IMG/VR virus record: IMGVR_UViG_3300029544_000210
Coordinates: 20,406 to 84,405 of that record
Reading direction: 5' to 3' (one strand)
Source: a virus
Taxonomy: Duplodnaviria > Heunggongvirae > Uroviricota > Caudoviricetes
Length of the DNA: 64,000 nucleotides
Shown: positions 1 to 64,000 of the stretch, piece by piece
Numbering within the stretch: position 1 is the first letter of the stretch
Layout of the letters: every line of letters begins with the position of its first letter
Program-made: the position numbers and the translations under genes
Notes under the pieces: model-generated
Databases searched by the model: none
What the model saw: only the letters and a program-made list of their open reading frames with translations
Told to the model about the DNA's origin: nothing

Positions 1-943
1 TTTCTGTACCTCTGCCAATTGCTCTCTACTTTCGGTATTAATGTCACCAGATGCCATTTTCTTCTTTGTGAGCTTAAAATATCTATTACGCTTTCCAAGT
101 AACCAAACCATGAATTTAATCTTGAATTTTTTGATATTCTCCTCATTGGAGATAATAAGAATTTTTCGATCATAATACAGAAGTGCCATAAGAATTGTAA
201 TCCACCAAGTAGATTTACCTGCACTTGAGAATCCACCCATCATTGTAAGTGTTCCTTCAAACAATCCCATAATCTGTCGTGATAAAAACGGAAAACAGTT
301 CATCTCTTCACCATTTTTATCATAGCCAGCAATATCAAATGGTACACCATTTTCTTCGCCATCTTTACAAGACTCTATGAATTCATCATCAAAATCAATT
401 TCTTCCTCTTCAAGTATTTTACTGCTATAACCAGTTCCATAACTAGATATACGAGCTTCATACCAATCTGTTACTTCTTCAGCAGTCATCTTTCTGAACA
501 ATTTAAAAGGTATTACCTTTTTATCTCCTACAGTTATTTCCTGCAAAAGATTGAAACCATCCTTATACATATTCAACATAATATTCTCTCTATAAAGAAT
601 ATCTATATATGTATCAAAATTCTGAGTATTGATAATATCAATTTGGTGTTGAATTGTATCCCAACCACCCTTATCCTCAAATTTCTCAATAACTTCTTCG
701 TTCATATTTGATAAAATAGTTATTTCATCTAAGGAATAAAAACCTTTCTTTCTCAGATTTTTCAATAATGAAAAATAAAAAAGACCATCTGCTGTAATAA
801 AATCTTTTTGTTCAAATGTTGTATCATCAAGTAAAAGCATATCCTTAAAAAAACAACTGATAACATTACCTTCGTACTCAATTCTACCTTTTAACAATTG
901 AGCAGGATATTTCTCTTTTACGCCTGTAATAAATTCACTTATG
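1..943 (-). CDS. DnaB-like replicative helicase. N-terminus is in the window; the C-terminal part runs off the window start
   Basis: Minus-strand reading frame is open from ~943 to position 1. Translation contains the Walker A motif MGGFSSAGKST, followed by ILIISNEEN, typical of DnaB/RecA-fold helicases. An in-frame stop lies immediately upstream of a GTG at 943. Confidence 0.55.
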
Positions 944-1423
944 TTAATCACCTACGCTTTCTTCAATTTCAGATAAGCTTCTACGTTTATTTCTTCTCTT
1001 ATAATGCATAATTGGTATATCAACTTCAACTTCTCTCGGGTTTTCAGGCTTTTTCATTCTAAAGTCAGCCAAATTATTTTTAAGTATCGCAGCGAAATAC
1101 CGAATTTTTGCATATTCACTTACAAAATCCTTTTCAAGAACCTTTGTTATATATTCTTTATTCTCTGTTAGATATGCCAAAATATGTTCATAAGAATACA
1201 CATCCAATAAAAGATTTATCTCTTTGAACAAAGCAGAATTCAAAACTTTATATCCAAATATCTGATTAATACATTCATATGTATTGTCTTTTATTTCCTT
1301 TTCGTGCAATACTTTCTGATATTCAACTTCATTGCAATAGTAGGTGTTCTTACCACCTACTACTACTTTGAATGCTTCATTTCTATCTACTTTAGTACCA
1401 CACAGTCTGCATTTAACCAGCAT
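944..1423 (-). CDS. hypothetical protein with N-terminal zinc-ribbon (CRLCG...YYCNE)
   Basis: ORF track entry. Cys pairs at the N-terminus. AAGGAG Shine-Dalgarno upstream of the ATG. Confidence 0.5.
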   Translation of the reverse strand: MLVKCRLCGTKVDRNEAFKVVVGGKNTYYCNEVEYQKVLHEKEIKDNTYECINQIFGYKVLNSALFKEINLLLDVYSYEHILAYLTENKEYITKVLEKDFVSEYAKIRYFAAILKNNLADFRMKKPENPREVEVDIPIMHYKRRNKRRSLSEIEESVGD

Positions 1424-1435
1424 GTGTTACTCCTT

Positions 1436-2575
1436 TTAGTTCATCATGTCATAGATTCTCTTTAATCCGTCCTCATCGACATCATTAAGCTTACCATACT
1501 CAGCAATTACATTCTTAACAGAAGCCTTGAGTTCTGCATCTTTGCACTCCTTATACATCTTACGAATAACAGCATCTAAATCATCTGGATATGTAGAAGT
1601 TTCTGTTGTCTCTTCGATTGTATCCTCTACGGGTGTGTCGATATCATCAATATCGTCTTCCTCAATAGGATCAGGTTCAGCAACCTTTTCTTCCTTAACT
1701 GGTGTTGCCTTCTTAGATGTAGGCTTCTTGGTGGAAACAGAATCGACACGACCATTCTTTAATGCAGTCTCAATTGTATCAATAAATGTCTGTCCCATAT
1801 TTAACTGGTCAAATGGGATATATTCAGGGATTGATAAATCCTTTAATCTACCACCAGCTTCAACAATTTCATTGCCACGGAAATATAATCTACGCTCTGT
1901 TTCTTTTACATAACGTTTTGTGCTATCACCTTCGCCTTTTTCCTCGATCTCTCTATCAATTAATCCAGTTGCAATAATATCAAAACAATCAGCAACTGCA
2001 CTCTCATAATCCGCAATAAGAGATGAACCCAATCTCTGAAATCCCTCTTCGTCAAGAGATGCTTTATCTTTTACTGTCTTTAATTTTGTGTGACCAATCA
2101 TCCAAGGCATAATTCCTGCATTATATAAGTCATTAAGAAACTTTTTAACTAACTTTGCACACTCTTTTTCGCCATTTGTATATCCACCATAAGCAGCTTT
2201 GATTGATTTAATCTTCTTTCCATTCTCAAGAATAGATAATCTAATTACCTCTGATTCTGCAATACCAAAAAACTCTTCTGCACTATCGAAACATACCATT
2301 TCAACATCATGCTCTTTACCCTTTTCTTTGATAAGCCAATCCTTTACTTCAACTAAATCTTTCCATGTATTTGCATGTGTTGTAAAAATATTATCAATCA
2401 TATTAGTACCGTGCTCCATACCACAAGATACTAACAATCCTTTTTCTGGATTTCCAAATTTGGCATTAATCATATCTGCCCATAAACTTGTCTTACCAAA
2501 CTTACGAACTCCCATAATAAATCCTGTAATCTTATTGATCTCTGTTGCTGATCTCTGTAATGTTGGTTTGTTCAT
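1436..2575 (-). CDS. AAA_24 / Sak4-like RecA-fold ATPase (phage recombination/replication)
   Basis: Walker A GVRKFGKTSLWADM near the N-terminus. Acidic Asp/Glu-rich C-terminal tail. GGAGGAA Shine-Dalgarno upstream. Confidence 0.6.
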   Translation of the reverse strand: MNKPTLQRSATEINKITGFIMGVRKFGKTSLWADMINAKFGNPEKGLLVSCGMEHGTNMIDNIFTTHANTWKDLVEVKDWLIKEKGKEHDVEMVCFDSAEEFFGIAESEVIRLSILENGKKIKSIKAAYGGYTNGEKECAKLVKKFLNDLYNAGIMPWMIGHTKLKTVKDKASLDEEGFQRLGSSLIADYESAVADCFDIIATGLIDREIEEKGEGDSTKRYVKETERRLYFRGNEIVEAGGRLKDLSIPEYIPFDQLNMGQTFIDTIETALKNGRVDSVSTKKPTSKKATPVKEEKVAEPDPIEEDDIDDIDTPVEDTIEETTETSTYPDDLDAVIRKMYKECKDAELKASVKNVIAEYGKLNDVDEDGLKRIYDMMN

Positions 2576-2639
2576 TAATATAATTCCTCCATATTTCTAT
2601 TTGTTATTATCGAGAGAGGGGCATTTGCCCTCATCTCTT

Positions 2640-3851
2640 TTAAAGTTCATCATCGTCATCTTCAAAGAGGTCTTCTGTTCCTTCTGGAAGCTCCTCTTCA
2701 AGTGGCTTAATTACCATATCATCTTCTGTATATACCGTGTCCTGTCTGCCCTTAGTGAATCCCTTTGCTGGCTTTAAGAACTGATACTCTCTAATTCTTT
2801 CACCATATACACTTCCACCAAGTTCTGCACGAATATCATCCATAGTAATAAGACCACACTCTAAGTCATCCTTCTGTTCATCAGTAAGCATGTCCTCTGT
2901 AATCTCTGTCTTCTGAGCACCATTAAGCATATTAACGACTGCACCATATTCCTTGAACGTATCATCATCAACAATAAATTTATGCTTGATTGACTCTGCT
3001 CTCTTCTTAGCCTTTTCATCAGCATCATCTGAAGGAACTGGAATTGTAATTGTAACTGGCACAGCAATATTACCCTTACGATTATTGTCATATTCCATCA
3101 TGTATCCATTCACATAATACTTACCCTTCTCTTCTACACTCATATCATCTAAACTCTCTGAGTTAAATAAGACATTAATTGTAGCTGTTGAACTCTCTTC
3201 TGCATCGTCTGCTGCGAGATAAATACGATTAGGAACATATGATTCATAAACTCTCTGATTTTTGTCTGAATACTGATACTCGCCATTTCCACGAATGAAG
3301 AACTTCTTATCAGAATACTCTCCACTATCAATAACCTTCTTAATAAAGTCGATGAAATCCCATTCTGAAATAAATTCATGTCTTCTTTTGTTACTCTTTT
3401 CAAGCTCCGCATTTACATCTGCTTCATTCTCAAGACCAATCTCTTTTAACTCTTCATTAGTAAGGCTTGTTCCTTCCTTAACCTTTTCAGCAGCCTTTTC
3501 AAGCTTATATCTACGACCTGGCTTTTCAAGATCAAAGATGAACTTCTTGAACTCTGCAACTTCTGCTAATTTTGATGATGTAAGTCTCTCCTTAAATGGA
3601 ATCTTTAATGATTCACCTTTAACCTTATTGCCATTTTCATCTACACCACTCTTAGAAAATGTGTACACATCACCATGACCATCCGCAAAAGCACCTGATG
3701 TAACAGTCATCATGTGTCTGTTATCTCCACAAGCTACATTAAACATTAACTGCTTGCGTACCCAACCAGAATCAAACTGCTTTTCCTGATAAGGATGGAA
3801 CTTTTCACTCTCCTTACCGATACTTAACTTTCCTGTCATTTCAAAATTCAT
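2640..3851 (-). CDS. hypothetical protein (403 aa) next to the AAA_24 ATPase. Possible recombination/ssDNA-binding partner
   Basis: Long ORF with an acidic C-terminus (EDDDDEL). No motif I can name with confidence. Confidence 0.4.
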   Translation of the reverse strand: MNFEMTGKLSIGKESEKFHPYQEKQFDSGWVRKQLMFNVACGDNRHMMTVTSGAFADGHGDVYTFSKSGVDENGNKVKGESLKIPFKERLTSSKLAEVAEFKKFIFDLEKPGRRYKLEKAAEKVKEGTSLTNEELKEIGLENEADVNAELEKSNKRRHEFISEWDFIDFIKKVIDSGEYSDKKFFIRGNGEYQYSDKNQRVYESYVPNRIYLAADDAEESSTATINVLFNSESLDDMSVEEKGKYYVNGYMMEYDNNRKGNIAVPVTITIPVPSDDADEKAKKRAESIKHKFIVDDDTFKEYGAVVNMLNGAQKTEITEDMLTDEQKDDLECGLITMDDIRAELGGSVYGERIREYQFLKPAKGFTKGRQDTVYTEDDMVIKPLEEELPEGTEDLFEDDDDEL

Positions 3852-4845
3852 TAAATGAATCCTCCTTATATGTAAATAATTTTTGATAACTTATATATAA
3901 ACGCCCACTTAGGACGGAACATGGAAGTAAATCTATATGAAAATTTATCCATAAACAGTGATTTTTGGTGTACTTAACCAAGGGTATGCTGTTTCACCAC
4001 CCATATTTTTATTCGCTGTTCAGTTATTTATTTTGGAAATTTTGACTTGATTAAGTCGGATCAACTATTCGATATGCCAATCTTTTATCTGTAAAGATTT
4101 CTTCTCCATTATCTTTTAATTTCGTTATGTTACAAGACAAATGCATTTCATCATATTCCAGATTTGAAATTTTACAATTAGATTGGATACTGTTTCCTTT
4201 CATAACTTTTGACTTGAAGAAAACTGCCTTACCATTATAATTCTTATGTGCATCACAATAAGTATCCCAACTGTCTGCCTCAACTACTCTTGACTGATGA
4301 TCTCTGATGATATTATTTTTATCAATGATTAGATTTGTTTCAATTACTTCTATGCATATCACCTCTATTCATATATTCTCTATTTTACATTTGGAAATTT
4401 TAAACTGAATTGTTCAAGACTAAGAACTTACTTTGTTGTTCATAATATTTAGTATTGTATTTAACATATTCTCTGTGGTTGCGAAGTCTCCACCTAAACA
4501 AGAAGCAGTTGTCTTTATTTCATAAGTCCAATCAGCTTTATTGCTTGTTGACTCTACTGGATAATTCATATATAATACTGTTCCCTTTGGAACAATAATA
4601 TCATGGTACTTATCTTTGTAATCTTCTTTCAAAACCTTTAACCACTTTTGACAACCTTTATTATATGATTTGTACTTTGCATCACTTGTATATACACGAA
4701 AATAAGGTTCAGACGGATATTCAATGCTCTTGAATTTGTTAATTACAAGTAATACTCCATCAGATATTCTATAAAGGTCTTGATAATCTGTTTCTGCTAA
4801 TATCTCTATTTATATCACCTCACTTATTTATTCTCTATTAGTAAA

Positions 4846-5112
4846 TTATTTATCACACATAACACTGCCATCAGAGTTTAGTCTTGGTGTCATACCACCC
4901 ATACCTGCATATCCTGCTGCATATGAATAAATCCAATAATGAACACCTGTATCTGGATCAATAAATTCATAAATGTCACTATTATAAATTTTAGGTGTTG
5001 TACCACTATTATTTGTTTGTGTACCTTCTGGAATGGTACATCCGACTAACGAAAACATTAAAACTAATGCTGTTGCGAGTACCATAAGTTTCTTTTTCAT
5101 ATCTTTTCTCAC
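4846..5112 (-). CDS. lipoprotein (signal peptide plus lipobox LVGC)
   Basis: N-terminus MRKDMKKKLMVLATALVLMFSLVGCT. Confidence 0.55.
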   Translation of the reverse strand: MRKDMKKKLMVLATALVLMFSLVGCTIPEGTQTNNSGTTPKIYNSDIYEFIDPDTGVHYWIYSYAAGYAGMGGMTPRLNSDGSVMCDK

Positions 5113-5545
5113 CTCTCGTCTTTTAAAATTAAATAGTATAAGAAACTTAGAAAAGTAAAACTAAGTCCCAATATTTTATTCTCTGTTTGATATGCGCACA
5201 TTGTTATTCCAACAGAAAAGCTAATGCTTGTTTTATGTATTGCTTCATATTATTACACCTCCAAGTTCAAATGAAACAGTGAATTCCACTGAATTACTTC
5301 ACTTACTTATTCTCCCGTTTTTAAATTTATTTAAGATAAACTTTCTTCAACTAATATATTTAATTTTTTCCAACAAGAAATACATATATGGAATGGCTGA
5401 CTTTGTAATCTGAACGATTTTAGATATATGATCTTTTCATTACTTAATTCTTTATCACAAATTTTACATCTACATTTTTTAGTATTTCTTACTTCAAATT
5501 CGTTAAATTCATGTATAAAGCTTTTATCCATTTCATCATCTCCAA

Positions 5546-5911
5546 CTATTTATTCTCTGTTTCAGGTTCTTCTAAAACTGCAATGCTCAAAGTTCCTGTA
5601 TCACAATTTCTACCCATTCTTGTCTTAAATCCAAGTTCATTCAATTCTTTGTCTAATTCGTATAGATCATTTTCATCTGTACTGTAAATCTTACTACCTT
5701 TACAAATCTCGACAGCTCTTACATAATTTTTATCTTGCCAAGCCGAACTAATATATAACCATTGGTCTGTATCTACTTTAGATATTTTATTTCGTGGAAC
5801 TACTGTGAATGGTTTAAGAATTTCTTCGATTTCATCTTTATGTTCTATGTAATTATCTACTGGATCTCGTATCAAATTAAGACACGCTCTACAACCTCTT
5901 TTATATTCCAT
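5546..5911 (-). CDS. hypothetical protein. Paralog of 21024..21563 (shared YKRGxRAxxNLIRDPxDNYxEHKxEIE N-terminal domain)
   Basis: Alignment of the two translations. The true start is probably the internal Met (MEYKRG...), which is preceded by GGAGAATAAT. Confidence 0.5.
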   Translation of the reverse strand: MEYKRGCRACLNLIRDPVDNYIEHKDEIEEILKPFTVVPRNKISKVDTDQWLYISSAWQDKNYVRAVEICKGSKIYSTDENDLYELDKELNELGFKTRMGRNCDTGTLSIAVLEEPETENK

Positions 5912-8900
5912 AATATTATTCTCCATTACTTTTATATAAAACATTAAAAGTTTTAATAACTTGTTCTCTAACTTCGTCCATGCTTTTTGCTTTCACTACA
6001 AGAACGATTGAATTATGATAAAAATCAGAAGCGTTTACTTCATCATAAAAATTTTCAATCATTTTTTGTGTTGGTTTTGGCTCAAAAGCCAGAGATAAAA
6101 CTCTTCCTATTCTTGTTGTAAGTGGTTCATACTGTACTAAAAACATATTATCCATAACTGTTTATTCTCCAATTTGTGCCAAGAAATGTCAGTTTCATTC
6201 GGTCTTGATTTCCATACCATATATAGTGTTTGTTGTGCTTTACGCTCACTATATATGGTATGTTATTTACTCTTCACCAATAAATACCAATCTATCAATA
6301 TATTCTCTACTTTTCAGAAGATTTCTTTAAGTCTGTTAATGCATAATCTAAATCCTTAACCGTCTGAATAGCTTCCTTCATACTATTCATACCAGCAACA
6401 GCACTTGAAAAAGCTTTAATACTTTCAAACTCCATCTCTGAAATAGTCTTTAAAACATCGACCAATTTCATATTGCCAATTCCAGATACCTTTGCTGCAT
6501 TTTCGATTGTTTCTTCTTCATTGACAAGTAAATCAATAAACTGTCTTACCTTATTATTCTCCATCGTGTTTAACTCCTTCATATATTCTTTTTAATCTTT
6601 CTTTGCATTCCTTACTTGGATAACCAGAATTAGATAAAGCTAGTTTTATCCATTCTATCGTCTGTTTATCTACTTGTTCTTTGTCAAGTTCAACATCTTT
6701 TACTTCACCATCATAAGACTCGTCATACTTCTTCATTTCTTCAACTAAGTAATTTGATACATCTTCGATACTTGGATATTTTTCGATATGTCATGCACCT
6801 CCCTAATAAGTTATTCTCCATACTTTTCAAATAATTCTGCCATTGTCATATCATTGTATTTTGCAAGATCCACACAACAAGCACATACATTTTTAGGTTG
6901 CGATGCTCCAATTCCATAGCATAGATAATCAGTCAATTTAGCATACTGAAAATTTTCATATTCTCCTCTTGTATTCCAACCTACCATTTCTTCACCACTA
7001 ATAATGAATTTTGTATCAGGAACACTAAGTACACTGCCATTACACTGTCTCCACCATGCCTCTTCACCTGCTAATTTAACAAATTCATCTTCTGACATAT
7101 CACACATCTTATTAAATAGGTTTTTAGATATTTCCCATACCTCATATCTATTCCCAGCATATGTAATTTCAGCATCATTTGGTGGATTATCTACAATGTC
7201 AAAAAATCTTTTTAATTTATTTCCTAAAATCTCCATTATTTTACCTCTCAAGGAAACCGATATTTATTCTTTGATTCAAATTCTTCAAGTGCTTTATAAA
7301 ATTCACTGCCTTTAATTTCTATAAAGCCTGTACTATCATCTGGTGTAATAGTTTCATATTTTGTTGTAGAAATTTTTAAATATAATTTATTCTCATGTTC
7401 AAATCTTGAAATTGAATATCCCCCTAAATGTAATTCTTTGAAATAATCTCCTTCTTGAATTGGATGATTATTAATAACAATTTCTTTTTCAACGCACAAA
7501 TCCTGGAACTCTTTTGATGTTTTGCTATTGGCTCTAAATTTTCTCATTAATACATTAGAATCGCAGAATAACTTAGTTGGTTTTAGTAATTCCTTACCAA
7601 ATTTCTGATTGTTTTCATCGCAATGGGCAATATATAATCTAATATTATGTTTCTCATGCTCTTTAAATGGACAATTTACAAATCCATCTCCACTAATATG
7701 ATATTCTTTTCCAGCAATACCTTTATTCTCAAAAAAATTATTTACTAATATTCTTCTTTCTTCCTCATGTTTTCTATAATCATCAATCTCTTTGAGGAAT
7801 TTCTCATTTGTTACAATATAAAATTTCTCCATTTTTTATCTCCACATTTCCACAAGAATCGAATCATTCTTATTAATTTATTCTCTCAATCCATCCAATA
7901 CTCTCATCAAAACGTGTCTTGTAAGTTTTTTAACATCACCACTGTACAATCCACATTCAATGTCACAAGCCTTTAGAACTTCATCAAGAGTTTTATTCTT
8001 CTCTTCACTTAGTAACCTCTTACAGTTCTCATATTCAATATCATTTGTCTCATGAGCATTTCTAAGATTACTTTCTAAGCAGCGAATAATATCAATTAGT
8101 TCATCTTTTGTCATAGATTTTAATGTACTGTCGGAATATGTTTTTCTTCCATCACCTATTGACATGTTCCACCTGCCTTTACTATCTCAATCGCCTTTTC
8201 AAGAGGAATAAGATAATTATTGCTGTTGCCACTTCCATACAGTTTTACAGAAGAGTCCGTTTTCAACTGTCCTACAACACCATCAATATAATAAGCTGTT
8301 GATTGGTCTTTTATGTCTCTATAATCTAACACATAGTTACTACACTCTTGGCAGTGTGATATATCTCCTGAACAATCACCTTCATAGTTGCAATAAAAAC
8401 TCAACTTATCTGCATCAATTAATCTCATTTTATTTCTCCTATTTGTAATCTTCTGGATGTTCTTTATAGTTATCTACCACGCTTTTCATATAACTAAAAT
8501 AATCTCTTACAGAATCACTACTATCAGAAAATCCACTTGTCACTTCGTATCCATTATCGAACACTGCAAAGGTTAAGAAACCTGAGCTATCTAGTCCTAC
8601 TTCTATGTCACAGCCTTTATATTTACCTTTCATGATGTTATTCTCCTAATCATCCTTATCTATAATGAACCAATATAAGAAACTTAAAAGTGTAAAAATG
8701 ATTCCAAGTATCTTATTTTCTGCTTGATATGAATACATCGTTACACCACTCCAGAACCATACCAAAAGAAATGCGATTGCTTGTCTATAATACTTTTTCA
8801 TTTCACACCTCCAATTTTCTCAGCTACTTTTGCCTCACATATTCCACAAATGCAGCCATTTTTCTCATCATACTTTTCAAGTTCACTAATGAGATTACTA

Positions 8901-9672
8901 CAACACCAGCTTGATTCATTAAGATGAAACTCAATCATGTCGTCATCCCAATCCGAAGGAAAATCCATTGGTAGATTTATTATCCACTGTATGGTTTTGG
9001 TCTGTCTATCTGCCATATTATTCTCCAATTTCTATCTTCTGACCGATAAACTTCTGAAGCTGTTCATTTACATCATCAGGATAAGTTTTCACAACATAAT
9101 CAGCGCAAACATGAATTTTTGTAATAATCTTATTCTCATCATACTCAATACTTCCAAGTGTTCCACCTGGAATTCTGATAGGCAAACAACTATTCTCATA
9201 ATCACAAAGCACATAATGTTTCCAATGTCCATTAGGATCAAGTCTAGCAAGTTTATCCAGCTCTGTTGTGATTTCACAATAATATTCATTCATTTTTGAA
9301 TATCTTGAATTCGCATATTTGTTAATCAGCTTCATAATGTTATTCTCCTAACTATGTTCATATATTTGTTGTTTATATCTTGATTTTATATACTCTGATT
9401 GGTTCTCCTTCACTTTTATTGCTTTCTTGTGGATAATACGTATTACCAACCCATTTAAATTTTAAATAGACCAACTCAAAATCGTTTTTATCAATACTAC
9501 ACTTTTCAAGTAATCCATGAAAATTTTTACTCAGCCTAAAACAAGTTTCTACATCATTGTCTTTGTACCAATTCATATTTATCAAAAATTGCGTTCTGTC
9601 ATTACTAATACCACTATAAAAATTTCTCATTCGCACCTCCAATCTATCCAAAGGAAAGAAAAAATTCATTCC

Positions 9673-10293
9673 TTACATATTGTCTATTTCTAACCACCTA
9701 ACAATTGGCTCAGATGTGCTACCTTTTTCCCACACGAACCATGCATGGCACATTGTAGTCGCCCACTTCTTTCCCGTTTTTGGATCTTTCTCTAATCCAC
9801 TATTCCAAGTTGCCATTCTATTCCTGAACACATATATGTACTTAGGTGGATATTTTTCAAATAATTCTTTTCTTTTTGCGCCCTCAAGAAATTGAATTTT
9901 AAGAAACATTGCCATCTGACCATTATCTGTTAATAAATCCATTCCTTTTTCTACAAATTCTTTTGCAAGTGAATATGGTGGATTGGTTATGATGCCTTCG
10001 TATTTTTTATCTGTTTCATATGTAAGAAAATTAGCAACAATTGTGTTAGGATATCCTCTATCGACTAAATCAAGTCCTGTAATTTCTCTTTTATTCTTAT
10101 AAAATTCATTTATTGCATTAGCAATATGACCACCACCTACACACGGTTCTAATATTGTCTGTGCAAAAAAATCATATTTTGAAAGCAGCATTTTTACTGC
10201 TTCAGGATTTGTCGCATAGTAGTCATTTTCTACTCTTTCATTTTCTGGATTACCACCAGCCAATTTAGCACCTGCTAATACTTTTTTCTCCAT
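9673..10293 (-). CDS. N6-adenine methyltransferase (NPPY motif, gamma-like motif order)
   Basis: EPCVGGGHI (motif I-like) followed by ITNPPYS (motif IV). Confidence 0.55.
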   Translation of the reverse strand: MEKKVLAGAKLAGGNPENERVENDYYATNPEAVKMLLSKYDFFAQTILEPCVGGGHIANAINEFYKNKREITGLDLVDRGYPNTIVANFLTYETDKKYEGIITNPPYSLAKEFVEKGMDLLTDNGQMAMFLKIQFLEGAKRKELFEKYPPKYIYVFRNRMATWNSGLEKDPKTGKKWATTMCHAWFVWEKGSTSEPIVRWLEIDNM

Positions 10294-10481
10294 TTTGTGT
10301 TACCAGAAAGCTCATATGATTTACAGTAGCTACACTTTACATCCTTTCTGATATTTATTCTCTTATTAATTGGGATTCCCATAACCGAATAGCTTAGATA
10401 TGATTAAAAATTCCCTATGAAAGATTGGTTTTAAGTGAAATCACTTCATCATTTCTTTCAGTTTTTTATTCTTATATTCTC

Positions 10482-11651
10482 CTATCCGTTGTGTTTTAAT
10501 AAATACTCCCTCGAAACATTTTTAAAACTTTTTTGCCCTGAAATATCTCTGTATACAAATCCCTCTCTCTTAACCTTTGGATTTAATTCACTATATCCAT
10601 CAGCTTCAAGTTTCATCTCTTCCATAGTCTTAGGTAACTCATAAGCCGTATCAATAATTGGCACACTTGTTAATCCATGGCTCTTACAGAAATCAGCCAT
10701 TTCTACAGTTCCCAGTCTTGTACCATCAATAATCAGATTGAATACAAATAACTTATTCTCCGTAAATTTATATGGATTTCCCTGAACCGAGCCAACTCCT
10801 TCACCTTGTAACACAACTCTGTTATAGTCATTCTCTGTTGCAAACTGCGTAAGAATCTTTTCAATGTCATATTTATCAGCCAATTCCCAATAAATATTTG
10901 ACTCGTGATAACAAGCCTGTTCTCTATCAGCCTGCCTTACATTTCTACTGCATACGATAAAATCAAATTTGTTCTTGCCCTTCTTCAATCTATCAACTGC
11001 AAATGTGCAGCTTGTACCATCGCATTTCTCAGTCTTAATCCACTTTTCTGTACTCTGAAGATAAAATGGTGCATTCTCAATTCTTGTCTCATCTGTTTTG
11101 ACAATCCAATCTGGAAACTTCTTTGGATTATCTTTCTTGCGACCAAACAATAGAAACATAATCTTACGACCAATGCTGTATCTCATAATCCTTCTTACAA
11201 TTGGGTTAGCGAATAACTTTGGTCTACGCTTTGCCATTGACTTATATTTAGCATTTGGATCAATCTTATTAGTCTTTCTTGCTGCATCCTCTTCTGAAGC
11301 ATATGTAATCTTCAAAGCTTCTGTAACATCATCACCAATATTTCTATCCTGTAATTCTGGGAAAAGTGATAATGGTAAGGCTAATCCCTGGCTAATTACT
11401 TTGAACTTGCCAAGTTTCATAGTCTTAACTTTGAATTTCTTATTTGCCAAAAATGCGAATCTCTCATCTGTTTCAGGACACTTGCTGTCAATTTCGATAT
11501 AAACAGCCATATCTCCTACATTAAACTCGCCTTTCTTAGCGATGCAAACCCATCCTAAAACTCCAATGAGTTCAATATTATCAGCTCCTTCAATCGGTCT
11601 GATCCACTCAATTTTTTCTACATGTGCTAATGCTCTCTCTTTGTTCTCCAA
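10482..11651 (-). CDS. ATP-dependent RNA ligase (Rnl-family nucleotidyltransferase)
   Basis: Covalent-nucleotidyltransferase motif I KxDG (TEKCDGTSC). Downstream EGFVYRD resembles ligase motif IV/V. Size (389 aa) fits Rnl-like enzymes. Confidence 0.6.
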   Translation of the reverse strand: MENKERALAHVEKIEWIRPIEGADNIELIGVLGWVCIAKKGEFNVGDMAVYIEIDSKCPETDERFAFLANKKFKVKTMKLGKFKVISQGLALPLSLFPELQDRNIGDDVTEALKITYASEEDAARKTNKIDPNAKYKSMAKRRPKLFANPIVRRIMRYSIGRKIMFLLFGRKKDNPKKFPDWIVKTDETRIENAPFYLQSTEKWIKTEKCDGTSCTFAVDRLKKGKNKFDFIVCSRNVRQADREQACYHESNIYWELADKYDIEKILTQFATENDYNRVVLQGEGVGSVQGNPYKFTENKLFVFNLIIDGTRLGTVEMADFCKSHGLTSVPIIDTAYELPKTMEEMKLEADGYSELNPKVKREGFVYRDISGQKSFKNVSREYLLKHNG

Positions 11652-11719
11652 GTTCCTCTTACCTTAGTAAGTAGTGCGCACTTTATCCTATAGGAACTTT
11701 TCTATTTTTCCTTTCTTAT

Positions 11720-12424
11720 TTAATCTTCTAATTTATTACCTTTAGCTTCATTACAAAGCTTACACATTGTTTGATAGTTACTAATATCATCAATACCACC
11801 TTTTGAACGTGGTAAAATATGATCTTTTGTCATTAAAATTTCATCACCATTATCATCAACTGCATACAGATTTAGATGATATGTTTTATCCTGCAAATGT
11901 CTTTCTTTTGCAAAATATTTGCCTTCAATTCCACAAAATACACACTTACAACCTTTTGTGAAAAATGTCTGGTATCTTTGGCTATTACCTTTTATTAAAT
12001 CTCCATCGAAATCAACCTTTGCATTTCTCTTATCTTTTTCAAATAAAACATTTTTCACTTTATTTCTAACTTCATCAATAGAATATACTTCCTTGCGAAT
12101 TAAGTCCTCATGCTTTGATTTTGATTTTTTTAGTTTTGGTTCACAAAACTGCTTATTCAATAAAGTATTGTAGACATCTTCGATGTTTAAAACATCAATC
12201 AAATCTTTTACCGTTCTGATGTTGTTAGGAATATAATCAGAAAGTAAATGTCTATTCCAAACAATCTTAAAAATTTCTGTATCCAAATTTGGTGATAATG
12301 GATTATTATTCTTGGGAAAACTCGTATTTAACAAATCTTCAATAGTTTCATATTTGTCTAATAACTCCTTATCATTAAAACGATAATGAAATTTAAGACC
12401 TTTAAAAAATTTCTTTTTGCTCAT
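11720..12424 (-). CDS. HNH endonuclease
   Basis: C-terminal CVFCG...DHILPRSKGG...NYQTMCKLCNEAKGN, an HNH/zinc-finger signature. Confidence 0.7.
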   Translation of the reverse strand: MSKKKFFKGLKFHYRFNDKELLDKYETIEDLLNTSFPKNNNPLSPNLDTEIFKIVWNRHLLSDYIPNNIRTVKDLIDVLNIEDVYNTLLNKQFCEPKLKKSKSKHEDLIRKEVYSIDEVRNKVKNVLFEKDKRNAKVDFDGDLIKGNSQRYQTFFTKGCKCVFCGIEGKYFAKERHLQDKTYHLNLYAVDDNGDEILMTKDHILPRSKGGIDDISNYQTMCKLCNEAKGNKLED

Positions 12425-13250
12425 AGTGACATCTCCTTTAAAATTTTATTGTCACTTATATATTCTCTCTTTTATTTGGAAATCGTGAGCAGAAATGCTC
12501 TAAGATAAAATCATTTGAAATGCTTCTTTCTTATTTCTCATATAAAGCTTTCTGAAATTGTTTTCTAAATTTCTTACAAGCTGATTCATTTTGACTATCT
12601 GTTAATACTCCATGTATATAACAATACTGAATTGAATATAATAACTTTTGTAATCTCTCAGCGTCTTTACTGAGAGTACACCCTTGTTTATTCACATACT
12701 TTTCCAAATTATCAAATAACGGATCAAAATTACTCATATCTACAACTTTACCCATATTCTTATTCCCCCATCTGATCTACAATACTTTGTAACTTGTCAA
12801 TATACATCTGTGCATATTTTTTATGTGATAACTGTTTAATATTAGCAGGTACAAAAGCTAACTTTGCTTCACCAAAAACATCATTATTTGAATAAACTTT
12901 CATAAACTGGCACATAGTTTCAGCATCAACCCGATCTAAATCTAGCTGAAAACAAATTACATCGCCCTTCTGTGGATGCAGTTTTCTAACCTTAATAAGT
13001 GTCTGTTTAAATAACTTCTTTTTCTGTCTCTTGTTCAATTTCTCACCTACTTTCACAACCGAATGAATCGTGGTTTTCCTACTTTATTCTTGCAGCACAG
13101 GGTTTGCATATATATACCTTTATTTTTTAAATCGTGTTTTAGATATAATATTTTTAATTTTACAGATATTACACTCTACCAAAACACATGATACTCTTTG
13201 TTTAAAATTATTTTTATAATATATTTTTCCTAAATCTTCAATTATATTAA

Positions 13251-13778
13251 TCATTCCATATATAACTCCTCAAATACAATTTGTTTAGGTAATAATTTAT
13301 AGCACCAATAAGCACTCATAAAAGTGATTTTATTTTGAATAACACCATTATTTAAAAATTTCATTCTCTTGTTAAAAGATAATATTTGTAATTCTTTATC
13401 TTTAAACAAATGATATGGAGCTGCATCATTCCACCAAGTATTGGGTGCAATAAGCGCAAATGGTTTGCCAAAACTTAATGCTCTTTCAAAGATTTTTCTT
13501 TTATTAGTAAATGGTGGATTAGACACAATACAATCCCAGTTCTCATCAGGTTCATATGTATAGAAGTCTTGTCCATTATCTATATGAGTAGCGATTACTT
13601 TGTGACCTGCTTCTCTAATTTGTTTAACAAATTCACTATTTTCCATGTCAAATGGACACCAAACCGTTGCTTCTTTTGGTATATATTTTACTATCGGTTT
13701 AACACCGTAATTTGGTGTCATACATTCGTCATTGTTTCCTTTGCTATATAATACTTCTTGACTATTAATCTTTGTCAT
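13251..13778 (-). CDS. phage-type DNA N6-adenine methyltransferase (small Dam-like, NPPF)
   Basis: ECMTP near the N-terminus and IVSNPPF. 175 aa. Confidence 0.55.
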   Translation of the reverse strand: MTKINSQEVLYSKGNNDECMTPNYGVKPIVKYIPKEATVWCPFDMENSEFVKQIREAGHKVIATHIDNGQDFYTYEPDENWDCIVSNPPFTNKRKIFERALSFGKPFALIAPNTWWNDAAPYHLFKDKELQILSFNKRMKFLNNGVIQNKITFMSAYWCYKLLPKQIVFEELYME

Positions 13779-13926
13779 TTTTCAAAAAGGTACAACGTTG
13801 TTTTATTCTTGCAAGAAACCTATACCTTTCTTAATATTTTTTGTAATTACATTTATATATTCTTTTAATTCTTGTTGTCTCCAACCTCTGAAGCCTTGAT
13901 TTTAGGGAATTTCAGAGATTGAGATT

Positions 13927-14757
13927 TTAATAATTTGTGATTAATACCTCACAATCGGCACTCTTGTCCTTTTTCTGATAATTGCAGTTGCTATAATCAT
14001 GCTTTAAATAATGAACTATGTATTTATCTTTCCATTTATCAAGTAATGGATTGTCATATTTGAGATTATTACTTAATGCAAACTTAACACCTTTATCATT
14101 CAACATATCAAGAGTCTCTAGTAATTTATTCTCCATTTCTTCTGTCCAGCCACCGTTTTCATTGTATGTAGCAACAGAATTGAAATATGGTGGATCTGCA
14201 TAAACAAAATCGCCTTCCGTAAAATCGGAAAAATCAAATCTCTCAAATGGAATATTTAAGAAACTACAGTCTATTTCATTTAGCCGCTTATGAAAATCTA
14301 TAAATTTTTGTCTAAGAGTGGGATTAAAACTTGACCTATCTTTACCAAAAGGCATATTGTATTCACCTTTGGAATTGAATCTGATTTGATTATTGAACGC
14401 ATAACATAAAAGCGTATAGAATTTAATTGGGTCTTTAATACCTGTGTTATATTCTTCTCTAAACAGTAAATATCCTTCTTTGTTTTCTTTAGTTAATCCA
14501 TACTTATTAATATATGAATCAATCTTATGTAATACTTCTTCAATATTTGAACCTTGTAAATATCTTAGAAAACCAACTACCTGTTCACATATATCATTGT
14601 AGATAATGTGATCAGCCTTTACATTAATACCAACATTAAAACCTCCACCAAATAAATCCACGAAAGTATTTATCTTATCTGGAAACATCGGTATAATGAT
14701 TGGTAGTAACTTATACTTGCCACCTACATAATTAAGTGGACTCTTTATATTACTCAA
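13927..14757 (-). CDS. Dam-family (D12 class) DNA N6-adenine methyltransferase
   Basis: NYVGGK, DLFGGGFNV (motif I), YADPPY (motif IV). Confidence 0.8.
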   Translation of the reverse strand: MSNIKSPLNYVGGKYKLLPIIIPMFPDKINTFVDLFGGGFNVGINVKADHIIYNDICEQVVGFLRYLQGSNIEEVLHKIDSYINKYGLTKENKEGYLLFREEYNTGIKDPIKFYTLLCYAFNNQIRFNSKGEYNMPFGKDRSSFNPTLRQKFIDFHKRLNEIDCSFLNIPFERFDFSDFTEGDFVYADPPYFNSVATYNENGGWTEEMENKLLETLDMLNDKGVKFALSNNLKYDNPLLDKWKDKYIVHYLKHDYSNCNYQKKDKSADCEVLITNY

Positions 14758-14930
14758 TTTTTGTTCACCAATAGTAGCTGCGCAGCTTTACTCACATGTG
14801 AACATTTTCCTTTCTTTAATTGTACTTATATTGTTATATTCTCTTGTTTTGTCCTGAATATTGTATAATTTTCGTGACAAGCCAAGAAACCAAAATTTCT
14901 TCTTGTTTTATTCTTTACCTACTTGTTATT

Positions 14931-15437
14931 TTAATATGGATTGACTTTAATGATTTCTTTTCCAACCTTTTCAGCATACTTAACACAATTTGCAGTACCA
15001 CCTTTTGTGCCATCCCAAACCGCAATAACTTTATCTGCCAAATCAACCATATATTCATTTCTTTTCTGCATTAGCCAAGGCTTATATTCTTCATCAGATA
15101 CCAACTTCACTGTATCTGCTTTTGAAAGAATATCGTTATATTGGTCAATACTTTCCTTAATCCATTTACAAGAATGATTCTTACGAGGAATTGCACAATG
15201 TAATTTAATGTCATAACCTTCGTCTTTGAGTTCTAATACTGCCAATGCAAATACTGTATCAACTCCAAGAGCCATTCCTGTAATCGCTTCTGTACAATTA
15301 TTCTCTTTTAGAATTGATTTAAACTGTTTTTTTAAGTTCTGCCAACGTAGATCAGATAAGTTGTAACCATATAATTTACTTGGTCTGTGACCTGTTACAC
15401 ATATTTTCATATTTTGTCCTTTCACGGTTGGATTCAC
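14931..15437 (-). CDS. SLOG / YpsA-like (DUF1273-like) Rossmann-fold protein
   Basis: ICVTGHRP and ITGMALGVD motifs, plus Gly-rich GTKGG near the C-terminus. The SLOG superfamily is predicted to bind nucleotide-derived ligands. Confidence 0.45.
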   Translation of the reverse strand: MNPTVKGQNMKICVTGHRPSKLYGYNLSDLRWQNLKKQFKSILKENNCTEAITGMALGVDTVFALAVLELKDEGYDIKLHCAIPRKNHSCKWIKESIDQYNDILSKADTVKLVSDEEYKPWLMQKRNEYMVDLADKVIAVWDGTKGGTANCVKYAEKVGKEIIKVNPY

Positions 15438-15759
15438 TTCTCAACCTCAATACTTTTTAAGCTGCCAAGAATGTTCATTGATTGTAGATACAACTTTTTT
15501 GTTACAATTTTAATGGCTTTTTCTAGCACTTCATCGTATGTTATGTATCTCAAATCAATTTTGGTTCTATCATTATCTCTATATATCTTAGGAAGAAAGT
15601 ATAGATAAGCATAATCAACACCTACAAGCTGTGTAGTTAATTGAGCTACCAATTCTTCTCCAATATAGAAATCATATTCACCATATACCCATCTATTTTT
15701 TACTCTGTGCTTTCTTACTTCCATAATCCTTCCTTCCTAATGAAATATCGCATTCATTT

Positions 15760-16092
15760 TTATTTTAGTCTGTTCTTATATCGCTCAATACCATATCTTT
15801 CAAGCGAACTACTTGTCATAGTAGCCATTTCCACGTTTGTATTTAACAGAATTGACAACACAAGTGGAAGCTCATCGATCAGAATATTTTTATCTCTTTT
15901 CATTGCATCAATATCAGCAAATTCATATGCAGAATAAATCTTAACCTCTTTATCAGTAATTCTTTCTGCTAAATCACAAAGATACTGTTTCATACTCTCC
16001 GTTCCTACGATAATTGGATATCCCGTCTCTACTGCTTTCATAATAAGTCTTGTTGATTTACCGTATCCTCTTGGTACATTTAAAATTTCCAT
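15760..16092 (-). CDS. small P-loop NTPase (110 aa)
   Basis: Walker A GYGKST, Walker B-like ILIDELP. Confidence 0.4.
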   Translation of the reverse strand: MEILNVPRGYGKSTRLIMKAVETGYPIIVGTESMKQYLCDLAERITDKEVKIYSAYEFADIDAMKRDKNILIDELPLVLSILLNTNVEMATMTSSSLERYGIERYKNRLK

Positions 16093-16113
16093 GTGTATAT
16101 TCTCCTATCGTTT

Positions 16114-16857
16114 TTAGAAATTTGGATAGAATGAAGGCATAAGCTGAAGCTTGAATAAATTCTTCTCATGCATTGAATCAATCTTCGCTTTTACATCCTC
16201 ATCATTAATCTCTCCTGTTCTGATATACCTATCAAGAGTGTCATAAGTGAATCCAAGGTTGTCCTCGTCAGTCTTTCCACAAAGACCGTCAGTAGGTGTC
16301 TTATCTACTAACTCAGATGGAAGTCCTAATTCACGACCAATCGCCTTAACTTCCGAAACTGTGAGCTGCGATAGTGGACTGAAATCACCTGCTGCGTCTC
16401 CATATCTGGTAGCATATCCTACCCAATCCTCTGAAAGATTACATGTATTTGCAACACGACCATTGATTGTCTGAGATACTGCATAAAGTGTAGCCATTCT
16501 GATACGAGCAGGAAGGTTTGTTGTTGTTTGTATAGATAAATTTTCGTCTAATGATGTTTTAATTTCATATTCAGCAACATTAACAATTGTTCCAATTGGA
16601 ATGATCGTTCGAGGAATATCTAAAAAGTTGCATAGCATATGACTATATTCGATATCAGATTGTCTTCCCTGCGGCATAAGTACACCAAACACTCTATCTT
16701 TCCCAAGAGCTTCTACACACAGAGCAGCTACAACGCTTGAGTCCTTACCTCCTGAAATTCCAACTACTGCATTACAATCCTTACCATTCTTATCAAACCA
16801 ATCTCTGATCCACTGTACTACTTCGTTCTTTACTGTCTTTACATCAAAATTACTCAT
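16114..16857 (-). CDS. nadE: NH3-dependent NAD+ synthetase
   Basis: PP-loop SGGKDS. TRYGDAAGDFSP and TPTDGL...DEDNLGFTYDTLD line up with the E. coli NadE motifs TKYGDGGTDINP and APTADLEDD...LGVTYDNIDD. Confidence 0.85.
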   Translation of the reverse strand: MSNFDVKTVKNEVVQWIRDWFDKNGKDCNAVVGISGGKDSSVVAALCVEALGKDRVFGVLMPQGRQSDIEYSHMLCNFLDIPRTIIPIGTIVNVAEYEIKTSLDENLSIQTTTNLPARIRMATLYAVSQTINGRVANTCNLSEDWVGYATRYGDAAGDFSPLSQLTVSEVKAIGRELGLPSELVDKTPTDGLCGKTDEDNLGFTYDTLDRYIRTGEINDEDVKAKIDSMHEKNLFKLQLMPSFYPNF

Positions 16858-17296
16858 GTTTTATCTCTCCTTTTTCAATCTTCTCAATCAATGTAAGTAA
16901 TTCATTGTATACCTGAATTAAACCGCCTCTGTCATCAATATAAACATTTGCATATATTTTTCTACCTGCAAAAGCTACAGATGCGTCACAATTGATACCT
17001 CTATACTTGATATTGTTGTCCTTTAGATACTGCTCAATCATTCCGTATTTATCTTCACCATTCCCAGTAAAAATAATTATCTCTGAATAATTCTCCCATC
17101 TTTGTAAAAGATTAATGACATTCTCATATGTCCTACCCTTCTTATGGAAATCATAAATCGTATCATCGAAATCTACACAAAAGATAAGCCTGCCATATTT
17201 CTTAAATTCTTCCTCTAATCTATTGTAGGAATTATTGGCTTGAAGATAAAAATCCATATTACTTTCCTCCATACATTCTGTTCCTAATGTCCTCAA
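16850..17296 (-). CDS. HAD-superfamily phosphatase-like protein
   Basis: DxDxT motif CVDFDDTIYDF near the N-terminus. Confidence 0.5.
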   Translation of the reverse strand: MRTLGTECMEESNMDFYLQANNSYNRLEEEFKKYGRLIFCVDFDDTIYDFHKKGRTYENVINLLQRWENYSEIIIFTGNGEDKYGMIEQYLKDNNIKYRGINCDASVAFAGRKIYANVYIDDRGGLIQVYNELLTLIEKIEKGEIKHE

Positions 17297-18761
17297 ATGT
17301 ATCCTCTCTTACTAATTCTCCATTCTTGAATACAGTTGTAAGCAAACTATCTTCATTCATATCGAGTAACTGATCCTGACACTTCAGTTCTCCATCTTCT
17401 TCATATACTTTGCAACACCCCTTATGAGATTTCTTTAAATGGCTTGTATCAGTCTTCGGATCTTTGAAGATCATAAGCCTCTTACCATCAATAACTCCAT
17501 AAGTAGCCTTCATTGCAATTCCAAAAGTATCTCTTGTAACAACAATCATCTTTCCATTCTCGACAATAGCTGTAAAACAAAATGCACCTACACCATAAGC
17601 AATGTTATTAGCTGCAAATCCACGCCTTTCTAACTCTCTCCAAATAGTCTCTACATTAGAAAGAGTACATCCGTCACCATAGATAATACCAATATGAGGA
17701 TCTAACACCTTATAACCCTTACCGTTGATAGAACCACCAAAGATATCCCATAATCTTTCTACTGTCTTAACTGAAATCTCTACAATATCACCACTGTCAG
17801 GACGAACAAGCAACTTGCCATTGTGATTCATAATCTCTTCCTTACACTGTGGAAGAATATTGTTTACCATATTCCAATAATCATAGGTATCTGAAACCAT
17901 ACTAAATGAAGTATTTGGATATAATTCTGTAAGTAATCTCTTAACGAATGTAATCTCATCACCATCAATTGAGTAATTTGCTCCCATTACGGAATGCTCT
18001 GTTGATACTGCACCAATTCCAATACCACTATTCTTACAATCAGCATTGTAATATTTATCAATATATGTAATGGCAGGAATAGTTGAAGTCTTATTGAAAG
18101 ATAATAACCATGAAGCAGAACATCTTGTAGCTTCGTCCATACAAGACATACCTCTCATACCAAAATCGGCACAAGCCATATTGCCAGGTAAACCGTCTGT
18201 TGTTTTGTTATACCAATAATCTGCAATCTCACGATACATATGACCAATAGTTGCGTGACAGCAAGGCTTCCATAATTCAACCTGAAGGATACACTCAATC
18301 CACTGAACAAGCCATGCAAATTTGTCATCTGTATTGGTAATTTCAATACAAGGAACTCCCATTGGTACAAGTGTTCCCTCTGGTAAAGCTCTAATTTTAA
18401 GTGGCAGATAACCAAGTCTGTGAAGTTCTACAATCTTCTCTAAGTCGTAATTATCTCTGCCAATCTGCACATCCATTGAATCTGTATAAAGAGATAACAT
18501 CTCATTCTCTGATAATTCAAAGAAATTCTTCTGGAAATATCCCATTAGATATTCCTTAATAAAAGCCTGTAATCCGAAGAAAACCATATGATTCTGATTT
18601 TCCAACATTGATTTACGAGGCACCCAATATGAGACTAACTTAGTTAATCCCTTTGGGTACATACGATCATGACACTGCTTATAAGTATCACTAAGTAATA
18701 AAGCCATTGTGTTATCCATAATTTTAAACCTCCATAACTGTAATCTTTTCATGACTACCAT
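17259..18761 (-). CDS. nicotinamide phosphoribosyltransferase family (NAMPT; Namat-like in the NARP1 context)
   Basis: 500 aa. Matches the human NAMPT layout throughout: DTYK, ALPEGTLVP, DFGMRG, VRPDSGD, IIYGDG, and C-terminal LLTTVFKNGELVREDTFEDIRNRM. Confidence 0.85.
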   Translation of the reverse strand: MVVMKRLQLWRFKIMDNTMALLLSDTYKQCHDRMYPKGLTKLVSYWVPRKSMLENQNHMVFFGLQAFIKEYLMGYFQKNFFELSENEMLSLYTDSMDVQIGRDNYDLEKIVELHRLGYLPLKIRALPEGTLVPMGVPCIEITNTDDKFAWLVQWIECILQVELWKPCCHATIGHMYREIADYWYNKTTDGLPGNMACADFGMRGMSCMDEATRCSASWLLSFNKTSTIPAITYIDKYYNADCKNSGIGIGAVSTEHSVMGANYSIDGDEITFVKRLLTELYPNTSFSMVSDTYDYWNMVNNILPQCKEEIMNHNGKLLVRPDSGDIVEISVKTVERLWDIFGGSINGKGYKVLDPHIGIIYGDGCTLSNVETIWRELERRGFAANNIAYGVGAFCFTAIVENGKMIVVTRDTFGIAMKATYGVIDGKRLMIFKDPKTDTSHLKKSHKGCCKVYEEDGELKCQDQLLDMNEDSLLTTVFKNGELVREDTFEDIRNRMYGGK

Positions 18762-19560
18762 TAAACAAACTGTTTGTAGTAAATAATCTGTTCACTGTAT
18801 TATTCTCCAAAGACTTGATCAACGTTCCTTTTTCTTTATCAAGAATTGAATTCTCTGTATGTGTTGCATACGCATAAATCTCAGTTACACCATGTTTCTT
18901 TAATTCTTCTGCGCTATAATAAAGTGAACCGCCATATGCGATAATATCATCAATCATTAACACAGCTTTGTCCTTCAAATCAATACCATTTGTTATAATG
19001 TCTAATCCAAGGATTTTGCCAGTCTTCCAATCTCTTTTCTTTTCACCATAACAATATGGTAACTCAGGGAATAAATCTGAATATCTCTTAGCTGCACCTG
19101 CGTCTGGGAAATAAAGTACAAGATTTCTCATGCCAATCTTTGAAATAGCTTTATCAACATACTCTTTTGGATTTTCTTTTACACAATTATTGAGTAATGC
19201 AGTAGAAACATCGCTATGAGCATCTAAAACATAAACTGATGAAAATCCTAACCAATTGATAAAATCGCAAAAATACTTCAATGTGAATACTTCATCATCA
19301 TTTTTTACTCTATCCATTCGTGCATTAGGAATATATGGAAGATATAAATAATAATCCACATTAGTAAAAAATCTTTCAAGATGTTTCCTTACTAACATCA
19401 GATAAAACATCTCATCGTTACTCTCATAAATCCATTCAATCCAAATGCAAGGAGAGCCATCATAAGTGTCTTCCTCAATGTTGTTTGTATCAATATTTAC
19501 TCTTGGTGTTCCATCTGGGAACTTGTTGATTGCTACAATTTCACCATTAATTTTAATCAT
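18724..19560 (-). CDS. ribose-phosphate pyrophosphokinase homolog (Prs-like; candidate ADPR-PP synthetase Adps)
   Basis: PRPP-binding loop VLMIDDIIAYGGSL. Shorter than cellular Prs (278 aa). Overlaps the NAMPT-like gene by 38 nt. Confidence 0.7.
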   Translation of the reverse strand: MIKINGEIVAINKFPDGTPRVNIDTNNIEEDTYDGSPCIWIEWIYESNDEMFYLMLVRKHLERFFTNVDYYLYLPYIPNARMDRVKNDDEVFTLKYFCDFINWLGFSSVYVLDAHSDVSTALLNNCVKENPKEYVDKAISKIGMRNLVLYFPDAGAAKRYSDLFPELPYCYGEKKRDWKTGKILGLDIITNGIDLKDKAVLMIDDIIAYGGSLYYSAEELKKHGVTEIYAYATHTENSILDKEKGTLIKSLENNTVNRLFTTNSLFNGSHEKITVMEV

Positions 19561-19563
19561 ATT

Positions 19564-20076
19564 CTACTCTCCAATCACGTTAATCTGACACATCTTCATT
19601 GTCTCTAATGCAGCCTTATGCGTCTCAGGTGTAACACCTGCACAGCAACTTGCATCCACTGTAATATCAATATTAGGATAATTTGCTCTAATCATAAGTG
19701 CATTTGACACTACACAAATGTCTGTACAAAGACCACAAACTTCTACTTCTGTAAAATCAAAATCATCCCAATGTGTCCATCCGAAAGTCGGCTTATCAAT
19801 AACTACGTCATTCTCAATATCAAAATCTAACTTATCTGAAATCTGCCATCCGATTGTATTTTTTACACAATGGACAACTGGGAGATGCTTTCCTTCATAT
19901 GTTTCTAAATAATTATTTGGGTGTGTATCTCTTGTAAAAATTACACTATCACCATTTTCTCTGTACTCCTTGATTTTCTTTGCCACATTAAGTACAATAC
20001 TCTGTGCTTCATTTGTGCCAAGTGAGCCATCAATAAAGTCATTCTGCATATCAATTACAATTAGTGTTTTACTCAT
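19564..20076 (-). CDS. isochorismatase-family hydrolase, PncA-like nicotinamidase
   Basis: VIDMQNDF (catalytic Asp) and CGLCTDICV (catalytic Cys). Confidence 0.7.
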   Translation of the reverse strand: MSKTLIVIDMQNDFIDGSLGTNEAQSIVLNVAKKIKEYRENGDSVIFTRDTHPNNYLETYEGKHLPVVHCVKNTIGWQISDKLDFDIENDVVIDKPTFGWTHWDDFDFTEVEVCGLCTDICVVSNALMIRANYPNIDITVDASCCAGVTPETHKAALETMKMCQINVIGE

Positions 20077-20480
20077 AATGTTTTTCCTTTCTATACTATA
20101 TCTTGTTATTATTATTTTATCTAACCAGTATATGTAGTGTTAAACTTACCATGAAATGTCGGTTTCAATTCTCGTCATCTTGAAATGCTTTTATTCTATT
20201 TTCAAGATAATCTATCTCATCTTTCCAATGCTCAACTAACATATCTTCAATCTGTTGTTTTGCATCTTCTATGCTATCAGCAATAATTGTGTCATATTCT
20301 ACATTTAATTCTTCTGAAACATAAATATAAACATTCTCATCCGTTTCATCTTGAACAAATCCAGCTACTACATTCTCATTTTCTTCTTCATAGAACTGAC
20401 TGAAATGTAGTTTATAACATTCTTTGCCAAATTCGTTTTTCTCTCCTACTTCCCAATATTTATTCATAAACACCTCACAA

Positions 20481-20705
20481 TTAATTATTCTCTTCATATT
20501 TCTGATCAAATAAGATCATTACAAAAGTAAAAGTGAATATACCTAAAACAATACCACCAACTAAGGCAATTGATTGTGGCAGGAATAAAGATAGTAAAAG
20601 ACTAAATCCTAAAACTAATCCAATTGCCATAGCACATATAATTGCAACTACTAATAATACAGTACAAGTCATTTTAAACGCTTCCTTCAAGTTATCACCT
20701 CCCAA
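20481..20705 (-). CDS. small membrane protein (two TM helices)
   Basis: Hydrophobic stretches VLLVVAIICAMAIGLVLGF and IALVGGIVLGIFTFTFVMI. Confidence 0.45.
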   Translation of the reverse strand: MGGDNLKEAFKMTCTVLLVVAIICAMAIGLVLGFSLLLSLFLPQSIALVGGIVLGIFTFTFVMILFDQKYEENN

Positions 20706-21023
20706 TGAAAGACAGGGTTCTTGTCAAATTTTTATTATTCATATGCTGTCATTTCTATAAAATTCTCATTCAAATCAAATACAATAGCTGCTTGACAATA
20801 AGTACCACCAATAATTAATTCTTTTACATTAGGATTCCATGTTTTCTCTTCGTACTTGATTTTCCATTTATCTAACCAATTCTTCCATTGAATGTAATCT
20901 GATACACATTTTTGACTGCCAAGAATTTGCATCACATCAGACTTTCTTACAAAGCCCATTTCAGATGGTAGCTTGGACAATTCTTTTCGTAATACTGCTT
21001 TATCAATTAATTGTCCCATATGG

Positions 21024-21563
21024 TTATTCTCCTTCTCTACGAGTATATGGTTCACAAAACTCCAACATTTCTTCATTTATATGTCCTTCTTTAATAAGCT
21101 GTTCATACAAATCAATCCAACCTTGTGCAGATAGGTTATGATAATATCCAATACAGTTTCTCCAATGTTTACAATCAAATGTCGATGGATAAGTTTTAAT
21201 TTCAATGTATGTTCTACACTTTTCATATAGATTCTTAGAATAACAATTTGACGCACTTTTAACATAACTATTACATTCAATAAAAGCTTCTGTTGGATCA
21301 TACTTACTTCTCATGTCTGTTAATATTCTGTCATATAATTCTGTCTTAGCGATATATATGCAATGGATTAGAAAATAGATATCATCATCTTCATATGAAG
21401 AACTTGTATAGAATATTTGATTGTGATTGACTTGTTTGTGAGTATCTTGTGGTGTAAACGTTGCTAAAACCTTTTCGATTTCTTCTTTGTGTTCCAAATA
21501 ATTATCAATAGGATCTCTGATTAAATTACACTCAGCTCTATATCCTCGTTTATAATCTGACAT
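21024..21563 (-). CDS. hypothetical protein. Paralog of 5546..5911
   Basis: Shared N-terminal domain YKRGYRAECNLIRDPIDNYLEHKEEIE. Confidence 0.5.
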   Translation of the reverse strand: MSDYKRGYRAECNLIRDPIDNYLEHKEEIEKVLATFTPQDTHKQVNHNQIFYTSSSYEDDDIYFLIHCIYIAKTELYDRILTDMRSKYDPTEAFIECNSYVKSASNCYSKNLYEKCRTYIEIKTYPSTFDCKHWRNCIGYYHNLSAQGWIDLYEQLIKEGHINEEMLEFCEPYTRREGE

Positions 21564-22068
21564 ACTGTTATTCTCCTAATCAATTTCTTCAAATGCAACA
21601 CTATTAAATTCCACATCTGGAAACTCTTTTATATATACAATTGTGTGCCAAGAATGAACTACAATATCTTCCAATGTATATTCTTTATCAACTTCCAATA
21701 AGTGATGATTTTCACCGCCACCACCCCATACGTCATCATCGTTTCTAACACATTTAATTTTTCTTCGTTTTGTATTATAAATATCCATTTAATTTCCACT
21801 CCTCTTCCAAACACCTATATATTCCTGTGACTCCTGTTTGAATCTTTTTAACATATCAATTAATGCATCTACTTCTGTCAAATCATTAAAAACAATCTCA
21901 ACTGGATCTTTTTCTTTTAAATCCAATCTTTCTGCGTAAGGAAATGGTTTGATAAAACATTCAAATTTAATATCTCTGCCCTTATGTCTGAGTGTGATTT
22001 CATTAACATTTTCTTTGTCACCAATCTTCAATATTTTGCCTCCTTGTGAAATGCGAGTTTCATTTGAA

Positions 22069-22815
22069 CTAAATCTCAAACAACTTCTCTACAGCTTTCT
22101 CACCTGTAACTCTATCTGACTTCTGTAACACTTTGCGTTCTTTCTGCCAGATACATTTAAAATCATCAGGCATATTATATTCACTTATCAACACTATATT
22201 ATTTTCTGAAAGTTTACGAAGAAAATCGTAGAATTCGCTATAGTCGATTGACTGTTTAGAATACTGTTTTGTATTTTTATAAGGTGGATCGAAGTAAAAG
22301 AGGCAGTTCTTATAATCTGCAAAGTCTTTGTAATCACAACATCTAAATTCAATATCATTTAAATCAGGAATTTGTGTTCTAAAATTCTTCAGTCTTTCAT
22401 TATAAATACTTCTACCACCCTTAGAATCTCTGCCATATCCACCATCAAAATATCTGCCACCATAAGATGCACAATATCCAATAAGTGCTATATACTCTTT
22501 TGAATACTTATGTGTTCCAAGTTTTCTATCTTCTCTCACATCGGCATAATGTTCAAATGTACATACATCTGGTGCAATAGATAAATCATTATCAGACTGA
22601 GCATATTTCAATAAAGCAATTAGTTCTTCATTAATGTCAGCCCCTATCTTCTTATCACATTTAATCTTATCAATTAAATTCGCTCCACCAACCATAGGTT
22701 CTATGTAAGTTTTAATATTATTGTCATCAATATACTTCTGAATAATTGGCACTAAAAATTTTGCCAATCTATTTTTACTTCCTTGATATACCATTCCATT
22801 ACCAGAAAGTGACAT
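22069..22815 (-). CDS. Dam-family DNA N6-adenine methyltransferase
   Basis: YQGSKNRL, EPMVGGANL (motif I), YFDPPY (motif IV). Paralog of 28735..29460. Confidence 0.75.
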   Translation of the reverse strand: MSLSGNGMVYQGSKNRLAKFLVPIIQKYIDDNNIKTYIEPMVGGANLIDKIKCDKKIGADINEELIALLKYAQSDNDLSIAPDVCTFEHYADVREDRKLGTHKYSKEYIALIGYCASYGGRYFDGGYGRDSKGGRSIYNERLKNFRTQIPDLNDIEFRCCDYKDFADYKNCLFYFDPPYKNTKQYSKQSIDYSEFYDFLRKLSENNIVLISEYNMPDDFKCIWQKERKVLQKSDRVTGEKAVEKLFEI

Positions 22816-22860
22816 GTCCTTAGTAGCTACCTAACTTTTTCCTTTCTGTTTTAATATTTT

Positions 22861-23685
22861 CTACTTCACATATAAACTTTCATACACAATACTATCATTT
22901 GATTTACCAATAGTACGCTTAAAGCTGCTATTACCACTAAGTAAATATTCGTGTCGTGTATATACATCTTCTGGAACATTCCATGTATTGTCTATATCCC
23001 CACTCTTACCATCGAATGATAAAGCATACTTGCAAGGTAAACTCCTCAAATAATTCCAAAACTTCTCATAATCAATTGTTCCATAATACATACCCTTTGT
23101 ATTGGCATAAGGTGGATCAAGATACAAGAAGTCGTTATCTGTTGGGTTAATATCTTCATAAGAACAACTGATAAACTCTACATTATTTTTCTTCAGCATA
23201 TGACTCCACTCAAAAATAATCTTTTCAAAAGTTTCAGGAATAATACCATTTCTTGTTACATGAAAAGAATTATTAAATTCACCATCACGATTATATCTTG
23301 GCATACCATTAGTAGTAGTTCTCATAATGAACATAAAATCTAATGGATTATGTTCTTTATTGTATCGTTCTCTTACACTTGCAAAATATTCTTTTTTACG
23401 TTGTTTGTCATCATCAACATTTAACTCATTCCAGAGTTTCTTATAATAAAAATAAACTTCTAATGGATTATTGATAATCTCTTTCCATAAATCAATTAAC
23501 CCGCTATTCAAATCACTACATACATAATGATTAACTTTGATGTCGCTATCTAATAATCTCCTTAATACAGACGCTCCACCACAAAACGGTTCATAATATG
23601 TATCAATTTCTTTTGGAAAGAATGTCAGTATCTTTTCTGCCTGACTTCTTTTACTTCCACTCCATTTAATTACTGGTTCGTACAT
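22861..23685 (-). CDS. Dam-family DNA N6-adenine methyltransferase
   Basis: IKWSGSKRS, EPFCGGASV, LYLDPPY. Confidence 0.8.
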   Translation of the reverse strand: MYEPVIKWSGSKRSQAEKILTFFPKEIDTYYEPFCGGASVLRRLLDSDIKVNHYVCSDLNSGLIDLWKEIINNPLEVYFYYKKLWNELNVDDDKQRKKEYFASVRERYNKEHNPLDFMFIMRTTTNGMPRYNRDGEFNNSFHVTRNGIIPETFEKIIFEWSHMLKKNNVEFISCSYEDINPTDNDFLYLDPPYANTKGMYYGTIDYEKFWNYLRSLPCKYALSFDGKSGDIDNTWNVPEDVYTRHEYLLSGNSSFKRTIGKSNDSIVYESLYVK

Positions 23686-24186
23686 TTAATCTACTCAGAG
23701 CGAAATTTCTTTAAGGCTGCCACTCACTCCTTTCGTATTTTGTTCACATATATATTTTCTATTTATTCAACAAATCCAAGAATAATTTTTGCAATACACT
23801 TTGCATTATGAGAATCCATATCTTGAATAATCGCTTTTGCAAGATTGATATTATGATATTCTATAATTTCAATCTCTTCGTCTGTTGGATTATTACGATC
23901 TTCAATCGCTGAGTTAAACTTCTGACAAGTTGATATAATATTTTCAAGCATATTTTTCACCTCGCTAACTTCAAATGAAAGATTTCTTTCAATGTATTAT
24001 TTGAATTCTATCTTATTTCTTTTTAATACCTTAACTGCCTTGTCATAATCAGTTTCAGCTACTTTGATGTTTTTCATCTTGGTAGGCTTTGGTTTTATCC
24101 AATAGCGACATTCTGTAATATCTTCGTCATACCACATCAAACCACCTTCACAATATTTATGATACTGGCAGTCATTGTTACCACAT

Positions 24187-25041
24187 CTACTCATTTATAT
24201 ATTCTCTCACTCTCTTATTTCCAACCTCAAAAATTTCCTTATCTTTCTCAAAACATATGTAATTCCTATTTGTATTCATAGCTGCAATCGCAGTTGTACA
24301 ACTTCCTGCACACGAATCAAGAACCAAATCACCTGGATTTGTGTATGTCTTGATAAAATACTCACACGCTTCAACAGGCTTTTGGCACTGATGTAAGCTA
24401 CTTTTCTGAGTATCCCATTTAAACTGCAAAACATCTCTTGGATATCTTTGTGTACTACCACCACCTGAAATACCAATCTTTGTAGCACCATAACAGTTAC
24501 CATCTGTTGTATGTTTTGTATAAGAATGAACAGGCGTATGTCCTTCTGTCATTTGTGGATTGTAAGTAGGGAGTTTCTTATAGAAAATCAAGACATTTTC
24601 GTGTGCCTTCATAGGCATTTTCTTAGCGTTTAGATGACCAGTTGCTTTGGTCTTTTCGATAATCCATTCATAGCGATATAGCTTTTCATTACTACAAGCG
24701 AGCCTCTTATCAAATGGTGACTGCGCCCATAATGCAATACAACCATTATCTTTGATAATTCGATTGTAGTGAGTCCATAAACCATCTTTTTTGTTCTCAT
24801 AAAACCAATCTCTTGTATATTCAAGACTGCTATCTATTACTTGAGCTAACTCGAACAAATCTGTTTCATAAAAATATTGACCTGATAATTCCACATAATC
24901 ATTTAACGGCATTTCACATTCCCAAGAATTATTAGTCGTATTATAAGGCAGATCCGTGAAGATGAAATCGACTGACTTATCATCAATCTTTTTCATACCT
25001 TCAAGACAGTCTTCGTTGTATATTTTGTTAATCTCTAACAT
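24187..25041 (-). CDS. beta-class N6/N4 DNA methyltransferase (pfam N6_N4_Mtase-like)
   Basis: Motif IV-like FTDLPYN precedes motif I VLDSCAGSCTT, which is the beta-class circular permutation. Confidence 0.65.
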   Translation of the reverse strand: MLEINKIYNEDCLEGMKKIDDKSVDFIFTDLPYNTTNNSWECEMPLNDYVELSGQYFYETDLFELAQVIDSSLEYTRDWFYENKKDGLWTHYNRIIKDNGCIALWAQSPFDKRLACSNEKLYRYEWIIEKTKATGHLNAKKMPMKAHENVLIFYKKLPTYNPQMTEGHTPVHSYTKHTTDGNCYGATKIGISGGGSTQRYPRDVLQFKWDTQKSSLHQCQKPVEACEYFIKTYTNPGDLVLDSCAGSCTTAIAAMNTNRNYICFEKDKEIFEVGNKRVREYINE

Positions 25042-25171
25042 TTCTTACTCAGAGCAAATCCAGATTTAATGCTGCAGCAAATCTCTCGCTCCTTTCATTG
25101 TATTAATTCTCTTAATAAATCTCTGTCCATTCACTAATTTCTACTTTATTATCAGGATAACCAGACAAACT

Positions 25172-25552
25172 TCATTCATTATCGTTATATACTACTTTCC
25201 ACATAGCATTTTCTCCATGTGGATTACCTTTAATTTTTCCATAATATAATCCCGAACATGGAGGTACTTCTTCGTCAACATTCTTCCAAATTGGCTTTTC
25301 ATATACCTTATTAATGTCATCTACCGCTTTTGCCAAATTCGTCATTGTATTTGTAAAATATTTTTCCTCTGTTTTAAGCATAGAATCAAAATAACTCTTC
25401 ATAATGTCTAAAAGATTTTTTGTAAATTTTTCAGATGTGTCATTCATTCCAAGTATGTAAGTATGATTAATCTTAAAAGAAATTCCAAGTCCAATAAGTG
25501 TTCCAACACAAAGTCCTAATAATCCAATTAATACCATTAAACAAATATCCAT
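25172..25552 (-). CDS. membrane-anchored hypothetical protein
   Basis: N-terminal TM helix MDICLMVLIGLLGLCVGTLIGLGI. Confidence 0.4.
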   Translation of the reverse strand: MDICLMVLIGLLGLCVGTLIGLGISFKINHTYILGMNDTSEKFTKNLLDIMKSYFDSMLKTEEKYFTNTMTNLAKAVDDINKVYEKPIWKNVDEEVPPCSGLYYGKIKGNPHGENAMWKVVYNDNE

Positions 25553-25623
25553 ATTTTACCTCTCTTTCTTATCATCCGAAGGAAACTTCGGTTTACTGTG
25601 TCTTTTGTAATATCATTTATTTA

Positions 25624-25983
25624 CTATGGTAAGTCAACAATATTGTATCTAACAGTACCATCGTCATATTTCTTGGTTTCTAATATTCCATCAACATATT
25701 CTCCAATTTTGTCTGAATATTTGTTATATGTATTACTACCAGAAATATTATATTCTACACTGTTATATTCAACAGTAATTCTATAAACTGCTGAATGCGA
25801 TTGTGGCATCATCGTTTTAGTCGCAGGATTATAATGCATTGTTGTATAAGCAGCCCTGTGATATTCGTCTGTTATTTTTACTTGAACCGTAGATGTTTCG
25901 GTGCTAATGCATTTTGCACAGCCGGTTAATATAAACATAAATGCTAATAGTAAAGCCAAACTATATAAAATTTTCTTCTTCAT
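25624..25983 (-). CDS. lipoprotein
   Basis: Signal peptide with lipobox LTGCAKC. Confidence 0.5.
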   Translation of the reverse strand: MKKKILYSLALLLAFMFILTGCAKCISTETSTVQVKITDEYHRAAYTTMHYNPATKTMMPQSHSAVYRITVEYNSVEYNISGSNTYNKYSDKIGEYVDGILETKKYDDGTVRYNIVDLP

Positions 25984-28734
25984 ATGGTTTATTCGACCTC
26001 CTTTAACACAAGAATTGCTTTATAGTATCTACTATTACATGAGCTGGACTCTACTTTATATCCAGCATCTAAATAATCATCCATAGCATTCTCAAAATCA
26101 TTGCTATTTTCCATTTCTAAAATTACACATTTCTTCATATGGCTTATTCTCCTTTACTATATCCAGTCTCTTCAAGGAATTTATCAAATTCCTCTTTTTT
26201 CATACAGTTTGGATAATACATATCTACCACCATATCAAACGGCTTTAAATAATTATCCAATACATCTTCAGCATTCTCTTTTGCTTCCTGCATTTTCATA
26301 TTGATATAATCTTCTCTCGTCATATTCCATGCTGTAGGACAATCCGTGACACTCGAAAATCTACAATATAATCCATTCGGTTGTTTTGATATAAATCCTG
26401 CCATATTATTCTCCTAATTCTTTTAGTGCATTAACAAGTTCAGCGAGTCTTGGATTCTCAGGATGCTCCTTTGCCATCTTTTCATATAAAGCAATATTAT
26501 TCATCTTTTCAATCTCAGACTTTAGCTCCTCCTCAATAGAGGCTTTTTGCTTTGCAATTTCTTTCTGACGATTTTCCTCGTCAGTTCTTGCATTGTATGC
26601 GTTCATATTAACTACACCAACAACCTGAGCTGTCACACCTTTTCCATACTCTTCGACTGTCTTAATTTCTTTTAAAATTCCAAGAACTCTATTGCCTTTC
26701 CCTCTTGCATTTACAACCAGATACAACGGATGATTGGTATCATACTTAAGAATTTCATTAATATCTTTATCATATAAAGCAAATCCATAATCTTTCTTAT
26801 TGTAATCATCTACCAAATTTACAATCGCCACTTTACTAAATCCTGTCATTTTATTATCCTCACTTTCATCTCTAATAATATTCAATTCACTTCTACTGAA
26901 CCAATATAATCCATTGGAACTTGCTGCATTATACATTCCGTCAATCTGAACAGCTATTGATCCGTTTGTAGTTTTAATAACTTGTCCATATAGCCCAACA
27001 ATGTTTTCTTCTCTGTATTTTCTTTTATCAGTATATGTAACTTTTACTCGTTGATTTTGATATTCTTCATAATCGTAAATCTTGCTCATCGCATCACCTC
27101 CTGTTAATATATTCTCGTATCATTTACAATTTTTTGACAATTTTCAATTACCCTACAAATCAATCTCTTTCCATTATCACTAAAATAATCATTATTTTTC
27201 TGTTGATTATAGTAATCTTCAAGTTTATTGTTAGCAGATTTTAACCTTCGAGATATATTAGCATAGTCGCACTTATTATCACATTCCGATGAATATTCTT
27301 TATTGTATCTTAATTTACATTCCATACATGGACTGTACATTTTGCACCTCCTGTTAATTTATTCTCCTAATCCATATCTTCTTAACCATTCTTTTTTGCT
27401 TAATGTGGTTACACCACGTTTCTTTTGTTGCTTCCATACCTTGATAGCATATTCTTTTGTCATTCCTGGCACTGGATAATGTATTACGGATTTTGAGATT
27501 GTATATGGTTTTCCTATAGAAGCCATCTTCAACAAATCTAATAAGTTAGTCATAAATATAGCCTCCTAATCCTCAATATAATTTATTTCTTCCAAAATTG
27601 AACTTCCTATAACATATAGTTTCTTTGAAATTATCCTTGTTACTCTTTTAAGGAATTCTTTATGAAGTTCATTCTCTTGCTCATACACAACCATTTTTTG
27701 ATTCCCATTTCTATGACAGCAAGCATATGTTCCTTCCTCATACTCAGCTCCATAATAATAAAAATACAGATTGTATTTATGATTATGTTTACTAAATAAC
27801 CACGGATGAAGCGTTGCAATAGTTATATAGTTATTTCCGATTTTTATTCTAAAATCATAATGTGACTTATTTTGTACGATTTTCAAAAACTTCACCTCTT
27901 TTCATATTAAGAGTACATTCATTTCTATACTCTATGAGAGCATACTTGTTCCTTATCATTACATGTTAGGATCGAGGTTTATTCCAAGGCATTATATTCT
28001 CAAATGAGTTTCAGCCTATACGCTCATCGGTTGACTGACTTGTTAATTTCAGCCTTCACCTTTACTTTTTCACCATCTCAGGTTTTCAGTTCGTTTTACC
28101 TCATTTATATATTCTCTGCTAGAGCAGAAGAAATCTATGATTCTTGTTCTTCTACAACCTTATTATTTTATGTCATCTCTTTCATAAAAACATAAAAGCT
28201 CCGCAGCATGATTCCTTTGAATAGTAAGATTATCTACTTCCTCCTTTAGTTCTTTATTCTTTTTTTCAAGTTCGGCTATTCTATTTCTCAACACATCTTC
28301 TGTTAAAAACTTCTGAGTTCCAATTTGCTTATAATCAAACGGAACAGATTTAACAGAATAATTGCTGATATAATCTGTTGTCCCATCGGTATATGTAATA
28401 GTTGGCTCAAAAAATCCACGATTCTTACAATTGTCACAATGGCAGATAGATGAAATATACCCAATCTTGCCATCATTGTTTTCTACAAAATCACCTTCAT
28501 GAAATTGAATGTCTGTTATATTATTCTCTTTAGGAATAACTGGCTCTCTAAATATAAGTTTTAAATATCCTTCACCTACATTTTCTTCACCGATAAACGT
28601 ATAACCACGATCTTCGTATTTTTTAACTGTTTCTTTTGCTTTGCATATCTTTACGCCAACAGTCATCTATTCATTCTCCTTTTTCTTTGTTTTTGTATAT
28701 ATTTATTCTCTGAAAATCAAAAAGAAATTCCGCT

Positions 28735-29460
28735 TTACTTGGAATTTTTATTTTTATACATAAACAGCTTTTCTCTTCGAAAATCCTTAATGTTATTACA
28801 TTCTCTATTGCTGTCAAATGTAATCTTAACTTGTTTCTCCCAAATGCAATCAAAGTCATCTGGCATTGAATATTCACTTATAATGACAACATTATCTTTA
28901 GACATTTCTCTACACCATTGATAAAATTGTTCATATGGAAATTCACCTGTTTTGTATTTGGTTGTATTTTTATACGGTGGATCACAATATATTACATACC
29001 CATGTAAATTAGAATAATCTAAAAATGAAGCTGTTCTAAAATGGATATCTTTAAGATTTGGAGCTTGCTTCATGCATGATTTGTAAGAATAAATATCTCC
29101 CCGATGTTTAGCATCATCACGCTTTGCATAACCACCAAACCACTTTGCTCCAAAACTAAGTTCATATCCTATATACCCTGTTATAAAATCAGAATATTTG
29201 TCAGGATTATTTTTTACATCAATATAAAATTCTTTCGATACTTCTTTTGGTGGTTCAATTCCTTGCTGCAAACCAATAAGTACAGAAATTACATATTTAT
29301 CAATATCGCTTCCTATCTTATTGTCACATTCAATTTTATCAATAATATTTGCACCACCTACGAATGGTTCTAAATAACCATTGCATCCCTTGTCTATATA
29401 ATTCTGTATAATCGGTACAATTTGTTTTGATAACCGATTTTTGCTTCCCATGTAAATCAT
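28735..29460 (-). CDS. Dam-family DNA N6-adenine methyltransferase
   Basis: GSKNRL, EPFVGGANI, YCDPPY. Paralog of 22069..22815. Confidence 0.75.
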   Translation of the reverse strand: MIYMGSKNRLSKQIVPIIQNYIDKGCNGYLEPFVGGANIIDKIECDNKIGSDIDKYVISVLIGLQQGIEPPKEVSKEFYIDVKNNPDKYSDFITGYIGYELSFGAKWFGGYAKRDDAKHRGDIYSYKSCMKQAPNLKDIHFRTASFLDYSNLHGYVIYCDPPYKNTTKYKTGEFPYEQFYQWCREMSKDNVVIISEYSMPDDFDCIWEKQVKITFDSNRECNNIKDFRREKLFMYKNKNSK

Positions 29461-29517
29461 TATGTATCAGGAGTAAACGCTGCGTTTTCGGTATACCAAA
29501 CCTCTTACTCCTTTCTT

Positions 29518-30441
29518 TTATTCTCTTAACCCACTCAAAATCCATTCAATAGTAGGTTCATTCCATCCATTGCCCATCAAACTACATCTTTTTGAGTATG
29601 ATAACCAACGATTGTTAAGCTGAATTTTTGTAAAATTATCAGGCAATCCCTGTAATCTTTCATATTCAACTTCTGTAAGTTTTCGTGGTCTACCACTATC
29701 TAATACTTTCTTTTCGTGATATCCACCATTGATACAAGTCAATGTGCAGCACTTAAAATCTGGATTATAAATTCTTCTATTCATTTCCATAGAATTAACT
29801 TTTAACTCTGCGCATACACGTTTGTTCATATCCAAGATTTCAAAATCTTTCTTATAGAAATATTTCTCATCTACACTATTCTCCATAATATCTTTCAAAA
29901 CTAATGGAGATTCATCAGGTAATTTACCTAATGGTATGTTTGTCCAATAATATCTTTCACGATTTTGAGACGAAAATCTTCCTGAATCAATCAAAATAGG
30001 TTCTACACCAATACATTCTGTCATTGTCTTCAGATCTTCGTCACAACTTGGTATTACATTCTCAAACATGAAATATTTGGGCTGAATTGCCCTAAGACAC
30101 TCAATTGCTTTAAAGAAAATTCCTGACTTACCATCAAGACCATTATTGACCTCTTTGCTTTCAATTCGTACTCTTGAAATTGACTGGCAACAAGTTCCTG
30201 CCAACAGTAAATCAAATCCTTTGAACTGTTCAAAATCCGCTTCATATAAATCGCCATGATGTACCACAAACGGAAAATGGTACTGAGAAACTGCTATGGC
30301 TTCTGGCAAAATTTCATATGTATGATATTCTCTTATAGGTATTCCGAGCTGCTGTAACGCATACAATCCTGTTTCAACGCCACCACATAAACTTAACACT
30401 CGTAGCCCCTTGAGAATTATTTTTTCATTATTCTCTGTCAA
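29518..30441 (-). CDS. DNA (cytosine-5)-methyltransferase
   Basis: Motif I LSLCGGVETG, catalytic motif IV GTCCQSIS (PCQ-type Cys), and ENV (motif VI). Confidence 0.7.
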   Translation of the reverse strand: MTENNEKIILKGLRVLSLCGGVETGLYALQQLGIPIREYHTYEILPEAIAVSQYHFPFVVHHGDLYEADFEQFKGFDLLLAGTCCQSISRVRIESKEVNNGLDGKSGIFFKAIECLRAIQPKYFMFENVIPSCDEDLKTMTECIGVEPILIDSGRFSSQNRERYYWTNIPLGKLPDESPLVLKDIMENSVDEKYFYKKDFEILDMNKRVCAELKVNSMEMNRRIYNPDFKCCTLTCINGGYHEKKVLDSGRPRKLTEVEYERLQGLPDNFTKIQLNNRWLSYSKRCSLMGNGWNEPTIEWILSGLRE

Positions 30442-30951
30442 AATACACTATTTTACAGAGGTTATATAACCATAATTACCTAGGAGTTACTGCTTAATTC
30501 CTTTCTTCTTGATTATTTTGTTGTAAAATCCTATGGAATTTGCACGTCTGCAAAAACCATAAGAAAAAAATATTTCTTGTTACTTTTATTTGGAAATTTT
30601 GGCTGAATTGCCAAGATAGAAATTTCTATATATGATTATTCTCTACATACTTTCTAATAAAACTGTTTCCAGTTCGATAGAACCCCAATTATTATTTGGT
30701 TTAATATAAGCAATTGATAAAACAGAACACTCATAGCCAGGAGAATCAAATGCGTCCGTAACATCCAGCTTAAAAGAAATGTTCTTTTTAGTCAATTCCT
30801 GCTTCAGCTCGTCAACAACATCATAATAATTTTCTTCATCTTCTCTGTAACGATGATAATATTCATGTTCTTCATCAAAATACTTGTCCAAAATTTCTTC
30901 TATAATATCCATCCTTTTCACCTCACAATCCAAAGAAAGAGAATTTTAATC

Positions 30952-31404
30952 CTAAAATGCAGTACCACTCTCACCCTGATTAATTTCTTTACACTTCTGA
31001 TCACACTCTTCCAATGTCTTAAACAAAGAAGTCTCTCCTCTATTTCTTACATTTACATATTCTCCAACAGAATTAACTTTATATTTAATTGTGGTTACAT
31101 CATTCCAAATACTAGCCACAATTCTTCTAATTTTAACTTTATGAGGTACAACCACTGTCTGTTTACATACAATCTTCCCTGTTGTATTACACTGTTTACA
31201 TGGAATTTCATATCCGTTGTAAAGAATCTTCTTTGTTCCTTTACATATTGGACAAATAATTTCTACATTTTCTCTTGCGTATGTATAACATTCTTCCCCA
31301 ATTTCAAACTTATTGTCTATTGTTTTCATTTTAAAATACCTCCTAATATAATAAATAATGTGCCATACGAGGTTTGAACTCGTAACATCTTGATTAAAAG
31401 TCAA
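30952..31404 (-). CDS. zinc-ribbon hypothetical protein
   Basis: CPICKG...CKQCNTTGKIVCKQ. Confidence 0.4.
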   Translation of the reverse strand: MTFNQDVTSSNLVWHIIYYIRRYFKMKTIDNKFEIGEECYTYARENVEIICPICKGTKKILYNGYEIPCKQCNTTGKIVCKQTVVVPHKVKIRRIVASIWNDVTTIKYKVNSVGEYVNVRNRGETSLFKTLEECDQKCKEINQGESGTAF

Positions 31405-31431
31405 GTGCTCTACCTATTGAGATAATGGCAC
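31359..31431 (-). tRNA. tRNA-Lys (anticodon UUU)
   Basis: Minus-strand cloverleaf. Acceptor GTGCCAT/ATGGCAC, anticodon stem CTTGA/TCAAG with loop CTTTTAA, T-arm ACGAG-TTCAAAC-CTCGT. The D/anticodon region is close to E. coli tRNA-Lys. No encoded CCA. Confidence 0.8.
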
Positions 31432-31435
31432 ACAG

Positions 31436-31507
31436 CTAGGATGGTGGGATTCGAACCACGAATGTCAGAATCAAAATCTGATGTGTTGACCACTTCACCA
31501 CATCCCA
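31436..31507 (-). tRNA. tRNA-Gln (anticodon UUG), with an atypical T-arm
   Basis: Minus strand. Acceptor TGGGATG/CATCCTA (one G-U pair), D-arm GTGA...CAC, anticodon stem TCAGA/TCTGA with loop TTTTGAT, T-loop TTCGAAT. The T-stem pairs imperfectly (only 4 bp, or an 8-nt loop). Confidence 0.55.
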
Positions 31508-31553
31508 TTAGTAAGGTGTGAGTTATATCACACCTTTTAATTAATATTAATAA

Positions 31554-32423
31554 TTACTTATCTGTTACAACTGTATTGTTAGTTCCAGAAATAGTAACCC
31601 AACCAAATTTATTTCTTGCTTCGGCTTCCTTCATTCTTATAAGCTCATCTGTAATAGAAGAACTTAACTTATTATTCGCCTCTGCCTGTGCTTTAGCTTC
31701 GATTAACTGTGCATCAGCCTTTGCTTGTGCTTCTGCCTTAGTTACTTCTGCATCAGCCTTTGCCTTATTAATAGCTGTCTGATTATTAATTTCCTGAGTT
31801 TCGGCTGCCTGCTGTGCTGTAATCTTTGCATTAATAGCTTCCTGTGTCTTTGTATCAACGGAAATATTAATCAATGATACATTACTAATCGCTATACCAT
31901 ATGGTTCAAACTTCTTATTAAGATAATCAGTTAATGCTGTATTTACATTTGCTCTTTCAGAACCAAGAATATCTGACACCTTATAGTTAGCAACAATTTC
32001 TTTAGTCCAAGAAATAATGTTAGGTTTAATAAAACTGTCTCTTACTTCCTTTCCAGATTGTCCTCTAAATCTTGTAAATAGATCAGCTACCTTATCAGGA
32101 CTATACTGATATGTAAATGTAAGATCTATCTGCATAGCCTTACCCTCAGATGAACTCGCTGAAAAGCTGTCATCATCTTTAGAGTCTCCGTCCTTACCAG
32201 ATGTTAAATAACTCTGTTCAAGACTCACCGAGTAAAGTGTCGTTTTTACAGTTGGTGACTTTAAATGCCATCCTTGTGTAAGAATATCGCCTTTTACTCC
32301 ACCCGACATACTGTACTGTACGGCAATATAGCCAGCAGGTACACGCACACTTGACATAAATAATAATATTGCTACAACAACAATTACTACTACTGTTACT
32401 ACTCCTCCGATTGTTTTCTTCAT
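31554..32423 (-). CDS. SPFH/band-7 (prohibitin/HflK-like) membrane protein
   Basis: N-terminal TM helix, then PAGYIAVQYSMSGGVKGDILTQGWHLKSP, typical of PHB/SPFH domains. C-terminal Ala/Lys/Glu-rich coiled coil. Confidence 0.65.
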   Translation of the reverse strand: MKKTIGGVVTVVVIVVVAILLFMSSVRVPAGYIAVQYSMSGGVKGDILTQGWHLKSPTVKTTLYSVSLEQSYLTSGKDGDSKDDDSFSASSSEGKAMQIDLTFTYQYSPDKVADLFTRFRGQSGKEVRDSFIKPNIISWTKEIVANYKVSDILGSERANVNTALTDYLNKKFEPYGIAISNVSLINISVDTKTQEAINAKITAQQAAETQEINNQTAINKAKADAEVTKAEAQAKADAQLIEAKAQAEANNKLSSSITDELIRMKEAEARNKFGWVTISGTNNTVVTDK

Positions 32424-32581
32424 TCTTTTGTCTCCTTTTCTTCGTTATTATTTATTTCATCTGTCGAAAATACTTTATTTATAACATTGATAACAAACTT
32501 ACCAATTTTTTCAAATAAAGGTGACAGTAGAAACCATAAAATTATTAATCCTATTAAAACTAATATAAAAAATACTGACAT
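32420..32581 (-). CDS. small membrane protein (~52 aa), translationally coupled to the SPFH gene (ATGA overlap)
   Basis: Minus-strand ORF MSVFFILVLIGLIILWFLLSPLFEKIGKF..., not in the supplied track (under 60 aa). Its stop overlaps the SPFH start codon. Confidence 0.4.
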   Translation of the reverse strand: MSVFFILVLIGLIILWFLLSPLFEKIGKFVINVINKVFSTDEINNNEEKETKE

Positions 32582-32694
32582 TTAACTATTCTCCTTTTCG
32601 TATTATATTTTTCTTCCATTAGCTTGATAATCTCAACATTTCTGTAGTATATATTGAATAATCATTTTACTGAGTAAAATGTTGTCTTAACCGT

Positions 32695-32796
32695 GTTTTG
32701 TATCTATGTTAAATTAAACATATCTAAAACAAAGAACATAGTATATTGTTGGTTAAAGTAGTTTTGTATCTATGTTAAATTAAACATATCTAAAAC
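32695..32796. CRISPR. mini CRISPR-like array 1: two 36-nt direct repeats (GTTTTGTATCTATGTTAAATTAAACATATCTAAAAC) flanking one 30-nt spacer
   Basis: Exact 36-nt repeat at 32695..32730 and 32761..32796. Spacer 32731..32760 is AAAGAACATAGTATATTGTTGGTTAAAGTA. Lies directly downstream of the Cas12/TnpB-like gene's 3' end. Confidence 0.75.
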
Positions 32797-32900
32797 CTCA
32801 AATCACACAGATACTATTAACATAGATTCTAACGAGTGCCATTAATTAACAACCTCGCCATTCAGGTGCAAAATCACCTGCAATCTTACGATTGATTAAG
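32797..32900 (-). ncRNA. candidate tracrRNA/omegaRNA-like scaffold 1 (conserved in all three cassettes; contains an anti-repeat)
   Basis: Begins CTCAAA right after the repeat. Contains TTAACATAGAT, complementary to ATCTATGTTAA inside the repeat. Shares CTCAAA...ACATAGATT...GAGTGC...AAAAT...GCAAT...GATTGAT blocks with 34479..34560. Sits where a TnpB omegaRNA would be, abutting the gene's 3' end. Confidence 0.55.
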
Positions 32901-32906
32901 TAGCAC

Positions 32907-34295
32907 TTAAGCTACTTTATTATTCTCTGAACCATTCTTACTTTGTTCATATTTTTCAGAGATATCATAATATTCTCTTGCTTCCTGTTTACTCTTTTCA
33001 GTAACTTGTCCACTTCCCATCCAAAGAGTTGACATTGCAATGTTTCTGGCAGCATTGAAGTCTGCATTAAAACCAGTTTTTTCATATTTTTTATGACTAT
33101 CACAATTCTCATTTGCACATTCAAATACTGACTGTGACTTTCTCTGACCAAACTCCCAATTACCACATACACTACAAATCTGTGATGTATAACAAGGATT
33201 GATTTTTCTTACTTCTATTCCGTATTTAGCTGCTTTATATGTAATATAATCTTGAAGTTTATAATAACTCCAATTTCTCAGGATAAAATCACTTGTATCA
33301 TATCCTGTTAAATTCTCAATATTTATGTATTTAGCATTATGTTTTAAAGCAAAATCAACGACTCTTTTACTTATCATATGACAATATGTTTCAACAAAAT
33401 GTACTTCTGCTTTCTGCAATCTTTCTAATGCTTTCAGTTTCTTTGCTCTACCATGACCACCAGAAGTATTTCGTAATGACTTCTGTAATCTTTTTCTCTG
33501 AGCTTGCATTTTAGTTCTTATTCTTAGAAAATCATCTGCATTTCCAATTGCCAATCTCTCGTAAAGATTATTGTTTAAAGCACACATAGCAGGAACTGCA
33601 ATGCCTAAATCAACACCTACTACTATATTTTCATCCAGCTCTCTAAGTTGTTTTGGAATAGATATTGAGAGATTTAAAATGATTGACTTACCATCAATTT
33701 CAATGCTACTTCCTTGCACTTTATAATTCTCTTCTAATATATTCTGAATAACAGATCTTAACTCTAATGACCTATGCGGATTGCCAAACACAACCTTAAA
33801 TACAATTTTATTAACCCACTTGACATATACCGCCAAATCAGAATCATTAATCTTGTCTAAAAAATCATGATATGTTTCATACTCATGATAAAAAGTTAAG
33901 TTTCTGCCTCTTGTAATAAGTGGATTAGTTCTCTTATAATTTGTTACAGTTCGTTCACCTTTAGCCAATCCATTCTTTAAAGCTGTGCTGAAATCCTGCT
34001 TGACTTTCTGAGTAACGGCTGATGGAGTGTCTACACCAGTTGCAAAATCAATATCTTTTAATATGATATTAGAGTTTGTCATTATTTCTTTCTGTCTTGC
34101 CTTAAATTCTTCATTCTTAATATCACGATTATATTTGTAATATTCACTCATAAGCTGTCCCATAAGCAGGTTACAAGCCTGATATTGAGCATACTGACCA
34201 TTTCTAATAAAGTTATATACTCTATTGATTTCATCCTTATCTCCTACTGGAAATAATTTAATTTTTCTACAAATTGTCATTCTATTGTTTCCCAT
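32907..34295 (-). CDS. TnpB / Cas12-like RuvC nuclease (462 aa), candidate compact type V effector
   Basis: RuvC-I VGVDLGIAVP; RuvC-II KYINIENLTGYD; zinc finger CYTSQICSVCG...C..ENC; RuvC-III FNADFNAARNIAM (the DxNAAxNI signature of TnpB/Cas12). No TnpA (Y1 HuH) ORF nearby. Confidence 0.85.
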   Translation of the reverse strand: MGNNRMTICRKIKLFPVGDKDEINRVYNFIRNGQYAQYQACNLLMGQLMSEYYKYNRDIKNEEFKARQKEIMTNSNIILKDIDFATGVDTPSAVTQKVKQDFSTALKNGLAKGERTVTNYKRTNPLITRGRNLTFYHEYETYHDFLDKINDSDLAVYVKWVNKIVFKVVFGNPHRSLELRSVIQNILEENYKVQGSSIEIDGKSIILNLSISIPKQLRELDENIVVGVDLGIAVPAMCALNNNLYERLAIGNADDFLRIRTKMQAQRKRLQKSLRNTSGGHGRAKKLKALERLQKAEVHFVETYCHMISKRVVDFALKHNAKYINIENLTGYDTSDFILRNWSYYKLQDYITYKAAKYGIEVRKINPCYTSQICSVCGNWEFGQRKSQSVFECANENCDSHKKYEKTGFNADFNAARNIAMSTLWMGSGQVTEKSKQEAREYYDISEKYEQSKNGSENNKVA

Positions 34296-34376
34296 AATTT
34301 GTAAATCTCCTTTTATATTTTTTGTAATTTTAAATATCTCTAAAATTAAACAGCTTACAAGTACAACAACGCAAGT

Positions 34377-34478
34377 GTTTTATACCTATGTAATTTTATA
34401 TGTATCTAAAACTTCTATATCTTCAACAATTTCAACAGGTTTGTTTTATACCTATGTAATTTTATATGTATCTAAAAC
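34377..34478. CRISPR. mini CRISPR-like array 2: two 36-nt repeats (GTTTTATACCTATGTAATTTTATATGTATCTAAAAC) flanking one 30-nt spacer
   Basis: Exact repeats at 34377..34412 and 34443..34478. Spacer 34413..34442 is TTCTATATCTTCAACAATTTCAACAGGTTT. The repeat shares GTTTT...ATCTAAAAC termini with array 1. Confidence 0.75.
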
Positions 34479-34560
34479 CTCAAACTTATTACATAGATTT
34501 TCATGAGTTGCATTGCACTCACGATTCGGCAGTAAAATCTACCGCAATAGAATTGATTTT
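34479..34560 (-). ncRNA. candidate tracrRNA/omegaRNA-like scaffold 2
   Basis: CTCAAACTTATTACATAGATTTTCATGAGTTGCATTGCACTCACGATTCGGCAGTAAAATCTACCGCAATAGAATTGAT. Contains the anti-repeat ATTACATAG (complementary to the repeat's CTATGTAAT) and a short hairpin TGAGT..ACTCA. Confidence 0.5.
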
Positions 34561-34585
34561 AATTTCATTTATATATTCTTTTAAT

Positions 34586-34741
34586 GAGATGTAATTTTAT
34601 ATACTTCTAAAAATTTATAACTTGTGTCGATACATATTATGTAATTTTGCTAGTATGTAACTATACTTCCAAAACAACTGAAACATCTCCTCTCTGTTGC
34701 CAGATATTTTGTTAGTATGTAATTTCATATACTTCCAAAAC
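34586..34741. CRISPR. degenerate mini-array 3: three imperfect ~25-35-nt repeats (..GTAATTT(T)ATATACTTCCAAAAC) with ~27- and 31-nt spacers
   Basis: Repeat-like copies at 34586..34613, 34641..34675 and 34707..34741. Spacers 34614..34640 and 34676..34706 (AACTGAAACATCTCCTCTCTGTTGCCAGATA). Confidence 0.5.
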
Positions 34742-34840
34742 TTCAAATTACATATAAATTACATACTTTTCAGTGAGTGATATAATCCTCACTATTCGGA
34801 CTCAAAATAGCCCGTAGTCAAAAGACTAATTGTTATAGGA
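34742..34840 (-). ncRNA. candidate tracrRNA/omegaRNA-like scaffold 3
   Basis: TTCAAATTACATATAAATTACATACTTTTCAGTGAGTGATATAATCCTCACTATTCGGACTCAAAATAGCCCGTAGTC... AAATTACATACT is an exact 12-nt complement of the array-3 repeat core. Hairpin GTGAG..CTCAC. Ends with ATTCGG..CAAAAT..G blocks shared with scaffold 2. Confidence 0.5.
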
Positions 34841-35507
34841 TAAACTGGCTTGAATTAGCCAAATAGATTTGTTATAATAGAACATATATAGTTTATCCTA
34901 TATTTTATTCTCTGAGCAGATTGTTTAGGTCGGTAAACTTGTGCAATCTGTTCTCTTCTATTTAATATCTTCCCAATCGGTTTCATCCTTATCATTAGCA
35001 AAATTCATGAATAAGTGAATATATAATTCAATAATTCGCTCCTTTGATAAGGCTTGTAACTGTTTTCTAAGTTCATTTCGCTTATTTGTATCTTTATCCA
35101 TTTTATTATTCTCCTGTATTTTAGCATCTTACTAACAAGCTACTTATATCATCAGCAAGTACTTCTCTGTCAGTAACAATCCATTGACACCTAAAATCTC
35201 TATCTGCACATAACGAAGTAAAATCAGCATAACTTTGTATCTTATCTGGCTTTGCTATTGCTCTATAACACTGTTTTCTTCTTTCACATGTTTTGCTTGT
35301 ACACATTGTAATATCTGGCATAGTTATTTTTCTCCCTTATACTCTTTTAAAATATCCTGTAAATTGCTATAGTGTGTATACATAAATTGACCATACCCAT
35401 TATCTTTTTTGAATCCGTCTAATTGCATATATAAACAAATATCAGACAAGGTTTCCATTATTTCAATTTGCATTTTCTTTTTTAATACAATACTTTTTAA
35501 CAATGTT

Positions 35508-37052
35508 TTAATTAACACTAGCTGTTCTTCCTTTCTCCATATTATTTAAGAAATTTATGTAATTATCAAAATCTCTCTTCATATATCTATAATTTACTTC
35601 CTGCGAAGAACTATATGTCTTATCAATTGAATTCTTCTGATACTGTTCAATCCAAGTTGCAAGTTCTTCATCCTTATCAGTTTTATAAGCATAAGCTGTT
35701 AATGCCATTAACGCTGCTTCACACTGTTTATATAACGATGAATTTATATCAATATATACATCAACAAAATCTTGATATTCACTTATATCTTCATTCTCTA
35801 TATCTTCTGCCACACTATTTTGAACAAACTGTAATACATCAGAACTACCCGTATTCTGTTCTGATATATTACTATCTGTTTCATCGTCTTCATTAGAAGA
35901 CATAGTATTATTCTCTGTTTCAGAGATAATTTGTACTGTGTTTTCTGTTGTATTTTCAACAACTTCTTCGATTTCTGAATGAGTTTCTTCCTTATTTATA
36001 TGTAAATATTCTTCCATAAGCTTAGTAACCATATCTAACTTAGCCATTACAACTTTTTTATCCTTTGTGCTTCGGTTGCTATCATATGTATCAAATGATT
36101 CATTATCATATTCTTTAAATGTCTTGCTATGTAATATTCCCTGAAATTCATTTAAGAAATCAGCAAATTTAATATCTTCTATGTTATATGAAGTAAACTT
36201 ATGAAAAGCTGCCAACCAAATAAAGCTATTCTTGCTATTAAATAACTGTCCGTTAGTATCTTGATCTATTACTTTTTGTAATCTATTAAGTTCCTCTTCT
36301 AATATATTGAATTCCTCTTCTGCGGCATTTTCATTAAGATACTTAGCCATAGCTACGTTTTTCTTCCAAGAATCAGAATGGAACATTAACATTAATGACT
36401 CTTCAACTACTCTATTTAATACTTCTTTCTTTCTTTCAGGTGCTGTATATTCACCACAGTCCAAGAAGAATCTATTCTTTGTAACCCTTTTAAGTGAATC
36501 TACCACTTTATACATCATCAAAACATTTTTCTGATTTGTATTCATACTTGTCTGCTTATTATATCTATCAATATGATAAGCTATCTCTTCATTAGTACAA
36601 TCAAGATGCTTAACTATATCTACCTGGAAATTATCAAATTCTTCTCTTAACTCATCTGGAAGGTCTTTGTATTTCTTACCTCTTAAATCATACTCAACAA
36701 CATTACCACTTCCATCTTCAGCTTGATAAGCTATCATAGACATTCTCAATGATTTTCCCATTGCAAAGACATTATTTTTAAACTCTTCCAATACAGTTAA
36801 TCTCTGTAATCCATCAATAAGCCAGTTTGTGAAACTATTTTCGTAAATCTGTTCACATAATTTAATTGAATCAATATCTTCATGTTTAATTACACTGGCA
36901 GCAAGTCCAGATTTTGCTTCGTCCGACCACTGATCAGGTTTTCTCTGTAATGGATGATTCTTATTGATTACATTTGTTCTAAACTGCTTAATCACCGTTC
37001 CTAACATTAATTGTGTCTTTACTACCTTATCTCTTCCTAACATTACTGCCAT
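35508..37052 (-). CDS. DUF262 / ParB-like nuclease-superfamily protein (514 aa)
   Basis: LIDGLQRLTVL matches the DUF262 DGQQR-type motif seen in GmrSD/DndB/BrxU-like proteins. Acidic Ser/Asp/Glu-rich C-terminal region. Confidence 0.55.
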   Translation of the reverse strand: MAVMLGRDKVVKTQLMLGTVIKQFRTNVINKNHPLQRKPDQWSDEAKSGLAASVIKHEDIDSIKLCEQIYENSFTNWLIDGLQRLTVLEEFKNNVFAMGKSLRMSMIAYQAEDGSGNVVEYDLRGKKYKDLPDELREEFDNFQVDIVKHLDCTNEEIAYHIDRYNKQTSMNTNQKNVLMMYKVVDSLKRVTKNRFFLDCGEYTAPERKKEVLNRVVEESLMLMFHSDSWKKNVAMAKYLNENAAEEEFNILEEELNRLQKVIDQDTNGQLFNSKNSFIWLAAFHKFTSYNIEDIKFADFLNEFQGILHSKTFKEYDNESFDTYDSNRSTKDKKVVMAKLDMVTKLMEEYLHINKEETHSEIEEVVENTTENTVQIISETENNTMSSNEDDETDSNISEQNTGSSDVLQFVQNSVAEDIENEDISEYQDFVDVYIDINSSLYKQCEAALMALTAYAYKTDKDEELATWIEQYQKNSIDKTYSSSQEVNYRYMKRDFDNYINFLNNMEKGRTASVN

Positions 37053-37070
37053 TGTAATATTCTCCCTTCT

Positions 37071-37727
37071 TTAATTAAATAATAATGATATGTATTCGTA
37101 TGACTTTAGAATCTTCATACAGTCTAATAATTGTTGTTCTGTTATATGTAATAATTCCATAATTTCATCTCGATTGTATTCTTGAGAAAATAACTTTGCT
37201 ACGCCTCTAACTCTTTTAGGTAAATTGCTAAGATATAGTTCAACCTTATCTGTATATTCCTCCGCAATGAGAATATCTTCTATGTTTATCTTGGATGATA
37301 GTGTTTCTTTTAAATTCTGTGTTTCGTCACTATCCAAGTCAAATGAAACATTGTCAATTCTTATAGGTCTTTTCTTGCCATTAACATCTTCATATATAAT
37401 CTTTCCATTACCATCTCTGGCAAGATTATTTCGGCAGCCTGTATATTTATTATCCCGAAACCAACTGTAAGACGATCTTGAAATATTACCCGTTAGGTAA
37501 GTTTCAAATTTTGCCTTACTTTTAGCGTCATATGTAACTAAAGATTCTATTAATACTTCTATAGCATCGTCAAGCAATTCATCTTCTTCGTAATTATCAA
37601 CCTTACCTTTCCATATTTTATAGCAAATATTTTTTAACTTCTTCATTTCATTTGCCATATATAAATCAAGTATTTCTGACAATTTAGGATTGTTTTTAAT
37701 AACCAACATCATTTCTTTATTAATCAT
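37071..37727 (-). CDS. sigma-70-family sigma-factor-like protein (region 4 HTH)
   Basis: C-terminal LSNLPKRVRGVAKLFSQEYNRDEIMELLHITEQQLLD resembles sigma region 4. Confidence 0.45.
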   Translation of the reverse strand: MINKEMMLVIKNNPKLSEILDLYMANEMKKLKNICYKIWKGKVDNYEEDELLDDAIEVLIESLVTYDAKSKAKFETYLTGNISRSSYSWFRDNKYTGCRNNLARDGNGKIIYEDVNGKKRPIRIDNVSFDLDSDETQNLKETLSSKINIEDILIAEEYTDKVELYLSNLPKRVRGVAKLFSQEYNRDEIMELLHITEQQLLDCMKILKSYEYISLLFN

Positions 37728-37763
37728 GCCATCTACCTACCTTTCCATTTATATATTCTCGAT

Positions 37764-38471
37764 TTACTTCGCACTTTTTTCATCTTCTTCTATTTCCGTA
37801 ACACGATACTTATATTTTCTATGTAATAATCCATCAACAGCTTTCTGAATACGCTCTTTTTGAAATTTTGATGGTTGCTTTATTTCATCCAATACATCAG
37901 ATATAATCATTAGTTCATCCTTTAATTCACGTCTTCTTCTACGATTCTTACGAAGTCTGACATATAACAGATATCCTTTATACATATTCATATCATTCTC
38001 TAATTCAGCATCATGAACAATATCTATAAGTTCATCATCACAAGTATTAAGTTCAGCTATGAGTATGTTACTTCTCGCTTCCGCTTCATTTAACGTCTGT
38101 CCAATTGAACCGAATTTATCAATCCATTGTGAAACGGATTCGGGTATTTTATATGTATTATTTTCTATGGTTTTAGGTGGTATATCAGGTATTGCTTCGA
38201 TATGAAAACCATATCTCTTTAATGTTTTTGGTAATGAATGTAATATATTTCTTGCTTTTGTTTCACTAAATATACCTTTCATTTTTTCTGCACAAGTTTC
38301 TGTTTTCCCATTATTGACACGGATATAAACTTTGCCACTTCTTATTACATAATCCAAAAAAATCACTCCCTTCTGACTTTTGGCGTACTTTAATAAACTT
38401 TGGGTATACCAAAGAAAAATTAAAACACTATTAAATTTGGTAATTTTTGGAAAAAATGTACGAAAGTACAT
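37764..38471 (-). CDS. hypothetical basic protein (235 aa)
   Basis: ORF track entry. Arg/Lys-rich (KNRRRRREL). Upstream is a 340-bp non-coding region. Confidence 0.4.
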   Translation of the reverse strand: MYFRTFFPKITKFNSVLIFLWYTQSLLKYAKSQKGVIFLDYVIRSGKVYIRVNNGKTETCAEKMKGIFSETKARNILHSLPKTLKRYGFHIEAIPDIPPKTIENNTYKIPESVSQWIDKFGSIGQTLNEAEARSNILIAELNTCDDELIDIVHDAELENDMNMYKGYLLYVRLRKNRRRRRELKDELMIISDVLDEIKQPSKFQKERIQKAVDGLLHRKYKYRVTEIEEDEKSAK

Positions 38472-38812
38472 TGACTAAAAATAAAGAAATATCATATAAT
38501 AAATGTGAGTAGAGTACATTGTTGCTCTTCTCCTTCGTAGAAAGAGGCTATATATGATGATGTTCAAAAAGTGTTTGGTCGCACGAGCATCCGTATAGTC
38601 TCTTTTATTTCTTATTTCCATTTCCATATTGCATATTATAATCCGAACATGTATTCGATGTCAATAGAACACAAACATATATTCGAAACAATTTTGCATT
38701 TTATTTTATACACACTGCATAAAATCTCAAATTATGTAAAGATAAAATATAGCAGAATTATTACGAATACTATATTTTATCATATTTTCTATTCTATTAT
38801 CTGGACAAATTA

Positions 38813-39112
38813 TTATAATAGTATGTCATGCATTATTCCTCTTCTAATGATATTCTTTATATTCTGTTCTGTATTAAAAAGCTGCATGTGTGGAATATAT
38901 TCATCTTCATTCATAATAATTGTCTTTGACTTCTTTACTAAAAGACATCCATCATCAGGTGACGCAATTTTTTTTGACGAAGTATTATTATCAAAATCCA
39001 TTGTAAGTATTACTACATTTTTAGGATTTTTACCTTCAGTTTTCAACTTCTGTAATCTTTCTATAGCTTCATCAATTGTTGAATAATCATATGCTTCTGT
39101 CTTCATAAACAT
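38813..39112 (-). CDS. hypothetical protein immediately downstream of the MazF-like toxin
   Basis: ORF track entry. 16 nt after the mazF-like stop. Confidence 0.4.
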   Translation of the reverse strand: MFMKTEAYDYSTIDEAIERLQKLKTEGKNPKNVVILTMDFDNNTSSKKIASPDDGCLLVKKSKTIIMNEDEYIPHMQLFNTEQNIKNIIRRGIMHDILL

Positions 39113-39127
39113 ATTCTCTCCTCTCTC

Positions 39128-39478
39128 CTATATCATAGCCAGACTTATTTTCATCGCTTCCATAACACGAACATTATCATCATTAGATAAATTACCAATC
39201 TTAAACTTTAGTCTATCTTTATCTATTGTGGTAATTTGTTCAAGAGCTACAACAGAATCGTGTTTTAATCCGTTGAATTTATCTTTATGTAACTCAACGT
39301 GAGTTGGTAATTCCCTTTTAGACTTCGTAGTTATAATGGCAATAATAGTGGTAGGGCTAAATTTATTTCCAATGTCATTCTGAAGTATTAACACTGGTCT
39401 TCTACCACTCTGTTCAGAACCCTGAGAATCATATCTACCTACATCTGCGAAGTATATTTCACCACGTTTTATGTCCAT
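39128..39478 (-). CDS. MazF/PemK-family mRNA interferase toxin
   Basis: IKRGEIYFADVG...GSEQSGRRPVLILQND...PTTIIAIITT...DSVVALEQITTIDKDRL. Start taken at MDIKRGE, which is preceded by AAGGAGG. Confidence 0.8.
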   Translation of the reverse strand: MDIKRGEIYFADVGRYDSQGSEQSGRRPVLILQNDIGNKFSPTTIIAIITTKSKRELPTHVELHKDKFNGLKHDSVVALEQITTIDKDRLKFKIGNLSNDDNVRVMEAMKISLAMI

Positions 39479-39501
39479 TGCTTTAGCCCTCCTTTCTCTG
39501 T

Positions 39502-39530
39502 TTGTTCCTTTGATATTTTGTATTATATAC
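39502..39530 (-). promoter_or_regulatory. consensus sigma70-type promoter for the mazF-like gene (TTGACA, 17 nt, TATAAT)
   Basis: On the minus strand: TTGACA (39530..39525), a 17-nt spacer, then TATAAT (39507..39502), roughly 25 nt upstream of the SD/ATG. Confidence 0.6.
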
Positions 39531-39626
39531 TTCACTATATATATTGTCAAGTATTATTACAATTATTTTTTATATTTATTTTTTCTTTTATATATGGTAC
39601 TCTATGTATATAGGAGGATTGCATTT

Positions 39627-39893
39627 ATGAGATTATCTATTCAAAATAAGTTAAAAGAAAAAAATATGACACGTTATGAACTGGCTAAAAAAATAGGAGT
39701 AACATATCCAACAATCGACAAAATCTATAAAGGTGAATCAACCTCGATTAAATTTGATATTTTAGAATCAATCTGCAAAGAATTAAACTGTTCACCAATT
39801 GAAATACTTGATACAGATGATGCTCAAATGAAACGATTACTAGCTTATACAAATGAATTTTATAAATTAAATAATAAGGACGACACAAACTAA
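39627..39893 (+). CDS. XRE-family HTH transcriptional regulator (Cro/CI-like)
   Basis: MTRYELAKKIGVTYPTIDKIYKGE...ILESICKELNCSPIEIL. Start at ATG 39627, preceded by TAGGAGGA. Divergent from the mazF-like gene. Confidence 0.7.
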   Translation: MRLSIQNKLKEKNMTRYELAKKIGVTYPTIDKIYKGESTSIKFDILESICKELNCSPIEILDTDDAQMKRLLAYTNEFYKLNNKDDTN

Positions 39894-39913
39894 TCTGTAT
39901 TGTCCTTTACATA

Positions 39914-40930
39914 TCACATATTATTTAGTACATTTTTCATTCCCACTGCTCCATTTGCATAATTTTTGACAGTTGTTTTTACACTACTATGCCCAAGCTG
40001 CTGTTGTACGAATGCAAGATTTCCATTTTGATTCATTACAGTAGCATAATAATGTCTCATCATATGTGCAGTAATACCATTTCCGTAATTTTCAAATATC
40101 TGCTTAATATTTTTCTCTGTTGTACGTGTTCCGTTTTTATTAATAAAAACTGCTTCTGTATCAATAATATTATCCAATGTCAACCTATACTCTAACCACT
40201 CTTTCAATGCTTTTAAGGCTGATCCGCTAAGATATACGGTTCTATTTTGCATTTCTCTGTACACACCTTTGCCAAGAATAGTAATGTATGGCATTTCTTC
40301 CTTCAAATGTAAATCAGATAAATCTAAGCCAGCAAGCTCTGACTCTCTTATACCAGTGCCCCTTAATACCCTAAAGATAGCAATATTCCTATTTTTTACT
40401 GCAATATCCTTTTTCCACATTATCTTCTCTTCCATGTCATTAAGCTGCTTTTCTGTTGGAAGTTTTTTTATTAAGTTGTTTCCAGATGGGATTCCCTTAT
40501 ATTTAATCATTTTGTAAAAATCTTCTATATTACTATAAACTTCTCTTAACAAACACTCTCTGTATGAATAAATATCCTGTATAAAACTTTTAATGATATT
40601 TTTCCTTGTTTCTGTTGTGGTTGGTGACATTCCATTTGTTTCCTTATATCTAAGATATGAACTAATATTTTGTGGTCTTAGGTCATTAAAATCAGAAACT
40701 TCTATTTCAGAAATTGATTTCTTATTAATAATATTACTTTCAATCAACCACTGTAAAAAATCTTTAATTGCCACTAAATAATTTAGCGCTCCGTTTTTGC
40801 TTTCCAACTCATTTAAGTAATCTCTTAAAAATTGTGGTGCATTTAACTCATCTAATTTTTTATTAAGCTTCTCCGCATTTTTATTCTGCACTTCTATTTT
40901 ATAACACATTATCATCAACCTACCTTTCAT
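39914..40930 (-). CDS. tyrosine recombinase / phage integrase family
   Basis: C-terminal HMMRHYYATVM...LGHSSVKTTVKNY catalytic box (R..H-R-H..Y). Confidence 0.8.
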   Translation of the reverse strand: MKGRLMIMCYKIEVQNKNAEKLNKKLDELNAPQFLRDYLNELESKNGALNYLVAIKDFLQWLIESNIINKKSISEIEVSDFNDLRPQNISSYLRYKETNGMSPTTTETRKNIIKSFIQDIYSYRECLLREVYSNIEDFYKMIKYKGIPSGNNLIKKLPTEKQLNDMEEKIMWKKDIAVKNRNIAIFRVLRGTGIRESELAGLDLSDLHLKEEMPYITILGKGVYREMQNRTVYLSGSALKALKEWLEYRLTLDNIIDTEAVFINKNGTRTTEKNIKQIFENYGNGITAHMMRHYYATVMNQNGNLAFVQQQLGHSSVKTTVKNYANGAVGMKNVLNNM

Positions 40931-41200
40931 AATTGTCTATGTAATAATTCTCTCTTTTTATCTTTGCAACCTCAAAAATTTCTTCATAAGAATCACAAAA
41001 TCTTACTTCGATGCACTTCGTTACCTCTCCACACTTCAAACAATACAAATCCTTAATATGTTTTCGTTCTCTTTGTCTCTGTCTCTGAATTCCACTGGCT
41101 AACATATTTTCATTCATACATTTTAAACATATGAATCGACTTGCATGTTTTGGGTTTCCATTCTTATATCTACTCAAACATTATTCACCTCATTTTTGCA

Positions 41201-41229
41201 ATAAAAAAGAAGCAGTTGATTTCTGCTTC
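41201..41229 (-). terminator. rho-independent terminator (stem GAAGCAG/CTGCTTC followed by a U tract on the minus strand)
   Basis: 7-bp GC-containing stem, 7-nt loop, then TTTTTTAT on the minus strand. Located after the stop of 41237..41572. Confidence 0.55.
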
Positions 41230-41236
41230 CTTATGA

Positions 41237-41572
41237 TTAATATTTATTACTCTTTCTTTCTTTTACTTTATCAATTATTTCTTCTCTATGATCTTTATAG
41301 TATTGATCTGAAATTTCCTTTACATGTATTTTATGTGCTTTCTCAGAACACTCTTCTGAACAATATGTTCTTCTAAGTGTTTCAAACTTTTCTCCACAAA
41401 TAGGACAGATTTTAATTATTGGTGTATTCGATTCCTTACTATATCTTCTTTTATTCGAATTTTCATCTTGTCGTTTCTTTTTTTCTATTTTACATTGTTC
41501 ACTACATACATTTATTCCATGGTAACTTGTAAACCTCTTACCACAAATAACACAATCTCTAATTCTTGGCAT
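41237..41572 (-). CDS. zinc-ribbon protein (two CxxC...C pairs)
   Basis: CVICGKRF...CSEQC and CPICGEKF...CSEEC. Confidence 0.45.
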   Translation of the reverse strand: MPRIRDCVICGKRFTSYHGINVCSEQCKIEKKKRQDENSNKRRYSKESNTPIIKICPICGEKFETLRRTYCSEECSEKAHKIHVKEISDQYYKDHREEIIDKVKERKSNKY

Positions 41573-41589
41573 TTTTCCTTCCTTTCAAA

Positions 41590-42204
41590 TCAGTCTTTTT
41601 TATACTTATCTATAATCGGTTTAAAAAATCTATCTTCTGCATCTTTTCTAGCTTTTTCTGCATCTTCAATTTTTTTAAATTTACCGAGACTATAATTCTT
41701 TCCTTGAAATCCAATTTGAGCAACCCACAATTTTCTGGTTTTGTCAAAAGAAACTCCTTTTATACCTGAAGTATTATTTTTTGAAACTTTTTGAGTTAAA
41801 GTTTGTACAATCGTTCCATCGACCTGTGTACGCTTTTTTCTATTTTCATTTAATGTTTTCCCATCTCTATGATTTCCACAAGTACCAACCTTTTTTGCCT
41901 CAGATACCGTTCTGTAGCACATTCTTCCACATTTTAGACATTTACATTTCCATATAACTTTTCCATTTTCATAGCCAAAAGGCTCTAAAAACAATAAATC
42001 TTTTACGATTTTCCTAGTCATATCTAATTTTCTTTTACAACCACAAGACTTAGACTTTCCTGAAATTAATTTTCCTTTGTTAATTGCTCTAATTGTCCCA
42101 CACACACATTGACATGTGTAATACTTATTGTGTGACGAATCCGTTTTATCTGACAAAGCTAGTACAGTCCAATTACCAAATTTATCACCTATATTTATTT
42201 CCAT
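41590..42204 (-). CDS. AP2-domain DNA-binding protein with N-terminal Cys-rich region
   Basis: SGIKGVSFDKTRKLWVAQIGFQGKNYSLGKFKKIEDAEKARKDAE matches the AP2/HNH-associated domain pattern. Confidence 0.55.
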   Translation of the reverse strand: MEINIGDKFGNWTVLALSDKTDSSHNKYYTCQCVCGTIRAINKGKLISGKSKSCGCKRKLDMTRKIVKDLLFLEPFGYENGKVIWKCKCLKCGRMCYRTVSEAKKVGTCGNHRDGKTLNENRKKRTQVDGTIVQTLTQKVSKNNTSGIKGVSFDKTRKLWVAQIGFQGKNYSLGKFKKIEDAEKARKDAEDRFFKPIIDKYKKD

Positions 42205-43939
42205 ATAATTACTTTCCTCTTGAAAACAATCTTCAACTGTCTTTATTTTACCACTATAGTATCAACTTGGAAAGGAGCTTCTTCTAAACTATCCAAAAAC
42301 TAATTCATCAACTGTTTGTCCATGAAACAAATCTTTGTCATCAACCGTTATTGTCACTTCTACAATGTACTGTCTTTCCATTTTTATTATCCTCCGTTCT
42401 GCTATTGAAAGCAATTTTTCTTTGGGTTTATAATCCAACCAAACTTCCGAACAAATTCATTGCTTCCTCTCTCGTATATCTTTCCTTATTGTATATTACT
42501 ATTGTATCAAACTTATATTCTTTTAATTTATTTCTATCTAATTTGAATACACCATATGCAATCATATCATTTATTTCGCTCACTCTAACAAAGGATTCTT
42601 GTGATTTATTTTCCGACATGTTAAAATCTGAAGGATATACTCTTTCCATAATTACACCTCCCATTTGAAATAACTCTTTCACTCTATTCTATTTATTAGT
42701 TCAATAATTTCTCTTTGATATATCACTTCTCCAGCGTCAGTTCTCGCACAATATGGGTTCTCGAAATGTTCCAAGATTGCTTCAAAAATTTTATTTTTAT
42801 ACTCTTTTAGTTCATTTTTTATAGGCTGATTTTCATACTGATACAGTTTTTGTAGTGGTTCTTGCATTTTTTGATTAGAATCTAAATCAGCATCTGCATA
42901 AACAAACATACACTGATTTTTTATAAATGGCATATCCCAATTTAATTTTTGTACCAAATTATCCATCATCTTTCACCTCCAAGGAAAGTTAAATTTCTTT
43001 GCCTTTTACTCACAAAAATTTTTAGCCCATAAGATACTCCCATCATTGTTGCAGGTTAATTCAATCCCATATTTTGTTTTAAACCATATGTCAAGCCATT
43101 CAAGGAAGTCTTTTGTAACATTAATAATGTAGCTACTAACACAATTCATATTTGGTAATGCAATTTCCATATGTGGAATACGTGAATATTCTGTTTCCCC
43201 CTCATACTCATATCTGAATGGACAACCCTTAACCGCTAATTCGTTATTCAATTCTATTACCATTTCTCTTGTTATCTTCATACTATTACCTCCATTCTTA
43301 AACGCATAGCAAACTTAGATTTCATTTAAATTACACTTCACTTTCTAAATACTTTATAAATCGCTCATCGCATTCTTCTGTTCGTTCAGATTCAACGCAT
43401 TTTCCATATAATCTCCTACAATCTTCACAAGTAAATATTGCAGCTTTATTAACATACCCATGATTAAAGTCATATTCTTCACACAATATATCGTTTAATC
43501 TTTCAAATTGTTCTGTTGTCATATTTGTAATCTGATCTATAAGAGCCAGCTTCATTCTATCAATATTCTTCATACTAAATTCTCCTTGTGTTTTTAATTA
43601 ACTATAACACATCAGAGATTTTCTGCCTACGGACATCGTTACCGTTTTATGAAAACTTGGATTCTTGTTACCCTATATCCCGACAATATTCATACTTTCC
43701 ATTTTCAAAATCATTAACAAAAGTATTTGTAATATCATTGCCATAATTTAATTCGTCAATCGTTGTTCCGTCCCCACTACGAAGTTCATCAATATCATAT
43801 CCTTTACTTTCAAAATAATCATTGATTTCTTTATCAAGCATAGCTGCTTGTGAAGTCAGTTGTGCTAATTTATGCATTTTTCTTTGTATATCTTTAGATA
43901 TTCTCATAATTTCTCAACTCCCATCTTCCAATGAAACTA

Positions 43940-44554
43940 TTATTTATTGACTATAGCCTGATTAATAATTCCTATGTCATAACCGGTACTATCTAATCTT
44001 TTTAGTTCATCTTCTAAATCGCTTGCGATACTTGTTATAATACCGACTTTTATGTAATCTATAAGTATTTCATCCCATTCATTGCAATATAATTTTTCTG
44101 GATTATCTTCAACAATTTCCATTGTAGATTCTATAAAATCAGAAAATTGTATTTGTCTTCCAAAGAATGTTTCTATCATATCTTCACAAATTATTTGTAG
44201 ATATTCCTCTATATTATGAGTATAAATCTTATTTCTATTTTCCGCTTCTTCATTAAATTTATATTCTTTGCTTATTTTATTGAATACATTCATATCAGTA
44301 AAAAGCCACCATTCTTTGTTGCTTGACAAATAGCAACTTGTTTCTTTTTTCAACCTAACTTCAATATCCTCCGTTAAATTATCACTCATTACAGTTCTCA
44401 TAGTATCTACATCCCTTCTTATTAAATATTCTAAATAAGCTGTTACACTCATATTATTCTCTTTTGCTTTAGATTCAACAGTCGATTTCATTTTATCGGT
44501 ACAACGAAACTTTAAATAATTATCTTTCGCCATTGTGGTCACACTCCTTCCCAT
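43940..44554 (-). CDS. ribbon-helix-helix (CopG/Arc-like) N-terminal domain protein
   Basis: N-terminus KDNYLKFRCTDKMKSTVESKAKENNMSVTAYLEYLIRRDV has the RHH pattern. Confidence 0.4.
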   Translation of the reverse strand: MGRSVTTMAKDNYLKFRCTDKMKSTVESKAKENNMSVTAYLEYLIRRDVDTMRTVMSDNLTEDIEVRLKKETSCYLSSNKEWWLFTDMNVFNKISKEYKFNEEAENRNKIYTHNIEEYLQIICEDMIETFFGRQIQFSDFIESTMEIVEDNPEKLYCNEWDEILIDYIKVGIITSIASDLEDELKRLDSTGYDIGIINQAIVNK

Positions 44555-44902
44555 AAAGATGTTACCACAATAATATCATTGTGTAAAGAAAAAGAGAATT
44601 GCATTTTATACAATTCTCTTTTTGTATTCATATTATTCTTACACAACATCACTTAGCAACTCAATCACTTCATCAAGTTTCTCACTCGCTTCTTCCATAC
44701 TATCAACAGCATCTTCAGAACACATCCCTCTATAACTGCTCTGCAATCCTTCGGGCATATTATCAAATGCTTCCTGTTCTTCATTCAATATAGAAGATAA
44801 CTCACTTGAAGCTTTCTTCAAATCGGTTTTAATCAAATCAATTTGAGTTTTGAGTTGCCTTATCTTTTCTCTTCTCTGCTTATTCATTTTATGACCTCCC
44901 AA

Positions 44903-45541
44903 CTAATGAAAACAAGTATATCCCCATAATTTATTTAACACTTGTCCATCACTAGGAATATTACTATAACTGCTCAATACCGTCTTGAGCTTATTATATT
45001 CATCTTCTGTGATATCAATGCCATAATCTCCCTTGGCAGTATTCCTCCAATCATATTTATCCTGGCATTCTGGACGGAAATACCATTTCTTATAAATCAT
45101 TTTTCCTGTTTCTGGATCTTTACCAGAAAATAGACAAGTAATTGTTCTACCAGTGGCAATTTCCGTTGTAACTTGTCTGCCGAAGTAAGGATTGTACTGC
45201 ATATAAGCCAATTTACCACGCTCAATTGCATCTTGCTTTTCATGTTCACTCATTTCAAACAACTGCTGTGTACCCCTTCCATAAGAAGTGTTATACACTT
45301 TACTGCTATTCACACCAACTGTAGAATATAACTTGACTCCGTTTTTATCAGTTGTCTCAACTCTTTTTACTCGTTCTCCATTGATGTAATCATTGCAAAG
45401 TCTGTCCATATAATGTACATTTCCATCTTTATCAACTGTACGAGTTGTCTTCTTCATATCATAATTGTCATACGCTGCTTTCGCAGCACTTCCTGCATAA
45501 ATCCCTAAGAATGCTAATAGTCCTCCGAACATAATTATCAA
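44903..45541 (-). CDS. membrane-anchored hypothetical protein (212 aa)
   Basis: N-terminal TM helix MIIMFGGLLAFLGIYAGSAA. Confidence 0.4.
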   Translation of the reverse strand: MIIMFGGLLAFLGIYAGSAAKAAYDNYDMKKTTRTVDKDGNVHYMDRLCNDYINGERVKRVETTDKNGVKLYSTVGVNSSKVYNTSYGRGTQQLFEMSEHEKQDAIERGKLAYMQYNPYFGRQVTTEIATGRTITCLFSGKDPETGKMIYKKWYFRPECQDKYDWRNTAKGDYGIDITEDEYNKLKTVLSSYSNIPSDGQVLNKLWGYTCFH

Positions 45542-46341
45542 CCACCTTTCTTATATTATCTTCTCCATTTATCCATTTCATCAACAGACTTTTTATTGAG
45601 ATTGTTATACATATCTATTCTTTTTCTTGCCTCTTCTTCCTTACCACTTCTCCAAAATGCAAACATTAATACTAAAAATATTATACTTATAACTGTACCC
45701 ATAAATTAAATCCTCCTATTTAACTATTCACGTCTCATTGTTACTATTCTAATTCTATCATACAATTTTAAATCTTGCACTATATATCCAAGTGTTAAAA
45801 TGATGCATATAAATAAGTCTTAATTCATACTCAAATCCTTTAATGACATCTGATGCATATAAAAATCCTTTGTTATATCCTTCATAATTATTATTGGGTT
45901 CAATAGTTATATAATCTCCATGTTTATGTACTTCATGTCCTCTTTTACACATTTCCTTCTTAAATTCTTTGTAATCAAACATAGTAATCACCGTTCCTTT
46001 ACATAAAAATAAGAGACTTGTTTATTACAAGTCTCTTACTATATTCTCTATTATTCTATTTGTTACTTTAATTCATTAACATTGCCATTTGTCTTAATAT
46101 AATTATAGATAGGCATTTGTATCTTTAGCATAATTTCCTTTAATTTTTCTTTTGACAAATTATCATCTTGAGCTTTAATTAACTCTGCCGCCTCCCTTGG
46201 TATCTGAACACCATACTCAACAGAAAATATTATTAAAGCTTCTTCAAATTTTGTAACATTTACTGTTTCGACAGCATATTGAAACGCTTCTAATAACCCC
46301 AATTTTGTCATATTGTACCTCCAAAAATAATTATATACATA

Positions 46342-46545
46342 TTATATCGCCAATGATAATATTTGTACAGCCTTTTCTCTTCCTTCAGAGATAGTTGCAC
46401 AACTACACAACCTAATCCAACCATTATATTTTTGTGAAAAACACCTAACTTCATATTTTTGATTATATTTGTTAATTTCCAGATTGCCAGTATTACGATT
46501 TACTATCGCACATTTTGTTTTATTTACTTTAAATTCTCTTCTCAT
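46342..46545 (-). CDS. hypothetical protein (start revised to the internal Met preceded by GGAGTGAT)
   Basis: The ORF track start at 46599 would overlap a terminator hairpin. The internal ATG at 46545 has a good SD. Confidence 0.4.
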   Translation of the reverse strand: MRREFKVNKTKCAIVNRNTGNLEINKYNQKYEVRCFSQKYNGWIRLCSCATISEGREKAVQILSLAI

Positions 46546-46561
46546 AATATCACTCCAATCC

Positions 46562-46596
46562 AATAAAAAAGACAGATAATATATAATTATCCGTCT
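46562..46596 (-). terminator. rho-independent terminator (11-bp stem AGACAGATAAT/ATTATCCGTCT with one mismatch, plus a U tract)
   Basis: Hairpin 46570..46596 followed on the minus strand by TTTTTTATTG (46569..46561). Confidence 0.5.
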
Positions 46597-49500
46597 CAAT
46601 TTAATTAATATTATATTTTATTCTTAATTACAAAATTTCATTTTGTTTTTCTAGTAATATTAATAATGCACTCATTGTCATTTTTTGTATGTATTCATCT
46701 TTGTCTACTTCTTTTTCAGTTATTGGCTGTTCTTCATTAATAAAATCATAATTTACATATAATGTAACTCCTGAATTATCCTTACACCAAACAGCAACAA
46801 CTGTGTCGCCACCAAATTCAGTAATATCTTCTTTAAGTTCTTTGATTAAATCTGAACATTCAAAACTAATTTTTATTCCTTGTTCGTTTATAAATGCCAT
46901 TATTATCATTCCTCCAATTTTTTAATAAATTCAAACCCATTTGCTGTTGTTTTCTTTTTAGTTCCATTTTTACGATAGAACCAATCGCCTTTTACAATAC
47001 CCTCTTCGACTATTTCTTTTGCAACTGGATGTTTTCTAGTTCCAGACCATTCTAAAAAAGCACATCTCCATTTCTCTTCAGTAGGCTTTTCTTCATTCTT
47101 TTTCTCTGCCTTGTAATCTGCAAGTAATCTATCAATTTTTTCATCTGTTAAATTTTCTATTCTGCTTATATCCAAAGAATAAAAATCTGTCTGATTATAA
47201 TGATTACTTGTATGATGCCACGAAGAATACCTCAAACAAACTTCTTTTAAAACTTTCACAGGTAGTTTCTTAAATTTTTCCATTGAGCATTTTAATTCAA
47301 TTTCCTGTTCTTCTATTGTATCAAAAATATCTGCCTTTGTCCATTTACTTAATGGTTTCTCCCCATTTGAATAAGCATCAACCGCATTGTTACTCATTGA
47401 CCATCCGCTATATCCTGCCATATTCATCAACCTTCTTTCTTACATATTATATCACACTTTATTTCTCATCCTCAATATCTTCTAAGCTGTCAATTCCTAA
47501 TTCTTCCATAATATCATCACAAAGACAACTTCCATCACATTCAGTTCCATCGTATATAACAGTCATCTCTTCAATATTTAAAACATAACGACTTTCTTTT
47601 TGTTGCTTAAATAACTTTAGTACCTGTCTTAATAAATATTCTTTCCTATCCATAAATTTTACCACCATTTCTAATAGTATCTAATTGTTTACTTAATCAT
47701 AACACATAATACTTTTGCATATTTATCACCATACCAATCTTCAAAATCTGCATAAATATCACAATTTGCCATTATAGTATTATTGTATTCTTCTTCATCC
47801 ATCAGCTCATATAGACCTACTTCCATATCCTCAGTATAGTTTCCATATGGTGAATCTTCTCCTAATGATCTGCAATTATCCGTATGAAAATTACTAGGAT
47901 AATATTTTCCATTACTCACTGCTTCATATACTTCTAATTCTATATATTTATTTTTATATTCTTCTTTTACATCCTTGATTGTCATTTCATCTTCCCCCTT
48001 TTGAAATTTCCGTTTCCTATGCTTTCTTTCCAAAATAATACTTAACAATTTTCTTAAAATCTTTATTACTTGCATAAGCAACTCTAGGCTTACTTCCATC
48101 AATGTTAAATTCTGTTACGCTTAAAATTGCATATCCTTGTACCGTTAATGTGGCAAGATATACAAGTAAGTTCAATTTGTATCCAATACTGTCAAACTGG
48201 ATTTCTTTTCTTAGTTTCTGTACTTCTTCATCATAATTATCATCTACTTCAATAATGTGTGCAGAAGCATATGTATTAACTTTATACAATCTATTGTTAA
48301 TTTTTCTTATCATATTATTTCCTCGCTTTCAAATAAATCATCGTTTCATTAGATTTTATATTCTAAATCTACTTTATTTCCATCAAATGCATTCCACCGT
48401 ATATCAATATGCTTTAAATCTAAGCACTTAGCAATTGTTATAGTGGCAGGAATATTATCGTTTCTGTTATTCACTATTGATATACTAGCCCCACAATACA
48501 TATTTCTATACTCATTTAAGTTTATCTCTGGCTCGCCAGTTCTTTTATTCATATCATTAATAGATTCAAGAGATTTTAAATCGTAATCCCATTTTGTCTC
48601 AATAGAGATATTTGTTTCTTTTATAAGCTCATTAAAATCTGAAACATTGATTGTAACCAATCTTGTATGTTCTTTATCATATTTTTTAAATTCATTGATC
48701 ATTTTATCTACCTCCGTTCTTACTAATAAATCCTCAGTTCATATTATTCTCAATTTCTTTTAGTCTCTCTTCTGAACCGCCAAATTCGTAACACTTACAT
48801 GGTTCATTATCAACAGATACATCTTTCCCATATTTCTTTCCGAAACATCTTCCAAGCCATTCTTTTCTACATAATTGACAATTATGCATATTCATTTCCT
48901 TTGTTATGTGCATATAATTCACCTCATTTTTAAAATTGTGTTCTAATAGTTATTTTTAAGACATTATCAATAATTTTCCATTCTCTGACTGTATAATAAC
49001 CAAATTGTCTTATAGCTTCATTTGCATTATTATATCTATGCGTATCAAAGCTATGCATATCATAAATTTTAATATGATTATCTCCTGTGAAATTTTCTAA
49101 AAATTCTTTTACTTTCATATATTTGCCTTTCCCTTGAAACTCTTGTTTCATACTTTGCATTCTCTATATTCTTTTTCAGTTAATAGTCCTTCATAGCACA
49201 TATCTTCAAGCGTTCTATATACAGCATTAGCTCTCCAACTTGCATATGAAAAACCATCAAATTCTCCAATAAGTGCATCTCTGTTTTCTTCACTTTGTTT
49301 TTCTAATTTTTCTGCTAATATGGAATTACGAAAGAAATATGCTTTATACATAGCTGCTTTAATTCTAAGATTCTCAACTTCATATTCCTGAGAAACTAAT
49401 TTCTCTTGAGCTTCTAATAACTGTAACCCCATATTTCCTAATGGGCTTCTTTCAATTCTGTTTCCAAAATAAGTATAATTCATATATCATCACTCCATTT

Positions 49501-52500
49501 CTACACTAATTCATCGACTTCAACTACATCAGGATTATCCCTAAACCATGAATCATCCTCTGCAATTTCCTTTAACTCAATAAAATCTCTTTCAGAATCA
49601 AAGCAATCATTGTGTTTCAAATAAGCTGCTTTCACCTTTTCTCTTGCATCCTCATACGATTTTGCCTTTACTATCCCAACAGCCAATTCTTCAATCCTGT
49701 AAGCATATAAATTTGTAATATCCAACATGTTAAGCACTCCTTTCCGCACTACAGAAAAAATCATCTTCTGTAAAACTATATCTATCATAGTGTTCATAAA
49801 TAAATTCATCACTAACATATTCATCAATACTTGCAATCATTTCATATGACGGCTCATTGATATTAACTCCCATCACTTCTGCAAAAGTTCCTTCATTTAC
49901 AAGTTCTGAATAATACGCCTGTTTCAGTTCGTGTAACTGATCTCTATTTAATTCTTTTACTGTCATTTTTATCACTCCATTCTCTAATTCCTGATTCTAA
50001 CATCTTCTTATATAATGTTCTCTTTTGCGAATTAGTCATACATCTGATAGTAAGATCAATTCTGTTTTCAAGTTTTCTTTCATCAATTCCACAACTTAAA
50101 GCATATTTTTCCAACAAGTCATTGATTGCAAAATCTTTTTCGCAATTACAATATGCACATGCTTCCCAATATTCCATGATCTGTTTATATAATTTATCTA
50201 CTGTTTTCATATCTCATCACTCCATTTTCATCCATTTATTAGGTTTAATCACAATACATAATCTGTCGTAATCAAACCTCATATAATCAACTACATAATC
50301 CATAATGTTTTCTCTGCCTTCATATAATTGGTGCACATGTCTCACATTAATTTTATGTTTCTCTCCACTTTCAAATGTATCAGTGTATTTTTCAAGCAAC
50401 CACAAATCAATACTCTGCTTTGCATTTAAGCAATCAATTACATTTCTGAATTCTGTATCAGCTTCGATAAATCCATATGGTCTATTCATATCATATACTT
50501 CCTTTCTTATAACTTTATCTTTCCATAATCGGGAATCATCTGAATAAATTCATCTGCATTTGTAAACTGTTCATTGATTTCAACCCAATACTGTTCGTTA
50601 TTTGTATCTGTACAACAAGCTTCTAATTTAAAATCATGCTGTGCGTAAATCGTTAAGCATAGTTCTACTTTCTGAACAGATACACCTTTTGGAACTTCTT
50701 CAACAGTTGCGTACTCTTCCAAAAAGCTATTAATTTCATTTTCTTTTAAATCATAATTATAAAATGCCTGTAATGGCTTGTCTGTGTTGTCTAACTCATT
50801 AAATGTAATTTTTGTATAATCTAACATTTTAAGCACTCCATTTCTATAAATCCATTTCTCTTTAAATACTCTATATAATCTTCAATATCTGATTTCTTTT
50901 TAACTTCAATGTCGTCTGGATGATAATATCCATAAAAGGCATTCGTATATACCTTATATGTTTTATTTTTCATATCAATAACGAGGTTATAATTGTTGGC
51001 ACAATCACCACGTTTCTTCCAATTCTTATCAAGCCAAAATAGATGTAATCTCATAAGACCAACTATCCTTTCTACAAGCTATTCCATACCCAAGTCAAGC
51101 ACTCCTCAAATGATTCACTTGAATATACTTCTTCCGCCTCTGTATCTTCTGTTCCGCTTTTATAAACTTCATATCCTATTACACCATTAGTAATAATGTA
51201 TTCGTCATTTATAATCCAGTTGTCCATTTCCAATCTTATGTTCATAAAATTGACCTCCTTAATCAATTACATTTCCGTTTTCATCTTCTGTGTAGTCGTA
51301 CTCCCAATCACCAGCTCCATCTTCAATAAATTCTCCACCGTCTGTATTTTCTGCAATTTCCTTTGCTTCTTCCAATGAATCAGCCTCAACATCCAAATAT
51401 ACATAATCCGTTGATTTATACATAACTCTAAATTTTGCCATAATTATTATCCTCCAATCTTAAAATGAAATTGCTATTTACTGTGCTTCTTCAATATTCT
51501 TTTCCAACATAAATACAAGTCCATCCTTATATGTAATTCTGAACTTATACATTTCTTCAAGCCAATCGTTAAACCCATCATCAAAATATGTTTTTTCTGT
51601 TCCTCTTCTTGGCTTAATATCATCTAATAGTTCCATAAAACAACCTGTAATCCCAGATACAGACTCTGCAATTACTATTGGGTTTTCCATAAATGCAAGT
51701 GTTGATGGAACTGCTATGAATCTGCACCTATTGATATTCGGGTTACTACTTTCTGTTCTTTCAACTACAATAGCTGCCTGGTTGCAATTACTATTCATAA
51801 ACATATTATAAAATCTATTTACATTTTCTTTTCGTTCTTTTTTGGTTGTTCTTCTCATTTCCATCACTCCAATCTATACTTCATAATCAAATTCGCTTAA
51901 TCCACCACTTGCAAATACATATTCTGCTACATCTGGAACAAATATCATAAGATTATCGGGATATTTTCTTTCATCCTTAATTGCAAAATATCCTCTTTCT
52001 TTTACATCATCGTCTTCAAAGTAATAACCAAAAATCATTTCTATTAAATTTTTCATTGATGTTTTTGGCTCGTATTTCTGTTCTCTGATCCATGTTGCAA
52101 CATAATCCATATCACACCATTTTTCTTTTGGGTAAGTAGAATAATCCTTTTCTTCTTTCCATCCATAATTATCTACCATTTTAATCACTCTCCATTTCTG
52201 ATTCTAATAATTCATATACTTCATATCTATTGTCATACATATACTGATTAAATGCTTCATAATCTCCATCTTTATCAGGAAATTCTTCAACAAATCTTTC
52301 GTACATTGTATCTGATACAATATTTTCATTGAACAACTTGCCTTTGTATTCAAGTTCTGCATCAGCCCATTCTCCATGTGAAATATATCCAATATTCTCC
52401 ATTCCACAATAATTTGGATATTCTTTCATAGGAAAACTTGCAATTCCGTTTTTAACTACAAAATCTCTCGTTATTGTGCTTGTCATACCTATACCTCGCT

Positions 52501-52625
52501 TTCTATAACAGATACATGATACTCAGGATGATCTTCTAAATATTTTTCATTTTCCACATCAGAATAATCACTGCAATATCTCTTAATAGTTCCACATTCA
52601 TCTACAATTACGCTCCGTAATTCCA

Positions 52626-52820
52626 TCATTTCACCTCCATTAAGTTATTCTCTTTAATCAACCGTAACTGCACCATCTTATTCAGATCCTTATTCACTGT
52701 AATCTGATTTTTACCATTCCCATAAATAAAATGACTACCACGACTTCTAATTTCGTGATAGCCATTTGCCTTGAGAATTGGTTCAAATTCTCGTAATCTT
52801 TTCGGTTTATGTTTGCACAT
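52626..52820 (-). CDS. HicA-family toxin (YcfA-like mRNA interferase)
   Basis: LREFEPILKANGYHEIRSRGSHFIY...ITVNKDLNKMVQLRLIKE matches HicA. Confidence 0.55.
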   Translation of the reverse strand: MCKHKPKRLREFEPILKANGYHEIRSRGSHFIYGNGKNQITVNKDLNKMVQLRLIKENNLMEVK

Positions 52821-52826
52821 TTTTAA

Positions 52827-53030
52827 TCACACCTCCACAATTTCAATACAGAAATCATCAGGATTATATTCACTGCCTTCAATATCCCAACCATTCATAT
52901 ATTCTTCCTTTGCATCATTGGCAGCTTCTTCTGCTTCACCATAGGAATCAAATAATCCCCATTCAAAATCACTGCTATCTCTTAACTGACCGCCGTCATA
53001 ACTGATAATATATTTATACATCTTAATCAC
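52827..53030 (-). CDS. small acidic HicB-like / UPF0150-fold protein (candidate antitoxin)
   Basis: YKYIISYDGG...FDSYGEAEEAANDAKEE pattern. Sits immediately upstream of the HicA-like gene. Confidence 0.4.
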   Translation of the reverse strand: MIKMYKYIISYDGGQLRDSSDFEWGLFDSYGEAEEAANDAKEEYMNGWDIEGSEYNPDDFCIEIVEV

Positions 53031-53881
53031 TCTCCTTTAAACAAAATCTCTTGCAATATCTTCTCGACTTCCACAATTTGAACAACCTTCTGTATCATGT
53101 TTTTCAAGTATGCTCCATATTGCATTTTCCTCTTCTTCTGAAAGATTAAAACCTTCCCAATATTCTATATTTCCGTTCTTATGTGTCTGAAGAATTCCGC
53201 TAATCCATGTATCATTTGTCGTTTTTCTTACATAATCTTCAGGATTTTTGAGTGAAATATAATCTGGCTTAATCATTACAACCGCACCATATCCATTTAC
53301 ACATAATCCAAATGCTACATCTTCTGCATAAGACTTACTGTCAAATACCTTTGCTTCCTTATCTGATTCCCACTTTGCAATATTGGTATTTGTATCAATA
53401 CTTGTTACATATTTAATTGTATTTACATTCTCATTGCCACCAATAATTCCTATCACATATTTGATTTTCTTTGCCATAATTCTTACCTTCCTTTTCGTTA
53501 TTCTGCACAGTCTGTAATTACAATATAATTTCCATTACCTTTGAGGTATAAAAGCTCATATACTTCTCCATCATATCCACCGTCATTCATATTGTAATCT
53601 TCTAATGTTTCGTACTTCTCATAGTTGATAATGTAGTCACATATACCCCACAAACCCAATTCTTTTGCCTCTTTCTTTCTGTACTCAACTTCATGCTTAT
53701 CTTTATATTTATGACTATTTACATCATCATAACTACATCTTACAAATGGGATTTTGAGATATTTAGCCAAGTCCTTTTCAATTTCTCGTAACTCTTTTTC
53801 ATTCCTTTTTAATTCATATCTGTTTCCAATCATAATTCTTACCTTCCTTTCTTAATATGATGAATCGGTTCTTTCATTGCC

Positions 53882-54982
53882 TTATGCTACTGACTTCATA
53901 TCATCATATAATGTTTCGCTTATGCCAAAATCAGAAGCAATTTCCTGGACAAGCTCATCGCCCCATTTGTCACTAAAATATCCCCAACATGAATCTTTTT
54001 CTTCCCAGTCATCAGTGTCTGTATCATATTCTTCTGTGATAATTCCATACACTTCGTCTTGAAGATACATATTGTACAATTCAATCTCTCCTTTAAGATT
54101 TTCTATTGCAGCTTCTCTCCAATTTTCTTCCGTTACATCAACAAGATTTCCGTTTTTATCTTTGTACTTTGCACCCCAATTGATAAGTGTTTCTTTTACA
54201 TTTTCTTTTGTTGTATAAACCCAACCTGCTTGACCAGAATCCCATCTGTCTCCAAATTTAGATACACTTATTGATGTTCCACTATGTTCAAATACAAATA
54301 CTGGAAGAATTACAACGTCTGATCCTTTTAACATCTCCATTGCTTCTTTATACATTCCTGCACTAGCATAGAAAATATCTCCGTCAAGTAATCCCTCTCT
54401 TAATTCTCCGTTGATATAATCTTCGCACTGTTCTTTTGTTCCCTTATACTGAAACCATCCAATATCATTTGCTACTTTGTATTCTTTGGAAAGTCGTAAG
54501 TTTTTCTCGAACTCATCTTCTCGATTTCTTTTATATGCATTAGCCATGTTTATGTATCTGGCTACATCATCTGACAGTTCAAGCTCTTTTGCTTTTTCAG
54601 CCATAGCATTATATTTAAAGACCGTACTTCTAATATCCTTTTCATACTCTGCTTTATTTGGTTTTTCTACAGCAGGTAATTCAATCGAAACAATTTCCAT
54701 ACGCTTATTAACAAGTGATTCAACCTGTTCTTCTGTTAAATGTTTCATACAAAGTTCTTTAAAGAAATCCTCTGCGTCATCCCATTTATTCTGTTTATCC
54801 CCAAGATAACCCCAATTATTTCCCCAACATACAATTTTCCCTATATTGCAATCAAAATCTACTCGTGGATTGAGTGGATCATTATCTTGTTCAATATGTA
54901 ATCTCATCAATTTTCCATTTTCTTTGTAATATTTATATTCGCTACTCATATCAATCAACCTCACTTTCTTTCCATAAATCAA
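53882..54982 (-). CDS. hypothetical protein (366 aa)
   Basis: Long ORF. No motif recognised. Confidence 0.35.
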   Translation of the reverse strand: MIYGKKVRLIDMSSEYKYYKENGKLMRLHIEQDNDPLNPRVDFDCNIGKIVCWGNNWGYLGDKQNKWDDAEDFFKELCMKHLTEEQVESLVNKRMEIVSIELPAVEKPNKAEYEKDIRSTVFKYNAMAEKAKELELSDDVARYINMANAYKRNREDEFEKNLRLSKEYKVANDIGWFQYKGTKEQCEDYINGELREGLLDGDIFYASAGMYKEAMEMLKGSDVVILPVFVFEHSGTSISVSKFGDRWDSGQAGWVYTTKENVKETLINWGAKYKDKNGNLVDVTEENWREAAIENLKGEIELYNMYLQDEVYGIITEEYDTDTDDWEEKDSCWGYFSDKWGDELVQEIASDFGISETLYDDMKSVA

Positions 54983-57438
54983 TCAAACCAGGTAATACAT
55001 AACCTAAGTCTATCCAGCTAAATTCGTCAAACTCTTCAAGTTCTTTAAGTTCGTCTTCTGTTGGAATTTCCGCACCCATAATTCGCTTTACATCATTTTC
55101 TGTTCCACCAACTTCAAGTATTCTATGTAATGTCATTTCTAATGCACCAGAAATATCATCACTTCCTTTTACTGTGATTGCATTCCGTGACCAATATTCA
55201 TTACAAAGATGAAATGTCACAATTGTTTCATTTTCTTCTAGTAAATCTTTCAACTCAATCATTTCGCTTGCCTCCTTAATGAAATCCTAAATGCTGTTTC
55301 ATATATAAAGCACCGCTAAGGAACATAAACAAATTCTTTTTACGTTCATCATTATCATAATCCCATACTGGAATCCCGTTATCATCACAGATCACCATTC
55401 CACCAAAGGCTTCATTACTACATTCTGTAAAACGTAGTGCTTCTAATAACTCTTTCCAGTTCTGCTCGTTATACTCCATTTCATTCACTCCTTCCATTAC
55501 AAAAGGCAGACACAATTATTTGCATCTGCCTTTATTTATTCTCTGTTTGATTTACACTTCAATTACTTCCCAAGTCCATTCATATTCTCCATCGTAAGAT
55601 GAAAGATATGCTGAACCATCATCACTTATTGTAAAATCAATCGAATCCTTATCTTCTTCGCTTGCATTATTTATTTCTTCTTCATAAGTATTCTGTGCAT
55701 CCTTTTCGAGAAATGCATAAGCATCATCCTCATTATCGAATGCATCATGACTTGCAATTTCTTTATTATGAACCGAATAACAAATTACTACATATTTTTT
55801 CATAATTACTACCTTTGCCTTTCTATTTATATATTTCTTGTTTACTCGTTAACTTTCTTTACTTCAAGGATTTCATACTCAACATCTCCATTATCAAGTC
55901 CATAAATTCTTTTACACTCTTCAACGGATGATACTGTGCAACTTTGCGTTCTCCATTCCCAATTACTCATTGCGTCTTTGTATCTGAATGTTATATTAAG
56001 CATCTGCATTTTCCTCCTTTGGTGTAATTAAACTCATAAGATTCTCTCTAATATAGCCACAGAAAGCATCAATACTTCCATTTCCAATAGTCCAACAACT
56101 ATCCTCGTCATAGTTCCAATGAATAATTACTTCATGCCCTGCTGTGATATTAGGTAAATCAACATCTTCCTTTCTCGCATATGAATTATTTGAAAGAGCT
56201 TTAAGATATACATATCTTCTGATATTCTCAATATCTCTTTCTGTTTCTGCATTGAAAATCTCTACCAAAAATTCGTCAGAACATTCATCATAAATATCAT
56301 ATTCAGAAGCTCCATTTTTCTTATTATCAAGTCTCTTCAACTCTTTGCTGATTACAAACAGTGCTGATTCCTCATACTTTTTGCATTCCTCTTCACTTCT
56401 AAATACAGTTCCATCTTCTGCAATGTACTCTGTTCTTACCACTACTTCTCTTGTTTCTTTTACTTCGTTTGTTCTCATAATATTTACCTTTTACCTTTCT
56501 CAGTCTTTGATTTCTATAATTCCATTATCTTCAAGAATTGTCTTTACCATTTCAAATTGCATATCTCTATCTTCTGTATTTTCAACTGCATCTACAATAG
56601 ATTCAATTAGCAACTCCATACTTTCACTTGTCAATCTAAATTCCATTTCAATCACACTCTTTCTAAGTAAATTACAATTTCCTTTGATTACATTTCTTCA
56701 TTATTATATGTATAATCAAAATCTCCATATGTTAATCTTGAATTAATTGTAGCTCTTGTTTCAGTTTTCCAGTCTTTGCGAAACTTTTTAGCTTGCTCTT
56801 TTTGAGATAAGTCGCCATCATAATATTCCATATTGCCTTCTTCAATCTCTTTCGAGATTTTCATCTTTAACTTCTGTTGTGATGTGCCAATGAATAAAAG
56901 ACTCATACTAGAATATTCTTTCCATTCATTGCAGCTATGCAAGTAATATATTTGTTGTGCCATATAATCATCCTTTCTATGGTTGCTGATAAATCCAGTT
57001 TCCATGTCTTACCTTGTCGCTATATTTACTCCAAAATCCTAACTTTACCATACCTCTAACACTACCTGTTACATGAATACAACTACAATTTGTTGTAAAT
57101 CTTTTACCTGTTGCGTTTTCATACTTTCGTGGACTACTGTAATATGCCATATAATCACGCTCCTATCTAAAGACCATGCAATATTTATTATGATTACTAT
57201 TGTCTGCTACAAATTCAAACAAGATTACGTCATAACCCTTTTTCTTGATATATTCCTTACGTTCTTTAGAATTATATTCCTTCGTAAGACCTTCTAAAGT
57301 TTCAAAGAAATAATGCTCAAGCCCAGAATCTAACACTTCTGCTTCTTCTCGTGTATCATGTCCGTTACGAATCTTACCTGCTTCTTCTTTCGTAATGTTA
57401 AAATAATCTGTAGTTTTGTGAATTTCCATTATGACCTC

Positions 57439-59073
57439 CTATTCTGCCATATCCAACATCAACATACTGTTTGTGTCTGCCAGATAATAACTTGTGTTGC
57501 ACATTACCTTGTTGTATTCAACTTCACCTTCAAAGTCATTTACAACTGCTTTTTCTTCTAATGTCATATCAGAATATTTTTTCTTTCCATATGAAGGTGG
57601 CAGCCATCCTTTATGTTGTGCTCCAAATATATTGAACTTTTTCAATAACTCTTCATTTGTAAATGTAATGTGGCAAGTTCCCTTCTTATAAAAAGTTACA
57701 TTGAAATACTTCAATACAATATCTTTTGACTCTCCATATTCTTCAGCAAATTCTAGTGACTGGAATAAATCAACTGCTTCTGTCAAGCCGCCATCAAGAT
57801 AATTGAAGCACTTTTCAATATCTCTTAATTTGCTTACTACATCGTGATCGGTTGGTTTAAATCCACCCCATGAATATTCCAAATCTCTCCATCCTCTTAA
57901 TGGAATGATTACTTTTTTATTTATAATCCATGCTTTATTTGTTTTCCATCCATTAAAATAATGAATGTTCTTACTGCATTCATCATAATAGGAATATTTA
58001 TTACTCAGTTCTTCAAAGAGTGAAATAATTGTATCTTCAATTCCCTTTATGATTTTCTTGCTCATATCAATTTTCAGTTCGTATATATTGTGCAGCGAAA
58101 ATTCATAGTCTTTTAATTCTTCGACCTTGTTATAGTATTCTCTCTGCAAATTATTTGTGAGCTGACCAATGAACTTCGGATTATCAAATAATGCTGACCA
58201 ATATTTACCACGAATTTCTCTTATATATCCGTTTACTGATGCACTATCTTTTCCAATACTAAGATTTAACACGCAACCGCCAGTCTGTATTGTCTGTCCT
58301 GTCTGCTTGTCTTTTCCAAACTGATATAGGATATGTGGTGACATTGCATAATACTCTTTAATGAGTTTCACGCCTGCTTCAACTTCCATTTTATACTGTT
58401 CGACTATTGCCTTTAAAAAATCATTTTCTGCAAGCTGCGTGTTTTCTGTGTTATATGTATATTCTCTCTGTTCCTTGGCTTTCTCTAAGCTATCAAAGAT
58501 AAAAGAATCTCTCTGTACATCTGGAAGTTTTACTTTTATCAATGCAATTTCAACGTTTGTTTTTCTCTCTGCATCCATAAAAGCATCCTGAATATACTGA
58601 ATGTCTGCATTGTATTCTTCTAACATTCTATTCAGCATTATTCTTTCATTGTTGCATTCATTTTTTAATGTCTCTGCGTTAAGTAGACAAATAACAGCAC
58701 CGCCATTTCTCTGTTGCATTTCCAATGCTTTTAACAGATGTTTACATCCATTTGAGAACGGAGGATTCATAATAATTAAGTCATATTCCTTCATTGTGTC
58801 GTATGTCAAAAAATCATCATGTACAACTCTGAAATTCTTTTCCTTTAATACTGCTCGTAAGTTTACGTCATTCTCTATACAGTCAATATTTAACTTGATT
58901 GTTGTGTACCATCTGTTATTAAAATCTTCCTTTTTCTTTAATGCTTCAACAATATTTCCCTTACCTGCTGATGGTTCAAGAACTGTATGTATCATTTTCC
59001 AATCCAATCCATCAAGCATTTTATCTATAAGATTTTGTGGCGTTGGGTAGAAATCTTTGTTATCTGTAAACAT
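57439..59073 (-). CDS. gamma-class N6-adenine DNA methyltransferase with a long C-terminal (TRD-like) extension
   Basis: FYPTP, EPSAGKGNI (motif I), IIMNPPFS (motif IV). 544 aa. Confidence 0.7.
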   Translation of the reverse strand: MFTDNKDFYPTPQNLIDKMLDGLDWKMIHTVLEPSAGKGNIVEALKKKEDFNNRWYTTIKLNIDCIENDVNLRAVLKEKNFRVVHDDFLTYDTMKEYDLIIMNPPFSNGCKHLLKALEMQQRNGGAVICLLNAETLKNECNNERIMLNRMLEEYNADIQYIQDAFMDAERKTNVEIALIKVKLPDVQRDSFIFDSLEKAKEQREYTYNTENTQLAENDFLKAIVEQYKMEVEAGVKLIKEYYAMSPHILYQFGKDKQTGQTIQTGGCVLNLSIGKDSASVNGYIREIRGKYWSALFDNPKFIGQLTNNLQREYYNKVEELKDYEFSLHNIYELKIDMSKKIIKGIEDTIISLFEELSNKYSYYDECSKNIHYFNGWKTNKAWIINKKVIIPLRGWRDLEYSWGGFKPTDHDVVSKLRDIEKCFNYLDGGLTEAVDLFQSLEFAEEYGESKDIVLKYFNVTFYKKGTCHITFTNEELLKKFNIFGAQHKGWLPPSYGKKKYSDMTLEEKAVVNDFEGEVEYNKVMCNTSYYLADTNSMLMLDMAE

Positions 59074-59326
59074 AATCTATACCTCTTTTCCATATTCTCT
59101 ATGTTGATTTACGAATTTTTGTATCTCATCTTTTGTTTTGAACCATTCTGTTATATGTGCATCATTTTTGTCATTAATATTTTCTTTATATGCACCATAT
59201 CTATAACCATCTTTATAAGCCATACAATTATCTGGAAGATAACTAATTCCATATTCATAATTTCCAATTACCATATTTACCATTTCCTTTCACTATAAAA
59301 GGTGGTATATTTTAACCACCTTTGTT

Positions 59327-60955
59327 TTATACTGTACTAAGTTTTTCAGTTGGATCATATTTGAATATAAATCCCTTCTTAAAGCTACTGTAAAATCCCT
59401 GTAATGTTGCCAGCTTTCGCTTTACATCTGCAAAGTCTGATTTTGATAATTCTGTATCAGGCTTTACTACAAATAGCTTTTCACCTGTCTTTGTGTGTAC
59501 ATCTTCTGTTACAGTGTATGTGATTTGTGTTTCTGTACGTTCTGTTGCATCGTCCACTGTATTATTCTCTGTCTCTTTAATAGTTACATTTAATTTTTCA
59601 CATGGATTCTCTTTGAATAAGAAAGCATGTTTGAACTTACTATAATAGCCTCCAAGAGATTTGATATACTGATTTACCTTGATATATTCTTCACGGCTTA
59701 ATTTCTCAATTACCTTTGCAAGATATATCTTTTCTCCTGTTCGTGTGTCTGTATCTTCTGTTACTTCGTAGGTATATTTATTTACGTCCACATCAGTTTC
59801 AGTCGCCTTTGTTTCTGTCTTATTTGTATTAGACTTGATAACTTTCTTTACAACCTTTTCAACCTCATAAGGTGTTTTAACTTCCTGAATTTCACACCAT
59901 GCAATAGCACCTTTATTTACCCACTTCATAAATCCATCGGTCATAGTACCAATAAACCAGTGATTAGCCTGATTTGCATTTCCTGTACATTCTTTTGTAA
60001 GTTTTCCATTAAGTTTATATGCATGATAAGAAGTTTTTCCATCCTCATACACAGTTGCTTTAATTCTGTAAACATATCCCTTATTTCTGCCATAATTGAA
60101 TGATGTTTTTAAGATAAAGCACTGACCATCTTTGACACATCCGTTTTCTGTTTCAACAGCTTTGTTTTCCTTTTTATATTCAGTAACTTTTACCTTCTCA
60201 TATACAACTCCATCTCCTTCTCCAAGCATTCCACCACAAGTAGTATCAATTTTATTGATAAATGCCTCGAACTGATCCATAAGTGCCTTATCTTTTTCCA
60301 TTGATTCAATATGACTGTCTGCCTGTCGTGCTGCACTTTCTTCATCATCATTCCATCTACCCATATAGGTTGTTATCAAAGATTTTTTATATTCTTCTCG
60401 CTTCATAGTTCTGAAATTCTGCATATCTTTCATGTAGCCTTCATATCTATAATAGTTATCAATATGAGCGAACTTTAAAATTCCATTTCCTTTCGCTACA
60501 TAGACACCATCTTTTTCAATATGCCAATTCATTCTAGGTGGGTTTGCCATATGTCCAGGAATAATACCAGTTACAATATATTTTTCAGAAGTTTCGTTTG
60601 CCTTACTCCGTAACTTCTCAATCATTTTCTTTGCTGATTCTTCTTCCTGTTCACTTGCTCCTCTTTCCATTGTCATCTGTTCAAGCTTTGCAATCTTTTC
60701 TGAAATACTTCTATCCTGAAGTATTCCATCATAATTATATTTGCGTATTTCTTCTGGCTTTGCATCTCTGCTCCAATTTACAACTAATATATATCCATTC
60801 TTTGTAGCAATTCCACCCCAATAAGCAGGATCATAATAATCTGTCATCATGTCGCTATGGTCTGCATGATATCCGAACACTTCCCATCCGTCCATTGCCA
60901 TAAGCTTATGTGCCATCATTACGCCTACATCCTGATATTCATAATAGGTACTCAT
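59327..60955 (-). CDS. hypothetical protein (542 aa) with a C-terminal ~62-aa tandem duplication
   Basis: Repeat 1 YTYEVTEDTDTRTGEKIYLAKV...GGYYSKFKHAFLFKENPCEKL; repeat 2 ITYTVTEDVHTKTGEKLFVVKP...QGFYSSFKKGFIFKYDPTEKL. Confidence 0.45.
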   Translation of the reverse strand: MSTYYEYQDVGVMMAHKLMAMDGWEVFGYHADHSDMMTDYYDPAYWGGIATKNGYILVVNWSRDAKPEEIRKYNYDGILQDRSISEKIAKLEQMTMERGASEQEEESAKKMIEKLRSKANETSEKYIVTGIIPGHMANPPRMNWHIEKDGVYVAKGNGILKFAHIDNYYRYEGYMKDMQNFRTMKREEYKKSLITTYMGRWNDDEESAARQADSHIESMEKDKALMDQFEAFINKIDTTCGGMLGEGDGVVYEKVKVTEYKKENKAVETENGCVKDGQCFILKTSFNYGRNKGYVYRIKATVYEDGKTSYHAYKLNGKLTKECTGNANQANHWFIGTMTDGFMKWVNKGAIAWCEIQEVKTPYEVEKVVKKVIKSNTNKTETKATETDVDVNKYTYEVTEDTDTRTGEKIYLAKVIEKLSREEYIKVNQYIKSLGGYYSKFKHAFLFKENPCEKLNVTIKETENNTVDDATERTETQITYTVTEDVHTKTGEKLFVVKPDTELSKSDFADVKRKLATLQGFYSSFKKGFIFKYDPTEKLSTV

Positions 60956-61981
60956 AAAATCAACCTCGCTTTCTTGTAATAAAATAGGCAGCTAGTAGAT
61001 TATTCTCCTAACTGCCTTGCGGTTACTATAAATTTATTGCTTTTCCGTTCTCATCATATTCAATCGGTGCAATGTGAACTGCATAACCGATTTCTTTTTC
61101 TTTGTCGTAAATCTCCATTGTGCCACCTGCACAAAATTCAAATGAGAACCGCTTGTCATCCGATTCAAGCAGCTTAATCAGATGATCCGTGAGTTCATTT
61201 AAGTTCCGTGCATCCTCTTTTGACTTTTCAATAGTTGTCATTTCGCTTCACTCCTTTTCATAAATTTCTAACTTATGTAACAAATCAAACATTGCTACAT
61301 ATCTACCCTGATTCCGTTCTTTGAGTTTATCATTGTCGTTCTGCATTGCATCATCATAATCCTTATTTACTTTTCTAAATTCCTCTGCAATAATTTCAAG
61401 AATTTCATCCTTTGTCTTGCTACATGTATATTTTGCCATTTCCCTTCACTCCTTCCTAAAAAATCTTAGTTTCATCAGTTATCTTCTCTTGCACATAATG
61501 TATAAATCTCTGCATCAAGTACAACTTCTCCACAATCCTCACATTCTAAGCATACATCTTCTGGATTATCCCAATCTCCATATGATACAATACTCACCTT
61601 ATGTCCTCTGTGTTTCTTTAGTTCGTTCCATAAAATCATATTCATATCATCTGATTTCTCTTTATCACATGCATATTTTTCTTCCAAAAATGCTTTATAA
61701 TATTCAACTTCATCAAATTCATTCTTTTCCATATCCTGCAATGTTGAATAAATCATTTCTGTAAGTTGTTCTTTGGTATATGACTCATACACTTCATCAG
61801 GTGTTAAATCTTCATCTTCGCTTCCAATAAAGTAAAACCAAAATTCTCCAATCTGACAAGCAATACAATCATCATTTGGATTACTGATAATCTTTACTGT
61901 TCCATCACATAAGCCTTTAAAAACCATCTCTTTAAATGTCATAATCTTTCCTCCAATCTTCTAAAGAAATGCGAATTTCTT

Positions 61982-62212
61982 TTACTCTTTTACTTCTTCA
62001 AAATAATCTGGTGTACATGAATATTCAACACCTACAATTCCTTTTGTACCCATATTTGTTTCAACTGTATATGTTCCGTCATGATGCTTAATTGCTCCAT
62101 ATACTTTACCAGCCGTCCAAACCGTAGCAAAATCATCATCGCCTGTTAAATCTTCTTCATAATCCTTTATACATCTTAACTGTCTTTTATATTTCATTTC
62201 TCTTACCTCCAA
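61982..62212 (-). CDS. hypothetical protein (the true start is probably the second Met; MEVREM is RBS read-through)
   Basis: The same GGAGGTAAGAGAAATG context occurs upstream of 62231..62467. Confidence 0.4.
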   Translation of the reverse strand: MEVREMKYKRQLRCIKDYEEDLTGDDDFATVWTAGKVYGAIKHHDGTYTVETNMGTKGIVGVEYSCTPDYFEEVKE

Positions 62213-62925
62213 TCAATAAGAAACACATATTTAGTGCCAACTTTCGCAAGTAGAATTTCTGTCAACTAATCCTTCTACTTCTGCACAATATCCTTCATAA
62301 GTTGTACAAGGATTGTACGCACTGCATCCGTCACAACGCTTGCACTTTCGCTTTGAACTGCTTACAATATGATACATATTCGGTTCTACATATTTCTCTT
62401 TAATGTCTTCCCATTGTTTTTGAGTTACTTTTAAATAAGCATTTACAATCATTTCTCTTACCTCCATTCTAAGAGAACACGAATTTTTTACAGTTGAATT
62501 AATTTATCTCCAATCAATAACTGGTCTAATCTTAAATTACTTTGTTCAACCTCAAGCATATCTTCAAAACCGTTTTCTTCAAGAATTTGCATTGCCTTTT
62601 CTGCCTTTTCTTTGGTAGAACACTGTGCAAAACAAGTGCCTTCTAAATCATCAATTCCATTTACTTCCCATATCTGCATTCCGTTCATCTTTTTTACCTA
62701 CCTTTCTAATCCAAGAAAACACGCATTTACTATTCTATAGGTATTATTTCTAATACCTCACCTTCATCTCCGTTATATTTTAAATCAAACCACAAGGCTA
62801 CATCTTCGCAAGTTGCTTCGTCATTAGATGTCCAGAAATGATCCTTTTGTTCTCCATTTTTAAATGTAACTATATTCCATTCTTTCATATCACTCGTCAT
62901 CTCCTATTCACTATGAAATATCCAT

Positions 62926-63390
62926 TTACTCTTCTATGCTGTTTGCTCCATCTGCAAATCCGTCATCGTAACCCTTGTTATACATAGGATTCTCAAATTT
63001 TGTATTTGCAATAGGTGAATCTTCTTCAATACCAAAGAAAGATTTCTCTTCCTCTGACATCTCGCAATATTCATCAAAATATTCCATTGCACTTTCTCTG
63101 TCGTCAGAGATAAGTCTATCCGCAAAGAATGTTGCAAGTTCTTCAAGCCTGCAACGTGGGATAAAATTCTCTTCTACCTTTTGCCTAAAACAGTCTAAGG
63201 CGTTTGCAAGGTATAGTGTTTTTAATTCTACATTTTTACCAAACAATCCATAAGAGAAATAATTTCCATTCGCCCATTGCTGATTTTCAGGTTGTGTTGG
63301 ATCATATCCACTAACAACCGCATACTGTGTATCGCTTTCGCTTTGTAACAAAGCATATTTGTCATTCCGTAAAATTGTTATCCATTTCAT
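62926..63390 (-). CDS. hypothetical acidic protein
   Basis: ORF track entry. Confidence 0.4.
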   Translation of the reverse strand: MKWITILRNDKYALLQSESDTQYAVVSGYDPTQPENQQWANGNYFSYGLFGKNVELKTLYLANALDCFRQKVEENFIPRCRLEELATFFADRLISDDRESAMEYFDEYCEMSEEEKSFFGIEEDSPIANTKFENPMYNKGYDDGFADGANSIEE

Positions 63391-63463
63391 ATTGATTCAA
63401 TCCTTTCCTTATTATAATGTGACCGTATAGCCGTTATCACAGCTTTATATATGATTATTCTCG

Positions 63464-63946
63464 TTAAGCGGTTCTCTTTTTAATGAATATAACTTTAGTG
63501 CCTTCAATCTGTCTTGACTGTTCAAGTCCAAGTCCTTCAACAATTATATCTTCCACATAAAGAAATACAGCAGTTCTAAAGTCGAGAACAGGATACTTTG
63601 TTAAAGCATTTGCCTTAAGATTTTCAGGTGTAATCTGTCTGAAATTATTTGACAAAAATTCCTTAGTTTCATTTCTATCCTGTGCATATAGTTTATACAT
63701 ATCTCGCAATGCTCTTGTAACATAACTTACATATCCACTGTGTTTTCTATTGAAGCCACTATCACGGATAATATCATATACATATTCTGCACAAGCTCCA
63801 TTGTCGATTGCACAAAGACTTAATGCTTCTGTATATGAGCCAAGAACGCCCATTCCTCTGTTACCTGCCTTTTCTCTGTAAGCAAAACCATATATATTCT
63901 TCATTTTCTCAAGAGTTTCCGTTGCTGGATCATGTAATACAAGCAT
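63464..63946 (-). CDS. hypothetical protein
   Basis: ORF track entry. Confidence 0.4.
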   Translation of the reverse strand: MLVLHDPATETLEKMKNIYGFAYREKAGNRGMGVLGSYTEALSLCAIDNGACAEYVYDIIRDSGFNRKHSGYVSYVTRALRDMYKLYAQDRNETKEFLSNNFRQITPENLKANALTKYPVLDFRTAVFLYVEDIIVEGLGLEQSRQIEGTKVIFIKKRTA

Positions 63947-64000
63947 TGCTCCATGTCTCTGTATTGGAGTTACCTTGCGAACTGATATTCCCTGAAAAGC

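Follow-up and report, generated by a model that had tools for sequence, protein, structure and literature searches.

The window analyzed in this study, a 64,000-nt stretch of a gut phage of the Caudoviricetes (IMGVR_UViG_3300029544_000210, positions 20,406 to 84,405), contains eight DNA methyltransferase genes and one RNA ligase gene situated behind leaders with a distal SD. In these leaders, a strong SD-like sequence, GAAAGG(A/T)(G), is located 24-64 nt 5′ of the start codon. Six of them (P1-type leaders) form a helix, P1, between the SD-like arm and a CUCC/CUUUC segment placed 5-11 nt ahead of the start codon, with two short hairpins between the SD arm and the pyrimidine arm. A different fold is seen in the other three (14758..14814, 30442..30505 and 11652..11715). 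The nine leaders are as follows.

29461..29515, minus strand: leader D, before D12 methyltransferase gene 28735..29460; SD-like GAAAGGAG 29508..29515; P1 arms GGAGTAA 29505..29511 and TTACTCC 29470..29476; hairpin 1 TTTGGTATACCGAAA 29486..29500; hairpin 2 AAACGC-A-GCGTTT 29475..29487; short ORF TTG..TGA 29467..29499; spacer 9 nt to ATG 29460
25042..25096, minus strand: leader A′, before N6_N4 methyltransferase gene 24187..25041; SD-like GAAAGGAG 25089..25096; P1 arms GGAGCGAG 25085..25092 and TTTGCTCT 25051..25058; hairpin 1 TGCTGCAGCA 25070..25079; hairpin 2 AAATCTGGATTT 25056..25067; short ORF TTG CTG CAG CAT TAA 25066..25080; spacer 9 nt to ATG 25041
23686..23734, minus strand: leader A, before D12 methyltransferase gene 22861..23685; SD-like GAAAGGAG 23727..23734; P1 arms GGAGTGAG 23723..23730 and TTCGCTCT 23697..23704 (-11.2 kcal/mol); GGC-A-GCC 23715..23721; GAAATTTC 23702..23709; short ORF GTG..TAG 23691..23723; spacer 11 nt
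22795..22848, minus strand: leader E, before D12 methyltransferase gene 22069..22794 (revised start); SD-like GAAAGGA 22840..22846; arms CAGAAAGG 22841..22848 and CTTTCTG 22803..22809 (-10.2 kcal/mol); palindromes GTAGCTAC 22823..22830 and GACATGTC 22811..22818; spacer 8 nt to ATG 22794
14758..14814, minus strand: leader B (different design), before D12 methyltransferase gene 13927..14757 (TTG start); distal GAAAGGA 14808..14814; helix of TGTTCAC 14798..14804 with GTGAACA 14762..14768, burying proximal SD GGTGA 14765..14769; palindromes TCACATGTGA 14792..14801 and AGCTGCGCAGCT 14776..14787; uORF MFTCE 14788..14805
13779..13832, minus strand: leader F, before methyltransferase gene 13251..13778 (phrog_799 DNA methyltransferase match, 5.5e-31); arms AAGAAAGGTA 13823..13832 and TACCTTTTT 13784..13792 (-10.2 kcal/mol); palindromes TTCTTGCAAGAA 13806..13817 and ACAACGTTGT 13792..13801; short ORF TTG CAA GAA TAA 13803..13814; spacer 5-7 nt
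10294..10352, minus strand: leader E′, before methyltransferase gene 9673..10293 (phrog_799 match, 2e-60); arms ATCAGAAAGG 10343..10352 and CTTTCTGGT 10302..10310 (-11.1 kcal/mol); palindromes GTAGCTAC 10326..10333 and TCATATGA 10312..10319; start-stop GTG TAG 10330..10335; spacer 8 nt
30442..30505, minus strand: C5 leader, before C5 cytosine methyltransferase gene 29518..30441 (TTG start, no SD found, -1.9 kcal/mol duplex energy); distal GAAAGGA 30499..30505; CCTAGG 30479..30484; palindrome GGTTATATAACC 30460..30471; local hairpin CTCTGTAAAATA / TATTTTGACAGAG 30433..30460, enclosing the start codon
11652..11715, minus strand: RNA ligase leader, before RNA ligase gene 10482..11651 (TTG start); distal GAAAGGA 11709..11715; palindromes TCCTATAGGA 11686..11695 and AGTGCGCACT 11673..11682; helix of AAGTTCCT 11692..11699 with AGGAACTT 11650..11657, burying a weak proximal SD and the start codon

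A shared leader architecture

The leader architecture of the methyltransferase genes is shared, non-random and specific to them. Proximal SDs were assessed as duplex energy with the 16S 3′ end over positions -20..-4, with a cutoff of -8 kcal/mol. No such SD was present in 7 of the 8 methyltransferase genes, compared to 13 of 115 other genes in the window (Fisher p=7.9e-6), whose median SD duplex energy was -11.4 kcal/mol. The nine leaders (506 nt) also held 12 of the 34 GC-containing perfect palindromes of at least 8 nt in the window. Complementarity of -9 kcal/mol or stronger between the SD arm and the pre-start segment was observed in six of the nine, compared to 2.6% of random segment pairs and none of 120 other GAAAGG sites, and P1 was present in the minimum-free-energy (MFE) fold of all six P1-type leaders. 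The spacer between pyrimidine arm and start was 8-11 nt in five of these six (5-7 nt in leader F, whose folding z was -2.6). In addition, both arms changed together in divergent window leaders (GGAGUAA/UUACUCC, GGAGCG/UGCUCU, AAAGGUA/UACCUUU and CAGAAAG/CUUUCUG). As the RNA ligase leader shows, genes other than those for methyltransferases can also have this design.

The original prediction described five of these leaders, before starts 29460, 25041, 23685, 22815 and 14757. This set is real, but the pattern reaches three more methyltransferase genes and the RNA ligase gene. The SD-like GAAAGGAG of leaders D, A′ and A and the GAAAGGA of leaders E and B are confirmed (47, 47, 41, 24 and 50 nt 5′ of the respective starts), as are palindromes GTAGCTAC of leader E and GCTGCAGC (25071..25078) of leader A′, and GGAGTAA does pair with TTACTCC in leader D. 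Palindrome AGCTGCGCAGCT exists one base away from its proposed position; CGCAGCG, found two bases away at 29478..29484, is an odd-centred repeat within AAACGC-A-GCGTTT and not a true palindrome. The proposed absence of a proximal SD holds for four starts (-2.3, -4.9, -3.5 and -3.8 kcal/mol), but GGTGA is located 7 nt 5′ of start 14757 (-7.6 kcal/mol), hidden in a 7-bp helix. Not all five enzymes are Dam-like, one being an N6_N4 enzyme outside the D12/Dam class. The 22069 gene most likely begins at ATG 22794 (MVYQGSKN), in agreement with homologues; an upstream in-frame ATG is present at 22815.

Relatives of the leaders in other phages

Leaders D and A′ (29470..29515 and 25051..25096) match a covariance model, R1, of a ~46-nt element that is widespread in Lachnospiraceae, Clostridia and Enterococcus (pro)phages, including cultured phiFL phages, and has no match in Rfam 15. 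Scores were 53 bits (E=1.6e-9) for leader D, whose sequence was itself in the training set, and 42.3 bits (E=3.3e-7) for leader A′, which was outside it. Leader F was a borderline match (13789..13830, 14.4 bits, E=0.33), the C5 leader matched by its arms only (16.6 bits, E=0.11), and leader B was not detected by R1. At least two window leaders belong to this element family, which is absent from Rfam and occurs before DNA-modification genes in many Firmicutes phages. The element contains, in order, an SD GGAG, a GC-rich palindrome, an AU-flanked palindrome, CUCC, ~9 nt and an SD-less start, and usually begins 4-8 nt past the stop codon of the upstream gene. Approximately 60% of genes 3′ of it code for DNA-modification enzymes; PAPS-reductase-like, Mom, radical-SAM, helicase-methylase and sigma-factor genes were also found. 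The family was gathered with sequence patterns, and its diversity is under-sampled.

None of 101 family instances had an SD of -8 kcal/mol or stronger before the main start (mean -1.7), and the spacer from CUCC to start was 8-10 nt in 73 of them (mode 9). When arms were not fixed in the search, CUCC followed hairpin 2 in 93 of 98 instances and CUCU in 3, with GGAG upstream in all but one of the 98. Among 89 members, GGAG:CUCC pairing had a median probability of 0.998 and was present in the MFE structure of 89%. All 138 model hits in relatives were in the gene sense. Covariation in the stems was strong (score 0.39, compared to 0.10 shuffled and at most 0.06 slid; 96% of cells paired), with U.G in 26 of 75 and only 3 other mismatches. 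Because GGAG and CUCC are nearly invariant, P1 shows no classical covariation inside the main family; RNAalifold on a MAFFT alignment predicted hairpin 1 only, and it is the divergent window leaders, together with thermodynamics, that support P1. We are highly confident that the leaders are a real conserved cis-element, and their outer stems likely act as RNA. The operator role suggested originally is unlikely for the stems, which tolerate U.G and almost never the mismatch giving G.T on the other strand.

Related ~150-kb gut phages carry the same leader before different methyltransferase families. Leader A is found before 22069-gene homologues as well as before a third D12 family, and leader B before D12 and phrog_799-type enzymes; leader D was found in two upstream contexts, and leader A′ was conserved in over 60 relatives, where at least 10 different sequences precede it. 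Leader E aligns with leader E′ as DNA but not as protein, and leaders A and A′ align with each other. One variant of leader A (GAAATTTC to GATATATC) retains the palindrome, a leader B variant (L001:4018) retains the outer helix by compensatory change of GTTCAC/GTGAAC to GTACC/GGTAC, and P1 of leader A′ has C-G in place of the U-A of the family. In relatives in which the N6_N4 enzyme of gene 24187..25041 lacks the leader, a normal SD (GGTGAT + 5 nt + TTG) is present, and in other phages AAGGAG/AAGAGG is located 7-10 nt 5′ of distant homologues of the 28735 enzyme. A motif was also recognized at the upstream side of the leaders.

29519..29526, minus strand: example copy of the AGAGAATA motif, just 5′ of most of these leaders
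10356..10363 and 14837..14844: further copies of the AGAGAATA motif
23753..23760 and 22855..22862: AGAAAATA motif

The AGAGAATA motif has 35 minus-strand copies and none on the plus strand (8.8 expected). In relatives, upstream contexts diverge exactly at this motif, the upstream edge of a portable cassette. The leaders are portable modules, also placed before non-methyltransferase genes in the wider family, rather than five private regulatory regions. As identical palindromes precede different enzymes, the idea that the palindromes are the enzymes' own methylation sites is contradicted.

Probable translational control and alternative readings

Since the SD pairs with a complementary segment beside an SD-less start, translational control is the best reading of the common control proposed originally, and we hold it with moderate confidence. 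The element and a proximal SD were mutually exclusive in window genes, the family and leaderless homologues, and the pyrimidine segment ends 8-10 nt before the start, the normal place of an SD, in six window leaders and the family. There is about an even chance that a portable folded mRNA leader replaces the ordinary ribosome-binding site (RBS) of each methyltransferase gene. Our specific model of gated entry is tentative: the distal SD would be the sole ribosome entry site of the gene, gated by the SD:anti-SD helix P1. Either a 30S subunit would have to enter P1 by way of the unpaired GAAA toehold, or P1 would have to be opened by a ribosome that finishes the upstream gene 4-8 nt short of the element. 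From there the start could be reached by looping out of the folded insert, which amounts to a discontinuous RBS whose effective spacing is long, or by translation of the short ORF that begins 7-8 nt past GGAG and subsequent re-initiation. Either route would result in low, structure-limited translation coupled to the operon's own translation. We infer the direction of control (repression or activation) from sequence.

An activating split RBS, in which the fold enhances translation as documented for T4 genes 38 and 25 (PMC3014915), is unlikely, although it would fit a start without any other SD and a fold base fixed at ~9 nt from the start. Members of the Enterococcus type have a second GGAG (GAAAGGAG-U-GGAGG) as a possible alternative partner for CUCC; in L118 and L122 this frees the first SD, which then lies immediately 5′ of a three-way junction that includes the two formed hairpins, and effective spacing is ~10 nt. 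However, the SD of the T4 genes is outside the hairpin, whereas here the SD itself pairs (median probability 0.998 for the first GGAG in the unconstrained ensemble), and for the majority class (UAAGAGG) the spacing in the alternative register is 13-15 nt or more. Because effective spacings predicted with the SD held unpaired were scattered from 2 to 24 nt, a clean split RBS is not general.

Leader-ORF coupling is also improbable; here, ribosomes would initiate at a TTG/GTG located 7-8 nt past GGAG, read through the hairpins and re-initiate at the SD-less main start, while hairpins and P1 would only tune the process. TTG was present 4-11 nt after GGAG, commonly 7-8 nt, in 93 of 101 family members; in 32 of these 93 the short-ORF stop falls at -9 to +1 relative to the main start (13 are ATGA-type overlaps), and in 4 the frame continues into the main ORF. 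Leaders D and A have 10-codon ORFs with stops 6 and 5 nt before ATG, and start-stop pairs occur in leader E′ and relatives of leader B. On the other hand, 8 of 101 members lack a start codon at this place, no such ORF occurs in window leader E, length varies widely, and stops range from -31 to beyond +50, 24 of them 22-31 nt upstream of the main start. Such scatter is not expected of a conserved termination-reinitiation device. Neither peptide nor frame is conserved, and stem sequences (UUUG...CAAA and UAAA...UUUA) explain both the TTG, which falls within the hairpin-1 stem, and the frequent TAA. The two uORFs noted originally, MKGARDLLQH and MFTCE, both exist but neither is conserved in relatives: most relatives have TTG in place of the former's ATG, which overlaps the SD-like element, and the ATG of the latter is missing from relatives.

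Control at the DNA level, with palindromic cores serving as type-II-like sites or dimeric-protein operators whose methylation or occupancy regulates transcription, is quite unlikely. It draws on the hairpin centres, which are perfect palindromes (self-complementary loops in 78% within the motif, compared to 5.5% elsewhere) not selectable by RNA hairpin pairing. Cores resemble type II sites (GGCC, GTCGAC, GCGGCCGC, GAGCTC, GACGTC, GAATTC and others), the window overall avoids palindromes, with its only CTGCAG and CCTAGG in leaders, and in three imperfect centres the departure from the perfect form is a C->T change at CpG/CCGG. For HTH regulators that control anti-defence operons, binding is known both to DNA repeats and to the RNA hairpins encoded by them (PMC13551039). 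However, identical palindromes precede different enzymes, even non-methylase genes; dozens of different cores could not be read by any single regulator; U.G tolerance in outer stem layers is strand-specific; and the element lies inside operons, a few nt past the upstream stop codon, and not at an obvious promoter. Perfect palindromy is explained neither by the gated-entry model nor by RNA hairpins, and there may be a DNA-level component beside the RNA role of the stems.

The leader and upstream AGAGAATA motif could instead provide homology for cargo shuffling between co-infecting phages, with regulation secondary, similar to the PeSL cassettes of T4-type phages (PMC2839356, PMC4122927). The same leader with different genes, the same gene with different leaders, and junctions at the motif upstream and start codon downstream agree with this, but homology requires no SD:anti-SD pairing, fixed 9-nt spacing, compensatory stems or loss of the proximal SD. 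As the main explanation it is very unlikely; it is compatible with, not exclusive of, a regulatory reading. Finally, chance likeness of ordinary intergenic regions or mis-called starts, suggested by GAAAGGA being the common SD of this phage (24 minus-strand copies) and by the abundance of short palindromes in AT-rich DNA, has almost no probability left, as it is opposed by the leader statistics (palindrome count, arm pairing, SD lack) and refuted by comparative data: homologues begin at the same residues, model hits have E<1e-6, and hundreds of conserved copies occur elsewhere.

Under the gated-entry model, low output would fit enzymes that are needed in small amounts and harmful in excess. 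A module with its own entry site and gate could move before any cargo gene, which would explain free recombination among DNA-modification genes. The leader family probably limits the amount of anti-restriction enzymes made.

Methyltransferase genes of the window and their leaders

The window has a G+C content of 31%, and nearly all of its genes lie on the minus strand. Hundreds of related contigs of ~110-170 kb are present in IMG/VR, mostly with the sample-accession prefix 3300045988. Megablast of the window region against INPHARED detected no close relatives among deposited phage genomes, and the nearest deposited phage match of the nicotinamide phosphoribosyltransferase (NAMPT) homologue in the window was from a human faecal phage (52% identity). 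Pfam and PHROG scans placed eight genes for DNA methyltransferases in the interval from 9.6 to 30.5 kb:

29518..30441, minus strand, C5 methyltransferase gene
28735..29460, minus strand, D12 methyltransferase gene
24187..25041, minus strand, N6_N4 methyltransferase gene
22861..23685, minus strand, D12 methyltransferase gene
22069..22815, minus strand, D12 methyltransferase gene
13927..14757, minus strand, D12 methyltransferase gene
13251..13778, minus strand, phrog_799 methyltransferase gene
9673..10293, minus strand, phrog_799 methyltransferase gene

The NAMPT homologue (17259..18719), an RNA ligase (10482..11651) and a YpsA/SLOG-family protein (14931..15437) are encoded among these genes and may form an NAD/RNA-repair counter-defence cluster. 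Two adjacent tRNA genes (31359..31431 and 31436..31507, minus strand; Rfam scores of 66 and 53.5 bits) are located just upstream of the methyltransferase region.

Pairing energy with the 16S 3' end was computed as an SD score for every candidate start in the window, and gene starts were inferred from homology. The median SD energy of the other window genes was -11.4 kcal/mol and 102 of 115 reached -8 kcal/mol, whereas only one of the eight methyltransferase genes did so (Fisher p=7.9e-6), and admitting alternative starts anywhere within the first 35% of the ORF did not raise this count. The few non-methyltransferase genes with a weak SD include that of an AP2-domain protein (41590..42204; -6.3 kcal/mol), whose domain is typical of HNH-type homing endonucleases. 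The original prediction was that five methyltransferase genes share a leader and lack a proximal SD. This pattern was recovered but is wider: it spans all eight methyltransferase genes, since only one reaches the SD threshold, and also the RNA ligase gene. A GAAAGG(A/T)(G) element was present 24-64 nt upstream of all nine genes. The predicted SD-like elements, palindromes and GGAGTAA/TTACTCC complementarity were found where expected, with two palindromes displaced by 1-2 bases. Together, the nine leaders make up 506 nt (0.8% of the window) and contain 12 of the 34 GC-containing perfect palindromes of at least 8 nt.

In six leaders, the minimum-energy fold joins the SD-like arm to a pyrimidine segment, the end of which is separated from the start by 5-11 nt. 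The predicted arm pairs are:

GGAGUAA/UUACUCC, one leader
GGAGCGAG/UUUGCUCU, one leader
GGAGUGAG/UUCGCUCU, one leader
AAGAAAGGUA/UACCUUUUU, one leader
CAGAAAGG/CUUUCUG, two leaders

The start codon follows the 3' arm after 9 nt in the genes starting at 29460 and 25041, after 8 nt in those starting at 22794 and 10293, after 11 nt in the one starting at 23685 and after 5-7 nt in the one starting at 13778. Energies of these arm duplexes range from -9.1 to -11.3 kcal/mol; as a control, -9 kcal/mol was reached by 2.6% of random segment pairs at equal separation and by none of 120 pairs anchored at other GAAAGG sites. For the D12 gene 22069..22815, the leader geometry fits only with a start at ATG 22794, which was confirmed by homologues beginning MVYQGSKN. 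The remaining three leaders are built differently in the predicted folds: in leader B (14758..14814) a proximal GGUGA is buried by a 7-bp helix, and in those at 30442..30505 and 11652..11715 local hairpins form around the start codon.

A leader family in phages and its cargo genes

Arms and internal anchors of the leader at 29461..29515 (leader D) were used to search viral contigs and one genome per species. The first scan, GAAAGGAG-N28-44-TTACTCC, was too loose, with approximately half of its matches due to chance, and was filtered by palindrome content. The phage contigs yielded ~100 different copies of an element ~46 nt long, and further copies came from genome records of Lachnospiraceae, other Clostridia, Anaerotignum, Roseburia, Robinsoniella, Eubacterium and Enterococcus; those in bacterial genome records are presumably in prophages or other integrated elements. 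In order, the consensus consists of:

stop codon of the upstream gene, plus usually 4-8 nt
GAAAGGAG
U(A/G)(A)GAGGUUUG
GC-rich palindrome of 8-14 nt
2-4 nt
(U)AAA-N6-UUU(A)
CUCC
8-10 nt (mode 9)
start codon

Part of the element was fixed by the sequence patterns used to collect the family. When only the internal anchors were fixed, the search gave 98 distinct copies: 93 had CUCC, 3 had CUCU, and all but one had GGAG upstream. None of 101 copies had an SD of -8 kcal/mol or better before the main start (mean -1.7 kcal/mol). A covariance model of the family (R1; 46 positions, 12 pairs) was built from 75 copies; its E-values are rough owing to a short calibration. R1 scored leader D (29470..29515) at 53 bits, but this leader was among the training sequences. 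The leader of the N6_N4 gene (25051..25096), which was outside the training set, scored 42.3 bits (E=3.3e-7), and the leader at 13789..13830 was borderline (14.4 bits, E=0.33). No R1 match was obtained for the leaders at 23734, 22846, 14814 and 10348. In related gut phage contigs (hereafter, relatives), all 138 R1 matches were in gene sense.

The element was also detected in cultured Enterococcus faecalis phages (phiFL1A-C, phiFL2A/B, phiFL3A/B and EFC-1), where it lies between a hypothetical gene and a methyltransferase gene whose annotated start is 9 nt after GCUCC. In INPHARED, relevant matches were found with the Enterococcus-type consensus and none with the Lachnospiraceae-type consensus. 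Searching Rfam 15 (cmscan, E<=10) with window positions 12000..32000 and six loci with canonical copies yielded only tRNAs and sub-threshold noise, leaving the leaders unmatched. Resemblances to SAM, preQ1 and hammerhead-like RNAs noted by eye were dropped. In full-text searches of the literature, no publication describing the element was found.

The leaders are portable modules. The same ~70-nt leader of the N6_N4 gene was present in more than 60 relatives behind at least 10 unrelated upstream sequences. In six relatives, the gene for this enzyme directly follows another methyltransferase gene, with no leader in between. It then starts from a conventional site, GGTGAT-5 nt-TTG, that overlaps the stop codon of the upstream gene, and it is the upstream methyltransferase gene that has the leader in front. 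Across relatives, the leader at 23734 was found in front of three different D12 families, that at 14814 in front of D12 and phrog_799-type enzymes, and a further type absent from the window (type C) in front of three additional families. Distant homologues of the 28735..29460 enzyme in unrelated phages begin with the same residues, MIYMGSKN, and have a normal SD or none. These relatives and homologues imply that the assigned starts are right, that the leader is dispensable for the enzymes, and that leader and proximal SD are alternatives. Self-sufficiency of the module would account for its portability. Within the N6_N4 gene itself, matches were ~210-240 nt longer at loci L028 (3001-4063) and L059 (3001-4099) than in relatives of the same identity group (3001-3852 and 3001-3861), and ~120 nt shorter in L057 and others (3001-3735), which suggests an insertion (perhaps an intron or mobile insert) and a deletion inside the gene.

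The junction between the N6_N4 leader and the varying upstream sequence lies at a AGAGAATA motif, and divergence upstream of methyltransferase cassettes in relatives begins exactly at this motif. The window contains 35 copies on the gene (minus) strand (e.g., 29519..29526, 14837..14844, 10356..10363, 52646..52653 and 5551..5558) and none on the other (8.8 expected; maximum of 17 in shuffles). They are mostly intergenic, 10-25 nt upstream of SDs, and probably represent a phage promoter or another transcript-level signal. One promoter or operator common to the five genes was rejected because the motif is genome-wide and not specific to methyltransferases.

Among 98 distinct proteins encoded downstream of the element, 28 were C5 methylases and 11 N6_N4 methylases; other methylases were of the N6_Mtase, D12, MT-A70, PF05869 Dam and Eco57I types, or small SAM-methyltransferases. 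A PAPS-reductase domain was detected by Pfam in seven of the 98, and a recurrent protein of ~405 residues with no Pfam match was assigned as PAPS reductase by PHROGs. The cargo also included two Mom proteins, one radical-SAM protein, five SNF2 helicase-methylase fusions, four sigma factors and a few regulators. In genome and viral loci (L134, L231, L319, L321, L328 and others), the element precedes sigma-70-type factors, a Tn916-type excisionase fusion and D5-like regulators; because of such cargo, it may also occur in integrative conjugative elements, besides phages.

Stem covariation and palindromic centres

The SD-like arm (GGAG) and the anti-SD arm (CUCC) form a predicted helix, P1, that encloses two hairpins; its median pairing probability in single-sequence folding was 0.998. 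RNAalifold on MAFFT alignments was uninformative, as hairpins of unequal length were aligned asymmetrically. Across copies, 96% of stem cells were paired, compared with 81% when partners were shuffled and 40-52% when they were slid, and covariation of the stems was strong (e.g., CG in 30, GC in 28 and UA in 16 copies for one pair). In the outer layer of hairpin 1, U-A was present in 46 copies, U.G in 26 and other mismatches in 3, while a mismatch corresponding to G.T on the other strand was essentially absent. This strand-specific tolerance of U.G, together with the strict sense orientation, argues for folding of the sense strand, i.e., the mRNA.

The pairing pattern extends to the centres of both hairpins. 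Hairpin 1 had at least four central Watson-Crick layers in all 45 distinct sequences. Among 26 distinct hairpin 2 sequences, 18 were perfect even palindromes, 5 had one central unpaired base and 3 had T.G at or next to the centre; its innermost "pair", which consists of two adjacent nucleotides, covaried (CG 25, GC 19, AU 16, UA 7). In an RNA hairpin, the central four bases cannot pair. Four-nucleotide loops were self-complementary in 78% of cases inside the element versus 5.5% of other hairpins at the same loci, and closely related leaders differed by symmetric double changes (AAGGAATTCCTT/AAGAAATTTCTT and GAAATTTC/GATATATC).

Three candidate explanations may be considered for these centres. 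Two copies of the leader RNA may pair with each other, for which the predicted self-duplexes are very favourable. Alternatively, the cores may be recognized at the DNA level. They resemble type II sites, yet identical cores precede different enzymes, as do identical leaders, and this contradicts the idea that the palindrome is the downstream enzyme's own methylation site. The third candidate is a mutational process that perfects palindromes. RNA dimerisation and DNA reading of the cores would both be compatible with the pairing-type constraint at the centre of the two palindromes, and formation of the self-duplex is predicted to be strongly favourable. We nevertheless consider it improbable that the leaders constitute a new regulator class of phage anti-restriction genes, with palindromes that serve in leader-RNA dimerisation or as DNA-read restriction/methylation sites and not as simple hairpins.

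The window as a whole avoids palindromes, with 236 perfect ones of at least 8 nt compared to ~334 expected. CAGCTG and GGATCC are absent (10.8 and 4.0 expected), the only CTGCAG (7.0 expected) is in the leader at 25042..25096, and the only CCTAGG is in that at 30442..30505. In addition, three of four hairpin 2 sequences with a T.G pair (AAACGTGCGTTT, AAATCTGGATTT and AAAGATTGTCTTT; alignments A1/A2) are C->T variants of perfect palindromes known elsewhere, with the T.G pair central in two and next to the centre in one. Two of the three changes were at CpG or CCGG, and the changes match the signature expected of 5-methylcytosine deamination.

Proposed ribosome entry, known systems and implications

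All statements on structure and mechanism made here are computational. The element and a proximal SD are mutually exclusive, and the spacing between the base of the fold and the start codon resembles that of an SD; our firmest inference from this is that ribosomes enter the gene solely at the distal SD. Since this SD is paired to its own complement, entry would be gated. Gated entry with attenuated output is our preferred reading of the leader's function, with about even odds of being right, and two routes by which the ribosome might then reach the start are treated as rivals. One route could be a discontinuous ribosome-binding site: starting from the unpaired GAAA, the tail of the 16S rRNA would invade the helix while the insert remains looped out. 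In favour of this route are the 9-nt spacing, which is constant, and the tandem GGAG in Enterococcus-type copies, but it is weakened by the scatter of predicted effective spacings. In the other route, a short ORF starting 7-8 nt after GGAG would be translated, followed by re-initiation. This route is favoured by a TTG in 92% of copies and by the stops, of which 32 among 93 fall between -9 and +1 of the main start; however, stop positions vary widely, and both TTG and TAA belong to stems.

The short ORF of three leaders shares its frame with the methyltransferase gene, from which stop codons separate it. Such in-frame short leader ORFs, or the preceding methyltransferase ORF, with one or two stops before the downstream gene, were noted at 22861..22863 to 22815 and in the leaders of 29460, 25041 and 14757; as frames vary among relatives, we judged this arrangement a coincidence. 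Recoding (readthrough, a variant genetic code or T4 gene-60-type bypassing) was rejected: frames are inconsistent across leaders and relatives, homologues begin at the annotated Met, and matching take-off and landing codons for bypassing are absent.

In its working principle, the leader is closest to T4 genes 38 and 25, SD:anti-SD switches, Mu com/mom and Aca-bound leaders. It does not appear to belong to any of these: its SD is inside a predicted helix, its anti-SD occupies the place of the SD, and it has no evident partner protein or ligand core and no curated family match. In the split ribosome-binding sites of T4 genes 38 and 25, the SD is 22 and 27 nt from the start and single-stranded, and a hairpin wholly between SD and AUG enhances initiation (PMC3014915). 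The leader likewise belongs to a phage gene with a distant SD (here 24-64 nt), intervening RNA structure and no other SD. Unlike in T4, this SD is predicted to be a strand of the closing helix with two further hairpins enclosed, and the leader is portable and widespread, not bound to one gene. Ensemble prediction gives a paired SD in the leader. Folding with this SD kept unpaired gave effective spacings of 2-24 nt, and a value of ~10 nt only in the GGAG-U-GGAGG subclass.

An SD helix with an anti-SD in the same leader is also a feature of the SAM-III/SMK box and RNA thermometers. In SD-sequestering switches, the sequestered SD is proximal, 5-10 nt from the start, and the anti-SD is upstream; in the leader this order is reversed, with a distal SD and the anti-SD at the usual SD position. 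In the leaders, cmscan revealed neither a ligand-binding core nor an Rfam family. Phage Mu mom is a DNA-modification gene under translational control by an mRNA stem-loop at the initiation region. The leader similarly places mRNA structure before phage DNA-modification genes, and Mom-family genes are among its cargo. However, Mu has a dedicated activator, Com, that binds beside a hairpin covering the mom start, and the leader fold differs; no Com-like partner was identified, and ORFs 23997..24194 and 23763..23951, checked as candidates for such a regulator, had no family match.

Aca1/Aca2-bound motifs are structured 5' UTRs that limit translation in anti-CRISPR operons, with repeats that can act as DNA repeats and as RNA hairpins (PMC13551039). 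Here, too, structured 5' leaders precede phage anti-defence genes; however, Aca motifs co-occur with a cognate HTH/RHH regulator gene and are conserved per family, whereas the leader hairpins are hypervariable, and no Aca-type or other regulator gene was recognised adjoining the window leaders. PeSL cassettes of T4-type phages are conserved short modules that flank accessory genes and mediate modular shuffling (PMC2839356), a role that would be compatible with gated entry. PeSLs comprise a sigma70-like promoter and a terminator stem-loop, whereas the leader comprises an SD and its complement at a set position with respect to the start codon; its two hairpins are not followed by a U-tract, and leader sequences contain no -35/-10 pair.

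Other likenesses were more distant. Integron attC sites share sequence-variable, structure-conserved palindromes between promoterless cassettes and inverse-complementary conserved ends (R''/R', compared with GGAGUAA/UUACUCC). attC works as single-stranded DNA in folded form, has extrahelical bases and a GTTRRRY core, and requires the IntI integrase. The leaders lack RYYYAAC/GTTRRRY cores and bulges: their ends are an SD and its complement, and their stems are perfect; no integrase was noticed in the window region. Guanidine-II (mini-ykkC) RNAs have two small hairpins with a shared ACGR, whose tetraloops contain a self-complementary dinucleotide and engage in loop-loop pairing. The leader also has two small hairpins with self-complementary centres, but its two loops differ and vary freely, so that pairing would occur only between identical elements, and no Rfam match was found. 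ermC-type attenuation relies on a conserved leader peptide, the translation or stalling of which shifts alternative hairpins so that a proximal SD2 is released. In the leaders, peptide sequence, length and frame are not conserved and the main family has no proximal SD2; only leader B in the window has a buried proximal SD with the 5' arm inside a short ORF. With regard to C-protein/C-box control, no HTH domain was detected in the scanned adjoining ORFs (25172..25552, 23763..23960, 23997..24194, 30643..30912 and 28163..28666), and the leader palindromes are all different, not repeats of the GACT...AGTC type.

Methyltransferases and other DNA-modification enzymes are the main phage counter to host restriction. 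To our knowledge, how phages control the dose and timing of these enzymes is documented for only a few cases such as Mu mom. Our analysis points to one portable control element in many Firmicutes phages and prophages of the human gut, a shared module that stands before C5, N4/N6, D12, MT-A70, Mom, PAPS-reductase-like and helicase-methylase genes. The element provides a sequence signature for locating anti-restriction cargo and corrects start-codon calls in metagenomic phage genomes, in which SD-based gene callers will mis-start such genes. If leader RNAs dimerise, translation of modification enzymes would fall as transcript or genome copy number rises; if the cores are DNA-read restriction/methylation sites, enzyme synthesis would be tied to the methylation state of the phage genome. 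The cultured E. faecalis phages phiFL1-3 and EFC-1 offer an experimental system. Two features are unusual: the pairing of a distal SD with an anti-SD that occupies the normal place of an SD, and the palindromic symmetry of the hairpins right through their centres. An explanation of these features could uncover a new mode of gated initiation.

Follow-up and report, generated by a model that had tools for sequence, protein, structure and literature searches.

A gut-phage gene cluster with a remodelled Namat transferase, probably a nicotinic acid variant of the NARP1 pathway

NAD+ depletion is among the commonest strategies that bacteria deploy against phages, and three phage pathways that restore NAD+, NARP1 to NARP3, have been reported so far. 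NARP1 combines two enzymes, Adps and Namat (Osterman et al., bioRxiv 10.1101/2024.02.11.579819), and the crystal structure of Namat (PMC12774641) places Asp215 and Ala242 among the residues of the nicotinamide pocket, with Asp215 hydrogen-bonded to nicotinamide; the D215A change lowers NAD+ output 8.1-fold, and in SPbetaL1 Namat it reduces activity with nicotinamide rather than abolishing it. NARP1-AP adds to these two enzymes a Macro-domain ADPR-1''-P phosphatase, Adpp, in a preprint whose text mentions no HAD partner (bioRxiv 10.64898/2026.01.28.702374). For human NAMPT, Table 2 of PMC4919578 lists D219S as a substrate-affinity switch and D219A as a loss of activity. Sinorhizobium phage Phosso encodes the full classical set of PncA, NMNAT, PncB and NadE. 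Here we describe a phage locus that shares features with each of these systems and probably represents a deamidated variant of NARP1.

Layout of the locus and its flanking genes

The window, the 64-kb stretch of DNA analysed here, derives from a gut phage whose likely hosts are Lachnospiraceae, and the locus, like NARP1, is part of an early region of a large phage that is devoted to counter-defence. The original prediction had named seven genes at 14931-20076; all are present on the minus strand, in a run of eight tightly packed ORFs, the additional one, P96, encoding 96 aa at 15434-15724. Because of the lengths of homologues, two starts were relocated: the Namat-like gene probably begins at M15 (17259-18719, 486 aa) within an ORF that reaches 18761, and the HAD gene probably at M14 (16850-17257, 135 aa) within an ORF that reaches 17296. 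With these corrected starts, gaps of 3 nt separate PncA from Adps, 4 nt Adps from Namat on the same strand, and 1 nt Namat from HAD, while HAD and NadE overlap by 8 nt. A promoter-like site (TTAACA-18-TAAAAT, 20114-20143, minus strand, 10/12 match) sits upstream of the first gene in the 88-bp gap preceding PncA, and is a candidate only, since in the scan shuffled sequence gave more such sites than the region itself. The five-gene core, comprising PncA, Adps, Namat, the slot held here by HAD, and NadE, recurs in hundreds of phage contigs, so its clustering is not due to chance.

Beyond NadE the series continues, after 21 nt, with a mini P-loop/RecA-like protein of 110 aa (P110, 15760-16092), then, after 35 nt, with P96, which overlaps by 4 nt a YpsA-type SLOG protein (14931-15437, 168 aa from a GTG, with a likely start at M10, position 15410). 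The P-loop and SLOG genes had been counted as operon members, a proposal not borne out by the wider comparison, in which P110, P96 and SLOG fall outside the conserved module, P110 and SLOG being its neighbours in this phage. The SLOG protein belongs to PF06908 (E 1e-22), matches B. subtilis YpsA 2NX2 (E 1e-8), and has counterparts, in no fixed place, at 9 of the 256 related loci. P96 has no match in Pfam, PHROG or NCBIfam, and tblastn over the related loci matched it in only 1 of 256 sequences.

The Adps and Namat homologues and their genomic partners

The Adps-like ADP-ribose pyrophosphokinase (18724-19560, 278 aa) matches PHROG 619 (E 3e-65) and aligns over its full length with the characterised SPbetaL1 Adps (35% identity, E 1e-43), its Lys174 falling on the catalytic Lys162; identity to FADO Adps is 33%. 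Against B. subtilis Prs it reaches only 52 bits, and it reaches none of the NCBIfam Prs cut-offs (91 bits, with 113 required), which places it by similarity with the phage Adps group and not with cellular Prs. The adjoining Namat-like ORF (17259-18761 before start correction) contains NAPRTase and NAMPT_N domains, and matches PHROG 448 (E 5e-163). Its best solved matches are chains 9w5w/9w5x, which have the SPbetaL1 Namat motifs; they give 395 bits, versus 194 bits for human NAMPT, so that the protein is closer to Namat than to Nampt. Failure of the Prs cut-offs and this difference in bit score uphold the assignment of the Prs-like and NAMPT-like pair to the Adps/Namat lineage of NARP1 rather than to housekeeping Prs and Nampt, and the two genes lie side by side as they do in NARP1.

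The resemblance extends to the catalytic core of the transferase, in which His256, Arg203, Arg320, Asp25 and Tyr27 (SPbetaL1 numbering) are retained, but not to its nicotinamide pocket, where Asp215 is replaced by Ser226, Ala242 by Ser253, Gly213 by Lys224, and His187 by Ala198. The nicotinamide-binding aspartate (SPbetaL1 Asp215, human NAMPT Asp219) is thus a serine in the window, and it is an alanine in the L002 and phAss-1 clades, the two others examined. Human NAMPT D219S (Khan et al. 2006, listed in PMC4919578) likewise exchanges Asp for Ser at the corresponding residue, but it is one engineered substitution in an enzyme that depends on PRPP, whereas the window carries four natural changes in a lineage that is probably ADPR-PP-dependent.

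These replacements are coordinated, as seen in 150 Namat representatives clustered at 50% identity. Position 242 is Ala in none of the 50 scored Ala/Ser/Val-type sequences as against 85/88 of the Asp/Glu type, position 213 is other than Gly in 49/51 against 2/96, and position 187 is other than His in 47/47 against 2/85. The pocket type also follows the gene neighbourhood. In a survey of 256 loci, 174 with Ala/Ser and 82 with Asp/Glu at the Asp215 position, NadE was found within 5 kb in 171/174 of the former and 0/82 of the latter, and a PncA-like gene in 172/174 and 0/82, respectively; the Ala/Ser loci without NadE or PncA are truncated contigs. An equal pattern emerged from a NadE-seeded scan, 19 genome contigs and 72 further loci. 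Ala/Ser sequences account for roughly one in three of the 150 nearest representative clusters and form one clan in the tree (48/60 bootstraps), so the correlation may reflect a single ancient event rather than repeated convergence.

The PncA-like protein (19564-20076, 170 aa) belongs to the Isochorismatase family PF00857 (E 6e-29 in a profile search), its best solved relative being the P. horikoshii pyrazinamidase/nicotinamidase 1ILW (E 7e-16), with which all six site residues align: the triad of Asp9, the Lys of 'IDKP' and the Cys of 'GLCTDICV', and the metal ligands Asp50, His52 and His69. NadE (16114-16857) is a single-domain, NH3-dependent NAD+ synthetase of 247 aa without a glutaminase (PF02540, E 2e-53; TIGR00552, 187.5 bits, family threshold 63.65). 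The Francisella enzyme 3FIU prefers NaMN, and NadE is about as close to it as to other short NadEs, hence its specificity for NaAD is an assumption.

A proposed route through nicotinic acid and its rivals

Since the Namat has lost nicotinamide-binding residues and consistently occurs alongside genes for a nicotinamidase and an NAD synthetase, the route probably runs via nicotinic acid and deamido-NAD. The reading we favour, with somewhat more confidence than doubt, is that 16114-20076 encodes a deamidated variant of NARP1 that rebuilds NAD+ through nicotinic acid and NaAD. A host NADase would first cut NAD+ to ADP-ribose and nicotinamide. Adps would convert ADPR and ATP to ADPR-PP, and PncA would convert nicotinamide to nicotinic acid and NH3; the Namat variant, its amide subsite rebuilt, would then join nicotinic acid and ADPR-PP into NaAD, from which NadE, with ATP and NH3, would make NAD+. 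Where the host makes ADPR-1''-P rather than ADPR, HAD may strip off the ribose phosphate and feed in ADPR, a step assigned to the Macro/Adpp enzyme in sister phages. Gene content, residue replacements and strict co-occurrence with PncA and NadE are direct observations; every enzymatic step, above all the formation of NaAD from nicotinic acid and ADPR-PP, is one that we infer. Our literature search found no paper describing a nicotinic acid/NaAD version of NARP1. The deamidated route would spend an extra ATP, a cost for which this reading offers no selective advantage.

The original prediction rightly flagged PncA and NadE without PncB/NadD as an odd combination: tblastn with Phosso queries, one per family and hence of limited sensitivity, found neither PncB nor NMNAT in the 64-kb window. 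The proposed route shares with the Preiss-Handler pathway of Phosso a first step by PncA, a last step by NadE, and deamidated intermediates, but the window has neither a PncB-type NAPRT nor an NaMN adenylyltransferase, for which Adps and the Namat variant would stand in, using ADPR. If the route is real, a widespread group of human-gut phages of Lachnospiraceae rebuilds NAD+ by a fourth pathway that involves a new enzyme activity, the otherwise puzzling co-occurrence of PncA and NadE in phages is accounted for, and a four-residue signature tells nicotinamide-type from nicotinic-acid-type Namat, variants that current annotation tools are predicted to lump with NARP1.

The strongest rival, in our judgement an unlikely one, is PRPP-based Preiss-Handler salvage, in which PRPP would come from the Prs-like protein, NaMN from the Namat-like protein, acting as a nicotinate phosphoribosyltransferase, and NaAD from host NadD, with phage NadE acting last. 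It accounts just as well for the missing Asp215 and for the tie to PncA and NadE, and use of PRPP by Namat in vitro has been reported (PMC12774641). The adenine clamp of the window clade is also degraded: at the SCL stacking position, third in the loop, where NARP1 has Arg, Lys or Tyr and SPbetaL1 Arg40, the window has Met52, and its SCH motif, GAFCFT-AIVENGKMI-VVTRD, has Phe at position 3 followed by a 9-aa insertion, no aromatic residue at position 7, and Val-Val before TRD, departing from that of NARP1. With two of three adenine-stacking positions replaced, ADPR-PP as donor is less secure for this clade than for the whole Ala/Ser family, most of whose members retain the clamp residues, contrary to what PRPP salvage would lead one to expect: the SCL residue is Arg in 40/46 other Ala/Ser-type representatives, SCH position 3 is Phe/Tyr in 48/49 of the family, and the residue directly before TRD is aromatic in 30/47, so that clamp elements are mostly kept. 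Against PRPP salvage, too, stand the Prs cut-offs that the kinase fails and the absence of any class-wide change in Adps, none of whose 31 conserved positions (those shared by 80% or more of canonical Adps) is altered across the Ala/Ser-linked class; this probably leaves the ADPR half of the pathway as it is in NARP1. Moreover, a Poa1p-type ADPR-1''-P phosphatase gene lies inside the operon in 123/174 loci, which makes sense only if ADPR is a pathway substrate, and the phage that runs the classical route, Phosso, has a PncB-type enzyme and an adenylyltransferase.

Less probable again is ordinary NARP1, making NAD+ from nicotinamide and ADPR-PP, with PncA and NadE separately boosting host Preiss-Handler flux. 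The adjoining Adps and Namat homologues and the residual activity of SPbetaL1 D215A agree with it, yet it leaves unexplained why four pocket positions switch together only with PncA and NadE, neither of which occurs in any of the 82 canonical Namat loci, and a nicotinamidase beside a nicotinamide-dependent Namat in one operon would counteract it by using up its substrate. The original view that the locus is more than minimal NARP1 is borne out by the loss of Asp215 and the obligatory tie of PncA and NadE to a variant whose predicted product is NaAD, not NAD+. The suggestion that the pair might rely on host enzymes is disfavoured by the same linkage of remodelled site, PncA and NadE, which argues that both are integral steps of the deamidated route and not add-ons. 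That PncA and HAD instead destroy ADPR-derived immune signals, without acting on NAD+ precursors, is very improbable: phages do place signal-degrading enzymes in NARP1 operons, such as RyDEP (bioRxiv 10.64898/2026.05.28.727677), and the HAD substrate is a prediction, but PncA, for which this role had been raised, keeps a complete nicotinamidase triad and metal site and goes with NadE and the altered Namat pocket rather than with any signalling context, NadE would be left without a role, and HAD action on phosphorylated ADPR is already part of the deamidated route.

The phosphatase slot

The HAD ORF has no Pfam match and belongs to PHROG 1238 (E 4e-22); motifs I to IV (DxD, T/S, K, DD) are all invariant in the alignment and accompany the Rossmannoid fold of the HAD superfamily. 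The slot after Namat is occupied by this HAD in 31 loci and, in the 123 noted above, by the Macro ADPR-1''-P phosphatase that resembles Poa1p, never by both, and no Macro homologue was found within the 64-kb window. This alternation in one gene slot suggests that HAD may act on an ADPR phosphate, so that of the earlier proposal that HAD works on ADPR-derived molecules, the ADPR-phosphate role gains indirect support and the immune-signal role is disfavoured. As in NARP1-AP, a phosphatase gene lies inside the operon, and in sister phages the Macro-domain enzyme that defines NARP1-AP occupies exactly the position of HAD; the window's own phosphatase differs in being a capless HAD, unrelated to the Macro Adpp, and in having a substrate that is predicted.

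Taken more broadly, we regard as about evenly balanced the proposal that a large gut-phage family of Namat paralogues makes NaAD from nicotinic acid and ADPR-PP, a hitherto undescribed reaction, in a self-contained fourth route with PncA, Adps and NadE, and that the PHROG 1238 HAD is a non-homologous analogue of Adpp, serving canonical NARP1 operons of Bacillus and crAss-like phages as well. If this holds, a second, unrelated phosphatase family may counter defences that produce ADPR-1''-P, such as aRES.

A NARP1-related gene pair within a larger cluster

Eight co-directional open reading frames (ORFs), all on the minus strand and spaced by at most 35 nt, occupy window positions 14931-20076. 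This confirms as an observation the NAD+ gene cluster of the original prediction, most of whose gene labels were upheld by profile searches while its interpretation proved right only in part, correct on the ancestry of the central pair and too generous in the genes that it counted as the operon set. The searches identified an isochorismatase-family protein (PncA-like), a Prs-like protein (PHROG 619), a NAMPT-family protein, a small PHROG 1238 protein with no Pfam hit, an NH3-dependent NAD synthetase (NadE) scoring above the equivalog threshold, a 110-aa protein (PHROG 1828) and a YpsA-type SLOG protein, to which an orphan 96-aa ORF, missing from the earlier list, must be added. Judging from homologue lengths, the NAMPT-family (Namat-like) gene probably starts at 18719 (486 aa) and the PHROG 1238 gene, a HAD-family member, at 17257 (135 aa).

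The proposed likeness of the Prs-like and NAMPT-like proteins to NARP1, in which Adps makes ADPR-PP from ADPR and Namat joins it to nicotinamide, holds by descent. Over its full length the kinase shares 35% identity (E 1e-43) with the biochemically characterised SPbetaL1 Adps; it keeps the catalytic Lys, scores only 52 bits against Bacillus subtilis Prs, and falls under all curated Prs thresholds. The transferase scores 395 bits to its top solved chains, 9w5w/9w5x, in which the SPbetaL1 Namat motifs are present, versus 194 bits to human NAMPT. That it is a dead enzyme can be rejected, since it retains the TRD motif and the catalytic His as well as the Arg and Asp residues.

Walker A and Walker B motifs in the 110-aa protein, together with a RecA-like structure model, make its P-loop label reasonable. 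Membership of a module is another matter: among 256 related loci (described below) the 110-aa protein occurs in 5, the 96-aa ORF in 1 and the SLOG protein in 9, with none of the three at 19 loci from bacterial genomes, so that the P-loop and SLOG genes, included earlier in the operon set, are neighbours in this phage only, and all three were rejected as module parts. For viral YpsA-like SLOG domains, an action on ADPR-derived signals has been predicted (PMC9503650), and a loose functional link of the SLOG protein to the NAD module is possible.

Namat class and its linkage with NadE and PncA

In the Namat crystal structure, the nicotinamide pocket comprises Phe189, Arg192, Asp215, Ala242, Arg306, Asp13' and Tyr15', with Asp215 hydrogen-bonded to nicotinamide, and the D215A mutation lowers NAD+ output 8.1-fold (PMC12774641). 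For the equivalent position of human NAMPT, a published table gives D219S as a switch of substrate affinity and D219A as an inactivating change (PMC4919578). The window protein aligns a Ser with Asp215. Of the best 150 representatives (50% identity), 51 carry Ala, Ser or Val at this position and 96 carry Asp or Glu, and the signature involves more than this one residue: Ala at position 242 is found in 0/50 of the former class versus 85/88 of the latter, position 213 is non-Gly (mostly Lys or Asn in the Ala/Ser/Val class) in 49/51 versus 2/96, and position 187 is non-His in 47/47 versus 2/85. Otherwise canonical Namats with Glu for Asp215 (GSETxPAI) were also seen, at loci L219, L222, L227, L235, L238, L246 and L258; in this subgroup KSRDS replaces NTRDT, neither NadE nor PncA lies nearby, and several of the loci carry the PHROG 1238 HAD gene.

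To relate Namat class to gene content, each of 256 loci, comprising the window itself, four loci used as references and IMG/VR contigs drawn from four different Namat queries, was scored for the residue aligned with Asp215 and for neighbouring genes. NadE lies within 5 kb at 171, and a PncA-like gene at 172, of the 174 Ala/Ser loci, the few exceptions being contigs that end close to the locus, versus 0 for either gene at the 82 Asp/Glu loci, all of which have canonical SCH motifs. The same linkage was found in a scan initiated from NadE, in 69 of 72 further Ala/Ser loci (NadE and PncA both present), and in the 19 bacterial-genome contigs; these come mostly from Lachnospiraceae, Roseburia and Ruminococcus and suggest a Lachnospiraceae-type host. 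Among named phages, phAss-1, a recoded gut phage, has Ala at position 215 and exactly the window order (nicotinamidase, Prs-like, Nampt-like, 139-aa HAD, NadE). MT835544, from human faeces and the closest GenBank phage, likewise has Ala, in a transferase 53% identical to that of the window, and the order Adps, Namat, Macro, NadE, isochorismatase, the first two genes being separated by two small ORFs. A first large search with the Namat-like protein returned close relatives only (72-94% identity) and was uninformative on class linkage; Namat diversity was drawn from the locus scans and the representative library. A targeted scan of the viral collection found no close relatives of insertion-free Ala/Ser-type representatives.

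When 71 representatives are placed in a neighbour-joining tree, all Ala/Ser sequences group as one clan (48/60 bootstraps), and the Asp215 change may thus have happened once. If so, support for the linkage comes from its long-term retention over roughly 30-50% divergence, gene-order changes and cassette swaps, and not from convergence. The uncultured megaphage LR756501 (L256, 7726-11472) has NadE and a PHROG 1238 HAD homologue 2.7 kb apart and provides no independent test, as no Namat or Adps homologue occurs within the 19 kb examined. On another IMG/VR contig, L264, NadE and a PncA-like gene are 3.7 kb apart, and tblastn across its 16.7 kb found no Namat or Adps homologue. The module was also observed inside large isolate scaffolds of Lachnospiraceae bacterium A4 (L345, 791 kb) and Ruminococcus sp. 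AM36-2AA (L349, 499 kb). These are probably prophage relatives, either integrated or co-assembled, and the cultured Lachnospiraceae-type isolates are candidate hosts.

A proposed deamidated route to NAD+

On balance, the operon is best explained as a deamidated variant of NARP1, the simplest reading that gives each conserved gene a role. PncA, which keeps six of six nicotinamidase triad and metal-site residues, would convert nicotinamide to nicotinic acid; Adps would make ADPR-PP; the remodelled Namat would join nicotinic acid and ADPR-PP into NaAD; and NadE would amidate NaAD to NAD+. A nicotinamidase sharing an operon with a nicotinamide-dependent Namat would be counterproductive. The classical layout is exemplified by the jumbo Sinorhizobium phage Phosso, whose complete Preiss-Handler cluster (L339, 4774-10415) encodes a PncA-like hydrolase, NMNAT, a Nudix protein, a PncB-type NAPRT and NadE, whereas here Adps and Namat occupy the place of PncB and the adenylyltransferase; no PncB, NMNAT or Macro homologue was found within the 64-kb window.

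That ADPR and not ribose-5-phosphate would be the backbone is supported, at the level of sequence and gene content, by three observations: Adps does not differ between the classes at any of 31 conserved positions, a gene for a Poa1p-type ADPR-1''-P phosphatase lies within the operon in 123/174 loci, and adenine-clamp elements are retained across most of the Ala/Ser family. The case is weakest for the window clade. In its Namat, Met takes the place of the Arg that stacks, 9 residues are inserted into the SCH motif, and TRD is not preceded by an aromatic residue; for this clade a PRPP-based variant may therefore apply. Similarity of NadE to solved structures did not separate NaAD-preferring from NaMN-preferring enzymes.

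The proposed deamidated variant is directly testable. Related systems in the literature are NARP1, NARP2, the Namat structure, NARP1-AP, RyDEP and NARP3, and among the papers searched none links NARP1 to NadE, to a nicotinamidase or to NaAD in such a way. The NAD module goes undiscussed in the phAss-1 genome paper, and a 2022 survey of viral NAD+ systems mentions neither NadE nor PncA.

HAD genes and genomic surroundings

The window HAD has four of four HAD motifs. It matched no PDB sequence, and a confident structure model (pLDDT 86) and fold search were therefore used, in which the nearest folds were capless HAD phosphatases for sugar bisphosphates and nucleic-acid 3'-phosphates. At the Ala/Ser loci the slot directly after Namat holds HAD in 31, Macro in 123, both in 0 and neither in 20, an alternation seen even where Namat is 94-98% identical to that of the window. 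Homologues of the PHROG 1238 HAD occur in 91 phage records and in 13 of the 82 canonical loci sampled. Annotated variously as 'phosphoheptose isomerase', 'hydrolase' and 'polynucleotide kinase', the family is found inside canonical NARP1 operons in crAss-like phages and in Bastille-like Bacillus phages, as in cr126_1 (L258, 4971-5396) and Belinda gp66 (L257, 4001-4393), both labelled phosphoheptose isomerase. It looks like an unreported, mis-annotated NARP1 accessory gene, and its alternation with Macro and presence in canonical operons support a putative role analogous to that of Adpp, the Macro-domain phosphatase with which NARP1 overcomes aRES. HADs of these operons may not all do the same job. 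One abundant lineage with an Ala/Ser-type Namat fused C-terminally to a different HAD-like domain (P0111, 646 aa, 2406 member sequences; motif MDVDGVL, no Pfam hit) keeps a Macro gene, along with an upstream ADP-ribosylglycohydrolase (L432, fusion at 6090-8030). In some HAD homologues (P0153, 251 aa) the N-terminus is extended by 116 aa that match no Pfam family.

The cluster had no megablast match in the phage collection. A scan that is not statistically meaningful placed a candidate promoter-like site directly upstream of the first gene and found no terminator-like site between cluster genes. The surroundings look like a counter-defence island, with at least five orphan DNA methyltransferases (three D12, one N6_N4, one weakly Eco57I-like; 9673-14757 and 22069-25041), an RNA ligase (10482-11651) and an HNH nuclease (11720-12424). 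The flanking set also includes an ORF with an NPPF motif and no assigned methyltransferase class. Every long ORF of the window lies on the minus strand, as do two tRNA genes that sit side by side, Lys-TTT and Gln-TTG (31358-31507), and the GC skew stays strongly negative along the whole stretch.

Follow-up and report, generated by a model that had tools for sequence, protein, structure and literature searches.

A probable phage-borne type V-F1 CRISPR-Cas12f system with three tracrRNA-plus-mini-array guide modules

Type V-F1 CRISPR systems combine a miniature RuvC nuclease, Cas12f1, with a tracrRNA that is encoded between the effector gene and the array. Canonical loci also contain cas1, cas2, and cas4, which are not required for interference. 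In the tracrRNA of characterized Cas12f1 systems (PDB 8HR5; RhCas12f1, PDB 9NZP; Kong et al. 2023, PMC10090079; PMC13186708), stem 1 carries a loop that forms a pseudoknot, stem 2 bears a GAGG...CACTC motif, and there is a GAA linker. Its anti-repeat pairs with the 3' half of the repeat, and the PAM is C-rich and 5'. For RhCas12f1, the PAM is 5'-NCCD, and of the CCD PAMs tested, CCA gave the sites with the highest activity (Kong et al. 2023, PMC10090079; PMC13186708). A miniature RuvC nuclease with a pseudoknotted scaffold right after its gene is also found in the TnpB-omegaRNA units of IS200/IS605 and in TranC (10.64898/2026.03.27.714800). The TnpB omegaRNA overlaps the 3' end of the gene, stops at the right end of the transposon, and uses a fixed flanking guide, and the mobile unit is recognizable by its ends, TnpA, and multiple copies. 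Short arrays without nearby adaptation genes are known from phages, including jumbo phages, where spacers aimed at other mobile elements point to inter-element competition; the published viral mini-arrays work with a host effector and host repeats (reviewed in PMC11656645). Finally, Cas9 vsgRNAs (bioRxiv 10.64898/2026.06.01.729453) are natural type II tracrRNA-repeat fusions, about 90 nt long and with a 5'-terminal guide; they inhibit the Cas9 of the host, and no effector accompanies them.

The window analyzed here, a 64,000-nucleotide stretch of a Caudoviricetes genome (IMG/VR record IMGVR_UViG_3300029544_000210, positions 20,406 to 84,405), carries a Cas12f1 gene and three co-oriented cassettes on the minus strand, at positions 32695 to 34835 (Table 1). 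Every cassette follows the same plan, with an 80- to 100-nt structured scaffold adjoining a mini-array of 36-nt repeats and 30-nt spacers. The original prediction had placed three guide cassettes around a nuclease gene, and all elements that it described are present. It also suggested an intermediate between omegaRNA and CRISPR, and this part is not supported, as set out below: the locus is a known system in an unusual modular, multi-tracrRNA layout rather than a transposon-to-CRISPR intermediate. We consider it very probable that this phage locus encodes a CRISPR-Cas12f interference system of type V-F1, with three autonomous guide modules and no adaptation genes found nearby. In each module, a dedicated short tracrRNA (approximately 80 to 100 nt, with stem 0, stem 1, stem 2, and anti-repeat) is joined directly to a mini-array that holds one or two spacers.

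Table 1. Features of the Cas12f1 locus, in window coordinates.
Feature	Position	Strand	Details
cas12f gene	32907..34295	-	462 aa, type V-F1 effector; Pfam and PDB matches, RuvC/zinc motifs
tracrRNA 1	32797..32896	-	starts 11 nt after cas12f stop codon
tracrRNA 1 stem 0	32894-32881	-	fold and comparison
tracrRNA 1 stem 1	32880-32863	-	pseudoknot loop AUUUUG 32874-32869; fold and comparison
tracrRNA 1 stem 2	32860-32830	-	fold and comparison
tracrRNA 1 anti-repeat	32827-32817	-	fold and comparison
tracrRNA 1 leader-repeat junction	32802-32797	-	conserved TTTGAG
Mini-array 1	32695..32796	-	repeat 32796-32761, 30-nt spacer 32760-32731 (TACTTTAACCAACAATATACTATGTTCTTT), repeat 32730-32695
tracrRNA 2	34479..34560	-	stem 0 34555-34545, stem 1 34544-34527, stem 2 34524-34501
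tracrRNA 2 anti-repeat	34498-34488	-	
tracrRNA 2 junction	34484-34479	-	TTTGAG
Mini-array 2	34310..34478	-	repeat 34478-34443, spacer 34442-34413, repeat 34412-34377
Mini-array 2, distal part		-	spacer 34376-34347, degenerate terminal repeat 34346-34310
tracrRNA 3	34742..34835	-	stem 0 34828-34815, stem 1 34814-34797, stem 2 34794-34771
tracrRNA 3 anti-repeat	34767-34756	-	
Mini-array 3	34578..34741	-	repeat 34741-34706, spacer 34705-34676, 32-nt repeat 34675-34644 (4-nt deletion)
Mini-array 3, distal part		-	spacer 34643-34614, degenerate terminal repeat 34613-34578
Terminator-like hairpin and T-run	34845..34862	-	directly upstream of cassette 3; predicted

The effector resembles type V-F1 Cas12f in family and size. 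It matches the Cas12f1-like TNB domain (PF07282, 1.7e-15) and the structures 8hr5_A (CnCas12f1-type; E = 7.8e-88, residues 21 to 444) and 9nzp_A (RhCas12f; E = 1.8e-81), whereas bona fide TnpB structures reach an E value of only about 2e-3. As in Cas12f1, the C-terminal RuvC domain is interrupted by a zinc-ribbon (TNB) domain. At the motif level, the RuvC motifs (GVDLG, INIENL, and NADFNAARNIA) align with their equivalents in 8HR5 and 9NZP, and the CxxC...CxxxxC zinc finger is present as CSVCG...CANENC. Judged by these sequence comparisons, the protein falls within characterized Cas12f1 and far from TnpB, and it does not group with TranC either. By homology to the solved dimeric complexes, it would act as an asymmetric homodimer on one guide RNA, with RNA-guided cleavage of double-stranded DNA. 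The Cas12 "hacker" (Cas12p) phage family was considered and rejected, as its size, PAM (GTN), and tracrRNA differ and it matches the query with an E value of only 2e-3.

The scaffolds share the blocks CGG..GATTT..CCGAA..TGAGG..CACTC with the validated RhCas12f1 tracrRNA, and on the strength of this sequence similarity they are identified as homologous tracrRNAs. The blocks that contact the protein are kept in all three cassettes. Compared to the 124-nt tracrRNA of RhCas12f1, the window tracrRNAs are shorter (about 75 to 85 nt from stem 1 to anti-repeat) and lack the stem between stem 2 and the anti-repeat. They also adjoin the first repeat, unlike in known Cas12f1 systems, and the repeats are 36-mers of the GTTTTAGA...AAAAC type, in contrast to the 30-nt comparison repeats of Cas12f1 ending in ...GGAATGTAAAT. 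Further differences from known Cas12f1 systems are the presence on a large phage and the three modules (six to seven at most in relatives), each with a co-varying tracrRNA and a divergent repeat. Querying positions 31000 to 36500 against Rfam with an E-value threshold returned only the two tRNAs; the scaffold therefore does not correspond to any curated family. No further scaffold copies occur elsewhere in the window.

The predicted order of one repeat, one spacer, and a second repeat holds for cassette 1, where both repeats are identical 36-mers, but not for cassettes 2 and 3, which have three repeats and two spacers each. In cassette 2, it is the third, degenerate repeat that defines the second spacer, and this terminal repeat overlaps the ribosome-binding site of cas12f. 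Cassette 3 had been called degenerate as a whole; its terminal repeat is degenerate and its second has the deletion, but its first repeat equals the consensus cassette-3 repeat of related phages. The hairpin upstream of cassette 3 may form a boundary of the transcription unit.

The genomic setting is phage-like, with 96 of the 103 ORFs on one strand and with methyltransferases, NAD salvage genes, an HNH gene, and tRNAs. The layout is kept in 18 phages with 95 to 100% identical Cas12f, and in relatives at 48 to 60% Cas12f identity the number of modules rises to as many as six or seven. Among GenBank phages, the locus had no relative at the DNA level. No Cas1 or Cas4 domain was found in the 43 scanned window ORFs, all of at least 145 aa and thus above the size of Cas2, which reach to position 56478. 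A bacterial relative has a classic separate tracrRNA, approximately 140 nt from an array of 15 repeats, and likewise no Cas1 or Cas4 within 6 kb.

The arrays themselves differ between near-identical phages through spacers added at the tracrRNA-proximal end. This is clearest in a ladder of phages in which L011 holds sp26-sp27, L014 adds sp31, L013 adds sp30, and L017 adds sp37, all at the tracrRNA end. L005, L006, and L007 show the same polarized gain, and directional gain is seen in all three cassette types. At cassette 1, phage L001 differs from the window in having a single repeat and is otherwise identical. The proximal spacer of cassette 2 is unique to the window and its distal spacer is common to L001, L002, and L018, while both cassette 3 spacers are old, distal ones common to L011 to L017. 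Taken together, these sequence comparisons indicate that the arrays are live and still being updated.

These observations also bear on the omegaRNA-to-CRISPR intermediate of the original prediction, in which the scaffold-array units are ancestral, half-split omegaRNAs in transition. The scaffold does lie directly 3' of the nuclease gene and abuts the array, the pseudoknot architecture is common to omegaRNA-type guides, and some relatives carry fused scaffold and truncated-repeat RNAs that take flanking DNA as guide, as an omegaRNA does. The position of cassette 1 at the 3' end of the gene, which had been equated with that of an omegaRNA, was correctly noted, but it is also the ordinary position of a Cas12f1 tracrRNA. 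The scaffold begins past the stop codon instead of overlapping the gene, and in place of a fixed flanking guide there are real repeats with exchangeable, polarized spacers that vary among phages with nearly the same Cas12f. No transposase domains occur in the neighboring ORFs, no TnpA or transposon ends were recognized, and the locus is syntenic in 18 phages while its spacers turn over. Moreover, the protein is nested in characterized Cas12f1, the tracrRNA is homologous to that of RhCas12f1, whose array is normal, PAM-flanked targets exist (see below), and the bacterial relative keeps its tracrRNA apart from a long array. We therefore regard an intermediate as very unlikely; compact and fused forms are more simply explained as derived compaction or re-fusion.

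Three spacers, all from arrays of relatives and none from the window, match other mobile elements over 30/30 nt, each with a 5'-CCA flank. Spacers sp14 and sp23 match opposite strands of an integrase gene on a viral contig, and sp06 matches three non-array gut metagenome contigs with a 5'-TCCA flank. The motif beside these three protospacers is thus 5'-NCCA, in line with the C-rich 5' PAM of Cas12f1. Four of the five window spacers (the exact window form of the distal cassette-3 spacer was not among them) gave no target in GenBank phages, and exact IMG/VR scans with four window spacers returned nothing or only the arrays themselves. Pooling 68 spacers gave zero matches to GenBank phages. No self-targeting was found, as no spacer matches elsewhere in the window or the locus flanks.

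Cas9 is known to be subverted by mimics of repeats and by natural sgRNAs encoded in phage genomes, which raises the question of whether all three cassettes, or just 2 and 3, serve as decoys instead of guiding the enzyme of the phage itself. Such RNA anti-CRISPRs or sgRNA-like viral molecules would sequester the Cas12f of a host or rival, or redirect it. The deletion in a repeat of cassette 3, and the lack of a target for any cassette-3 spacer in the searches run, would fit such a role. However, a mimic without cognate effector and with a short or absent guide is not what the window holds: the effector gene sits between the cassettes, and the spacers are full 30-mers. Perfect PAM-flanked targets in other elements are known for cassette-1 and cassette-2 spacers, directional spacer gain in all three cassette types is unneeded for decoys, and the protein-contact blocks are conserved throughout. 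A decoy function is thus very unlikely. The window cassettes also differ from vsgRNAs in keeping full repeats, real spacers, and their own nuclease alongside, and from published viral mini-arrays in that the phage supplies the effector and one tracrRNA per array. Like those mini-arrays, the system would serve inter-element competition. It represents a human-gut phage CRISPR that is actively updated and aimed at other mobile elements, with no adaptation genes in sight among the scanned ORFs.

Structural conservation of the guide RNAs was assessed on 38 distinct homologous cassettes from related phages. Covariation extends over all of their helices, namely the three hairpins, the duplex of anti-repeat and repeat, and a pseudoknot of 5 bp in which the stem 1 loop pairs with the 3'-terminal bases of the repeat. 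Paired cells amount to 92% (31 to 44% in slid controls), compensatory changes occur in 27 of the 37 pairs, and covariation equals 0.474 (0.05 to 0.07 in controls); none of 500 shuffles reaches the observed values. Changes in the pseudoknot are strictly two-sided (ATTTTG/CAAAA, ATTTTA/TAAAA, ATTTCG/CGAAA, ACTTTG/CAAAG, ATTTCA/TGAAA). Stem 2 and the pairing of anti-repeat with repeat also emerge from an independent RNAalifold prediction, and each window cassette folded alone adopts the same architecture (z = -3.8, -3.9, and -6.1 for cassettes 1, 2, and 3). Frequent G-U pairs identify the minus strand as the RNA strand. The proposed guide-RNA cassettes on the nuclease strand, in the order scaffold, repeat, spacer, repeat, and with conserved scaffold blocks, are thereby borne out. 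The anti-repeat is likewise real, and its partner in every module is the 3' half of its own repeat on the gene strand; the pseudoknot had been missed. As claimed, the anti-repeat is cognate to its own repeat, which is the best partner in 28 of 34 cassettes, with pairing of 15.2/18 versus 12.1/18 for other repeats. Cross-module pairing is only moderately below cognate pairing, so the modules are not orthogonal. With approximately 30% G+C in the region, chance alone produces many short repeats, and one could suspect that the cassettes resemble each other merely as AT-rich repeats or as leftover insertion-sequence ends that have no RNA function. This idea is refuted by compensatory covariation in five helices with slide and shuffle controls and by homology to a validated tracrRNA; the folding z-scores and the same core on 47 IMG/VR contigs also speak against it.

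One miniature nuclease with several co-evolving tracrRNA/repeat pairs per genome amounts to a natural experiment on co-variation, in which anti-repeat and pseudoknot change in step. The locus shows how far Cas12f tolerates guide-scaffold variation and how short a natural Cas12f1 scaffold can be. A 462-aa enzyme with a CCA PAM and dozens of natural variants is of interest for guide engineering and possibly for partial multiplexing.

In the type V-F1 interference system that we propose, the modules and the cas12f gene would be transcribed on the minus strand. A scan for promoters and terminators did no better than shuffled sequence (18 promoter sites versus 17.9), so that the model infers where transcription units and processing sites lie and that pairing occurs in cis. 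Each tracrRNA lies 9 to 30 nt upstream of and co-oriented with its first repeat, so a co-transcript would fold into a single-guide topology, which makes a single-guide-like arrangement of the window cassettes plausible. The nascent tracrRNA would pair in cis with the first repeat, with a long loop, and in trans with later repeats. Cas12f would then bind the guide RNA and, when a competing mobile element co-infects the cell, cut the DNA of that element at CCA-flanked sites. New spacers may be installed by adaptation machinery supplied in trans that reads the conserved TTTGAG/GTTT junction, and modules would duplicate, diverge, decay, and get lost independently, yielding a redundant, recombination-resistant guide repertoire. 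Filling of the arrays by host type II-A adaptation was suggested by the ATTTGAG/GTTT junction, the 36-nt repeats, and the 30-nt spacers. The PAM is leader-proximal to the spacers, as in types I and V, whereas type II-A has the opposite orientation, and servicing by a host type II-A-like machinery is therefore kept as a weak hypothesis.

Related phages also carry truly fused RNAs of tracrRNA and truncated repeat, some directly upstream of a MazF toxin gene. They consist of a tracrRNA, a 5- to 11-nt loop, and a 12- to 13-nt repeat remnant, and the "guide" is flanking DNA, either the ribosome-binding site and start of the MazF gene or the start of a HicA-linked gene. These compact forms are natural tracrRNA-repeat fusions like the vsgRNAs, which the window cassettes resemble topologically. 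A tentative reading is that tracrRNA-plus-array is a cis-acting portable guide module in which split tracrRNA and crRNA are re-joined, and which relatives have compacted into fused single-guide RNAs. If so, the window unit would act as a long-loop natural single guide, and the arrangement would undo, in nature, the splitting of RNAs from which type V CRISPR is thought to have arisen. Beside toxin genes, the fused RNAs could act in a CreTA-like circuit of control or addiction that depends on Cas12f; if functional, they bear on whether the split from omegaRNA to tracrRNA and crRNA runs both ways. A homing model for these RNAs is unsupported as it stands, as the "empty" sites follow ...AAATGC (RBS-ATG) and not CCA.

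The ORF product in the window is Cas12f1 as judged from its sequence. It matches the Cas12f1-like TNB domain of Pfam (1.7e-15) and the RNA-guided TnpB-family model of NCBIfam (3.6e-47), and its RuvC motifs (GVDLG, INIENL, and NADFNAARNIA) and zinc-ribbon cysteines align with those of solved enzymes. The best solved-structure matches are 8HR5 (E 7.8e-88), which we take to be Clostridium novyi CnCas12f1 and whose molecule name in the PDB record is just "Transposase," and 9NZP (E 1.8e-81). The latter is Ruminiclostridium herbifermentans RhCas12f (PMC13186708). We consider it very probable that this is a type V-F1 Cas12f system of a phage, comprising three modules of cognate tracrRNA and mini-array and directed against competing mobile elements. 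Comparative analysis established its RNA architecture, cognate tracrRNA-repeat pairing, polarized spacer gain, and PAM-flanked targets in other mobile elements.

The features of the locus are listed below in minus-strand order, as read from positions 32300 to 35300 and their reverse complement, followed by fused RNAs of related contigs. The cassette units were recovered by a repeat finder and by Tandem Repeats Finder, and direct reading of the window bears out the original prediction of three scaffold-plus-mini-array units with two amendments. Cassette 3 had been called degenerate, but its first repeat is the consensus cassette 3 repeat of related phages. Two repeats per cassette holds for cassette 1, whereas cassettes 2 and 3 each carry a third, degenerate terminal repeat. 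The one in array 2 extends over the ribosome-binding site of cas12f, AAAAGGAG (…TATAAAAGGAG…ATG), as in all close relatives, and the cas12f 5' UTR begins with this repeat-like element; speculatively, it could exert feedback on translation or autoregulation. The terminator-like hairpin is flanked, together with a plus-strand match to an extended -10-like promoter, by the arms of an 11-bp inverted repeat (TAGGATAAACT ... AGTTTATCCTA, 34835-34900) immediately upstream of cassette 3.

Coordinates of cas12f, the guide modules, and fused RNAs in related contigs
Feature	Location	Strand	Remarks
Terminator-like hairpin	34862-34845	minus	predicted
Scaffold 3	34835-34742	minus	
Array 3	ends 34578	minus	36-nt repeat, 30-nt spacer, 32-nt repeat (4-nt deletion), 30-nt spacer, degenerate repeat
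Scaffold 2	34560-34479	minus	
Array 2		minus	two identical repeats and two 30-nt spacers, then degenerate 37-nt repeat (34346-34310)
cas12f ORF	34295-32907	minus	462 codons
Scaffold 1	32896-32797	minus	starts 11 nt past ORF stop codon
Array 1	ends 32695	minus	two identical repeats, one spacer
Leader-repeat junctions	32797-32802, 34479-34484, about 34742-34747		conserved, unpaired
PemK/MazF-linked fused RNA	L051 5227-5290	minus	
PemK/MazF-linked fused RNA	L059 1305-1368	minus	
PemK/MazF-linked fused RNA	L060 933-996		
PemK/MazF-linked fused RNA	L066 2821-2884		
PemK/MazF-linked fused RNA	L069 695-758	minus	
PemK/MazF-linked fused RNA	L071 9436-9499		
PemK/MazF-linked fused RNA	L078 5980-6043	minus	
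Further fused tracrRNA and repeat-remnant type	L055 6483-6545	minus	
Further fused tracrRNA and repeat-remnant type	L056 3757-3819		
Further fused tracrRNA and repeat-remnant type	L079 5937-5999		
Another further fused type	L070 11165-11229	minus	~70 nt upstream of ORF beginning MGYTNSPLVVYTKLSPN...

A protein-based IMG/VR scan yielded 24 related phage loci. Cas12f is 95 to 100% identical in 18 of these, which share the three-cassette layout, and 48 to 60% identical in 6, where as many as six or seven cassettes of scaffold plus mini-array stand in tandem (e.g., loci L020 and L022). For the RNA analysis, we aligned the first repeats of 38 distinct cassettes together with the 100 nt preceding each (alignment A1). 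A structure was defined by hand, consisting of stems 0, 1, and 2, an anti-repeat:repeat duplex, and a pseudoknot that joins the stem 1 loop to the last bases of the repeat; RNAalifold independently predicted stem 2 and the long-range duplex between the 3' part of the scaffold and the 3' half of the repeat. On the hand-defined structure, 92.0% of cells are paired, compared to 31 to 44% when partners are slid by 1 to 3 columns. Compensatory changes occur in 27 of 37 pairs, and the covariation score is 0.474 versus 0.05 to 0.07 for controls (0/500 shuffles reach the observed values). The pseudoknot occurs as ATTTTG/CAAAA, ATTTTA/TAAAA, ATTTCG/CGAAA, ACTTTG/CAAAG, and ATTTCA/TGAAA, with no one-sided changes; in the window, it is TTTTA/TAAAA in cassette 2 and TTTTG/CAAAA in cassettes 1 and 3. 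The many G-U pairs indicate that the RNA strand is the gene strand. Each window cassette also folds alone into the same architecture, with the proposed anti-repeat duplex (z = -3.8, -3.9, and -6.1).

In multicassette genomes, tracrRNAs pair with their own repeat at 15.2 of 18 positions and with other repeats at 12.1 of 18, the own repeat being strictly best in 28/34 cases. As the other repeats pair only moderately worse, the modules are cognate but not orthogonal. By these sequence criteria, the guide cassettes are supported, and the scaffolds are tracrRNAs, each matched to the repeat of its own cassette. The blocks CGG..GATTT..CCGAA..TGAGG..CACTC are common to the scaffolds and the experimentally used tracrRNA of the characterized type V-F1 enzyme RhCas12f1 (Kong et al. 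2023, Supplementary Data 1), whose stem 1 loop ATTTAG likewise complements its repeat end TAAAT. However, the RhCas12f1 tracrRNA has an extra stem between stem 2 and the anti-repeat, which the correspondingly shorter window tracrRNAs lack.

The 68 distinct spacers extracted from all loci display patterns that read as a textbook signature of polarized acquisition at the tracrRNA-proximal end. In cassette 3, sp26-sp27 (L011) is extended to sp31-sp26-sp27 (L014), sp30-sp31-sp26-sp27 (L013 and L015), and sp37-sp31-sp26-sp27 (L017); in cassette 2, sp14-sp15 (L007) is extended to sp13-sp14-sp15 (L005) and sp16-sp13-sp14-sp15 (L006). L001, whose Cas12f is 100% identical, differs from the window in array 1, where it has a lone repeat and the window one spacer, and in array 2, whose proximal spacer in the window is unique. 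One spacer, sp06, was found twice, in array 2 of L002 and array 1 of L018.

Three protospacers were found for spacers from relatives' arrays, each a 30/30 match with a 5'-CCA flank; by chance, three such flanks out of three would have a probability of ~(1/64)^3. Those of sp23 and sp14, which come from different phages, overlap on opposite strands of one site (5' flanks TTCCA and TACCA, respectively). This site lies on a 28.6-kb viral contig, in an integrase gene (phrog_216, 3e-26); genes for an HNH nuclease and a sigma factor are also present on the contig. The sp06 protospacer (5' flank AATCCA) lies on three nonarray metagenome contigs, at least one from human gut, inside a 550-amino-acid ORF adjoining a weak small-terminase match. 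RhCas12f1 recognizes a 5'-NCCD PAM, with CCA having the largest proportion of active target sites among the tested CCD PAMs (Kong et al. 2023, PMC10090079). For the window's own spacers, no targets were found in the window, nor in GenBank phages or exact IMG/VR scans (four of five spacers).

The features of type V-F1 that were tested are all present: effector, catalytic motifs, tracrRNA with duplex and pseudoknot, array, and 5' PAM. The locus differs in having no adjacent adaptation genes among the scanned ORFs (no Cas1 or Cas4 domains in 43 window ORFs of at least 145 amino acids, reaching to position 56478), although such genes are not needed for interference. The suggestion that the cassettes represent an omegaRNA-to-CRISPR intermediate was not supported: the guide is not fixed, no transposon ends were recognized, and mobility is not evident, all contrary to a TnpB/omegaRNA system, with bona fide TnpB structures matching at only about E 2e-3, and the protein's affinity speaks against a TranC-type intermediate.

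The leader-repeat junction TTTGAG/GTTT, preceded by A/G, is at least 90% conserved over the 38 cassettes though outside every helix (A1 columns 133 to 138), which suggests a DNA-level role. Type II-A Group 1 leaders end in ATTTGAG/GTTT, and 36-nt GTTT...AAAC repeats are also type II-A-like (PMC5382924); the phage arrays share this leader end and repeat form, along with 30-nt spacers. In contrast to type II-A, their spacers have the PAM on the leader-facing side, the arrangement of types I and V. Because of this opposite orientation, we infer only that adaptation machinery would be supplied in trans.

In the proposed mechanism, the modules would be transcribed from the minus strand, and each tracrRNA would pair in cis with the first repeat, whose 5' half would form a loop of about 40 nt, the same topology as in engineered Cas12f sgRNA; later repeats would be paired in trans. 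The RNA would load onto a Cas12f dimer, and CCA-flanked competitor DNA would be cut during co-infection. Viral mini-arrays and phage CRISPR systems that lack adaptation modules have been described before (PMC11656645), as have phage-encoded natural sgRNAs for Cas9 (bioRxiv 10.64898/2026.06.01.729453). Literature searches of open-access text, where absence is not proof of novelty, found no account of several tracrRNA genes per locus, each fused to its own mini-array, with repeat and tracrRNA diverging in step under one nuclease.

A degenerate-pattern scan located the tracrRNA core on 47 IMG/VR contigs. On 13 of these, no full repeat follows the tracrRNA; in its place are a 5- to 11-nt loop, a 12- to 13-nt repeat remnant (e.g., ATAAGTACAAAA), and then unique sequence, which makes this a compact, natural RNA of single-guide-like form. 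In four sequence types, the anti-repeat hairpin is maintained by compensatory change (ACTTAT/ATAAGT, ACTTGT/GCAAGT, ATCTA/TAGAT, and CTGTGTAT/ATACGCAG); all keep the pseudoknot partner and take up the expected fold, leaving the 3' tail free. In seven phage contigs, the "guide" of an identical module (5-nt loop, 12-nt remnant) is formed by the start codon and ribosome-binding site of a gene for a PemK/MazF toxin (Pfam, 5.4e-25), which, by analogy with CreTA, may reflect Cas12f-dependent toxin control. A second fused guide in L066 (1276-1356) replaces the ribosome-binding site and ATG of an ORF preceding a weak HicA-toxin match; counterparts with these intact occur in L059 (minus strand, about 710) and L071 (about 7585). 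Because the sequence in common starts directly behind the L066 repeat remnant, the position of the fused guide is that of a mosaic junction. The "empty" sites have AAATGC in front of them instead of CCA. Another fused RNA lies after the cas12f stop codon and before a normal mini-array (L062, L066, and L073). No cas12f was present in the stretches analyzed around the fused RNAs of L055, L056, L079, and L070; by eye, the L070 ORF looks like a cell wall amidase or endolysin. The window holds no orphan fused guide. The forms in related contigs show that truly fused guides do arise in this lineage; considering where the protein falls phylogenetically, they appear to be products of secondary compaction and not ancestral omegaRNAs, and they may serve translational control, addiction, as decoys, or no role.

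Among bacterial relatives, Anaerotignum locus L035 (Cas12f 45% identical) has one tracrRNA ~140 nt from a 15-repeat array, with no cas1/2/4 within 6 kb, and Treponema MAG contig L036 carries two abutting, phage-like modules. Six phages retain tracrRNA 1 remnants (stems 0 to 2, without anti-repeat and array), and L012 has an internal deletion, indicating that modules decay independently. The RhCas12f1 repeat presumably resembles that of clostridial type I-B. It is 30 nt long and ends in ...GGAATGTAAAT (Kong et al. 2023, Supplementary Data 1). The Anaerotignum repeat (L035 7570-8548) is about 32 nt and type I-C-like (GTCGCG...ATGAAAA), and the phage repeats are 36 nt (GTTTTAGA...AAAAC). This resemblance to different co-resident CRISPR types suggests that foreign arrays were captured repeatedly in this Cas12f1 clade (RhCas12f1, Cn-like, Anaerotignum, and phages), with the tracrRNA then co-adapting.

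Related contigs of up to 186 kb indicate that the window derives from a large gut phage. Its G+C content is about 31% throughout, 96 of 103 ORFs lie on the minus strand, and it encodes tRNA-Lys, tRNA-Gln, several DNA methyltransferases, an RNA ligase, an HNH nuclease, an integrase-family protein, and an NAD-salvage set (NAD synthase, NAMPT, NAPRTase, and an isochorismatase-type protein). Counter-defense-type genes are dense at about 13900 to 30500, with at least six DNA methyltransferase-like ORFs (D12 Dam-type, N6/N4, and C5), the complete NAD-salvage set (with isochorismatase/nicotinamidase-type and phosphoribosyltransferase genes), and a YpsA/SLOG protein. An SPFH/Band-7 gene (31554-32423, minus strand) and a small membrane-protein or NfeD gene (32420-32581, minus strand) adjoin the window cas12f, and such a pair also lies beside cas12f on the Anaerotignum chromosome (L035 4426-5858), which may be coincidence or a conserved neighborhood.

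Follow-up and report, generated by a model that had tools for sequence, protein, structure and literature searches.

Phage-borne CRISPR systems are usually framed as weapons against other phages or host genes. The 64-kb stretch of DNA analysed here (the window) carries short repeat-spacer arrays clustered around a gene for a compact nuclease, raising the question of whether their spacers act as guides and, if so, against what. An earlier note on this DNA had listed three such spacers as candidate guides against competing phages, plasmids or host defence genes. We addressed this question through the effector, the guide-RNA scaffolds, the targets of the spacers and the variation of the locus among related genomes.

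Results

A type V-F effector is surrounded by three mini-arrays

The 462-aa protein encoded at the locus matched the Pfam family Cas12f1-like_TNB at 1.7e-15 (57 bits against a cut-off of 26) and NCBIfam guided_TnpB at 161 bits. Its matches in the PDB were CnCas12f1 (8HR5, E=8e-88), RhCas12f (9NZP, 2e-81) and AsCas12f (1.5e-39), the closest of these solved relatives being clostridial proteins. The RuvC motifs GVDLG (start 227), INIENL (324) and NADFNAARN (410) are present with their D/E/D residues intact, and the zinc-finger cysteines (CxxC pairs) are all retained. Cas12f proteins are expected to measure about 400-700 aa; the compact size of this one, its C-terminal split RuvC with a zinc-finger/TNB region and its homology to Cas12f mark it as a type V-F effector. 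No close homologue was found in GenBank phages.

The spacers S1, S2 and S3 each occur once in the window, at 32731-32760, 34413-34442 and 34676-34706, where the earlier note had placed them, and each is flanked by copies of a 36-nt repeat (Table 1). All modules lie on the minus strand, U2 and U3 upstream of cas12f and U1 downstream, and the three mini-arrays are at most 600 nt from the gene. Each module follows the order scaffold (tracrRNA-like, ~95 nt), repeat, spacer, repeat, every array of one or two spacers thus being preceded by a scaffold of its own. Because the RNAs are transcribed from the minus strand, each guide is the reverse complement of the string first reported. S3, originally given as 31 nt, measures 30 nt in the 36-nt repeat register, its 31st base being the last base of the repeat. 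The original inventory was also too short: S1, S2 and S3 are present, and two further spacers located before degenerate terminal repeats, S2b and S4, had been overlooked. An Rfam scan of the arrays and scaffolds returned no known RNA family.

Table 1. Features of the cas12f locus, in window coordinates.
Feature	Positions	Strand	Basis or remark
AT-rich hairpin CATTTTACTCAGTAAAATG downstream of array 1, possible terminator	32663..32681	-	read from sequence; terminator scan did not flag it
Repeat R1b	32695..32730	-	
Spacer S1, guide TACTTTAACCAACAATATACTATGTTCTTT, target the 2,533-bp Rep_3 plasmid	32731..32760	-	five 30/30 protospacers
Repeat R1a GTTTTAGATATGTTTAATTTAACATAGATACAAAAC	32761..32796	-	
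U1 tracrRNA-like scaffold (stems A, B, C and anti-repeat), directly after the cas12f stop codon	32797..32906	-	fold, A1 covariation, pseudoknot
cas12f gene, 462 aa, type V-F effector, TnpB family	32907..34295	-	profile and structure-database matches
Degenerate terminal repeat R2c; its end runs into the first bases of the cas12f ribosome-binding site	34311..34346	-	
Spacer S2b, guide ACTTGCGTTGTTGTACTTGTAAGCTGTTTA, old, trailer end	34347..34376	-	before degenerate terminal repeat
Repeat R2b	34377..34412	-	
Spacer S2, guide AAACCTGTTGAAATTGTTGAAGATATAGAA	34413..34442	-	partial matches only
Repeat R2a GTTTTAGATACATATAAAATTACATAGGTATAAAAC	34443..34478	-	
U2 tracrRNA-like scaffold	34479..34577	-	fold, pseudoknot, covariation
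Degenerate terminal repeat R3c	34578..34613	-	
Spacer S4 TACATAATATGTATCGACACAAGTTATAAA, decaying, 1-2 substitutions among relatives	34614..34643	-	including 27-nt core
Degenerate repeat R3b, 32 nt (4-nt deletion)	34644..34675	-	
Spacer S3, guide ATCTGGCAACAGAGAGGAGATGTTTCAGTT, old, clade-conserved	34676..34705	-	
Repeat R3a GTTTTGGAAGTATATGAAATTACATACTAACAAAAT	34706..34741	-	
U3 tracrRNA-like scaffold	34742..34850	-	fold, pseudoknot, covariation
Terminator-like hairpin ahead of U3	34862-34845	-	

The scaffolds share one covarying fold

In silico, the U1, U2 and U3 scaffolds adopt one common fold, in which the 3' half of the repeat is base-paired to the anti-repeat, and the last repeat bases are engaged by a hairpin loop of the scaffold in a 5-bp pseudoknot. 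Complementarity at this pseudoknot is kept in 36 of 37 modules and involves five combinations of covarying pairs. In an alignment of 25 related modules (A1), 97.2% of cells were paired and compensatory change was found at 20 of 31 pairs; none of 500 shuffles reached the observed pairing, and slid controls gave 27-47%. The anti-repeat helix was 95% paired in A1 (7 covarying pairs) and the pseudoknot 100% paired (3 covarying pairs), providing in silico both the anti-repeat and the TnpB/Cas12f pseudoknot core of a V-F tracrRNA. The pairing between scaffold and repeat, together with the pseudoknot, suggests that transcription of each module could yield a natural single-guide RNA whose 3' end is the guide encoded by the newest spacer. 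Intact catalytic motifs and compensated structure in all three scaffolds imply selection on function, and the spacers, lying beside an intact Cas12f gene, are the genuine CRISPR guides that they had been proposed to be.

The units might otherwise be regulatory or decoy RNAs, either autoregulating cas12f in a cr-like manner or titrating a host Cas12f as an RNA anti-CRISPR. The degenerate repeat at 34311-34346 does reach the cas12f ribosome-binding site, some sister genomes have solitary repeats, and there are precedents for regulatory RNAs that resemble repeats and for single-repeat anti-CRISPRs in viruses (10.1101/2023.03.03.530964; PMC11656645). We nevertheless consider this explanation very improbable, since the element supplies complete scaffolds and an effector with intact catalytic motifs, and since, as described below, its spacers are exchanged and find perfect matches in foreign DNA next to a consistent PAM.

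S1 matches a small Rep_3 plasmid

A 22-mer query from S1 yielded five matches, all of which extended to 30/30, in five human-gut contigs (L040-L044) where the 5' flank of the protospacer reads ...ATTCCA. These contigs resolve to one 2,533-bp circular plasmid, L042 closing into the 2,533-bp circle through a 77-nt terminal overlap. Rep3_N and Rep3_C domains identify a Rep_3 initiator as the sole clear gene of the plasmid, with iterons upstream of rep, and no other credible gene was found on it. The CCA-flanked S1 site lies in the non-coding part. In L040, L041 and L044, plasmid sequence is fused to chromosomal-looking genes, which points either to chimeric assembly or to integration of plasmid copies. 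Gut Clostridia harbour relatives of the plasmid module. Solely from the spacer match, phage and plasmid would be expected to meet in one host cell.

The other spacers of the window gave no comparable result. In agreement with the earlier note, the three spacers have no full-length match inside the 64-kb window, where the best self-targets (20-21/30) were at the level of shuffled spacers. Searches of INPHARED (GenBank phages) and PLSDB returned no significant match for the window's four spacers, for the 52 pooled family spacers or for S2b, S4 and three new spacers. S2, S2b, S3 and S4 had no match among relatives of the Rep_3 plasmid (~280 kb, 54 loci), leaving S2b and S4 with no target in GenBank phages, PLSDB and these plasmid relatives. 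Likewise, the family spacers had no match in related-genome DNA (the window and 5-13 kb per relative). A register-independent 22-mer of S3 retrieved self-arrays only, all matches of S3 in IMG/VR being the same spacer within arrays of related genomes, and the sister spacer sp3 also found self-arrays only in IMG/VR. No relative of L037 was found among GenBank phages.

For S2, searched outside the metagenome collection, there were only partial matches of 22-27/30, none with CCA. The match to faecal phage MT835469 (27/30, E=2) needs an indel, lacks CCA and falls in a region without homology to the window, and we judged it to be chance. Matches of the S2 22-mer to an Acutalibacteraceae MAG (22/30), a Kordiimonas MAG (24/30) and IMG/VR L074 (23/30, PAM-distal part only) stop at the seed, none with CCA, and were judged to be chance on a common coding motif.

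Sister spacers converge on the same plasmid family behind a 5'-CCA PAM

Among the spacers of sister genomes, sp0, sp19 and sp2 match the same 2,533-bp plasmid at 30/30, sp4 matches 11-19 kb Rep_3 plasmids at 28/29, and sp21 matches phage-like contigs of 42-49 kb at 30/30. Plasmid-directed spacers thus comprise S1 and four independent sister spacers from different phage lineages. A conserved PAM beside any matches, which the earlier note had suggested looking for, is indeed present: all six independent perfect or near-perfect protospacers are preceded by 5'-CCA, on the non-target strand as in V-F systems, and their 3' flanks have no common motif. Since CCA is rare on the plasmid (0.65% of positions, 33 sites), its presence at 4/4 protospacers there has a chance probability of ~2e-9. 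The close relative RhCas12f1 uses a 5'-CCD PAM, CCA being the best (PMC10090079), and CnCas12f1 is reported to have a C-rich one. The proposal of competing targets is supported for S1, PAM-flanked on a small Rep_3 plasmid, and for the sister spacers, which are directed at plasmids of that family and at a single phage-like contig; no target in a host or defence gene was found, and S2 and S3 had no credible target in the collections searched.

The perfect match of S1 to a tiny plasmid suggests that the system attacks rival mobile DNA. We put at roughly 0.7 the probability that this is a self-contained type V-F CRISPR system on a ~300-kb phage-like gut element, most likely serving to rid the shared host cell of competing mobile DNA or to keep such DNA out. 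Cas12f and its guide RNA would recognise dsDNA with 5'-CCA beside the protospacer, and the bound target would be cut by the intact RuvC site. Characteristically, type V-F effectors perform such RNA-guided cleavage of dsDNA as an asymmetric homodimer. S1 would guide Cas12f to the CCA-flanked non-coding site of the 2,533-bp plasmid, and the sister spacers would aim it at the same plasmid, at larger Rep_3 plasmids and at a 42-49 kb phage-like element. From these sequence features, we infer that the system is capable of interference and that Cas12f cleaves dsDNA in vivo.

Four of the five plasmid-directed spacers (S1, sp0, sp19 and sp4/sp26) fall in or beside a ~340-nt non-coding module and an adjacent hairpin, outside rep. 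This module shows 71-79% identity among plasmids of several gut Clostridia, occurs in another context beside an IS256-like transposase (L040), and resembles Rfam SpF66_sRNA with 35-37 bits, short of the gathering score, which is 42. Such a focus on a shared element would fit plasmids, or the module itself, acting as antagonists or parasites of the phage (satellite-like hitchhikers or anti-phage carriers), with Cas12f as a counter-defence like that of ICP1 against PLE. We find this rather improbable: the 2.5-kb plasmid has no credible gene except rep, no link between the plasmids and phage packaging or defence was found, and the targeting of conserved sequence may reflect the placement of the 33 CCA sites.

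Spacers turn over among near-identical genomes

The 24 related loci contain 52 distinct spacers. Among 10 genomes with an identical Cas12f protein, S1 is found in four and S2 in nine, the genomes sharing S1 coming from different samples, namely ERZ27271730, ERZ28618887, ERZ28659613 and ERZ920425. Spacer insertions and deletions between near-identical genomes are clean 66-bp units with identical flanks, and new spacers are on the scaffold side in L049, L051 and L052. The arrays thus combine proximity to the effector with presence/absence polymorphism of spacers, as in V-F arrays. Such differences rule out a fixed structural role, the alternative originally offered for the case of absent protospacers and identical spacers everywhere; protospacers were found, and spacers vary between related genomes. 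Solitary repeats were also observed in some sister genomes.

No cas1, cas2 or cas4 was found within ~6 kb on either side of the locus or among the ~30 larger ORFs of the window. An adaptation module is usual in bacterial V-F1 loci and is not required of phage-borne variants. Spacers are gained on the scaffold side as repeat-plus-spacer units, and given this local absence the adaptation proteins needed for acquisition probably act in trans.

These observations bear on whether the spacers are a passive record, copied from abundant DNA of the host cell and carried neutrally, in which case the plasmid matches would be silent on role and any real function of the system would be set by other spacers. 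Since spacers are preferentially taken from small high-copy plasmids, those of plasmid origin could arise in this way, and PAM-compliant acquisition is also expected of a neutral Cas1-Cas2-Cas4 process. Only 6 of about 56 distinct family spacers match plasmids and 1 a phage-like contig, the remainder being unmatched; moreover, point mutations accumulate in the old spacers S3 and S4, which lie beside decayed repeats, and the locus is without adaptation genes. We still regard neutral carriage as unlikely, considering that five independent spacers from different phage lineages meet on one plasmid family, that all such protospacers bear the PAM needed by relatives of the effector, that catalytic motifs and compensated scaffolds are kept, and that S1 is present in four genomes from different samples.

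The carrier is a large, phage-like gut element

Contigs encoding proteins identical to those of the window reach about 294-317 kb and come from the human gut, ERZ8154885 NODE_4 being an example of a complete contig of ~300 kb, and 24 related contigs are viral genomes in IMG/VR. The window and its flanks contain replication genes, methyltransferases, toxin-antitoxin genes, an integrase and a weak NikA-like match, along with phage-like content: many small same-strand ORFs, PHROG matches, an RNA ligase, tRNAs and, in the flanks, Gp49 and GP17 domains. In the ~95 kb read (window and ~30 kb flanks, about a third of the element), we found no gene for a capsid, portal or tail protein and no clear terminase gene, so the carrier could be a megaplasmid instead. 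As a megaplasmid or phage-plasmid, it would use the system in competition between plasmids, as in plasmid-borne type IV and V-F. Most of the targets identified are plasmids, and subtype V-F is reported to be enriched on plasmids (PMC11656645), both in keeping with such a carrier. The classification of 24 related contigs as viral and the phage-like gene content make it quite unlikely, and with about a third of the element read, structural genes may sit elsewhere.

Discussion

The closest counterparts of this system are the V-F1 loci of Clostridia (CnCas12f1, RhCas12f1), with which it shares a near full-length effector alignment, RuvC and zinc-finger motifs, a tracr scaffold with anti-repeat duplex, pseudoknot and 3' guide, and a 5' C-rich PAM. 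Unlike those loci, which are on bacterial chromosomes and pair a single array with a single tracrRNA, it is carried by a ~300-kb phage-like element, has no cas1, cas2 or cas4 nearby, and comprises three mini-arrays that each abut their own diverged, co-varying scaffold; its Cas12f also lacks the N-terminal segment (~55 residues) of CnCas12f1. Resemblance to TnpB and its omega/reRNA (IS200/IS605) extends to a homologous nuclease, a scaffold contiguous with a 3' guide and a conserved pseudoknot core. An IS200/IS605 TnpB transposon was rejected, however, on the basis of true repeats flanking exchangeable spacers, PAM-flanked targets on foreign replicons, a score of 45.6 bits against a cut-off of 425 for NCBIfam IS200_TnpB, and the absence of visible transposon ends and of tnpA among the neighbours.

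Huge phages carry V-F variants with compact arrays and without Cas1/2/4, as described by Al-Shayeb et al. 2020 (PMC7162821). The present system is similar in its gut carrier of >200 kb, conserved catalytic residues and some spacers against other phages. In the passages of that study considered here, the targets named are competing phages and host genes, whereas most of those identified for the present system are small Rep_3 plasmids; we also document a tracr-fused layout of several modules, and spacers that are polymorphic among near-identical genomes. Virus-borne mini-arrays likewise contain just one or two spacers and are directed against competing mobile elements, but they copy host repeats, borrow host Cas proteins and mostly target related viruses (PMC11656645). 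We rejected a mini-array of this type, as the locus has its own cas12f and three cognate scaffolds. The type I-F system of ICP1, directed against PLE in Vibrio cholerae (PMC9040626; PMC11656645), is comparable as a phage CRISPR with active spacer turnover and a small, host-resident mobile target. It differs in that ICP1 possesses a full class 1 system that includes Cas1-Cas2 (PMC9040626), in contrast to a single-protein V-F system without adaptation genes, and in that PLE is a known anti-phage satellite whereas the plasmid targeted here has no known anti-phage role.

A bolder reading, which we offer tentatively and think doubtful as a whole, is that a huge gut phage deploys a pared-down Cas12f system of duplicated tracr-fused single-guide RNA modules for the specific purpose of destroying small cryptic Rep_3 plasmids of one family. 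Their shared non-coding module would be the point of attack, the reason being that the plasmids or this module act as parasites or antagonists of the phage. Such a system would parallel that of ICP1 versus PLE, with plasmids as the target, its spacers gained without phage Cas1-Cas2, by host adaptation proteins hijacked at a leader embedded in the scaffold or by an unknown route.

One spacer of the window and four independent sister spacers provide a concrete and testable conflict between phage and plasmid in the human gut. The 5'-CCA PAM, three covariation-supported scaffolds and a 462-aa nuclease are the parts of a compact genome-editing system. The clean gain of spacers without local cas1 or cas2 raises the question of how such elements acquire them, and the natural single-guide layout with its duplicated modules bears on the evolution from TnpB omega-RNA to split tracrRNA and crRNA.

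A Cas12f gene flanked by three guide modules

The three mini-array spacers (S1, S2 and S3) that the earlier note had placed at 32731-34706 were each found once, at those positions, and its statement that they lack a full-length match in the window is borne out, the best alignments across the 64 kb reaching 20-21 of 30 nt, equal to those of shuffled spacers. Each spacer is flanked by 36-nt direct repeats. The guide reading strand is the minus strand, which corrects the earlier description, and S3 is 30 nt long (34676-34705), its supposed extra base belonging to the repeat. Two additional spacers precede degenerate terminal repeats, and the whole is organized in three modules (U1 to U3), each consisting of a tracrRNA-like scaffold and a mini-array (see table). 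Module U3 is preceded by a terminator-like hairpin. The ORF between the arrays matches Pfam Cas12f1-like_TNB and the NCBIfam guided_TnpB family (161 bits), as well as the solved structures of CnCas12f1 (8HR5, E=8e-88) and RhCas12f (9NZP, 2e-81), and its RuvC motifs (GVDLG, INIENL, NADFNAARN) and zinc-binding cysteines are all intact. A search around the locus and through about 30 larger ORFs of the window found no cas1, cas2 or cas4 gene. Array 2 closes with a degenerate repeat (34311-34346, minus strand) whose end falls at the ribosome-binding site of cas12f (AAAAGGAG...ATG), so that array 2 and the cas12f 5' UTR form one unbroken stretch; through this continuity, expression of cas12f could be tied to transcription of the array or be subject to a cr-like autoregulation.

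Features of the locus, its carrier and the targeted replicons (S, spacers and R, repeats of the window; sp, spacers of sister genomes; matches in nt)
Feature	Record	Position	Strand	Remark
Module U3	window		minus	scaffold-R3-S3-R3b-S4-R3c
Module U2	window		minus	after U3; scaffold-R2-S2-R2-S2b-R2c
cas12f	window	32907-34295	minus	462 aa; between U2 and U1, flanked by the arrays
Module U1	window		minus	after cas12f; scaffold-R1-S1-R1
Spacer S2b	window	34347-34376	minus	precedes degenerate terminal repeat
Spacer S4	window	34614-34643	minus	precedes degenerate terminal repeat
NAD-synthetase-like ORF	window	16114-16857	minus	judged by eye from sequence
Nicotinamide phosphoribosyltransferase	window	17259-18761	minus	PHROG 448, E=5e-163
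Phosphoribosyl-transferase or PRPP-synthetase-like ORF	window	18724-19560	minus	
Nicotinamidase/isochorismatase-like ORF	window	19564-20076	minus	judged by eye from sequence
Methyltransferase regions	window	9673-10293, 13251-14757, 22069-25041, 28735-30441, 57439-59073	minus	
Conserved ~340-nt non-coding module and 39-nt palindromic hairpin	L042	~1927-2269 and 2396-2434		
Same	L045	3001-3343		
Target of sp0 (from L001)	2.5-kb plasmid			30/30
Target of sp19 (from L013, L015)	2.5-kb plasmid			30/30; first 20 nt also in Waltera plasmid
Target of sp2 (from L002)	2.5-kb plasmid			30/30; inside rep
Target of sp4 (from L003)	11-19 kb Rep_3 plasmids			28/29
Target of sp26 (sp4 variant, from L018)	2.5-kb plasmid			24/30
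Target of sp21 (from L013-L017)	42-49 kb IMG/VR contigs			30/30; small ORF

The guide scaffolds are conserved in structure

The scaffolds of U1, U2 and U3 differ in sequence and have similar predicted folds: all three are complete and cognate to their arrays, with a stem B (AUUUUG-type loop), a stem C (GUGAG...CUCAC) and an anti-repeat that base-pairs to the repeat's 3' half. The stem B loop is complementary to the five repeat bases preceding the last one, and when equivalent modules were taken from all related loci, this pairing was kept in 36 of 37, in five covarying loop:repeat forms (UUUUG:CAAAA, UUUUA:UAAAA, UUUCG:CGAAA, UUUCA:UGAAA and CUUUG:CAAAG). When 25 distinct modules were aligned with MAFFT and evaluated over four helices, 97.2% of cells were paired and two-sided changes were seen at 20 of 31 pairs. 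These pairing and covariation values were reached by none of 500 shuffles, and pairing fell to 27-47% when the 3' partners were slid by 1-3 columns. As judged from this alignment, the compensated structure means that selection acts on each of the three modules.

At their core, these scaffolds have the stem/pseudoknot arrangement published for the guide RNAs of Cas12f and TnpB (PMC12255294), which fixes the transcribed strand and places the guide at the 3' end. Since there is no gap between scaffold and first repeat, each module's newest spacer can, by the predicted layout, be made as a natural single-guide RNA. No Rfam family was found for the scaffold RNA. Distant relatives (Cas12f 48-51% identical; L020 5602-8488 and L022 5602-8449) carry several mini-array modules each, on both sides of the gene; five scaffold-preceded modules were extracted from L020 and six from L022, each with a repeat variant of its own to which the pseudoknot loop is matched, and the clade thus seems to expand its guide repertoire by module duplication.

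Spacers are gained at the scaffold end

The earlier note had considered a structural role for the spacers, to be suspected if no protospacer matched anywhere and all related genomes carried identical spacers; they vary even among near-identical genomes. Loci with 95-100% identical Cas12f differ in their spacers, for a total of 52 distinct spacers across 24 loci. Among ten genomes encoding an identical Cas12f protein, array 1 is a solitary R1 in six and R1-S1-R1 in four, S2 is present in nine, and three (L049, L051 and L052) have one extra scaffold-side spacer each, all array differences being exact 66-bp units with identical flanks. S3, S2b and S4 lie at the far array ends beside decayed repeats and are common to the clade, with occasional point changes. 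On comparative grounds, this polarity is what a functioning CRISPR array shows, the leader here being the scaffold end. One spacer, GTAAAAGGAAAGTGGTCTGATGCTGATCTT, is present as a tandem pair in array 2 of L002 (5723-5818) and as a single copy in array 1 of L018 (7536-7565), indicating that spacers were duplicated and moved between modules with different repeats, or independently acquired.

Identifiable targets are mostly small plasmids and follow a CCA motif

For the spacers that the earlier note had proposed as anti-phage or anti-host guides, a target was found with S1. Its first 22 nt had no match in IMG/VR and five in a metagenome collection, all of which extended to 30/30 and none of which lies between repeats. 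The five contigs have in common a ~2.4-kb segment. One of them, L042 (2,610 bp), is by its 77-nt terminal overlap a 2,533-bp circle of 27% G+C. The one credible gene on it, for a Rep_3 initiator (Rep3_N + Rep3_C), is preceded by five iterons and has 509 relatives at E<=1e-20 on 1-19 kb contigs. In three of the five contigs, the plasmid sequence runs on into chromosomal-looking genes, namely, an IS256-like transposase and a hydroxylamine-reductase-like gene (L040 778-3819), glycoside-hydrolase genes at ~45% G+C (L041 1-113 and 2507-9156) and an FAD/NAD-binding oxidoreductase (L044 2317-3319); these junctions could be integrated copies or metagenome assembly chimeras. In IMG/VR, S3 matched only itself, in sister arrays. 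S2b and S4 had no match in GenBank phages or PLSDB, nor did the 27-nt core of S4. S2, run against GenBank phages, IMG/VR and a genome collection, gave only seed-length partial matches (22-27/30) in unrelated records without the PAM, which were judged to be chance.

On the plasmid, the S1 protospacer falls outside coding sequence, on the margin of a ~340-nt module with 71-79% identity to unannotated small-plasmid DNA of Waltera intestinalis, Mediterraneibacter gnavus, Clostridium perfringens and Butyricicoccus; the module scores below threshold against Rfam SpF66_sRNA (35-37 bits versus a gathering score of 42). This module and a 39-nt palindromic hairpin are common to small plasmids of several gut Clostridia, and plasmid-directed spacers lie mostly in or beside it. 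The plasmids, or their common module, might be specific antagonists of the carrier phage, as PLE is for ICP1, a reading we hold to be improbable. That the plasmid spacers are a passive record of abundant DNA is also rather unlikely.

The flanking TAM/PAM that the earlier note had suggested looking for was recovered as CCA, which precedes six of six perfect or near-perfect protospacers on the guide-sense strand (ATTCCA, CGTCCA, GTACCA, ATTCCA, AGTCCA and ATCCCA), with nothing in common among the 3' flanks. Counting both strands, the 2.5-kb plasmid has CCA at 33 places (0.65% of positions), giving a chance probability of ~2e-9 for its presence at four of four protospacers there. The PAM of RhCas12f1 is 5'-CCD, best at CCA (PMC10090079), and CnCas12f1 is the "C-rich PAM" Cas12f; PAM, strand and effector are therefore mutually consistent. 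The repeat-spacer units could also be read as regulatory or decoy RNAs, but the perfect PAM-flanked matches on foreign replicons make this very improbable and the least likely of the four rival explanations. The contigs targeted by sp21 carry a sigma factor and an HNH endonuclease, and two variants of this target have a TCA flank instead of CCA (L034, ~3768-3797) or three inserted nucleotides (TAC) within the protospacer, distal to the PAM (L035, 3174-3203); these could be escape variants in a targeted phage-like element.

The carrier is likely a huge phage

The window has 31.5% G+C, with almost all genes on the minus strand, and the arrays neighbor genes for a Band_7 lipoprotein, two tRNAs, DNA methyltransferases, a sigma-like protein, a MazF toxin and an integrase. 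The identical Cas12f protein occurs in 109 blocks of a public collection, on contigs of up to ~300 kb; a second window protein was found on a 317-kb contig, and 24 relatives are IMG/VR viral contigs. Readable flanks encode a DnaB-like helicase, DNA polymerase III alpha, a DHH nuclease, ClpP and toxin-antitoxin genes. The viral relatives and large contigs make a huge phage likely, yet short of proof, as no capsid or terminase gene was found in the flanks read. It is unlikely that the carrier is a megaplasmid engaged in plasmid-plasmid competition.

Several other features of the element were observed. Some 1.2 kb downstream of array 1 is a pair of neighboring tRNA genes, Lys(UUU) and Gln(UUG) (31358-31507, minus strand). 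A MazF/PemK-type toxin gene (39128-39550, minus strand; Pfam 2.5e-30) adjoins a tyrosine integrase gene (39914-40930), a pair that hints at a temperate or plasmid-like lifestyle. Past the high-coordinate end of the window, the related 317-kb contig L078 has ~2.8 kb without a called gene at a gene-strand switch (2723-5504), a stretch that may serve as an origin of replication or specify non-coding RNA. The NAD-related genes clustered at 16114-20076 (minus strand) resemble phage NAD+ reconstitution pathways, which counter NAD-depleting defences. At least nine DNA methyltransferase genes lie in the 64 kb, all on the minus strand, and probably serve anti-restriction; Pfam supports one D12-class N6-adenine and one C5-cytosine enzyme and PHROGs one more, the others being recognized solely by DPPY/NPPF/NPPY motifs in translations.

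A proposed mechanism and a probable place among huge-phage systems

The locus has the effector, array, tracrRNA with pseudoknot and 5' PAM of type V-F; of the defining features looked for, the one not found was a local adaptation module, which is non-essential for the class. Guide RNAs would be transcribed from the minus strand, that of U1 probably by read-through from cas12f, ending at an AT-rich hairpin (32663-32681). Because no adaptation genes are encoded nearby, we propose that spacers are probably integrated by host Cas1-Cas2(-Cas4); this is what was reported in 2020 for huge-phage CRISPR systems generally (PMC7162821), a class into which the system appears to fit. Compared with the published descriptions consulted, it differs in having several arrays of one or two spacers, each joined directly to a diverged, compensated tracr scaffold of its own, in spacer gain directly visible among near-identical genomes and in the predominance of small Rep_3 plasmids among identifiable targets. 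We put at roughly one in five the probability that the system is a counter-defence dedicated to plasmids that acquires its spacers by an unconventional route. Cas12f would bind the guide RNAs and cut CCA-flanked targets, and the plasmid or rival phage would be lost from the cell infected or lysogenised by the element.
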